Source of the DNA: a virus
Taxonomy: Duplodnaviria; Caudoviricetes
Reading direction: 5' to 3' (one strand)
DNA length: 32,399 nucleotides
Virus record (IMG/VR): IMGVR_UViG_3300025018_000086
Span: 1-32,399 of that record
Shown: in pieces, positions 1 to 32,399 of the stretch
Layout: the number at the start of each line of letters is the position of its first letter
Position numbering within the stretch: the stretch's first letter is position 1
Notes under the pieces: generated by a model
The model's database searches: none
What the model was told of the DNA's origin: nothing
Seen by the model: the letters and a program-made list of their open reading frames with translations, nothing else
Translations under genes and position numbers: made by a program

Positions 1-127
1 ACGACGCAGAGCAGATCGAGAACGTAGGCAAGCGCCTAGACCAGGGCACCGAGAGTAAAACCGACGCTATTATGCGACTGGACAACCTGGACCGCGAGGA
101 CGCAGCCGAAAAAGCCAAGCGAATTAC
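1..127. repeat. Terminal direct repeat (left copy), circular-assembly overlap
   Basis: nt 1-127 are identical to nt 32273-32399; lies inside the portal ORF; 127 is a common assembler k-mer size. Confidence 0.95.
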
Positions 128-197
128 CGAGGAGAACGGTGTAGCGGTCCCTACTAGCACGGTCCCGAACATTGGCGGCACTAGCGGCGGGGCTTAG
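1..197 (+). CDS. Portal protein, C-terminal part (continues from 31039 across the junction)
   Basis: Frame starting at nt 3 (DAEQIENVGKRLDQGTESKTDAIMRLDNLDREDAAEKAKRITEE...GA*) is in frame with the ORF from 31039; TAG at 195-197. Confidence 0.9.
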   Translation, partial: DAEQIENVGKRLDQGTESKTDAIMRLDNLDREDAAEKAKRITEENGVAVPTSTVPNIGGTSGGA

Positions 198-199
198 CC

Positions 200-1789
200 A
201 TGCCGAATATACCGCAGCGCGAACCCTTTAGAGAGAGCGACCTAAGGCGACTAGAGAGCATTTATAAAAGTGCAGGCCGTAAGATTATGGCCACCTTTGA
301 CGAGCAGACCGACTTTGAACAGTTTAGGCGTGCTGGCATTATGCGCCAGATCGAGCAAATACTAGGCGAGGCAGGCGTGGAAACTGGGGCCTGGCTCGAC
401 GACGTACTGCCTGCTACCTACCAGCGTGGCACTGGCGACGTTATTAAGCAGCTAGGCACCATAAACGCCCCTATGCGCGAGGCTACGGCATTTAACGTAA
501 TAGACCGCCGTGCTGTGGAGGTCCTAGTTAGTGAAACGCAGGAGGCTTTTGCTACTGCGCTTACGACGGTGGGCCGCACAGCAGGCCAGCTACTGAGCCA
601 GGCCGTTAAGGACCAAATTACGCTAGAGATCGCAGAGGGTGCCCTAACGGGTGCAGGCCGCCGTGCCATATCGGACCGAGTAAAGGCCTCGCTTAAAGCT
701 GGGGGTGTTACTGGCCTTGTGGATAAACGGGGTGCTAAATGGGAGCTGGACCGCTACGCAGCCATGCTAGCCCGCACTAAGCTAATGGAGGCCCGCAATA
801 CTGGAGTGGCTAATAAAATGCTGCAGAACGGCTACGACCTCGTGGAGATCACGGGCGGCAACTCTACCCACAGCGCCTGCGCTAAATGGGAATATAAAAT
901 AGTAAGCCTTATGGGCAAAACTGAGGGCTACCCTACACTGGCCGACGCTAAGGCCGACGGCATATTCCACCCTAACTGCCAGCACCACTACAATATCGTC
1001 CACAGCAACCTGGCCGCTATGACCAAGGCATATAACCCTAATACTGGAATGTACGAAAAACCAAGCTGGGGCGAACCTCGCGCAGGCATACCGAGCGCTG
1101 CAGGTGGCCGCCAAACTAAAAAGAAAATTGCCGAGGGTGTTACCCGCGTAAGCAATGCAGGCAGCCAGACGCTCGTAGTGCCTAATGGTAAAAGCCAGCA
1201 GGTATTTAAACTAAGCCCGCTGGAGGCCCGCGTGGTCCGCGAAAACAATATCGTGCCAACAGCCAAGCCGCCGCGCAGCCGCTGGGCCCCTAACACACGT
1301 GGCGTATATTCTGAGCGACCTATTTACGACAGCAGCCGCCAAATTGTGGGCGTTACTCGCCAGCTACATATTAGGCCAGGACCTGCAGGCAAACGCGTGC
1401 AGCATACGGTATACCACGAAATAGGCCACGCGATCGACGCAATGAACGTACACACCGACGGCTACAATAGCGGGCAAAAACTAAACCGCCGTGCTGATAT
1501 ATTCGCAGCTATCCAGGCCGACAAAACAGCCATAGTGGCCGAGCGATTAAAGCGCGACCTGGCAGCCGACCTAACGCCCGAGGAGCTTACGCTCGTGGCC
1601 CAGGGCCGCACGGTCCGCAAGGTAAGCAAGGACGGCCGCACTGGCATATTTAGCATGGGCAAATGGGGAACGTATGCACGCAGCGAGAGCGAGGTATTTG
1701 CGGACGCTTACGGTGCCTGGCGTATGGACCCTAAGGGCTTTAAAAAGATCGCGCCCAATTTAACTAAAGTATTTGAGGAGCTACTATAA
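200..1789 (+). CDS. Minor head protein (MuF/minor capsid-like) with C-terminal zincin metallopeptidase domain
   Basis: Directly after portal; N-terminal part has ARTKLMEARN and C...HPNCQH motifs typical of minor capsid proteins; C-terminus has HEIGHAID and a downstream SESEVFADAY third-ligand motif. Confidence 0.85.
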   Translation: MPNIPQREPFRESDLRRLESIYKSAGRKIMATFDEQTDFEQFRRAGIMRQIEQILGEAGVETGAWLDDVLPATYQRGTGDVIKQLGTINAPMREATAFNVIDRRAVEVLVSETQEAFATALTTVGRTAGQLLSQAVKDQITLEIAEGALTGAGRRAISDRVKASLKAGGVTGLVDKRGAKWELDRYAAMLARTKLMEARNTGVANKMLQNGYDLVEITGGNSTHSACAKWEYKIVSLMGKTEGYPTLADAKADGIFHPNCQHHYNIVHSNLAAMTKAYNPNTGMYEKPSWGEPRAGIPSAAGGRQTKKKIAEGVTRVSNAGSQTLVVPNGKSQQVFKLSPLEARVVRENNIVPTAKPPRSRWAPNTRGVYSERPIYDSSRQIVGVTRQLHIRPGPAGKRVQHTVYHEIGHAIDAMNVHTDGYNSGQKLNRRADIFAAIQADKTAIVAERLKRDLAADLTPEELTLVAQGRTVRKVSKDGRTGIFSMGKWGTYARSESEVFADAYGAWRMDPKGFKKIAPNLTKVFEELL

Positions 1790-1917
1790 TGGCTGAAATA
1801 GACGCACACGCTATAGTAACGATCGTGCCACCAGACGGCGACGAGGAGGCGGCTATCGCTAAGACCGAGGCCGACCTAGACGAGGCCCTGGCTGAGGACG
1901 AACAGGCCGCCGAATAA
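1789..1917 (+). CDS. 42-aa acidic peptide, candidate immunity/inhibitor of the MuF peptidase
   Basis: ATG overlaps the upstream stop (TAATG); MAEIDAHAIVTIVPPDGDEEAAIAKTEADLDEALAEDEQAAE*; codon usage matches the genome. Confidence 0.7.
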   Translation: MAEIDAHAIVTIVPPDGDEEAAIAKTEADLDEALAEDEQAAE

Positions 1918-2064
1918 ATAAAGTGCACACGCTTGCAATGGTCCCGCCTGGCGTTTAAGGTAGGTAGGTGGCAAGCCCACACCGCGTGCAGCTGCGCGAT
2001 AAAATGCAATAGCCTGCGGTCCGAAACTTCCCTGGACAAACGCTGCAGAATTGAGGCTAAAGAG

Positions 2065-2086
2065 GTCCCCCCTGGGGGGCTTTTTT
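2065..2086 (+). terminator. Rho-independent terminator ending the portal/MuF transcript
   Basis: GTCCCC-CCTG-GGGGGC stem followed by TTTTTT. Confidence 0.75.
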
Positions 2087-2293
2087 AGTGTAAAAACCAC
2101 TTCCCCGACCACTTCCCCGCTGTTTTAACCCCCCCGTACAAATTTACAACACTTAACAGGGGTGGAGAGGGGGCACCACGGTAGGGTAGGGGAGTGGTGG
2201 CTAAGGTGTTAGCGCAAAAAATAGCGCGATCATAGGCTCGATAGGGGAGTGCCCCATAGCGCCCACTAATAGTAACCACTATACTAATCACTA

Positions 2294-2413
2294 ATGGACG
2301 ACAGACAACCCTGCGGAGCGCACGGCTCGGACCAAAACGGCCGCGCCATTTTCGATCATACCTGCGACGATTGTATGCTGCCCGAGCCACACCTCGACCC
2401 GCCCGAGCTGTAA
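2294..2413 (+). CDS. 39-aa putative zinc-binding microprotein
   Basis: MDDRQPCGAHGSDQNGRAIFDHTCDDCMLPEPHLDPPEL* (CxxH...CxxC); TATACT at 2280-2285, 8 nt before ATG. Confidence 0.5.
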   Translation: MDDRQPCGAHGSDQNGRAIFDHTCDDCMLPEPHLDPPEL

Positions 2414-2434
2414 TAACATAAGCCCTATTGCAGC

Positions 2435-2454
2435 TGTGGATAACTTGTGCAAAA
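2435..2454. promoter_or_regulatory. Tandem DnaA-box pair
   Basis: TGTGGATAA (2435-2443) and TGTGCAAAA (2446-2454); both match TTWTNCACA on the - strand, 11-bp period. Confidence 0.7.
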
Positions 2455-2516
2455 ATAGGGATAGCTTTAGCGTGTACGAGCACGTAAAAAGACGATACTA
2501 AAGTAAAGGAGTTACT

Positions 2517-3254
2517 ATGGACCCAGCCAACCAAAACGGAGCAGGTGCGGGCGACGCAGGCAACGGTGGCACCCCACCAGCAGGCGACGCGAACATTAAC
2601 AATAACGGCAACCAGAACCCAAACGGGAACGGAGCCAACGGCCAGGGATCGACCCCCCCTGCTAACGGAAACGGTAGCGGAAACGGCGCAGGCCAAGGCG
2701 ACGGGGGCGTGCAGCTTACCGACGAGCAGCTAGCCGCTGCGTTTAACCACCCGCGTTTTAAGTCCCTAAATGAACGGGCTAAAAAAGCGGACGAGTTAGA
2801 ACGCCAGCAGCAAGAGGCCGCCGAAAAAGCAGCCAAGGAGCAAGGAAAATTTGAGGACCTTTATAAGTCCGCAAATGAACGAGCCGAAAAGGCCGAGGCA
2901 GCAGCTAAGCAATTCCGTATTGAAAATGCGGTAAGCCTAGAGGCAGCCAAGCTGGGCGTAATTGACCCAGCAGCAGCTATTAAACTTATGGACCAGAGCG
3001 GCATACAAGTTAGCGACGACGGTGCAATAAGTGGAGTAGCTGAGGCAGTTAAAGCCTTGCAGCAGTCCAGCCCATACCTATTTAAAACGCCAGCGCAGGG
3101 CAGCGTAGGCGGGGGAGATACAAACCCAGCAGGCGGTGGCAACACAGCCAGCGAGTTTACCTACAGCCAGATACAGGACCTAGCTTTTTATAAAGCTAAC
3201 CAGCCTGCGATCGACAAGGCCGTAGCTGAGGGCCGTATTGACATGAGCAAGTAA
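2517..3254 (+). CDS. Capsid scaffolding protein
   Basis: Low-complexity G/N-rich N-terminus, coiled coil, PYLF motif near the C-terminus; precedes MCP; SD AAGGAG. Confidence 0.85.
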   Translation: MDPANQNGAGAGDAGNGGTPPAGDANINNNGNQNPNGNGANGQGSTPPANGNGSGNGAGQGDGGVQLTDEQLAAAFNHPRFKSLNERAKKADELERQQQEAAEKAAKEQGKFEDLYKSANERAEKAEAAAKQFRIENAVSLEAAKLGVIDPAAAIKLMDQSGIQVSDDGAISGVAEAVKALQQSSPYLFKTPAQGSVGGGDTNPAGGGNTASEFTYSQIQDLAFYKANQPAIDKAVAEGRIDMSK

Positions 3255-3341
3255 TTGCTCGGTAGTAACTTTGGCGCTTTAGTGGCGCAAAACCACACAA
3301 CCTACCAACCCATTTAAAAATAAGAAAGTGATTTAAATATC

Positions 3342-4256
3342 ATGGACAACAGTGCATTACTAGCAACTACGATTGCTAACAAAACTATTGGCTACTTTGG
3401 CAAGTACATGAACCTTGCAGCAACAGTAGCCCGCGACTGGGACTACGAACCAGCAACCGAGGGCGAGGCCGTAAAGATCGGTAAACGCGGTGCCCTTACA
3501 GCTAACACTAAGACAGCAGGCGGCGACGTTACCATGCAGAGCCCTGCAGCCACTGGCGTTACTGTTACCCTCGACACCCATAAAGAGGTAACTATCGACC
3601 TTACCGACGTTACTAAAGCTAAGCAGGCTAAAAAGCTCGACATTATGGAAGGCTACGCTAAAGACGCAGCAGCCGTATTGCTCGAAACTGTAGAGGACGC
3701 ACTTGCTGCCCTTTACGCCAGCCTTACTAGCACGGCCGTAACATTCGACGCTACTAGCACCGCAACTAAAAAGGCTAGCCTTTTGAACCTGCGCAAGGCG
3801 TTTACCGACGCTAAGGTGCCTAAGAGCGAACAGCGTTACCTTTACCTCGGTAGCCAGTCTACTACTGAGATCATGGAGGAAGATAGCTTTACACGTGTAG
3901 ACGCAGTAGGCCAAAACGAAACGCTGGAAAGCGGACAAATTGCCCGCCCACTCTTTGGCTTTAAGCCATTCGAGAGCCAGAGCGTCGTAGTTACTGGTAC
4001 TACCCCTACAGCTGTAGAGCACAATATCGCCTACACTAAGGACGCATTTGTAGTAGCCACTCGACCACTGCCAGCACCAGCTAGCGGCCTCGGAGTTATT
4101 AGCAACGTCGTCGTAGACCCTGAAACGGGTATTGCACTACGCACGATCTTAAGCTACAACAGCAACAAACTTGCTGAGCAGCTTACTATCGACTTGCTAT
4201 TCGGTGTTAAGGTCCTCGACCAGCGCCGCGCAATTCCGTTTAACCTTACTTACTAA
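3342..4256 (+). CDS. Major capsid protein (HK97 fold)
   Basis: 304 aa after scaffold; GEAVKI, VTVTLDTHK, GQIARPLFGF and DLLFGVKVL motifs; followed by a terminator. Confidence 0.9.
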   Translation: MDNSALLATTIANKTIGYFGKYMNLAATVARDWDYEPATEGEAVKIGKRGALTANTKTAGGDVTMQSPAATGVTVTLDTHKEVTIDLTDVTKAKQAKKLDIMEGYAKDAAAVLLETVEDALAALYASLTSTAVTFDATSTATKKASLLNLRKAFTDAKVPKSEQRYLYLGSQSTTEIMEEDSFTRVDAVGQNETLESGQIARPLFGFKPFESQSVVVTGTTPTAVEHNIAYTKDAFVVATRPLPAPASGLGVISNVVVDPETGIALRTILSYNSNKLAEQLTIDLLFGVKVLDQRRAIPFNLTY

Positions 4257-4278
4257 GGTTAGCCACTCGGTCCAGGAG

Positions 4279-4301
4279 AGCCCCAGCAATGGGGCTTTTT
4301 T
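4279..4301 (+). terminator. Rho-independent terminator after MCP
   Basis: AGCCCC-AGCAAT-GGGGCT followed by T run. Confidence 0.85.
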
Positions 4302-4350
4302 GGTGCTATAATTAAAACACAAACGTAATAAGTAAGAGGAGTAAATTTAT

Positions 4351-4902
4351 ATGGCCGAAACAAACGAACCGACCAACCAGCACGGGGACCCAGTAGACGA
4401 CAGCGTTATGCTGCTCGTAAACCCAGGGGGCCGCGTAGTAGCTGTAAATAAAGAACATGGCGAGCAACTGCTCGAGAGTGGCGACGGCTTTAAAAAGGCC
4501 CCTAAGGGCTCGCGTGAGGGCGACAGCCTGGACGCTAACGGCGAACCAGTCCACGCGCAAAACGAATTAGTGCCGCGCGGCTCGAGCGAGGAGGACGCTA
4601 AAAAGGTGGCCGAATTGCAGGGAACCCCTGAAAATGTACGCCGCCAGGCTGCAGCCGACCCTACTAACGATAATGTAGTTAGCACCCAGGGCCAGGAAAA
4701 CATGGACACCGACAAAAACGCCAGCGACCCAGGCGCAGGCGGTGTAGGCGATAGCAACACCGACAACGGCGACCACCCTAATACTACTGGCCAACCTAAT
4801 AGCACCGCTGCAGACGAGGCCGTAGTAAATGGCCAAGCCAGCACTGGCGACGCTAACGAAAACAAGGCAGGCCGCTTTTTCGGACGCGGTAAAAAGAAAT
4901 AG
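4351..4902 (+). CDS. Hypothetical acidic, largely disordered protein (head region)
   Basis: TGCTATAAT extended -10 at 4304-4312 and SD GAGGAG; short folded LLVNPGGRVVAV segment then D/N/G-rich tail. Confidence 0.75.
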   Translation: MAETNEPTNQHGDPVDDSVMLLVNPGGRVVAVNKEHGEQLLESGDGFKKAPKGSREGDSLDANGEPVHAQNELVPRGSSEEDAKKVAELQGTPENVRRQAAADPTNDNVVSTQGQENMDTDKNASDPGAGGVGDSNTDNGDHPNTTGQPNSTAADEAVVNGQASTGDANENKAGRFFGRGKKK

Positions 4903-4904
4903 CC

Positions 4905-5180
4905 GTGGCTGATCGCAGCAAAACTACCATGGTAATTAAGGAGCTCGTAGTGCCTGAGGGCACCGAGGACCTAGTAATTAACGTGGAGGCCCAGCGCGGC
5001 GATCATACCTATAAATTGCCCTACCATATTAAGGCGGCGAACGTGGCCAAATTTGACCGCGACGCACTTATGGCTCGAGTATTCGAGGACGTAGACGCTT
5101 TAGTAGAGCAGGACAATAAAAAGGCTGCCGTAGTATCGAGGCTCGAGGGCCTGGTGGGCAAAACAATTAAGCTAGACTAA
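4905..5180 (+). CDS. Hypothetical protein
   Basis: GTG start 2 nt after the previous stop; genome-typical codon usage. Confidence 0.7.
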   Translation: MADRSKTTMVIKELVVPEGTEDLVINVEAQRGDHTYKLPYHIKAANVAKFDRDALMARVFEDVDALVEQDNKKAAVVSRLEGLVGKTIKLD

Positions 5181-5202
5181 TAGGCACCTGTTTACCTAGC
5201 AA

Positions 5203-5230
5203 GCAGCACCCGCAAATAGGGTGCTGTTTT
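5203..5230 (+). terminator. Rho-independent terminator
   Basis: GCAGCACCC-GCAAATA-GGGTGCTGT followed by T run. Confidence 0.85.
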
Positions 5231-5234
5231 TATT

Positions 5235-5256
5235 GCGCTAGTGCTACAATAATGAT
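5235..5256 (+). promoter_or_regulatory. Leaderless extended -10 promoter with operator motif
   Basis: GCGCTAGTGC-TACAAT, then 6 nt, then ATG 5257; no SD. Confidence 0.7.
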
Positions 5257-5964
5257 ATGGAAACAGCACGCGGCTATTTAAGTAAAACAGAACTAACCAC
5301 CCTGGCCCCAGGCGTAACTGGCACCGACCCAGAAAAGCTGGCACTTATTGAACGTGCCGAGGCGCTGATCGACAGCTATATAGGCCGCCAGGACCAAGCT
5401 GTGCGCGAATTACGAGGCCTAGCCCGTGCAGGTGGCGCAAGTACCCTGCAGCTCGCAGCAGACGACACACAGGCCGCTAATGGCGTAAATTACCTAAAGG
5501 GCTGCACGATCGAGATTTTAGACGGTACAGGCGCAGGCGAGAGCAAGCGTATTGCTAGCCAGGCGATCGACGGCACCGTAACTACTGAGAGTGCATGGAC
5601 CACCGCGCCAGACGCTACCAGCTATTACCGCGTATACCAGGTGGGCAAATTACCCCGCCGTGCTACTGACTTAAAAAATGACACTGTGAACGGTGTAAAC
5701 ACCTACTTTAGAATTATCCCGCAAGTGGTAAAGCAGGCAGTGGCTGCCCAGGCCGAATATATCCAGCAAATGGGCGAGGCTTATTTTACTGGCGGCGACA
5801 GCAATATGCAGAGCGAGAGCAGCGACGGCTATAGCTACACTAGAGGGGAGAACGGCACGAACGGCAAGGGGCTTATAGCGCCTGCGGTCCGCAGCCTGCT
5901 AGCTGGGAGCGGTATTATAAACCGCACTGGCGGCGGTATTATCGTGCCTAATTCGATTTTATGA
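5257..5964 (+). CDS. Head-tail adaptor (SPP1 gp15-like) with inserted beta domain
   Basis: YLSKTEL...LIERAEALIDSYIG, IPQVVKQAVAAQAEY and SESSDGYSYT motifs. Confidence 0.75.
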   Translation: METARGYLSKTELTTLAPGVTGTDPEKLALIERAEALIDSYIGRQDQAVRELRGLARAGGASTLQLAADDTQAANGVNYLKGCTIEILDGTGAGESKRIASQAIDGTVTTESAWTTAPDATSYYRVYQVGKLPRRATDLKNDTVNGVNTYFRIIPQVVKQAVAAQAEYIQQMGEAYFTGGDSNMQSESSDGYSYTRGENGTNGKGLIAPAVRSLLAGSGIINRTGGGIIVPNSIL

Positions 5965-6302
5965 GCTACCTAAGCACCCTACAGCAAACAGCCACCCTAG
6001 AGCCTATTACGGGCACCGACGACTACAGTAAGCCGACTTTTGGCGCTGCTGTTACTATTAAGTGCCGCGTGGTCCTAAAAGGCGTTACTAAATTTGCCAG
6101 TATGCAGGGCCGAGGGTCCGCTAGCGAGCTTACTACAGTAAATGCAGTGGCGAGGGTCCCAGTAAACACCGTGGCCAGCGTAGGCGATAAATTTACATTT
6201 AACGGCGACGTGTATAAGGTAGTAGGCCGACGCGAAACCCCTAACCATAGTGGCCAGGTATTCGCATTAAACCTGGAGCTAGCACTATGGCCGCAGATGT
6301 AA
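5961..6302 (+). CDS. Head closure / head-tail stopper protein
   Basis: TDDYSKPTFG..IKCR and GDKFTFNGDVYKV beta-rich pattern; synteny. Confidence 0.7.
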   Translation: MSYLSTLQQTATLEPITGTDDYSKPTFGAAVTIKCRVVLKGVTKFASMQGRGSASELTTVNAVARVPVNTVASVGDKFTFNGDVYKVVGRRETPNHSGQVFALNLELALWPQM

Positions 6303-6652
6303 AAATAGAGCTCGACGTAAGCGACTTTTTGCGCACGATCGACAAAACACTGCCAGCTTTTTTAAAGGCTAGCGACAAGGCCGAGGACGAGATCGCGGAC
6401 GAGGTGCTGCGCCTGAGTGGCCACGAGGTCCCTAAGGACGAGGGCGTGCTGGAGGGCACGGGAGTAGCAGACCGCGACGGCCAGGGCGCTTTTGTGGGCT
6501 ACAATACCCCGTATGCTGCCAGGCTGCACGAGCACCCAGAGTACGCTTTTCAAAAAGGCCGTAAAGGTAAATACCTCGAGGACCCTATTAAAGAAAACCT
6601 AAAACCACTGGGCGAGCATTACGTAAGCACGGTACAGGAGGCCCTGAAATGA
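6287..6652 (+). CDS. HK97 gp10-like neck / tail-completion protein
   Basis: VPKDEGVLEGT, VGYNTPYAARLHE and GKYLEDP motifs. Confidence 0.8.
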   Translation: MAADVKIELDVSDFLRTIDKTLPAFLKASDKAEDEIADEVLRLSGHEVPKDEGVLEGTGVADRDGQGAFVGYNTPYAARLHEHPEYAFQKGRKGKYLEDPIKENLKPLGEHYVSTVQEALK

Positions 6653-7023
6653 ACATAATAAAAGCCGTTAAAACATTGCTAGTGGACGCTGGCGTTACTA
6701 CCCCTATTAAAATGGGCAAACAACCAGACAGCCCCGTAGCAGTTATTACTATCCTGGACACTGGCGGCCCGCCGCCTGATATGGAGCTTACAGTGGTCCG
6801 CGAGCCGACATTCCAGCTACTGATTAGGGCGGCCGACTACGAGGCTGCTAAAGCGATCGCTGACTTATGCTGCGCTGCGCTGCACGGTAAAATTGCCGTA
6901 GCCGCTGAGGGGGTCCACTTTTTGAATATCGGACTATTAGCAGAGCCTGGCAGCCTGGGCGATAATGAGCGTGGCGAGCACGAATTTAGCGCCAACTTTA
7001 AGGCCAAGGCCCGAGAGGCCTAG
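6649..7023 (+). CDS. Tail terminator protein
   Basis: PDSPVAVITILDTGG, PTFQLLIRA and LGDNERGEHEFSANF motifs; synteny. Confidence 0.75.
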   Translation: MNIIKAVKTLLVDAGVTTPIKMGKQPDSPVAVITILDTGGPPPDMELTVVREPTFQLLIRAADYEAAKAIADLCCAALHGKIAVAAEGVHFLNIGLLAEPGSLGDNERGEHEFSANFKAKAREA

Positions 7024-7024
7024 C

Positions 7025-7261
7025 ATGGCAAAAGTTACCTGGGACCAGAATTTTGACCGCGAATTTGATAAAAAACACCTACGGGAGTGGCGCTGCAGCA
7101 AGTGCCGCAAACTGCTGGCTATGGAGTACGTGCACAGCGGCAATATAGCCATTAAATGCCAGTGCGGCGAGCTTAACAGGCTTATGTTTAAGTCCCTGGC
7201 ACATAATGATACAATTACTACAGCAACCCCCGCGGGTGGCAAGCATAATAAAACTAAGTAG
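7025..7261 (+). CDS. Mu Com-like zinc-ribbon protein
   Basis: EWRCSKCRKLLA...IAIKCQCGELN resembles the Com family pattern; ATG 7025 follows the previous stop. Confidence 0.65.
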   Translation: MAKVTWDQNFDREFDKKHLREWRCSKCRKLLAMEYVHSGNIAIKCQCGELNRLMFKSLAHNDTITTATPAGGKHNKTK

Positions 7262-7273
7262 GAGGACCATTTT

Positions 7274-7786
7274 ATGGCCGACGCAACAAAAATTGCACTG
7301 GGCGTATGTACTGGAACCTTTGACAGCGTAGCGCTAGGACACACTAAGGGTGGTGTTGAGTGCGTTTATGAGCCAGTATGGCACGATGTTAAGGTGGACC
7401 AATACGGCGACAGCATTGTAAAAAAGCGCCTTATGGGCGAGAAATTTACGGCTAAGGTACCACTTGCCGAATATACAGTAGCTAACCTGGGTATTGGTAT
7501 TCCAGCTGGCACCGTCGTAGGCACGACTGTAAAGCGCCTCGACGTAGGTAGCAGCGCAGGCAAGTCTAGCGACGACCTCGCAGCCACTTTGGTATTAACA
7601 CCAGTGGACGCTACAGGCGACGAGCACACTATTACCATTCCTAAGGCAATGGTAGGCAGCCAGGTAACACTAAGCCACGTAAACGACGGCGAGCGAGTTA
7701 TCGAGTGTACTTTTGAGGCTATTATCGACGAGAGCAAGGCAGACGGCGCACGCCTGTTTAGCATTGGCGACCCAGCAGCAGCCTAA
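7274..7786 (+). CDS. Major tail tube protein
   Basis: LGHTKGGVE, VKVDQYG and KVPLAEYTVANL motifs; SD AGGAGG; position before chaperones. Confidence 0.85.
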   Translation: MADATKIALGVCTGTFDSVALGHTKGGVECVYEPVWHDVKVDQYGDSIVKKRLMGEKFTAKVPLAEYTVANLGIGIPAGTVVGTTVKRLDVGSSAGKSSDDLAATLVLTPVDATGDEHTITIPKAMVGSQVTLSHVNDGERVIECTFEAIIDESKADGARLFSIGDPAAA

Positions 7787-7856
7787 GCACCAAAACTAAC
7801 TAGAGGGCCAATATAGAGCCCCTGCCCTACGGGGCTAAAAAGGAGATCGCGCAATT

Positions 7857-8270
7857 ATGGCAGACACGCCAGTAAAAACTATTACAGTAGAGCTAAGCGA
7901 CGGCAAAACCGTGGAGCTAAGCCTGCTACCCCTAAAATACTATGCGGACCTGCTTAAGGCAGTTACTGGTAGTATTAAAGACATTTTCGAGAACTGGGAC
8001 GGCGTAAGCAATGACCAGATTATCGAGCAGCTACCTACGTTTATTAGTGAACACATGGACGACGCTGCGACTATCGTAAGCGTGGCCACCCGCGGCGAAA
8101 TATCAAAAAAGGACGTACTCGAAACCTACGGGCTCGCTGACGCTGTAGAGATCATTACGGGCGCATTGCAAGTAAATGACGTAGAGCGCATTATGGGCTC
8201 GCTAAAAAAAGCAGCGGCGGTATTCCGCAAGCCCAAAACGGGCAAGCACAGCCAGGGGAGCCAAGCCTAA
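7857..8270 (+). CDS. Tail assembly chaperone (gpG-like)
   Basis: Between MTP and TMP; slippery A AAA AAA at 8204-8210. Confidence 0.8.
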   Translation: MADTPVKTITVELSDGKTVELSLLPLKYYADLLKAVTGSIKDIFENWDGVSNDQIIEQLPTFISEHMDDAATIVSVATRGEISKKDVLETYGLADAVEIITGALQVNDVERIMGSLKKAAAVFRKPKTGKHSQGSQA

Positions 8271-8623
8271 GCAAGGCCCAGCTCGACCACTACCGCAAGA
8301 ATTCCGAACAAATAATAGACGACTGGCTATTTAGTAATGTAGACCTGCTATCGAGCGAGTACGGCTGGCCGCTCGAGCAGGTGTATTATCATGTATACCC
8401 TACGGACCTGCCGCACTTAAAAAACCGTATCGAAAAACGCCACAAGGTAAAAATACGCGAGCAGCTGATCGTGGCATACAATAGCCAGGACCGCGAACTA
8501 ACGCAAAAGCTGCTAGACGAGCTGCAGGACCACGACGAGAGCTACGTAAATAGGCCCTACAATAAAACGGCTGTGGAGCTGTTTAAAAACCAGGTGGCAC
8601 GAAATAGGGTATTTGCTAAATAA
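8204..8623 (+). CDS. Tail assembly chaperone gpGT extension via -1 frameshift
   Basis: -1 frame is open from the A7 run to TAA 8623 (SSGGIPQ...LLSSEYGWPLEQVYY...). Confidence 0.8.
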   Translation, partial: KKSSGGIPQAQNGQAQPGEPSLSKAQLDHYRKNSEQIIDDWLFSNVDLLSSEYGWPLEQVYYHVYPTDLPHLKNRIEKRHKVKIREQLIVAYNSQDRELTQKLLDELQDHDESYVNRPYNKTAVELFKNQVARNRVFAK

Positions 8624-8626
8624 AAG

Positions 8627-8652
8627 TAACGCGCTAGTGCTACAATTATGGT
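8627..8652 (+). promoter_or_regulatory. Leaderless promoter/operator of the tape measure gene
   Basis: TAACGCGCTAGTGC-TACAAT-TATGGT-ATG; 22 nt identical to the portal promoter. Confidence 0.75.
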
Positions 8653-10647
8653 ATGGCAGCATTTGAGCTAGGCAGCATAATTGCCCGTATAAAAGCAGAC
8701 ACCACCGACTTTAAAAAGGGCATGGACGAGGCCCGCCGCGACGGTGGGCGTTTTAACGGTGCCCTGGGTGCTATAGCTACAGGTGCTAAGGTGGTAGCAG
8801 GCGCAGCGATCGCTGCAGGCGTGGCTATTGGCGGTATAGGTGTATTCGGTATAAATTCCGCTGCAGGCCTAGAGAGTACCCACGCAGCATTTACCACAAT
8901 GCTTAAGGACGGGGCCAAGGCCAGTGCCCTAATGGACGAGCTAAATAAATTTGCCGCCGAAACGCCTTTTGAATTCCCAGAGCTCGCAGACGCAGGTAAA
9001 AAGCTGCTCGCCTTTGGTGTAGCCAGCAATGATATAGTGCCGCAGCTTACTAAGCTGGGCGATATTGCTAGTGGCCTGGGTATTCCCCTGGGCGAATTAT
9101 CGGAGCTTTACGGTAAGGCAAAAGTACAGGGCCGCCTGTACATGGAGGACGTGAACCAGCTAACGGGCCGCGGTATTCCAGTAATACAGGAATTTGCCAA
9201 GCAGTTTAAAGTAAGCGAGGGCGAGGTCCGCGGGCTCGTAGAGCAGGGTAAAATAGGCTTCCCTGAGCTGCAAAAAGCTATTGACGGCATGACGAGCAGC
9301 GGCGGCCAATTCGAGGGCGGTATGCTGCGCCAGAGTAAGACCTTTAGCGGCATGATAAGTACATTCCAGGACAACCTGGGCGCTTTTGCTCGCAAGCTCG
9401 TAGGTATGAACAACGACGGAACGATCGTAGAGGGCGGCATATTTGATAAGGTCCGCGGTGCCCTGGCTGGCTTACTCGACTGGCTAAATGCTAACGGCGA
9501 CACTGTAATTAGCGTTATTACTGGCGTAGTTACCACGATCGTAGGCGGCTTAACTACAATGGTGGACTGGATAAGCGCCAATATCATACCTGCGCTGCAG
9601 GAGGCTTATACCTGGGTAGCTGAGAACTGGGGCCCCGCGCTCGAGGCCGTAGGCAGCTATATTACTGAAACATTAGTGCCAGGCTTTGAAACATTAGTAG
9701 AGGGGCTGGGCAAGCTCGTAGAGGGCTTTAGCACTGGTAAATTTGCTGGCGACGGCTTTTTTGGCTTTATGCAAAACCTAGGTGCTTACATTAGCGGCGT
9801 ATTTAGTACGGTAATGAGCATATTAAAAATGGCATTTGATGTACTATGGCCAAGCATTAAAGGCCTGTGGGACGTTATTGCTAACCAGCTGCTACCGTCC
9901 CTAATGAACCTGTGGAGCGTGCTAGCGCCTGTGCTGCTGCCTATTTTGCAGGTATTAGCTACGATCGTAGGCGGCGTAGTAGTAGGTGCCCTCTGGCTTG
10001 TGATAAACGTAATTAAAATAGTGGCTAGCATATTCGCTGGCCTGGTCCAGGGCCTAGCCTGGGGTATTGGCCTTATGCGCGTTTACTTTGCAGGGGTATG
10101 GGAATTTATTAGCCTACCGTTTAGGCTCGCATTTGCATTTATTACTGGCGGCTGGAACGGTGTAATGGACGTTATACGTGGCATACCTGGGCGAATTGTA
10201 AGCAGCCTGGGCGGCGTAGGCGAGGCCATTATGAAACCGTTTAGAGCTGCGCTAGATTGGATAGGCGAAAAAATGGCCTGGGCCAAGGAGCAGCTAGACA
10301 AACTAAACCCATTCCACCGCAATAGCCCTAGCCTTATTGACTGGATTACTAAAGGTACCGACGTAATTAAAGACCAGTACGGCACGCTGTACAGCGCCCT
10401 AGGCGATATGCAGGTAAGTGGAGTAGACCCAGCCGTAACGGGCGACCTAGCCACCACTGCGCTATCCACAGCGGCTGCAGGCACGCCTATAGAGGGACGA
10501 GCTGCAGGCGGTGGCGATACGTTTATAATAAAAATGGACGGAATACTCGCAGAGAGCCCAGCAGCAATGCGCCGCCTCGGTGGCCAGCTGATCGAGCGCG
10601 TAAATGAGGAAAAGCGAGCCCAGGGTAAAAAGGAGATAGGTAGCTAA
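8653..10647 (+). CDS. Tape measure protein
   Basis: FAAETPFEFPEL...GRLYMEDVNQLTGRGIP tape-measure domain, W/F-periodic amphipathic repeats, HRNSPS motif. Confidence 0.93.
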   Translation: MAAFELGSIIARIKADTTDFKKGMDEARRDGGRFNGALGAIATGAKVVAGAAIAAGVAIGGIGVFGINSAAGLESTHAAFTTMLKDGAKASALMDELNKFAAETPFEFPELADAGKKLLAFGVASNDIVPQLTKLGDIASGLGIPLGELSELYGKAKVQGRLYMEDVNQLTGRGIPVIQEFAKQFKVSEGEVRGLVEQGKIGFPELQKAIDGMTSSGGQFEGGMLRQSKTFSGMISTFQDNLGAFARKLVGMNNDGTIVEGGIFDKVRGALAGLLDWLNANGDTVISVITGVVTTIVGGLTTMVDWISANIIPALQEAYTWVAENWGPALEAVGSYITETLVPGFETLVEGLGKLVEGFSTGKFAGDGFFGFMQNLGAYISGVFSTVMSILKMAFDVLWPSIKGLWDVIANQLLPSLMNLWSVLAPVLLPILQVLATIVGGVVVGALWLVINVIKIVASIFAGLVQGLAWGIGLMRVYFAGVWEFISLPFRLAFAFITGGWNGVMDVIRGIPGRIVSSLGGVGEAIMKPFRAALDWIGEKMAWAKEQLDKLNPFHRNSPSLIDWITKGTDVIKDQYGTLYSALGDMQVSGVDPAVTGDLATTALSTAAAGTPIEGRAAGGGDTFIIKMDGILAESPAAMRRLGGQLIERVNEEKRAQGKKEIGS

Positions 10648-10648
10648 T

Positions 10649-11014
10649 ATGGCCATGGTAATTAAACTAAACAGTGTAACGCTGCCGAAACACGCCAAGC
10701 TAAAGGAAAAGACCAGCGACCAGATCGCTAAAAACCGTGCCCTGAGCGGCGAGCTTACGGTGGACTTCTGGGCCTCTATTCGCGCCTGGTCCGTAGACTT
10801 CCCTATTTTGGATATGGCCGACTGGGACGCAATGCAAGCTATTTACATGAGCCAATACACTACAGGCAATATGGTACACCTCGAAATTATTAGCCCAGAC
10901 GTAAACGTAGACACCTACGGCTTTATGGCTGCGCCTGAGCGGAATATACGCTGGGGTGGCCAGGTAGTAGACGGCTTTGGCTTTGACATCGAGGAGGCCT
11001 ATGCAAACAGTTAG
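10649..11014 (+). CDS. Distal tail protein (Dit-like)
   Basis: 121 aa right after TMP; RALSGELTVD..RAWSVDF pattern. Confidence 0.65.
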   Translation: MAMVIKLNSVTLPKHAKLKEKTSDQIAKNRALSGELTVDFWASIRAWSVDFPILDMADWDAMQAIYMSQYTTGNMVHLEIISPDVNVDTYGFMAAPERNIRWGGQVVDGFGFDIEEAYANS

Positions 11015-12578
11015 CACCGAATTTACCACGCGAACTAATAACAGGGTCCGCAAATTAAAGGCTGCAGCGCAGATCGCTTTTACTAAAACGAAAAGCCTAA
11101 GCACCCAGTATTTTACTGTGGGCATTAGCACCGTAGGCGGTCCCGACCCAATAGGCCCACCCGACAACGTAGGCGATATTACCGAGTGGGATAAATACGA
11201 GTATACCGACTATAGCAGCCGTATTTTAAGCATGGAGGCTACCCACGAGCAGGATATAACGGGTAACTTTACTATGGCTATCGCAGACCTAGAGCTGCAG
11301 AATACCGACGACTTATTTACGCCAGACGTAGACCCTACTATAGGCGCATTTGTACAGAGCCCACGCAGGCCGCTGCGCCTTAGCGCTGGCTTTGGTGCGC
11401 AAACGGTCCCTATTTTTGTGGGCCTAACTGAAAAAGCCCCCAGCCTAAGCGAGGACAAAAAAACGGCTAAATTCCACGCGATCGACTTTATTAAAAGCAT
11501 TAGCGAGATTAAAATAACCCAGTCCGAAATGTACGTGGACCAGCGTATAGACCAGGTAATAAATGACCTGCTTATTACTTATGCTGGCCTGAGCCCAACG
11601 CAATACACACTAGACCCTGGTATGCGAGCCGTGCCATTTATTTACTTTAAAAAGGACACTACGCTAGGCCGTGCAATACAGCAGCTATGCCAGAGCGAGC
11701 TAGCTACGTTTTTCGAGGACGAGGCGGGCGTGCTGCGCCTATGGAACCGCCAGCACCTAGTAGCAAATACTACGCCAGTATGGACCTTTAACCGTGATAA
11801 TTGCCGCGAAATTACCTACCCAGACGCTAAAAATGTGATAAACACGGTAGAGGTATTTAGCAATGTGCGCAAGGTCCAGGCTAACCAAAAACTCTGGGAA
11901 CTGGCCAGCGCTACCAAGGTCCCGCCTGGCGGCACGCTCGAGCTATTCGGAGATTTTAGGGACGACTACGGCGACCTGCCAGTAACCACAATAGATACCC
12001 CCGCCTACCTATCCAGCGCCACTACCAGCTACTATTCGACTAATACGGCCCAGGACGGCACGGCCGACGCAGCTAACACTAATATAAGCGTAACGAGCTT
12101 TAGCCAATTCGCTACAGGCTTTAAGGTGGTATTTGAGAACACAGCCGCCTATGAGATTTACATAACTGGCCTGGAAATTTTTGCGCGACCTGCCAAGGTA
12201 ATTAGCGAAATATACACCTTTGCCCAGGACGCTACCAGCGTAGGCAAGTACGAGGAGCAGGCCTACACGATCGAAAACGATTATATACAGAGTGAGGTAT
12301 TTGCTAAGACAATAAGCACTATGCTGATCGCTGACCGCAGCAACCCTAGCGGGGTCCGCGAGATCGAGGTAACGCGTGGAGTGCCGCAGCTGCAAATAGG
12401 CGACCTCGTAACCTTTGACGACGGCAAAACTAGCGGCACCTACTACGTGCAAAAAAAGACCACCAGCGTAGGCAAGGGCGGCCTGGTCCAGGTGCTAACA
12501 CTCGTAAAGCGGACCATACAGAGCTACTTTACTGTAGGTATTAGTATGGTAGGCGGTACCGACGTAATTGCACCATAG
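11001..12578 (+). CDS. Tail tip / hub (Tal-like) protein
   Basis: SD GAGGAGG before ATG 11001; NTDDLFTP, PIFVGL, FFEDEAGVLR and PQLQIGDLV motifs. Confidence 0.75.
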   Translation: MQTVSTEFTTRTNNRVRKLKAAAQIAFTKTKSLSTQYFTVGISTVGGPDPIGPPDNVGDITEWDKYEYTDYSSRILSMEATHEQDITGNFTMAIADLELQNTDDLFTPDVDPTIGAFVQSPRRPLRLSAGFGAQTVPIFVGLTEKAPSLSEDKKTAKFHAIDFIKSISEIKITQSEMYVDQRIDQVINDLLITYAGLSPTQYTLDPGMRAVPFIYFKKDTTLGRAIQQLCQSELATFFEDEAGVLRLWNRQHLVANTTPVWTFNRDNCREITYPDAKNVINTVEVFSNVRKVQANQKLWELASATKVPPGGTLELFGDFRDDYGDLPVTTIDTPAYLSSATTSYYSTNTAQDGTADAANTNISVTSFSQFATGFKVVFENTAAYEIYITGLEIFARPAKVISEIYTFAQDATSVGKYEEQAYTIENDYIQSEVFAKTISTMLIADRSNPSGVREIEVTRGVPQLQIGDLVTFDDGKTSGTYYVQKKTTSVGKGGLVQVLTLVKRTIQSYFTVGISMVGGTDVIAP

Positions 12579-12621
12579 TAAAATTTAAAGTATTAGTGCT
12601 AAAATATAGCTAGAGGATAAT

Positions 12622-13056
12622 ATGCCCACAATAACAGATAGCCAACTCGACGAACTACTAAGCAAAATGGACCCTAAAATGGCGGCCCATTATCGTAGTA
12701 CGCTTGCGGGGGACGTGGCGGCTGTTTATTGTATGAGCAAAACCTGCAAGGGCCGTAAGATCGGAGCCCAGAACGCAGCTGGCCAGTGGGTAGGTAATAC
12801 ACCTACTAAAAAAAGCGGCTTACTGAGCACTCGCGCCCGCTTTGACGGGCATACTGGCTTTAGGTGCCGCTGTGGTGCCTCGAGCATTACTAGCCCTGCA
12901 GAGAGTGGAATTATTACAAGCGAGGCACCTACTCGTAAAGCCCTCGCTGAGGTATACGAGCGACAACAGAAAAACCCAGCCAAGATTACGGAGCACGCCG
13001 ACGGCACCGTAACAGTAGACGGCTTTAAGATCGAGCAGTTAAGGAGTATTGCGTAA
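12622..13056 (+). CDS. Hypothetical protein with Cys motifs (Cx4C...CxC)
   Basis: YCMSKTCKG and FRCRCGA; own TGCTAAAAT extended -10 at 12597-12605. Confidence 0.7.
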   Translation: MPTITDSQLDELLSKMDPKMAAHYRSTLAGDVAAVYCMSKTCKGRKIGAQNAAGQWVGNTPTKKSGLLSTRARFDGHTGFRCRCGASSITSPAESGIITSEAPTRKALAEVYERQQKNPAKITEHADGTVTVDGFKIEQLRSIA

Positions 13057-13736
13057 TGGCCCTAGATTACCTACCAAGCCCAGGCTGGGCTGTTATTTAT
13101 GGGGAAACCCCGAGCGCCACAAGGTGGTCCGAATTAGGCGACAATGACGACGCGCTAGCAACTGGCGCGGGCATTGACGACCTGGCTATTATAAACAGAC
13201 ATATTGGACCTGGAGCCGTAACTGCAAACGAAACTACTGGTATATGGTGGGAGGAGCTAGCCAGGACTACAGTATCAGTCGCTGGAGATTTAATAACACT
13301 CACCCCAATAACTGCAAAAAAATATATACGAATAATAGCAGTGCTAAAGGCTACTGGTGGAACTATAGATAGTAGGATTAGATTTAATAACGATAGCGGC
13401 AATAATTATGCGTACAACTCTTTGTATAGCAACTCTGGTACACCTACTTTTGACCCAGGTATATTACAAGCAGGCATAAATGGCGAGGCGTTCACTTTAG
13501 TAAGTGGCGGTAGCGTACTTATTGACATTGGCGGCCAGAACCACTCTGGCGTATATAAACAGTTCGTAGGTGGCAGCATTAGCGATACAGTTACGGCGGC
13601 CTCTACTGCCCCAGTCCCTTATACAATTTACGCAAAATGGGCCTCTACTGCCCAGATTACTAGAGTTGATGTAGTAAATAATGGGACTGGAGATTTTGCG
13701 ATAGGGTCCGAGGTTATAGTATTAGGACACGACTAA
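13056..13736 (+). CDS. Putative tail fibre / receptor-binding protein
   Basis: Short N-terminal anchor, then WEELARTT...IRFNNDSGNNY...AQITRVDV..GDFAIGSEVIVLG beta domain; atypical composition. Confidence 0.6.
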   Translation: MALDYLPSPGWAVIYGETPSATRWSELGDNDDALATGAGIDDLAIINRHIGPGAVTANETTGIWWEELARTTVSVAGDLITLTPITAKKYIRIIAVLKATGGTIDSRIRFNNDSGNNYAYNSLYSNSGTPTFDPGILQAGINGEAFTLVSGGSVLIDIGGQNHSGVYKQFVGGSISDTVTAASTAPVPYTIYAKWASTAQITRVDVVNNGTGDFAIGSEVIVLGHD

Positions 13737-13737
13737 A

Positions 13738-14253
13738 ATGGGCAAGGGTAATTTAGCTACCCGCAATACTGCAATACCTTTTAGAGCAGTGGCCTGGGGT
13801 CCTATGGACCTCTATAGTGCTTTTGGCGATAAAGATAATGGCAACCTAGCGGGGGGCCTTATTCGCTTTGTACGGCCTTTTGCTGGCGATATTATCACAG
13901 CTAAGCTAACTGTGATAGGAACGGCACCAACAGGCGGCACGGCCCAAATACGCCTATATAAGGGCGATTTTGCAGCCGACGGGGTAACTCGATTAACGAG
14001 CTACACCGCGGACCGCATTGCAGCGGACCACAAGGCTATTACTGGGCGCGACACACCATTTAGCTTTACGAGCGGGTCCCCGCTGCTGATCGACGGCGTA
14101 GACCTTATGCGCATTATTACTAAAGAGGGCGACGCGGACTATAACGAGGACGGATTTATTTTAGGGGTAGAGGTAACGGGAGTGCCAAACCCTACCACCT
14201 ACCTATACAGAGAGTTTAAACTCGACTGCACCGCGCAAATGGGGGTGCTATGA
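13738..14253 (+). CDS. Hypothetical beta-rich protein, probably virion-associated
   Basis: Tightly packed in the tail operon; alternating hydrophobic strands. Confidence 0.7.
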   Translation: MGKGNLATRNTAIPFRAVAWGPMDLYSAFGDKDNGNLAGGLIRFVRPFAGDIITAKLTVIGTAPTGGTAQIRLYKGDFAADGVTRLTSYTADRIAADHKAITGRDTPFSFTSGSPLLIDGVDLMRIITKEGDADYNEDGFILGVEVTGVPNPTTYLYREFKLDCTAQMGVL

Positions 14254-14780
14254 GCAATAGCGGCTTTTGCCCTGTAGGCCGACCAGACGCAATGCTCGAG
14301 GACGCTACTTTTTTGTTTTTTGTCTACTGCGGCGGTATGGGTGGTGGCGGCTGCGTGCTGCCTATGGGAATTACTGGCCTAACATACCCCGTAAAAATTC
14401 CTAAATTTATTACCCGCAATACTAAGCTGATATTTGAAAACCCAGAATTCGGCGGCATACGCATTTACAGTAATGGCGGCCCTGCAGGTATTTGCCCAGA
14501 TAGCCTAGGCGCAGAGGTGCCTTTTTATATGGCGCTGAGCGTGGACGGGCTACTAACTGGGGCCCAGATAATGGCGCAAGGGGTCCAGCTGAGCGGTACA
14601 CTTCCCTACTCTATAGAATTTACCGAGCTTAAAATACCGCAGCCGCTGCACCCAGACTGGGACGGCAATATATACGTGCAGCTATACTGGGGTAATGCGG
14701 GCTATATAAATGGAGCTGGCGCGGTGCCTACCGACGGGACCCTAAAAATAATTAAACACGACTACGAGATAGTACAATGA
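14250..14780 (+). CDS. Hypothetical protein, probably virion-associated
   Basis: ATGA overlaps on both sides. Confidence 0.7.
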   Translation: MSNSGFCPVGRPDAMLEDATFLFFVYCGGMGGGGCVLPMGITGLTYPVKIPKFITRNTKLIFENPEFGGIRIYSNGGPAGICPDSLGAEVPFYMALSVDGLLTGAQIMAQGVQLSGTLPYSIEFTELKIPQPLHPDWDGNIYVQLYWGNAGYINGAGAVPTDGTLKIIKHDYEIVQ

Positions 14781-15268
14781 GCCAGAGCACTAAAGTACAC
14801 TTTTACGATCATACGCTGCGCAGCGCTGCGACTGGCCAGCTATCACTGTGCCGCGATAAAGCATACTTTTACCTGGTAGCACCTAAAAACGCCCAGACGA
14901 TCGAAAATATGTATATGCACCTAAAAATTACCTTTGACGCAGCAGTGCCCATAGGTAACAGGGTAATTAAATATATTGGCATTGGTAACGAATATCCGCT
15001 ATTTATAGAGCAGGACCCCAGCGGGTATTTTAACAAGCTGGACCTAAACCTGGCGGCCGACGCAATTACGCGTAAAATAGATTTAAGGCTTAATTTGACC
15101 CCACTGCTTAAAAAGGAAAATGCAGGCTGGCGGGACCGCTTTAATGCTGATACAGATTTGACCTATATAATAATTAAAACAGCCGACGATAATAGAGATA
15201 TTAACACGGTAGCGAGCGTAGAATTATGCAAGGTGGACGCACTTTACACTACCACGGGAATACGGTAG
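14777..15268 (+). CDS. Hypothetical beta-rich protein
   Basis: ATGA overlap; size and pattern similar to 13738-14253. Confidence 0.7.
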   Translation: MSQSTKVHFYDHTLRSAATGQLSLCRDKAYFYLVAPKNAQTIENMYMHLKITFDAAVPIGNRVIKYIGIGNEYPLFIEQDPSGYFNKLDLNLAADAITRKIDLRLNLTPLLKKENAGWRDRFNADTDLTYIIIKTADDNRDINTVASVELCKVDALYTTTGIR

Positions 15269-15345
15269 AACACCCGCGGCCTAGCCGCAAAAACCGCGAG
15301 AGGCGTATTTTTAGAGGTGCCGCCCAGGAGCACCCAGACAAGATT

Positions 15346-15555
15346 ATGGCCGACGAGCCGAGGGTATGCGCTATGCTGCGCTGCGTATGGTGCGGGGTAG
15401 ACTTTGAGGACTACCGCATAGCGTGCCCGCGCTGCACGTGCTGCCAATACTGCGGCATGATCGTAAGCGCCCCAGACCGCTGCCACACCTGTAATAATTA
15501 CCTGCCAGACGAGCTAAAACCTAAGGACCCGCCGCGCCGTATCATCGTGGCCTAA
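15346..15555 (+). CDS. Cys-rich double zinc-ribbon protein (start uncertain, ORF open from 15226)
   Basis: CVWC...CPRC-T-CCQYC...CHTC. Confidence 0.6.
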   Translation: MADEPRVCAMLRCVWCGVDFEDYRIACPRCTCCQYCGMIVSAPDRCHTCNNYLPDELKPKDPPRRIIVA

Positions 15556-15683
15556 AATTATTTACTCGAGTGCCATAAGTGTTACAATATGCTTATGTAT
15601 TTATTGCAAAATAAACAGATTAAAAAGCGGCTTTTAGCCAATTATTTTACAGCCTTTTTAAGCGCTAGTATTATAATGAGAGT

Positions 15684-16082
15684 ATGCAAGCCGCTAACAC
15701 TAGGAGCCCGTACCGTATGAACTTGCCAGACGCTGCCGTAATTGCAGCAGTTACTGGGCTTTTTGGATTTTTAGCCCTTATACCCGCCTACCTGATTAAC
15801 CGCCGCGCAGCACGCCGCGACGATTTTAACGCCGCCCAGGACGCTAATATAAAAGCCTTTGAGGCCATAAATAAGCTATACAGCGAGCAGAGCAAACGCC
15901 TGGACGAGGTAGTGGCTGACAATAACCACTATAGGACCGAGAACGCCCGCCTTATGAAACGTAACGAAAAGCTAGAGGACGAAAACCGCGCCCTGCTTAA
16001 AGAAAACACAGGGCTAAAGGCTGACGTATCAGACCTAACCAAACGCGTTAAGGTCCTCGAGGGCCGCAAGCGCAATGCCTGA
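15684..16082 (+). CDS. Membrane-anchored coiled-coil protein of the lysis cassette
   Basis: N-terminal TM (AAVIAAVTGLFGFLALIPAYLI), then heptads; leaderless start 15684 (TATAAT 15672-15677) or SD-led start 15717. Confidence 0.75.
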   Translation: MQAANTRSPYRMNLPDAAVIAAVTGLFGFLALIPAYLINRRAARRDDFNAAQDANIKAFEAINKLYSEQSKRLDEVVADNNHYRTENARLMKRNEKLEDENRALLKENTGLKADVSDLTKRVKVLEGRKRNA

Positions 16083-16590
16083 AAAACAATTCTGGGCTAG
16101 GGCCCCTATTTATATCGTAATATGCGTACTGCTGGGCTTTGTGATCGCAGGGCTACTGGCCCAAAATATCCAGCTTAAAAATGACCTTGCAGAGGTAAAG
16201 ACTGAGCAGCGCGAGCAGCAGGCTAAAACCGAGGACGTGCAGCGCCAGGCCGACCGTATCATAGCCTACCTACGCTGTATATCGCTTACGCCAGTGGGCG
16301 AGCGAACCCCTGAACTTATCGACAAATGCCTAACCGAGGACCTGCCACCGCAATTATCCACAGGGCCCGAAACAGGCGGGACGAGTTTTTTAGCCCCCGC
16401 CCCTGATAATGGGGCCAGGCAACAGCCTAACCAGCCTGTGGATAACTCGCCAGGAAACAGTGGACAAACCCCCGCGAACCCAGCAAACCCGCAGACAGAA
16501 AACCCACAACAGCCAGGCCTACTAACACCTATTTTAAACCCCCTATGCACTAACCTTACGCCACGCGCTTGTGCTACACTAGGCTTATGA
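16075..16590 (+). CDS. Membrane-anchored coiled-coil / Pro-rich protein of the lysis cassette
   Basis: TM IYIVICVLLGFVIAGLLA, coiled coil, Cys pair, P/Q/N-rich linker, C-terminal Cys pair. Confidence 0.75.
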   Translation: MPEKQFWARAPIYIVICVLLGFVIAGLLAQNIQLKNDLAEVKTEQREQQAKTEDVQRQADRIIAYLRCISLTPVGERTPELIDKCLTEDLPPQLSTGPETGGTSFLAPAPDNGARQQPNQPVDNSPGNSGQTPANPANPQTENPQQPGLLTPILNPLCTNLTPRACATLGL

Positions 16591-16624
16591 ACATAAGCGC
16601 TAACTACGGGAGGAAACAGTAAAA

Positions 16625-18031
16625 ATGGGATATAGATTAGACTGGGTAGCAAGCCCAAACTTTACACCTGGTGCACAGACCCAGGCATTTTACGGCCGAC
16701 CCCGCAGCATAATTGGCGGCGCAGGCCACTGGTGGAACTGGCCCCGCAGCGGTGCTAACCACGACGGCATAGTGGCCTATATGGCAAACGCAGCACGCCA
16801 GGCGGCACCGCACGCGGTCCTAAGCGCTGAGCGTGTTACTGAAATGGTCCGCGACTGGGATACTGCCTGGTGCACAGCTGCAGCAAACCCGTATACTTTT
16901 GCTATCGAGATCGACCCCCGCATTATGTTTAAATGGGGCTACGACAACCCCAGCGCTGCAGAGCGTGCCCTGGGCGAGCGCATATTCCAGACGCTATGCG
17001 AATATATAGCCGACAAGGGCTATGCTAATTTGCCATGGAAACCGCACAACGTATGGGCACCTGGCACCCAGTGCAACCCTATACCTTACGACGAGGTTAT
17101 GGCTCGAGCCCGCCAGATCGTGGCCGAGCGTGCAGCACCTAAGGTAAAAGAGCAGAGCCGCGACGTATATAGCCCTACTAAAAAGTTTATTGTGGTCCGC
17201 GACTGCATACTCGAAAACATACCAGGCGGCGGCAAGGTGGGCGACAAAACCTACAGAGCTGGCGAGCTGATCGACATAAAGCAGCGCCTTGTAATGACCG
17301 ACGGCAGCGTATGGTACCGCACGCCGTATAGCTCGGACAATGAGCTGGCCACTGGCTTTAGAGATCAAAACATAGACGAATACGTGCCGACCCCTGAGTG
17401 GCAAAAAAACCTAGTGGACACGGCCGACGTAAAGCTATACGTACTGCCAGCAGAGGGCACGCCTGTAATAAACTTATCCACAGGCCAGCCAATACCTGAG
17501 AGCGTAATAGCTAAAGGTACCGCGGTGGATATTGCTAAGACGACGACCGTAGGCGGCAAGCGCTACCTTATTAGCTCGTATGCTGCTAGCCGCGCAATGC
17601 CAAACGGTATACTGGCCGACCACCTGGGCGCACTTGCTGAGCCGCCTAAACAGGAAAAACCAGAATGGCTGCAGCACCTGGACGACATCGAGGACGTAAC
17701 AATGTACACCCGTGCCGAGGTCCCGCTAGTAAACTTGCTCGACGGTAGCACGATTAAAATGCTGCCAATAAATACGCCTGTAGAGATCGCAACAGCCACC
17801 GAGTGGGGCGGTAACGATTATATGCTGAGCAAATACGCAACCGACAAGGGCCTGCCGCACGGTATACTCGTGGCCCATTTAGACAAGGACCCAATTAAGC
17901 AGCCTGATACCCCAGCAGAACCAGCCCCAGAGCAGCCAAGCCTGGAGCAGCGCGTAAGCGCCCTGGAGCGTATCGTGGCCGCTATTAAAAAGTGGGTAAA
18001 AGACAAATTTAACATAGATTTAGGAGTATAA
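16625..18031 (+). CDS. Endolysin: N-acetylmuramoyl-L-alanine amidase (Amidase_2-like) with repeated C-terminal binding domains
   Basis: SPNFT, GHWW, PHAV, DTAW..AN...AIEI and PH...TQC zinc-amidase motifs; three SH3-like repeats. Confidence 0.88.
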   Translation: MGYRLDWVASPNFTPGAQTQAFYGRPRSIIGGAGHWWNWPRSGANHDGIVAYMANAARQAAPHAVLSAERVTEMVRDWDTAWCTAAANPYTFAIEIDPRIMFKWGYDNPSAAERALGERIFQTLCEYIADKGYANLPWKPHNVWAPGTQCNPIPYDEVMARARQIVAERAAPKVKEQSRDVYSPTKKFIVVRDCILENIPGGGKVGDKTYRAGELIDIKQRLVMTDGSVWYRTPYSSDNELATGFRDQNIDEYVPTPEWQKNLVDTADVKLYVLPAEGTPVINLSTGQPIPESVIAKGTAVDIAKTTTVGGKRYLISSYAASRAMPNGILADHLGALAEPPKQEKPEWLQHLDDIEDVTMYTRAEVPLVNLLDGSTIKMLPINTPVEIATATEWGGNDYMLSKYATDKGLPHGILVAHLDKDPIKQPDTPAEPAPEQPSLEQRVSALERIVAAIKKWVKDKFNIDLGV

Positions 18032-18035
18032 AGCT

Positions 18036-18269
18036 ATGGCCCTAATTAAAGATAAAGCAGCATTTATAGAGGCGCTAAAGGAATTAGGCCGCCTGGTCCT
18101 GATCGCCGCAATTAGCGCAGCCCTGGCTGGAGCTACCGCGGTTATTGGCCTATTAGAGCCTACTACTGCAGCGATCGCTGGCGCGGTCCTGAGCGTCGTA
18201 GTAAAGGCCTGGGATAAATACCTGCACAAGGCCGACAACGGCATTACTACTGGACTTACAGGCTTTTAA
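18036..18269 (+). CDS. Holin
   Basis: 77 aa, two TM segments, directly after the endolysin. Confidence 0.75.
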   Translation: MALIKDKAAFIEALKELGRLVLIAAISAALAGATAVIGLLEPTTAAIAGAVLSVVVKAWDKYLHKADNGITTGLTGF

Positions 18270-18271
18270 CT

Positions 18272-18610
18272 ATGCGGGGTGGGCTCGAGCGCTTACCCTG
18301 CGACCCAAATGTACCCTGCCCGCTACGTGAGAGCCAGCAGGGCTGCTTTGAGGATATACACCACCGACAATGGCCCCGCCGTGTATACGAGGGACTGGGC
18401 GCGGTGGCTATCGCTTTTAGGGAATTGCCAGAAAATAAAGACCAACGCTGCAGGAACCTGCACAATATAGAGCACGCTATTAGCGAGCCCCCCGAGGTCC
18501 CAGACCGCGAGCTAATGCTGCTGGCGATCGAGGAGGCTATAAACACTGGCCAGGCCAGCTACAGTAAAAATAAGCTGCGTAAAATTTTCGGAAATAGTAG
18601 ACGCGACTAA
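18272..18610 (+). CDS. HNH-like endonuclease
   Basis: C..C..CFEDIHH...ENK..RCRNLHNIEH. Confidence 0.55.
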   Translation: MRGGLERLPCDPNVPCPLRESQQGCFEDIHHRQWPRRVYEGLGAVAIAFRELPENKDQRCRNLHNIEHAISEPPEVPDRELMLLAIEEAINTGQASYSKNKLRKIFGNSRRD

Positions 18611-18689
18611 CGCGCTTGTGCTATTCTACGAGTGAGGTAGATTATGGGAGGTGTTACACCCATAAAAAATAAAACGATCGGACGGAGAT

Positions 18690-18863
18690 ATGCGCAAGGA
18701 ATTAACGCAAAAACAAACTAACCGCCGCAAGTGGGCTAAGCGTATAGCGCTCGTGCTCGCGGCATTTACTGCTGGCTGGCTCGCTTGCTACGCCTGGGGC
18801 TTTTGGCTACTATACCAGGCCCTAATGCGTGCCTGTGAAAACGGTATGTTTATTTGCAGCTAA
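18690..18863 (+). CDS. 57-aa single-pass membrane peptide
   Basis: SD GGAG; MRKELTQKQTNRRKWAKRIALVLAAFTAGWLACYAWGFWLLYQALMRACENGMFICS*; own promoter/operator at 18608-18627. Confidence 0.75.
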   Translation: MRKELTQKQTNRRKWAKRIALVLAAFTAGWLACYAWGFWLLYQALMRACENGMFICS

Positions 18864-18866
18864 AAC

Positions 18867-18933
18867 AATAGGGGGCTATGCGAGGGCCCCCTATTAAATA
18901 AAAACCCACCTGCGGCAAGGTGGGAATTTTTTT
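18867..18933. terminator. Tandem hairpins / bidirectional terminator between convergent units
   Basis: AATAGGGGGC...GCCCCCTATT, then AAAAA-CCCACCT-GCGGCA-AGGTGGG-AATTTTTTT. Confidence 0.8.
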
Positions 18934-19030
18934 ACAGATAAATATTTATTTTAGTAATAACCTAGTTAAATAGGTGGAGTGGAAAAGTAAAGAGCGAGCC
19001 CACCGCGGGCCGCCCTAGAGCGGCGTGCCT
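18900..19030 (-). ncRNA. Candidate ~130-nt small RNA (or Rpf 3' UTR)
   Basis: GCTTGTGC-TATATT promoter on - strand at 19037-19050; 5' GC hairpins, CU-rich stretch, terminator at ~18900; no ORF. Confidence 0.4.
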
Positions 19031-19053
19031 AACTTAAATATAGCACAAGCACT

Positions 19054-19692
<639 letters not shown>

Positions 19693-19734
19693 TTACTATT
19701 ATACCAAAAGCATTATGGCGGGAAATTTGCGCAG

Positions 19735-19823
19735 GGTCCGCACCCCTGTAACGCTTAGGCTTATCCACAGAGTTTTACACAGGTTATGCACAATTTACAG
19801 GGGCGGTAGGCTTGCAGCGGACC
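19735..19823. other. Putative replication origin element: three tandem DnaA boxes inside inverted repeats
   Basis: TTATCCACA 19761, TTTTACACA 19773, TTATGCACA 19784; flanked by CCCCTGTAA/TTACAGGGG and GGTCCGC/GCGGACC. Confidence 0.65.
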
Positions 19824-20040
19824 ATTGCCGCGTAGTATTATCGAGAGGCCGAGCAATACGAACCATTGCACGGCGGGTAAAACATTAACGCCAAATTTAG
19901 CGTGCTATATTGCTAGCATAGCTGCTATTTTTGGCCCTATAAAAACTAAAACCGCTACGCGAGGTAACGGCTAGCTTTTGTATTGAGTAAATGCAATACG
20001 AACCAGTTACCAGTATAGGGGTGGAACAGGGAAAAAGCAA

Positions 20041-20364
20041 GTGCAAACACGCAACAATTGGCAATTGCCAGCTGAGGGTAAAAACCATAAAACACAATTG
20101 TCAATTGACAACTGTAGGCCTAAGCCCGAGCAGGTAGATTATGCGATCGAACAAATACAGGACCTAATTACAATGCCGACGCTAAAACCGTGGTATTGCA
20201 GCGCAGCCTATAAGCTAGGCGTTACCAAACTGCTGCAGCTGGCCAGTATCGCCAGGGCTGACGGCAAGGACAAGCCTAAATTTTTTAGCTATTTGATTAA
20301 CAGGGAACTAAAAAAGCACCGTGCTGCGGAGATGCGCCAACCCAGCACGGTACTTACCCCATAA
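20041..20364 (+). CDS. Small helical protein, putative replication initiator / DnaD-C-like domain
   Basis: WYCSAAYKLG...LASIARADGKDKPKFFSYLINREL resembles C-terminal domains of phage initiators; iteron-like repeats in its 5' end; adjacent to DnaA boxes. Confidence 0.45.
   Translation: MQTRNNWQLPAEGKNHKTQLSIDNCRPKPEQVDYAIEQIQDLITMPTLKPWYCSAAYKLGVTKLLQLASIARADGKDKPKFFSYLINRELKKHRAAEMRQPSTVLTP
20055..20114. repeat. Two triplets of 7-bp-period CAATTG-like repeats (iteron-like)
   Basis: CAATTGgCAATTGcCAGCTG at 20055-20074 and CAATTGtCAATTGaCAACTG at 20095-20114. Confidence 0.75.
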
Positions 20365-20398
20365 TAAGGGCTGTGGAAAACTTAAGCAATAATGACTA

Positions 20399-20440
20399 TT
20401 GCATAAGTAACACAAGCGAGTTATTATAGATAACACAAGC
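20399..20440 (+). promoter_or_regulatory. Sigma70-type early promoter with operator in the spacer
   Basis: TTGCAT-17-TATTAT; TAACACAAGCGAGTTA at 20408-20423 and a partial copy TAACACAAGC at 20431. Confidence 0.75.
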
Positions 20441-20466
20441 CAGTAAAAATAAGGAGATCGCGCCAA

Positions 20467-20931
20467 ATGAAAACACTAACTAAACCAGCACCACAATTAC
20501 AAGAGCGTCCAGGACCTACGGGACTGTTTAGCTTTAAATGCGTGCCAGTAACGGTACGCGACGACGACGCACGGCTAAATGCCCTGGTCCGCAGCTTTTT
20601 AGGCTATGGCCTATTTATGGACGTGCAGCGCCCGCTCGATATGGACCAGCTACGAGCTGATTACCGAAACCACAAAATAGACCTAGGCCACGGGGTAACT
20701 ATCGAGCGCCTGGTCCCTGCGCCAATTATGCGCACTTACCTAGTGCCCGTAATGTTTAGCCGCACGCTGCAGGACCCACTAAAGCCTAGCCGTGCTATAC
20801 AGTTTTACGTTAAGGTAAAAGCAGACGACGCGAACATGGCAGCCCACCTAGCGGGCTCGATCACTCGCCACAAATGGGCAGCACCGCGCCACAGCATGAA
20901 CATTAGCCTAAGTGGAGTAGTAGCCTTATGA
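20467..20931 (+). CDS. Hypothetical early protein
   Basis: SD AAGGAG; first gene after the early promoter. Confidence 0.75.
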   Translation: MKTLTKPAPQLQERPGPTGLFSFKCVPVTVRDDDARLNALVRSFLGYGLFMDVQRPLDMDQLRADYRNHKIDLGHGVTIERLVPAPIMRTYLVPVMFSRTLQDPLKPSRAIQFYVKVKADDANMAAHLAGSITRHKWAAPRHSMNISLSGVVAL

Positions 20932-21326
20932 GCCCAATAGCAATTTTTGAGGAGCAAGTAAAAAAAGACCAGGACGACCGCGTTTATGACGTAACAGGCT
21001 GGGTAGGTCCCGAGGAGGGCTATAACGTGCCGCAGCTCGACGCTGAGGGTAAAAAAACAGGCGTAAGCACTATGGAATACCCACGCTATGCGACCTACCA
21101 CGTGCAAATACGCGACGGCCGCCTAAGCTACTGGCGTATTAAATTCCTAGACAGTGGCCTGGTAAGCGTGTACGAAATGACCAGCGAAAATAACCGCCCA
21201 GCTATGGAGCTCGAGGGTAACGGTGCAGCTGGCATACTACGGGTGGCCCAGATCGTAAATGCAGTAATGAGCCTAGCGACCGAATACTGCGACGAGCGCC
21301 TAGAAAAGCAAAAAAGCACGAGCTAA
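20928..21326 (+). CDS. Hypothetical protein
   Basis: ATGA overlap; SD GGAG. Confidence 0.75.
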   Translation: MSPIAIFEEQVKKDQDDRVYDVTGWVGPEEGYNVPQLDAEGKKTGVSTMEYPRYATYHVQIRDGRLSYWRIKFLDSGLVSVYEMTSENNRPAMELEGNGAAGILRVAQIVNAVMSLATEYCDERLEKQKSTS

Positions 21327-21378
21327 ATTACTCGCTTGTGTTACACTAGATATATAACCATTAAGGAGATTGCGCCCC

Positions 21379-22968
21379 ATGGCTAAAGCCAAAACTACTA
21401 AGAAAAAGACCGAGCCCGTAGAGGCTGAAACGGTCCAGGACCAGACACCACCACCAGAGGCACCGCCTGTGGATAACTCGCCTGCTGAGGGGGAGATTAT
21501 GGACCCTAACGAAATTAAAGCTATAGAGCAGAACGCTAAAGAGCTCGAGAGCGCCCTCGTGGCCCACCCAGGTATGGAAGTGGTGCCAGGCGTTACTACG
21601 GACCAGCTGCGTAATGCACTGGGTGCCCAGACCGAGCAGCGCGTGCTTATTAAGCAATTTATCCAGCACCACCTCGTGCCAGATGTAGATTTTGGCCATA
21701 TCCACGTAGTGAAAAACTGCGCGAACCAATACAGCTGTACGAACCGCTACCACTTTGGCAAGGATATGCTATTTAAGCCTGGCCAGGAAAAGATTTTTAG
21801 CCTATTCGGTATTACCAGCGTGCTAGAGCGCGACGAGGAAACCTACAAAATGCTGCCAGACACTAAAAACCTCGTGGCCTACCTATGTAAGGCAATGCGT
21901 GGCGATCGTGTAGTAGCTGAGGGCCGCGGTGCTGCAGTCCTGGGCGATAAAGGCCGCGACGTAAACAGCACTATTAAGATCGCTGAAAAACGGGCCCGTA
22001 TGGACGCGTGCCTGGCATTAGGCTTTAGCGAATACTTTAGCCAGGACCTCGACGACCCAGACTATGCAGGCCAGCGCGAGCAGGCTAACCAGCGTGCCGC
22101 TGCAGAGCTCGCAGCAAAACACCCAGAGGAAATGCCACCCGAGCCAGTCCCACCTAAGCCAGGCGATAATTTGAAACCACGCCCAGCTATGGAGCTCGCC
22201 AGCCAGGAGGAAAAGGCCGAACTCTACAAGGCATTTTTAAAGGCTGGCCTCGATAAAGACGAGCAGCTGGAGGTCCTAGCAGTAAATGGTATTACCGTAC
22301 CTGCTGAAATGACCAGCGGCGCAGCTCGCGGCATGATACGTAAGCTAAACGAAAATGCTTTTAAACGGCCAGAGCCTAAGAGCCAGGACGTAGTAATAGA
22401 CGATATTAGCGACGAGGCCGTAAACCTGGACGACCTGCCAGACTTTAACGGCACGCCGCCCGCAGCGCCCGCAGCGCCCGCCGCAGCACCTAAGCCCGTA
22501 GAGGTCCCGCCGCTTGTGGTGGACGCAGACCTAAAAAACTGGATAGCCGAGCAGCTAGTAGCTGTAAACTTAAATGCACGGGGCCTAATGTGGTATAAGC
22601 GCCTAGTAACAGGTAAACCCTTTGGCAACCCGCAGCAGTGGAGTGATAGCGAATGGCGCAAGGCCTACGAGGTCCTGCAGGATATACTCGACGTAAAAAT
22701 AGAGGTAGACGACAGCTATTTTAAAAGCGAGGACGAACTAAAGGCCGAGGTAGACCAGACCGACGCGGAAAAGGTGGCCGCAATGTTCCCAGGTGCTGAG
22801 ATATTGCCTGTGGATAACTCTAAGCCTGCCGACCCGCCGCGAGCGGTCCCAGCGAATGGTGGCGACGACGATATAGTAACGAATGAACCACCAGCCGACG
22901 CTACGGGCCCTGTACAGCAAACTATAGACGATCGCCCCCGCACCGAGGGCGACCCCCGCGACATTTAG
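21379..22968 (+). CDS. Putative single-strand annealing recombinase (Rad52-like) with long C-terminal extension
   Basis: DFG...LFKPGQEK...VAEGRG...NSTIKIAEKRARMDA...FSQDLDD; promoter/operator at 21328-21347; SD AAGGAG before ATG 21379. Confidence 0.6.
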   Translation: MAKAKTTKKKTEPVEAETVQDQTPPPEAPPVDNSPAEGEIMDPNEIKAIEQNAKELESALVAHPGMEVVPGVTTDQLRNALGAQTEQRVLIKQFIQHHLVPDVDFGHIHVVKNCANQYSCTNRYHFGKDMLFKPGQEKIFSLFGITSVLERDEETYKMLPDTKNLVAYLCKAMRGDRVVAEGRGAAVLGDKGRDVNSTIKIAEKRARMDACLALGFSEYFSQDLDDPDYAGQREQANQRAAAELAAKHPEEMPPEPVPPKPGDNLKPRPAMELASQEEKAELYKAFLKAGLDKDEQLEVLAVNGITVPAEMTSGAARGMIRKLNENAFKRPEPKSQDVVIDDISDEAVNLDDLPDFNGTPPAAPAAPAAAPKPVEVPPLVVDADLKNWIAEQLVAVNLNARGLMWYKRLVTGKPFGNPQQWSDSEWRKAYEVLQDILDVKIEVDDSYFKSEDELKAEVDQTDAEKVAAMFPGAEILPVDNSKPADPPRAVPANGGDDDIVTNEPPADATGPVQQTIDDRPRTEGDPRDI

Positions 22969-22984
22969 GAGGTAAATAGAGCGT

Positions 22985-23254
22985 ATGACCGAATTAACCA
23001 GAGGCGAAAAAGCCAAACAGACCCGCATAAACCGTATTGGCCTGGAGGCATACCAGGCCGAGCAGGCGGCCAAGGGTAAAAAGGGCGGCGCGAAAAGCGT
23101 AGGCCAGTTTAAGAAAAACCCCGAGCTGGCCGCCAAGGCTGGCAAAAAAAGCAAGCGCCTACCTAAGGCAGTGCTTAAAACAGATAGCGGGCTGCACTTT
23201 GAGGACCAGCCAGACCTAAAAATAACTAGCGCCGCAGAGGGCAAGGAGATTTAA
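22985..23254 (+). CDS. KGG-motif (general stress protein-like) small basic protein
   Basis: AAKGKKGGAKSVGQFKKNPELAAKAGKKSKR. Confidence 0.65.
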   Translation: MTELTRGEKAKQTRINRIGLEAYQAEQAAKGKKGGAKSVGQFKKNPELAAKAGKKSKRLPKAVLKTDSGLHFEDQPDLKITSAAEGKEI

Positions 23255-23256
23255 AA

Positions 23257-23565
23257 ATGGGCAAACCTAAAGACACCCACAAAACCGTAGTGCTGCCAGG
23301 TGGTAAAAAGCAGCGATTTAACAGCCCAGAGCAAGCCGCTCGCGTTAAATACCTTATTGGCTATATGGACCAGACCGCTGCGCTGCACCCAGGCATTAGC
23401 ATGCAGGAAATGAGCGAGCTACTGGCTGCAGATTTTAAGGTGGCTATTAGCGCCGTGCTTAAGATCGAGCAGGGAATGGCCGACCGACTACGTGAGGCCG
23501 AGGGCCGCCCTAAGGTAAGCAAAAGCGTTAAACCTGGAGGGCCTAAAAATGGCACGACCGAGTAA
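23257..23565 (+). CDS. Hypothetical protein
   Basis: SD AAGGAG; operon packing. Confidence 0.7.
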   Translation: MGKPKDTHKTVVLPGGKKQRFNSPEQAARVKYLIGYMDQTAALHPGISMQEMSELLAADFKVAISAVLKIEQGMADRLREAEGRPKVSKSVKPGGPKNGTTE

Positions 23566-23803
23566 CGTATTTTTTAAAGGCTTATACCAGCTGTGGCTAG
23601 TGCCAGACGACGACAGCGACGCGGACCTGCAAATTTTAGGAGCCTACGACGACCTAGCCCAGGCTATGGCCGCCAAGGCTGCAGCAGAGAGCGGTATTAG
23701 CGACGATAGCATAGTAGAGATCACTAAGCGGGTAGACGTGTTTACGCACTACGAGGACATTAGCAGCAGCGTAAATGGCACGGCCCAGATAAGGCAGCAG
23801 TAA
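23549..23803 (+). CDS. Hypothetical acidic protein
   Basis: SD GGAGG; overlap with upstream gene. Confidence 0.7.
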   Translation: MARPSNVFFKGLYQLWLVPDDDSDADLQILGAYDDLAQAMAAKAAAESGISDDSIVEITKRVDVFTHYEDISSSVNGTAQIRQQ

Positions 23804-23804
23804 T

Positions 23805-24071
23805 ATGGCGGCCGAGCAAAACCCCTACAGCGACCCTAAGGCTAAAATATACGGCCCTGAGGTCCTGCAGGAATTCGACGCAGACGACACGCGGGCGATC
23901 GTAGCAGCCCACGGCGAGGCCATACTGGAATACTACGACGAACATAAAGCAACCGACTGGACCGACGCGGACACCTTACGCCTGTTAAATACCAGGCTGG
24001 GCCGCCAGGTCCTAAACAAAATACGGCTGCGCCACAATGTGGATAAATTTAAAGGATATTTTAGGAGATAG
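23805..24071 (+). CDS. Hypothetical protein
   Basis: Operon packing, codon usage. Confidence 0.7.
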   Translation: MAAEQNPYSDPKAKIYGPEVLQEFDADDTRAIVAAHGEAILEYYDEHKATDWTDADTLRLLNTRLGRQVLNKIRLRHNVDKFKGYFRR

Positions 24072-24075
24072 CGCC

Positions 24076-25173
24076 ATGGACCAAAAGCCAAAAGTTAGCT
24101 TATCTGTAAAGGGTAGCGACGGTAAAGTGCAGAAAATTGCGGACGATATTAACAACCTAAGCCCAGAGGGCCGAGCGATCGCTAAGGGCATTGTAGATAC
24201 ACTGGCCAGTAGCCACGCGCCTAAATTCAAGCCAGTGGACGTATTCCAGTGGGCCAATAATACCGACGCATTTAAAAACGAGCTCGACCTGCAGCTATTC
24301 GTATTTAGCAAAAACCTTACGCCATACTCGGTGCAATTCGGTCCTGAGCTAAAGCACAAAATACTAGCCCTATTTGTTTACGACATTATTAACGCCGTAG
24401 CTATGGGCGCTGCGACAGGTATGCAGGTGCGCAATTACGTAGAGGCTGCAGCAGACGACCTGGCAGTGCTCGAAATTAGTAGCGAAAAGCAAGAGAGCCG
24501 CCGCGCTAGTACGGTCCTGTGGCTTATTGAAAAGGAGCGCCAGGACATTACCGAATTTAACGAGGCTGAGCACGACTATAAGCGCCTAAAGGGCATGGTG
24601 CTGCGCTGCGTGGCCCCAGGCGGTAAAGTATTCCACGTGTTTAAGCAATTTAAGGCCACTGCTGCGGTCCAGGGCGGCAAGGACTTTGTACTGCAAAAGG
24701 ACAAGCTGCAGCAATTTACCCAGGACCTCGCTTTTAAGATCGACCCCACTAACCAGGTGCTGGCTGTGGATAACTCGCTATTTATTTTTAGCCAGAGCAA
24801 ATACGAGGCGCTTTTTGATACTAAGCCCCACATGATAGCCCGCGCTAATGAGAATGGCCGACAGATCGACAAGCTATTTAAATTAAGTATGCCGCTCGTG
24901 GTCCCAGAGATCGCCATAATGGCCCAGACCGACAAAACAGCCACTAAAAAGCTGAGCGAGGTAAACCCTGGGCTTATGAGCCAGGAGGAGGTGCTAAACG
25001 CTGCGGACGAATTTGCTATCGAGCTTATGACCGACGACAGCGGCGCAATTATCCTAATGGACAGCAAGGACGTAAAAACCTTTTTGGATATTCTACTGGA
25101 TAACTACGTGCACGGGTCCACTGGCATACCATACGTAGCGAAAAGCAAAAAAGAGCTGGAGCCTGAGGAATAA
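24076..25173 (+). CDS. DUF4868 / Kiwa KwaB-like protein
   Basis: FKID...LFIFSQSKYEALFD and C-terminal KTFLDILLDNYVHGSTGIPYVAKSK resemble the DUF4868 family; SD AGGAG before ATG 24076. Confidence 0.65.
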   Translation: MDQKPKVSLSVKGSDGKVQKIADDINNLSPEGRAIAKGIVDTLASSHAPKFKPVDVFQWANNTDAFKNELDLQLFVFSKNLTPYSVQFGPELKHKILALFVYDIINAVAMGAATGMQVRNYVEAAADDLAVLEISSEKQESRRASTVLWLIEKERQDITEFNEAEHDYKRLKGMVLRCVAPGGKVFHVFKQFKATAAVQGGKDFVLQKDKLQQFTQDLAFKIDPTNQVLAVDNSLFIFSQSKYEALFDTKPHMIARANENGRQIDKLFKLSMPLVVPEIAIMAQTDKTATKKLSEVNPGLMSQEEVLNAADEFAIELMTDDSGAIILMDSKDVKTFLDILLDNYVHGSTGIPYVAKSKKELEPEE

Positions 25174-25493
25174 TGGCCTACACAGGACACAAAAACCGCC
25201 GTATGCCTGACGGGTCCACGATCGTAGAGTGGGTACGGCCGACAGTCCAGGACGAGGCCCGCTATTACGGCGTGCCAATGCCTAGCGACGAGCAAATAGC
25301 CATAGTGCTGCGCAGCGCCCGTATGCACCACCTAATGGAGCACGCAGCAGGCTACGATAATAGCGAGCTCGGTAAGCGCGACGAGGTAACTAAACACTGG
25401 CCCATTGAGAGCAGTATAGGCCGCTTTTTGCGGGACGCACCGCTCGAATTACTGGACCAGATAAATATAGGGGAGCGTAAAAATGGCGCTTGA
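25173..25493 (+). CDS. Hypothetical protein
   Basis: TAATG overlap. Confidence 0.7.
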   Translation: MAYTGHKNRRMPDGSTIVEWVRPTVQDEARYYGVPMPSDEQIAIVLRSARMHHLMEHAAGYDNSELGKRDEVTKHWPIESSIGRFLRDAPLELLDQINIGERKNGA

Positions 25494-26040
25494 CGATTAC
25501 CACGCAGGCCCTAAACGCCGCAAAAACCTAACGCGGGTAACTGAGGACGTTATGCACCAGCAGGCGGTCCAGTACGTAAGCCTACGCTACCGCGACGTGC
25601 CGCTGCGGACCGACTACGCAGCTGGCCTGGGCTTAAATAAGGTGCAGGCCCGTAAGCACGCACGTATGCAGGGTAATACGCGTGCCTGGCCTGATATACA
25701 GCTCGCGCAGCCCGTAAAGCTATATGCTGGCCTGTTTATTGAGCTAAAGGCCCCAGACGTAGAGCTATTTATGCGCAGGGACGGCAACACGATACGCCAG
25801 GACGATTATAAGGTCCGACTAAAAGGCGACTGGGCCAATATCCACTACGAGGAGCAGGCTAAAATGCTCGAAAAGCTGCGGCAGCAGGGCTACTGGGCCG
25901 ACTTTGCCGTAGGCTTTGACGAATTCCAGGCGATCGTAGACCAGTATATGCTAGGCCAGGAAATGGCAGTGCGCTACGAGATCGGTAAAGAGCACAGCGA
26001 ACGGGACCCCGCCACAATTCCTAATATGACCCCATTTTAA
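25483..26040 (+). CDS. VRR-NUC family (PD-(D/E)xK) nuclease / possible resolvase
   Basis: TEDVMH, WPDIQL, GLFIELKA and EQAKMLEKLRQQGY motifs. Confidence 0.75.
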   Translation: MALDDYHAGPKRRKNLTRVTEDVMHQQAVQYVSLRYRDVPLRTDYAAGLGLNKVQARKHARMQGNTRAWPDIQLAQPVKLYAGLFIELKAPDVELFMRRDGNTIRQDDYKVRLKGDWANIHYEEQAKMLEKLRQQGYWADFAVGFDEFQAIVDQYMLGQEMAVRYEIGKEHSERDPATIPNMTPF

Positions 26041-26059
26041 AAGTGCTATAATAATGCTT

Positions 26060-26275
26060 ATGGACAATAACGAACCCAAAACAGAGGCCAAGCACACCGT
26101 ACAGCAAGGTATTGCCTACCAGACCGTAGACGGCGCTATTACGCGTAATTACGTGGTCCTAGGCGGTAAAAGGGTGTACGTATTCGGAGCGCAGCCAGGC
26201 GACGAGCTAAGCAAGTCCCAGGCCCGCCGAATGAGCCACGCGCCTAAGCCTGTGGAAAACTCTAGCGAGGAGTAG
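26060..26275 (+). CDS. Hypothetical protein, likely leaderless
   Basis: TGCTATAAT at 26044-26052, 7 nt before ATG 26060. Confidence 0.65.
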   Translation: MDNNEPKTEAKHTVQQGIAYQTVDGAITRNYVVLGGKRVYVFGAQPGDELSKSQARRMSHAPKPVENSSEE

Positions 26276-26278
26276 ATC

Positions 26279-26614
26279 GTGCTAATACTGGCACTATCCG
26301 CTACTGGCATAAACCCCGCCCTGGCTAGGGATAATTTACTCGTGCACAATATGCTTACTGCGGCCATGAGCCGCTGTAATGCTAAGATCACTAAATACAG
26401 CCACTACACCCGCGAGCGCAGCGGGCTTTTTGAGGTATTTGCGGACGACGAAACCGTAATGCTTACCTACCGAGCCGAGCGCAGCGGCGATATTTACGTA
26501 ATGGTAACGGACTACGACGGCGGGGACCCTAAGCCTGCACTAGAGGTAATTGTGGATAACTTACGCCCTAAGGAGCATAATTACAAAATTTTGCTTAAAA
26601 AAGGGCTTGACTGA
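26279..26614 (+). CDS. Degenerate S-adenosylmethionine decarboxylase (SpeD/SpeH)-like protein
   Basis: Pattern G-INPAL-x-D...L..A...NAKI...H....SG...E...GDIYV.V.DYDGGDPKPALEVIVDNLRPK matches the short AdoMetDC architecture by eye, but ESH and Cys are absent; SD GAGGAG. Confidence 0.5.
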   Translation: MLILALSATGINPALARDNLLVHNMLTAAMSRCNAKITKYSHYTRERSGLFEVFADDETVMLTYRAERSGDIYVMVTDYDGGDPKPALEVIVDNLRPKEHNYKILLKKGLD

Positions 26615-26636
26615 AATAACACAAGCGAGTTATACT
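26607..26636 (+). promoter_or_regulatory. Sigma70-type promoter with operator in the spacer
   Basis: TTGACT-18-TATACT; TAACACAAGCGAGTTA at 26617-26632, identical to the 20408 copy. Confidence 0.8.
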
Positions 26637-26677
26637 ACTGTTATAACCAAATTAGATCATAGAAAGGCATTAAAACT

Positions 26678-26884
26678 ATGACAACTACAGCAACCGAACC
26701 AAAAACCTGCGACCACAAGCTATTTAACTGTAATTGTTGGTACGTAGTAAACACGGCCGACAATACCCTAATACACCGCGCCGTAAGCTACGACGTAGCA
26801 AACCAGTGGCGACTAGCGCAGCCAGACGCTGCAGTGCTTAAAATGACACCATGGGCCCACAGCCGCGAGCTGATCGCCCGCTAA
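26678..26884 (+). CDS. Hypothetical small protein with Cys/His motif
   Basis: SD AAAGG; CDH....CNC. Confidence 0.7.
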   Translation: MTTTATEPKTCDHKLFNCNCWYVVNTADNTLIHRAVSYDVANQWRLAQPDAAVLKMTPWAHSRELIAR

Positions 26885-27009
26885 TATGCGGGTCCTGGGC
26901 ACGACCCTATAAACTGCCTTGCCACGTGATATGCAGCCCAAGCGGCCCACTGGACCGCCAGGAGTGCACAGCACTACGAACCAAATAAATAAGAGAGGGT
27001 AAAAGCGCC

Positions 27010-27237
27010 ATGGTACAAACTACCAAAACACAAAAACACCAATTTAAAACAATGTTTAGCGAGCTATTTGCTAACTACGATAAAGGCACGAGCCAGTACG
27101 GCCGTAAATTTGTGGTAGCTGTATGCTGGGTAGGATATTACACTGCCGCCTTTTTGGCAGTGCTGCTATTCGTCCCTGGGCTACTATATAAAGCCGCTAA
27201 AACAGCGTACCGAGTAACTAAGGAGGGGAGGGCTTAG
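27010..27237 (+). CDS. Small membrane protein
   Basis: SD GAGGG; hydrophobic FVVAVCWVGYYTAAFLAVLLFVPGLL. Confidence 0.7.
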   Translation: MVQTTKTQKHQFKTMFSELFANYDKGTSQYGRKFVVAVCWVGYYTAAFLAVLLFVPGLLYKAAKTAYRVTKEGRA

Positions 27238-27243
27238 GCCACG

Positions 27244-27840
27244 ATGAAACAGTGCTTATTTTGCTACGAAAAATTAAACGATCGCCAGGCAGCTATACGC
27301 CACCTGGAGGTAGCACACCAATTAGTAAAGGCTGCAGTGCCGCAGGACGGCAACCCAGGCGACTTTTACCAGCCAGAGGGCTGTAGTAACTGGCAACCTG
27401 GCGACAAGCGCTGCAGGTGCTGCAAGGGCTCGCTACGCATGAACTGGCACAGCCTGAGCCCCGCACTCGTGGACCTATTAGCAATAGCTGGGCGACGAGT
27501 TAAGGAGCAGGGCGGCCTAAATGAGATACACAAGCGGGACCTCGAGCTAAACACTAGCCAATACGGCAATTTTCAAAAGCTGCGCTATTTTGGCCTGATT
27601 ACCCACGTAGACGACGAGGGCACCGCCTGGCTTATTACTAGGCAGGGCTGGAGCTTTTTACGGGGCGACTGGCAGGCAGCTAGCCGCGTGCAGACGTACC
27701 AAAACCGCATAATGCAGCGGGACCCTAAACGGGTAACGGTCCACGACGTAATGCGCAAACGCGACCAGGTAGAATACTGGCCAAGCGCCCGCGACTTTGA
27801 TTTTGAGCTCGCTAGTCCGCAGCTGGGGCTTGCCCTATGA
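27244..27840 (+). CDS. C2H2 zinc finger + winged-helix DNA-binding protein
   Basis: CLFC-x12-H-x4-H; NFQKLRYFGLI...WLITRQGWSFL winged-helix pattern. Confidence 0.6.
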   Translation: MKQCLFCYEKLNDRQAAIRHLEVAHQLVKAAVPQDGNPGDFYQPEGCSNWQPGDKRCRCCKGSLRMNWHSLSPALVDLLAIAGRRVKEQGGLNEIHKRDLELNTSQYGNFQKLRYFGLITHVDDEGTAWLITRQGWSFLRGDWQAASRVQTYQNRIMQRDPKRVTVHDVMRKRDQVEYWPSARDFDFELASPQLGLAL

Positions 27841-28241
27841 TCGCAACAGATAAAAGCCTGCTAATGGAGCAGCTGCGCATTGTAGGTAGTATAGGCAAGG
27901 TCCAGCCAGCGCAGGAGTTTAGGGCGGCACCGTGGCACCTAGCGCAAGCTATGGGCGACGACCTCGTAAACTTTACTTTTGGTACCTGCGACGGGCTTAT
28001 GCGCGTCCTGGACGGTACGCTGGGCCTGATTGCAATAAATAACGAGGTAAAAGGTAACGGCCAATTTAAACAATTTATGCAGTTTTTCGAGGAGCTTGCG
28101 GCGGCAATGTATTTAGATACTAGCGTGCTCGAGATCGAGAATAGACGCCTATATAAGCACCTTGTGGAAAAGTGGGGCTATATCGACTATAAAGCACCTG
28201 GCAGCACTGGGCTAAACCTGATTAAAAGGGCTGCTAAATGA
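27837..28241 (+). CDS. Putative GNAT-fold acetyltransferase
   Basis: LIAINNEVKGNGQFKQFM (motif A-like) and N..LYKHLVEKWGY (motif B-like). Confidence 0.5.
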   Translation: MIATDKSLLMEQLRIVGSIGKVQPAQEFRAAPWHLAQAMGDDLVNFTFGTCDGLMRVLDGTLGLIAINNEVKGNGQFKQFMQFFEELAAAMYLDTSVLEIENRRLYKHLVEKWGYIDYKAPGSTGLNLIKRAAK

Positions 28242-28432
28242 ACGCGCTAGGGTGGGCTGCGCAGCGCCTGATACCAGAGCTGGAATACTACGGCATAAAG
28301 GTATATATGACCGAGTGGCGTATTACCTGGGGCCACGTAACAATAAAACTAATGCCGCACACGCCACGCATTATTTGCTGGCTAGTGCTTAAACGCCTTA
28401 TTTTTAGGGCAAAATGGACGGGAGTAAAATAA
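28238..28432 (+). CDS. Hypothetical protein
   Basis: ATGA overlap. Confidence 0.55.
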   Translation: MNALGWAAQRLIPELEYYGIKVYMTEWRITWGHVTIKLMPHTPRIICWLVLKRLIFRAKWTGVK

Positions 28433-28436
28433 AGCT

Positions 28437-28667
28437 ATGGAGTTTTTACTGGGGGTAATTGTAGGCGCTGCGGCAATGTTCTGGCTATTTTTTTGGCTGG
28501 GCACCTCGCCACGCTTTAAACACTACGACGCTGGAGGGCCTAACGATCGTAACTACTACCACCCGCACCCGCCCTGCACTGACGGCCATAAATGGTGCGA
28601 GGACCACGCCAAGCTGCAGCAATTCCACTGTACTGCCTGCGGCTACGTAATGCAGCCAGGGGAGTAA
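28437..28667 (+). CDS. Membrane-anchored zinc-ribbon microprotein
   Basis: N-terminal TM; C...H.W...CTACG. Confidence 0.65.
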   Translation: MEFLLGVIVGAAAMFWLFFWLGTSPRFKHYDAGGPNDRNYYHPHPPCTDGHKWCEDHAKLQQFHCTACGYVMQPGE

Positions 28668-28672
28668 CTGCA

Positions 28673-28888
28673 GTGGGCGGCACCTGGGAAACAGCCTGCA
28701 GGGGTAAGGATAAGCACCGCACTAAAGCCGACGCGGACCACCAGGCCGTAAAGCGCCATGGTAAAACTAAAACAGGCAAGCGCCTAAATAGTTACCGCTG
28801 CGACTTTTGCAAGTGGTGGCACGTAGGAAATAGTAGCCACGCACGCCGTACCCCATATAAACGCCACAGGCTGCGTATTAAATGCTAA
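28673..28888 (+). CDS. Small basic zinc-finger protein
   Basis: SD GGGGAG before GTG 28673; CRGK..H...YRCDFCKWWHVG. Confidence 0.65.
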   Translation: MGGTWETACRGKDKHRTKADADHQAVKRHGKTKTGKRLNSYRCDFCKWWHVGNSSHARRTPYKRHRLRIKC

Positions 28889-28897
28889 AATGAGCTT

Positions 28898-29431
28898 ATG
28901 GCTAACTCTAAAAAAGATAAGGGCAAAAAAGAGGCTAAAACGGCCGTAGTTACTAGCGCCCTGATACCCGTAAAGAAAAAAGCCAGCACTGGCGACGATC
29001 GCGGCCGACCTAGCGCGATAACAGAGGAGGTGCTGGCTGTTTTACGTGAGGCATTTTTGCTAGGCTGCGACGATACCGAGGCCTGCGCCCTGGCTGGCAT
29101 TAGTCCCGCTACATTGTATAACCACCAAAAAGCTAACCCTGATTTTTTAGAGTGGAAAACCGCCCTAAAGCAAAACCCGTTTTTATTGGCCCGCAAAACG
29201 ATCGTAGAGAACCTGCGGCGCGACCCTGAATTTGCACTAAAATACATGGAGCGTAAAAAGTTTAAAGAATTCGGACCTAAGGCGCACCTGTACGTGGACC
29301 CTATAGACAAGGACGCGCTGGACGACGAGGAAAAGGACGTAATTAGTGCGGCTATGGCTGAGCACTTTAAGCACGGGGTAAAACGCGCCAAAAGCCCGCA
29401 GCAGGCTACGGTGGTGGACGTGGAGGCCTAG
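28898..29431 (+). CDS. Terminase small subunit
   Basis: GRPS...EACALAGISPATLYN HTH and ALKYMERK motifs; precedes TerL; leaderless (TGCTAAAAT 6 nt upstream). Confidence 0.85.
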   Translation: MANSKKDKGKKEAKTAVVTSALIPVKKKASTGDDRGRPSAITEEVLAVLREAFLLGCDDTEACALAGISPATLYNHQKANPDFLEWKTALKQNPFLLARKTIVENLRRDPEFALKYMERKKFKEFGPKAHLYVDPIDKDALDDEEKDVISAAMAEHFKHGVKRAKSPQQATVVDVEA

Positions 29432-29434
29432 CCC

Positions 29435-31000
29435 GTGGCGGTCCCTAAGATATTCCAGGACATTGTAGACACCTACGGCGAGCAGCAGGCTAAAACCTAC
29501 CTACGCCGTTATTTTGCTAAGCCAGAGAACGTGCCCGCTTTTGCTATGCTATTCCACGAGCACGTCCCTACCTACCCGCCAGACTTCCACCTCGAAATAC
29601 TGGAGCTGTACACGACGACCCGCGGACACGTAGGCGGCGCAGCACCTCGTGGCTTTGCTAAGAGCACTACCACCTCTGTAGTTTACCTAGCCTGGCGCAC
29701 CCTGAACGCTACCAGCCGCTTTAGCCTGCTTATTGGCGATACCTGGAGCCAGGCGGTCCTGCACCTCGCCAGCCTAAAGGACGAGCTCGAGGAAAATACC
29801 GTAATTAAATGGCTTTACGGCGACGTTATGGGGTCCCAGTGGTCCGAGGACGAAATTATAGTAATGGGGACCGACGACAAGGGCCGCGTAAAAGAGTGCA
29901 AAATTATGGCCCTGGGCGCTGGCCAAAAGGTACGTGGCTTAAAGTTTAAAAACTTCCGCGTGCAGCTTATGATATGCGACGACCTGGAGAATGACGAGGC
30001 CGTGCAGAGCAAGGAGCGCCGCGAAAAGCTGCGCCGCTGGCTAGTACGTGCCGCCCTGCCTGCGATCGACCGACAAATAGGCCGCTGTATTCTTATCGGT
30101 ACCATGCTGCACAAGCGTAGCCTGCTTAGCGCGATCGTATCAAAAGAAAAGGAATTTAGTAGCTGGACTACGTTTTTATATAGCGGTATTAAAGAGGACG
30201 GCCAGAGCCTATGGCCTGAGCTTTACCCAGTGGAGGAAATACTAGCCTGGAGGGACGACCCTAATAACCCTAACTATATTGGCGCTGTGGCATTTGCCCA
30301 GGAAATACAAAACAAACCACTAGCCGAGGGCCAGCAGATCATACAGACCGAATGGCTGGAAAAGGACTACAACCTGGGGGCGCACCTTATGGCCTGGCAG
30401 CAGCGTACACAGCTCGCGGACCACCTCGTGCTCGATAACTGGCTAAGCCACCACTTTAGCGTTATTAGCGGCAGTGTAGACCCTGCTATTAGTGAAAAGC
30501 AGACGGCCGACTGGTGGACTATGGCGACAGTGGGCGTAACGAAACAGTGCCCCATTTGCCCAGGCGGTCCTGCAGGCCACGTGGTCCAGCTCGATATGCT
30601 GCGAATGAGAGAGGCCGACCCTATGAAACAGGTTAGCGAAATTATCGAAAATTACCTGGAATGGCAGCACGGCAAGCTGCGTATAGAGGCGATCGCCTAC
30701 CAGAGCGGCCTACTGCGCCTAGTGAAAAACACAGCCGCCACCCAGGGCCTCTACCCACCTATAAAACCGTACCGCCCAGCCCAGAGCAAAAGGGCCCGCG
30801 CTATCGTGCACGCTGCGCTATTTAGTGGTGGTATGGTCCACCTGCGAAAAGACCACCCACTGTACCAGGCTTTTTACGACGAGCTCGTGGAATTCCCGCA
30901 AGGCGATCACGACGATATGTTCGATAGCTACATGAGCGCAGCCGACGCAGCAATGCGCCGCCGCCCTCGTGGCTATACCCAAAAACCTGCAGGAATGTAG
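29435..31000 (+). CDS. Terminase large subunit
   Basis: Walker A APRGFAKST, Walker B MICDDLE, IGT coupling motif, nuclease SVDPA and FPQGDHDDMFD. Confidence 0.95.
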   Translation: MAVPKIFQDIVDTYGEQQAKTYLRRYFAKPENVPAFAMLFHEHVPTYPPDFHLEILELYTTTRGHVGGAAPRGFAKSTTTSVVYLAWRTLNATSRFSLLIGDTWSQAVLHLASLKDELEENTVIKWLYGDVMGSQWSEDEIIVMGTDDKGRVKECKIMALGAGQKVRGLKFKNFRVQLMICDDLENDEAVQSKERREKLRRWLVRAALPAIDRQIGRCILIGTMLHKRSLLSAIVSKEKEFSSWTTFLYSGIKEDGQSLWPELYPVEEILAWRDDPNNPNYIGAVAFAQEIQNKPLAEGQQIIQTEWLEKDYNLGAHLMAWQQRTQLADHLVLDNWLSHHFSVISGSVDPAISEKQTADWWTMATVGVTKQCPICPGGPAGHVVQLDMLRMREADPMKQVSEIIENYLEWQHGKLRIEAIAYQSGLLRLVKNTAATQGLYPPIKPYRPAQSKRARAIVHAALFSGGMVHLRKDHPLYQAFYDELVEFPQGDHDDMFDSYMSAADAAMRRRPRGYTQKPAGM

Positions 31001-31016
31001 TAGCATAATTTTATAA

Positions 31017-31038
31017 GCATTAGTGCTACAATTATGGT
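31017..31038 (+). promoter_or_regulatory. Leaderless promoter/operator of the portal gene
   Basis: GCATTAGTGC-TACAAT-TATGGT-ATG. Confidence 0.75.
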
Positions 31039-32399
31039 ATGGACGATAAGGCTATAGTATTCCCTTACAAAAACGCACAGGCCCGAATAAACGCCTACAG
31101 CAAATACGACAAATTATTTGACGGTAAGCACTTCGAGGCCTTTAGTATTGAGATAAATAGCCTGCAATACACACAAAACTACGCCAAATTAAAATACGTA
31201 GCGGTAAACTTTGCGGGCCTAATTAGTAAAGTTAGCGCTGATATGCTGGCTGGCGAGCCTATTAAACTTAGCGGCAGCACTAAGGAAATGAGCGACTGGC
31301 TAAACGCCCTGGCCTTTGAGAACGGGCTACACACGCAGCTATACGAGAGTGCCCTAAAAAACAGTGCCCGAGGCGACGCTATTTTTAAGGTCCGCAGCGG
31401 TCCGAAAAACCCAGGCGACACCGTAAGCACCGTATTTATAGAGGACATTACCCCAGCTATTTACTTCCCTATGATAAACAGCGGGAACTGGCGAGCCGAG
31501 CCGAAATATAAAGAGCTCGCTTTTTTGGTAACGATAAATAAAGACGAGTATATCCGTATCGAACGGCACTACCCTGGCAAGATTGAAAATGAGCTGTGGG
31601 AATACCGCGACAAAAGCCTCTACCGCAAGGCACCACTTAGCCTATACAACCCAGAGCTTAAAGACGTAGAGGAAACGGGCATAGACCGCAGCCTAATTAT
31701 CCACGTGCCTAACTGGCGTGCTGGCGATTACTTCGGTGTATCTGACTACCACGACATCGAGGCCCTAATGTACGCGGTAAATAACCGCATGACTAAAAAC
31801 GAAAATATCCTGGACAAGCACAGCGACCCTATACTCGCGCTACCTGAGGGCGTGCTCGACGAGCAGGGCAATATACGCAAGGACAAGCTGCAGCTGTTTA
31901 CTATTCCTGATAACGAAATGGGCAGCAAGCCTGCTAAACCTGAGTACATTACCTGGGACGCTAGCCTAGATAACAGCTTTAAGCAGATCGACAAGCTAAT
32001 AGAATTCCTATACATGACCAGCGAAACCAGCCCCGCCGTATTCGGTATGGACAAACAGGGCGCTGCTGAGAGTGGCCGCGCACTTAAATTACGACTTATG
32101 CGCACGATCGCTAAAATTAACCGTAAAAAACTCTACTACGACCAGGGCCTAAAAGAGGCACTATACACTGCGCAGCTGCTGGCTAAAGCCCACGGCTACC
32201 AGGTTATGGGTAAAAAGCTACCTAGCGAGCCTGAGGTCCCTAATATCACATGGGCAGACGGCTTACCTATTGACGACGCAGAGCAGATCGAGAACGTAGG
32301 CAAGCGCCTAGACCAGGGCACCGAGAGTAAAACCGACGCTATTATGCGACTGGACAACCTGGACCGCGAGGACGCAGCCGAAAAAGCCAAGCGAATTAC
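31039..32399 (+). CDS. Portal protein (SPP1-like), 476 aa when joined across the junction
   Basis: MDDKAIVFPY...VNFAGLISKVSADMLAGEP...HVPNW...GVSDY...AESGRALKLRL; missing from the ORF track because it has no stop within the window end. Confidence 0.92.
   Translation, partial: MDDKAIVFPYKNAQARINAYSKYDKLFDGKHFEAFSIEINSLQYTQNYAKLKYVAVNFAGLISKVSADMLAGEPIKLSGSTKEMSDWLNALAFENGLHTQLYESALKNSARGDAIFKVRSGPKNPGDTVSTVFIEDITPAIYFPMINSGNWRAEPKYKELAFLVTINKDEYIRIERHYPGKIENELWEYRDKSLYRKAPLSLYNPELKDVEETGIDRSLIIHVPNWRAGDYFGVSDYHDIEALMYAVNNRMTKNENILDKHSDPILALPEGVLDEQGNIRKDKLQLFTIPDNEMGSKPAKPEYITWDASLDNSFKQIDKLIEFLYMTSETSPAVFGMDKQGAAESGRALKLRLMRTIAKINRKKLYYDQGLKEALYTAQLLAKAHGYQVMGKKLPSEPEVPNITWADGLPIDDAEQIENVGKRLDQGTESKTDAIMRLDNLDREDAAEKAKRI
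32273..32399. repeat. Terminal direct repeat (right copy)
   Basis: Identical to nt 1-127. Confidence 0.95.

Follow-up and report, generated by a model that had tools for sequence, protein, structure and literature searches.

DnaA boxes held in the codons and at predicted promoters of a phage of a probable Patescibacteria host

The window, by which we mean the whole 32,399-nucleotide (nt) stretch of phage DNA analysed here, contains a circular unit of an uncultured phage, 32,272 bp long, and its ends overlap by 127 nt; this end repeat is a coding overlap. Phage contigs are present, with strain variation, in aquifer and wastewater runs. Named phages are distant, with identities of at most 28% among the 20 listed of 369 matches and below 60% for all 369. 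The host appears to belong to the Patescibacteria, and probably to the Saccharibacteria; a search for a CRISPR or prophage link found none, and the lineage labels conflict. No close prophage was found in 401 Parcubacteria-type genomes other than G005, in which the best terminase matches had E values of 1e-32 to 1e-46. The initial annotation had listed 11 perfect DnaA boxes and 6 TTWTNCACA variants, and each proved correct in position and strand. All match TTATCCACA / TTWTNCACA and are DnaA boxes by sequence. The density in the window is 3.4 per 10 kb, and 9 of the 11 perfect boxes lie inside open reading frames (ORFs), in line with the placement described earlier. The boxes are indeed dispersed, as the claim of a genome-wide scatter had it, but unevenly, with none between positions 2455 and 16353.

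The minor head gene contains a perfect box encoding LVDK (718–726, minus strand), which is kept in the related sequences G001, G003 and L172 and lost in G004. Two perfect boxes lie in the Rz-like gene, one encoding LST (16354–16362, plus strand; not seen in G003 or G004) and one encoding PVDNS (16437–16445, minus; kept in G003), and a perfect box in the amidase gene again encodes LST (17474–17482, plus; not seen in G003 or G004). PVDNS recurs twice in a 532-residue gene, at an in-frame perfect box (21468–21476, minus) and at another (22809–22817, minus) that is kept in G004 and present as a W-position variant in G001. The product of this gene may, judging by a motif, be a strand-annealing protein; its single-sequence fold prediction has a pLDDT of only 39. 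The in-frame perfect box at 24038–24046 (minus) falls in the overlap of two ORFs and encodes NVDK in one and MWIN in the other; it is a TTWTNCACA variant in G004 and is lost in G001, G003 and L172. Perfect boxes also encode AVDNS in the KwaB-like gene (24765–24773, minus; kept in G004 and L172) and, in-frame, IVDNL (26551–26559, minus; kept in G001, G003 and G004). Two variant boxes are likewise in-frame, encoding PVENS (26251–26259, minus; perfect in G003 and G004) and LVEK (28163–28171, minus; kept in L172). The recurrent box-coded peptides had been read correctly.

The box motif is selected as a DNA word beyond the protein it encodes, and codon choice keeps most boxes in place within genes. 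Dinucleotide shuffles of the window gave a mean of 0.06 perfect boxes and at most 1 (n = 100), and 0.09–0.6 are expected under Markov models of order 2–4. Shuffling codon order gave a mean of 0.18, and protein-preserving shuffles gave a mean of 0.515 and a maximum of 3 (n = 2000), compared with 10 counted in genes (9 distinct, the box at 24038 being counted twice through the ORF overlap). The shuffles rule out chance and codon bias as the source of the boxes, and the enrichment that the initial annotation had predicted holds. Peptides of the form xVD[NK] are box-coded in 7 of 7 cases in the window and in 6 of 8 in each of two complete relatives, and GTG accounts for only 20–28% of valine codons and GAT for only 16–24% of aspartate codons. 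The predicted conservation at synonymous sites was also found: where the peptide is kept, all three synonymous bases are kept (6 of 6 distinct sites), against a joint background of 0.14 per site. The change that is tolerated falls at the W position (26251 and 22809). Furthermore, a T follows two bases past the in-frame box at 12 of 14 distinct sites (background 0.105), and this flank is the one seen at datA and oriC in Table 1 of PMC11317965. The in-gene boxes, like the non-coding box at 20372, have no tandem partner, their best candidates carrying 4–6 mismatches, as in the background.

A word under selection could be read by a protein other than DnaA, or could accumulate through a mutational or uptake-type drive, and two palindromic 6-mers that are also abundant in the genome (33 and 44 copies) indicate that other word-level forces act here. 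We regard such a function as very improbable, given the exact consensus, the tolerance at W, the 2–3-bp tandem spacing, the variants shared with host oriC and the trio origins of sister phages; the one-mismatch neighbours of the box are not enriched, the W variant excepted.

The number of boxes matters more than their place, with totals staying near 8–11 as sites turn over. G003 and G004, complete relatives at ~78% nucleotide identity, carry 9 and 8 perfect boxes, several of them at sites without a box in the window. The comparison with host chromosomes that had been proposed came out as expected, phage density being far higher for a host assignment that is itself only probable. As the host baseline we used the class of G613, which, judging by a DnaA motif and the presence of Rpf, is probably Saccharimonadia. 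In this class, 251 genomes of about 0.4–2.2 Mb hold 1846 boxes, or 7.4 each, so that one phage copy with 11 boxes would exceed the class mean, in a comparison where perfect 9-mers undercount the DnaA sites usable by the host. An equal number of Parcubacteria-type genomes (251) hold 4609. One Parcubacteria-type genome, G120, reaches 147 boxes through a non-coding repeat. The 12-mer form of the box occurs 6 times in the phage, compared with 370 times in 201 genomes of the phylum (maximum 12). Of the 29 boxes in 396 kb of G026, 24 lie outside coding sequence, and 1 of 37 xVD[NK] peptides there is box-coded; in regions from the class of G613 the latter figure is 4 of 47, with 8 of the 28 regions chosen for holding boxes. 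No box-rich host chromosome that the phage might mirror was found among those searched, and this explanation was set aside.

The conserved non-coding boxes, which the initial annotation had not singled out, are tandem and sited on predicted promoters. A double box (2435–2454, minus strand) precedes the scaffold and capsid genes and is present in all five clade sequences; it consists of the perfect box at 2435–2443 and the variant at 2446–2454, separated by a 2-bp spacer. A sigma-70 promoter is predicted here by eye (2428–2456, plus strand), with a hexamer starting with TTG, a 17-bp spacer and AAAAAT, and the same parse applies to 5 of 5 clade sequences. The double box fills the spacer of this predicted promoter and also overlaps its −10 element. 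A consensus promoter scan called neither this promoter nor a second one predicted at 20399–20427. Among 10 distant relatives, 4 have a double box (a weak one in a single case) in the same place before the scaffold gene, on the same strand and with the same spacer, and the other 6 lack it; it recurs at 32–35% scaffold identity. The double box in the predicted capsid-operon promoter and its recurrence in distant relatives are new findings. At 2435/2446, as at 19761/19773/19784, the boxes lie on the same strand 2–3 bp apart, and their variants and spacers are those of host-type oriC arrays. Tandem spacing of 2–3 bp is what E. coli DnaA needs in vivo (PMC11317965).

The second tandem site is a triple box (19761–19792, plus strand) with 3- and 2-bp spacers. 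It separates the divergent Rpf-like gene from the early operon, and G003 and G004 retain it with base changes. Downstream lies a conserved non-coding leader (19848–20040, plus) in which a 12-nt motif is repeated and alternative hairpins are predicted; its covariation term is 0.12, from only 3 sequences, a search of Rfam gave no match, and the leader is likely to be a control element of the ORF that follows. This ORF (20041–20364, plus) encodes a 107-residue protein predicted by HHalign to be a stand-alone C-terminal domain of a phage replisome organiser (DnaD-like), so the earlier view that the phage has no recognisable replication enzymes is not wholly right. The HHalign match (99.5%) is to residues 180–251 of P0393, whose N-terminus (residues 1–174) matches PHROG DnaD-like helicase loaders; no called ORF of the window matches the N-terminal domain in PHROG, Pfam or NCBIfam. 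Fold searches with the 107-residue model returned 2i5u (Z 5.4, rmsd 2.8, 62 aligned) and 2zc2 (Z 4.7), both below unrelated entries, and Foldseek gave no match at E 0.001. The family was not found in four trio-origin records, which are fragments, or in G989. A single non-coding variant box (20372–20380, minus), conserved in G003 and G004, lies 18 bp upstream of the promoter predicted by eye at 20399–20427.

At the site syntenic to the triple box, sister phages carry a full oriC-type DnaA unwinding module with DnaA-trios, which shows that this phage family does engage DnaA; trios are likewise present in the host loci L354 and L361. By contrast, no trios adjoin any box in the window, G001, G003 or G004, and the triple box is followed by no AT-rich tract, the sequence past 19792 being GC-rich. 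The recruitment of DnaA suggested earlier therefore finds no support in this clade in the form of DnaA-driven unwinding. In G995, a sister whose origin has trios, a further 3 perfect and 2 variant boxes lie away from that origin, and G989 has 4 perfect boxes; dispersal is thus graded and not tied to trio loss.

Two alternatives bear on these features. The boxes might serve only as a decoy, dispersed so as to starve host oriC and perhaps co-infecting sisters that depend on DnaA, with the tandem boxes as strong sinks or activators and no late switch. The constancy of box number under turnover, the excess of one phage copy over the mean host total and the presence of trios in the sisters but not in the clade agree with a decoy. 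We nevertheless consider it unlikely, as it leaves unexplained why the double box persists at the scaffold gene across 32–35% identity, a trio-origin sister included. Alternatively, DnaA at the triple box might replace the missing origin-binding domain of the 107-residue protein, with the oriented in-gene boxes as sites of helicase loading or restart. DnaA-dependent helicase loading is known from pBR322, and both the synteny with the sisters' origin and the adjacent ORF, without the N-terminal domain that complete replisome organisers have, speak for such recruitment. It is unlikely in view of the missing trios and AT-rich tract, and stand-alone members of the family in host genomes have 0–1 perfect box per 9–60-kb region.

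Orientation also enters this question. The initial annotation had described a flip in box polarity at about 19.8–20.3 kb; this is correct for the window but not conserved, the boxes at 16354 and 17474 being absent from G003 and G004, and we rejected the flip as an origin marker. Boxes track the coding strand, and of the 16 independent perfect sites within genes, 14 point the same way, as recruitment would have it. Against recruitment, this exceeds coding bias only modestly (p ≈ 0.03 against a coding-aware null), orientation is mixed in G986, G987 and G989, and the extremes of GC skew disagree between genomes.

DnaA on the in-gene boxes might instead act as a transcription roadblock, damping elongation in early and lysis genes until it is diluted. 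Schaefer and Messer reportedly found termination at DnaA roadblocks, and in the active orientation the TTWT strand is the template, as in the phage boxes. The 13-kb structural block contains only 3 of the 19 independent sites (p = 0.02), in agreement with roadblocks, but protein constraint alone could exclude boxes from structural genes, and box positions turn over freely. Although roadblock termination by DnaA is on record, the perfect box inside E. coli guaB is unbound in vivo (both PMC11317965). We judge this role improbable.

Titration, one of the roles first proposed, fits these observations best, and from it we put forward, tentatively and at a little less than even confidence, a reading in which the selected boxes form two tiers, single boxes inside genes and tandem boxes at predicted promoters, and host DnaA gauges phage copy number as both a sink and a late-gene switch. 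With DnaA on the double box, the promoter of the capsid operon would be blocked. As the phage replicates, the growing number of in-gene boxes would take up DnaA, and its depletion would free the capsid promoter and slow host initiation. Replication itself may start in the 19.8–20.4-kb module of leader and lone replisome-organiser domain, where DnaA at the triple box would be a regulator or helper and not the unwinding protein. That DnaA binds the boxes, that the promoter exists, that it is repressed and not activated, and that host replication is affected at all are inferences. In B. subtilis, boxes away from the origin hold initiation back (PMC3245932), and in E. coli such boxes titrate DnaA (PMC12371093). 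However, only 13 of 32 consensus boxes in E. coli lie in bound regions (PMC11317965). Single boxes are mostly left unbound by E. coli DnaA, and the in-gene boxes here lack a tandem partner, which speaks against the sink. In slow-growing E. coli, titration hardly affects the transcriptional role of DnaA (PMC12371093). A doubtful further step is that the lineage dropped a DnaA-driven oriC mimic, still in use in its sister phages, and recoded its genes as a DnaA sponge, so that each replication round would drain DnaA from a tiny-genome host, turn on capsid genes without a phage activator and exclude co-infecting relatives that need DnaA. Host takeover and late-gene timing would then need no protein and be encoded in synonymous codons.

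If the two-tier reading is true, a virus would control a host regulator by DNA words in codons and not by a protein, and late-gene timing would be read from genome copy number. As a foreign replicon that keeps box number and changes box places, the phage would be a natural testing ground for the disputed model of DnaA titration. Single boxes, which are regarded as poor DnaA targets in E. coli, are strongly selected in this probable Patescibacteria system, and the arrangement hints at how phages of reduced-genome bacteria may replicate with almost no replication genes.

Comparison with known systems places these boxes as follows. The basal unwinding sequence of oriC comprises two boxes and DnaA-trios (PMC10201434) and is complete in the sister phages, whereas the clade of the window keeps boxes without trios. 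T5-like phages also have conserved box pairs with 3-bp spacing in their injection-stop region, but there within inverted repeats of one non-coding terminal-repeat region (10.1101/866236), whereas the phage studied here has no region of this kind, its boxes are mostly coding and neither tandem site has an inverted-repeat frame of the T5 type. Pairs of a perfect and a variant box on the same strand, 2–3 bp apart, lie upstream of E. coli purH, polA and nrdA (PMC11317965); the phage pairs precede capsid and early genes, and their regulatory role is predicted. In B. subtilis, box clusters outside oriC restrain initiation and some regulate neighbouring genes (PMC3245932); unlike these chromosomal clusters, the phage has single in-gene sites and small tandem sites. 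A datA-type site is a box cluster with an IHF site that promotes ATP hydrolysis. Many consensus boxes outside the E. coli origin, together with datA, have been proposed to lower free DnaA as they are copied (PMC12371093; 10.64898/2026.05.06.723188), and the phage resembles this arrangement, although its boxes are phage-borne, lie mostly in codons and number 11 perfect copies in 32 kb, whereas the entire genome of E. coli has 32.

All 17 DnaA-box sites listed in the initial annotation, perfect and variant (TTWTNCACA), were found as stated, and the DnaA-box 9-mer is the commonest 9-mer in the window genome. Nine perfect boxes lie within ORFs, as compared with a mean of 0.5 and a maximum of 3 in 2,000 protein-preserving synonymous-codon shuffles, confirming the proposed enrichment. 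The box density (3.4 per 10 kb) exceeds the highest value (2.5) among 147 other terminase-bearing loci of at least 10 kb; this set, which was not dereplicated, totals 2.48 Mb and averages 0.21 boxes per 10 kb (53 in all). It also exceeds that of the searched host-type chromosomes, and is thus no copy of the host background. The 251 searched genomes of the probable Saccharibacteria-type host class contain 1,846 perfect boxes (7.4 per genome; maximum, 45 in 2.2 Mb) and 251 Parcubacteria-type genomes contain 4,609. A flanked 12-mer occurs six times in the phage versus 370 times across 201 genomes of the phylum, with at most 12 per genome. The unpublished genomes G259 and G598 are among those counted, and no claim depends on either alone.

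Comparison with related phages indicates that selection acts on the DNA of the boxes. The complete relatives G003 and G004 (~78% identity to the window) have nine and eight perfect boxes, respectively (G002, a duplicate of G004, was left out). The peptide xVD(N/K), which an in-frame box can encode, is box-coded in 7 of 7 cases in the window, 6 of 8 in each of G003 and G004, and 2 of 3 and 3 of 3 in two fragments, counts that are not independent because some sites are common to several genomes. All three synonymous bases are kept at sites with a peptide shared between genomes (six of six distinct sites; joint background, 0.14); at sites with a changed peptide they have moved too, and the single changes surviving in boxes fall at the W position. 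A T lies two places 3′ of the in-frame box at 12 of 14 distinct sites (0.105 expected), extending the match to the datA and oriC box flanks tabulated in Table 1 of PMC11317965. A function of the 9-mer unrelated to DnaA is, in our estimate, very improbable. Sites also turn over: several G003 and G004 boxes align to window sequence differing at three to five bases, gain and loss being indistinguishable with five sequences.

The strand-polarity flip described at ~19.8–20.3 kb is present in the window but not conserved. Boxes in the relatives are nearly all TGTG-first on the coding strand (8:0, 11:1 and 12:1), and a hand count of independent in-gene perfect sites gave 14 versus 2 (p = 0.002 against 50:50). 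Box polarity is nevertheless a weak clue, because the flip is unconserved (the relatives lack both forward in-gene boxes), the bias reaches only p = 0.03 over the 0.63 share expected from codon shuffling, and distant relatives carry boxes in both orientations. DnaA on in-gene boxes might act as a roadblock that hinders transcription, a reading that we consider improbable.

The in-gene boxes are single, lacking a tandem partner, and the conserved non-coding boxes are tandem with 2–3-bp spacers, a form bound in vivo by E. coli DnaA (PMC11317965). These tandem boxes share variants and spacers with arrays beside dnaA in host-type genomes. The double box before the scaffold and capsid genes (2435–2454) fills a promoter-like element's 17-bp spacer and extends into its −10. 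This element parses identically in all five clade sequences; a promoter consensus scan made no call there. Among ten distant relatives, a double box with matching pair, strand and spacer precedes the scaffold gene in four, one of them weak, and is missing in six. The maintenance of box number while positions shift fits a DnaA sink, and the only place conserved over long distance, this promoter-like element, fits an operator. Sink and operator could together form a copy-number switch for late genes, a reading to which we give a little under an even chance: as phage genomes accumulate, free DnaA would drop, releasing late transcription and slowing host initiation. Counting against the switch, single boxes are poorly bound in vivo in E. 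coli (PMC11317965), and titration affects DnaA-regulated genes there only slightly (PMC12371093). The boxes may instead be a decoy only, a DnaA sink without the late-gene switch, which we judge unlikely. Switch, decoy, roadblock and recruitment of DnaA for replication are not mutually exclusive. Overall, the sequence comparisons indicate that the dispersed boxes are real and selected, with a putative titration or operator function, a variant on DnaA titration and operator systems dispersed inside phage genes. A literature search judged mostly by titles and abstract openings, in which some queries on 'phage' did not catch 'bacteriophage', turned up neither a phage described as having DnaA boxes dispersed through its genes nor one with a DnaA operator on its capsid genes; the nearest phage case found was T5 (10.1101/866236).

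A pattern of boxes plus DnaA-trios, which define the oriC-type unwinding module (PMC10201434), matches 54 viral loci (L384–L437). Five of these (L393, L400, L406, L414, identical to L372, and L431) have 5–11 genes in common with the window, and two of the five look like one phage. In all five, which lie downstream of the tail block and are probably host-DnaA origins, tandem boxes are accompanied by DnaA-trios, a short spacer and an AT-rich tract. In L393 and L400, the origin sits between the tail block and a homologue of ORF 21370, the interval that contains the triple box (19761–19792) in the window. No DnaA-trios were found beside boxes in the window's clade, which instead has a conserved structured leader and a lone C-terminal replisome-organiser domain. 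Family searches of the 51 ORFs, 12 of which were also checked in an additional search, gave no matches to integrase, polymerase, helicase, primase or partition families. Recruitment of DnaA to phage DNA for replication, the role probable for the sister modules, seems slightly less likely here than a pure decoy. The highly conserved leader (19848–20040) carries a duplicated 12-nt motif, each copy being complementary to the same internal segment, and is reminiscent of an attenuator or of a rep leader under antisense control. ORF 20041 (20041–20364; 107 residues) matches the C-domain of replisome organisers; its family, unnamed in Pfam and PHROGs, has ~100 members (50% clusters), mostly stand-alone and of 70–125 residues. 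An inverted repeat with 13-bp arms (20310–20355; 44 bases invariant in three genomes) lies over its 3′ end.

The trio-origin fragments, which consist largely of tail genes, a region in which boxes are sparse in the clade as well, have no perfect boxes away from the origin and no box-coded xVD(N/K) peptides (0 of 4). The sister phage G995 (87% complete) has three perfect and two variant boxes outside the origin and 1 of 7 peptides box-coded, and G989 has 2 of 6; these intermediate counts indicate that box dispersal is a graded family trait, peaking in the window's clade. About 20 of the 54 pattern loci lack a dnaA motif and have several boxes in the vicinity, which suggests that oriC mimics may be common in phages. 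Three unrelated viral contigs (L363, L366 and L371) carry dense arrays of 6–12 DnaA boxes in ~200 bp.

The genome in the window is of siphovirus type, complete and circular; it measures 32,272 bp, with a 127-nt end overlap in addition, and has 52% GC. Among its genes are those for the portal, terminase, scaffold, capsid, tape-measure and amidase proteins, an Rpf-like transglycosylase gene and a KwaB-like gene. This phage or near strains are present in aquifer and wastewater runs from 14 studies, one possibly the source study. The host probably belongs to the Patescibacteria: a terminase relative at 51% identity is labelled Saccharimonadales, Rpf matches include Saccharibacteria and Actinobacteria names, and the ORF 20041 family has members in 13 of the 351 genomes searched from the probable Saccharibacteria-type class, with small-terminase or tape-measure homologues nearby in 3 of 12 fetched regions; the lineage labels used contain one conflict. 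Upstream, the frame of the Rpf-like gene (19054–19596, minus strand) continues into sequence resembling a signal peptide, where a non-standard start may follow a perfect extended −10 located at about 19698–19706. The KwaB-like gene (24037–25173; Kiwa defence family, NCBIfam score below cut-off) occupies a variable slot, missing from the G001 and G003 alignments.

Among the Parcubacteria-type genomes, G120 (L250–L255) is an outlier, with 147 perfect boxes through a non-coding repeat that is absent from 60 relatives searched; its boxes are often arranged as inverted pairs at a distance of 24 or 32 bp. Another, G026 (L276–L295), has many non-coding boxes with a common longer conserved flank, suggestive of a repeated DnaA-box promoter element of this Parcubacterium. 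CTGCAG (44 copies) and CGATCG (33 copies) are strongly over-represented in the window, and the CGATCG richness is common to the trio-origin sister phages.
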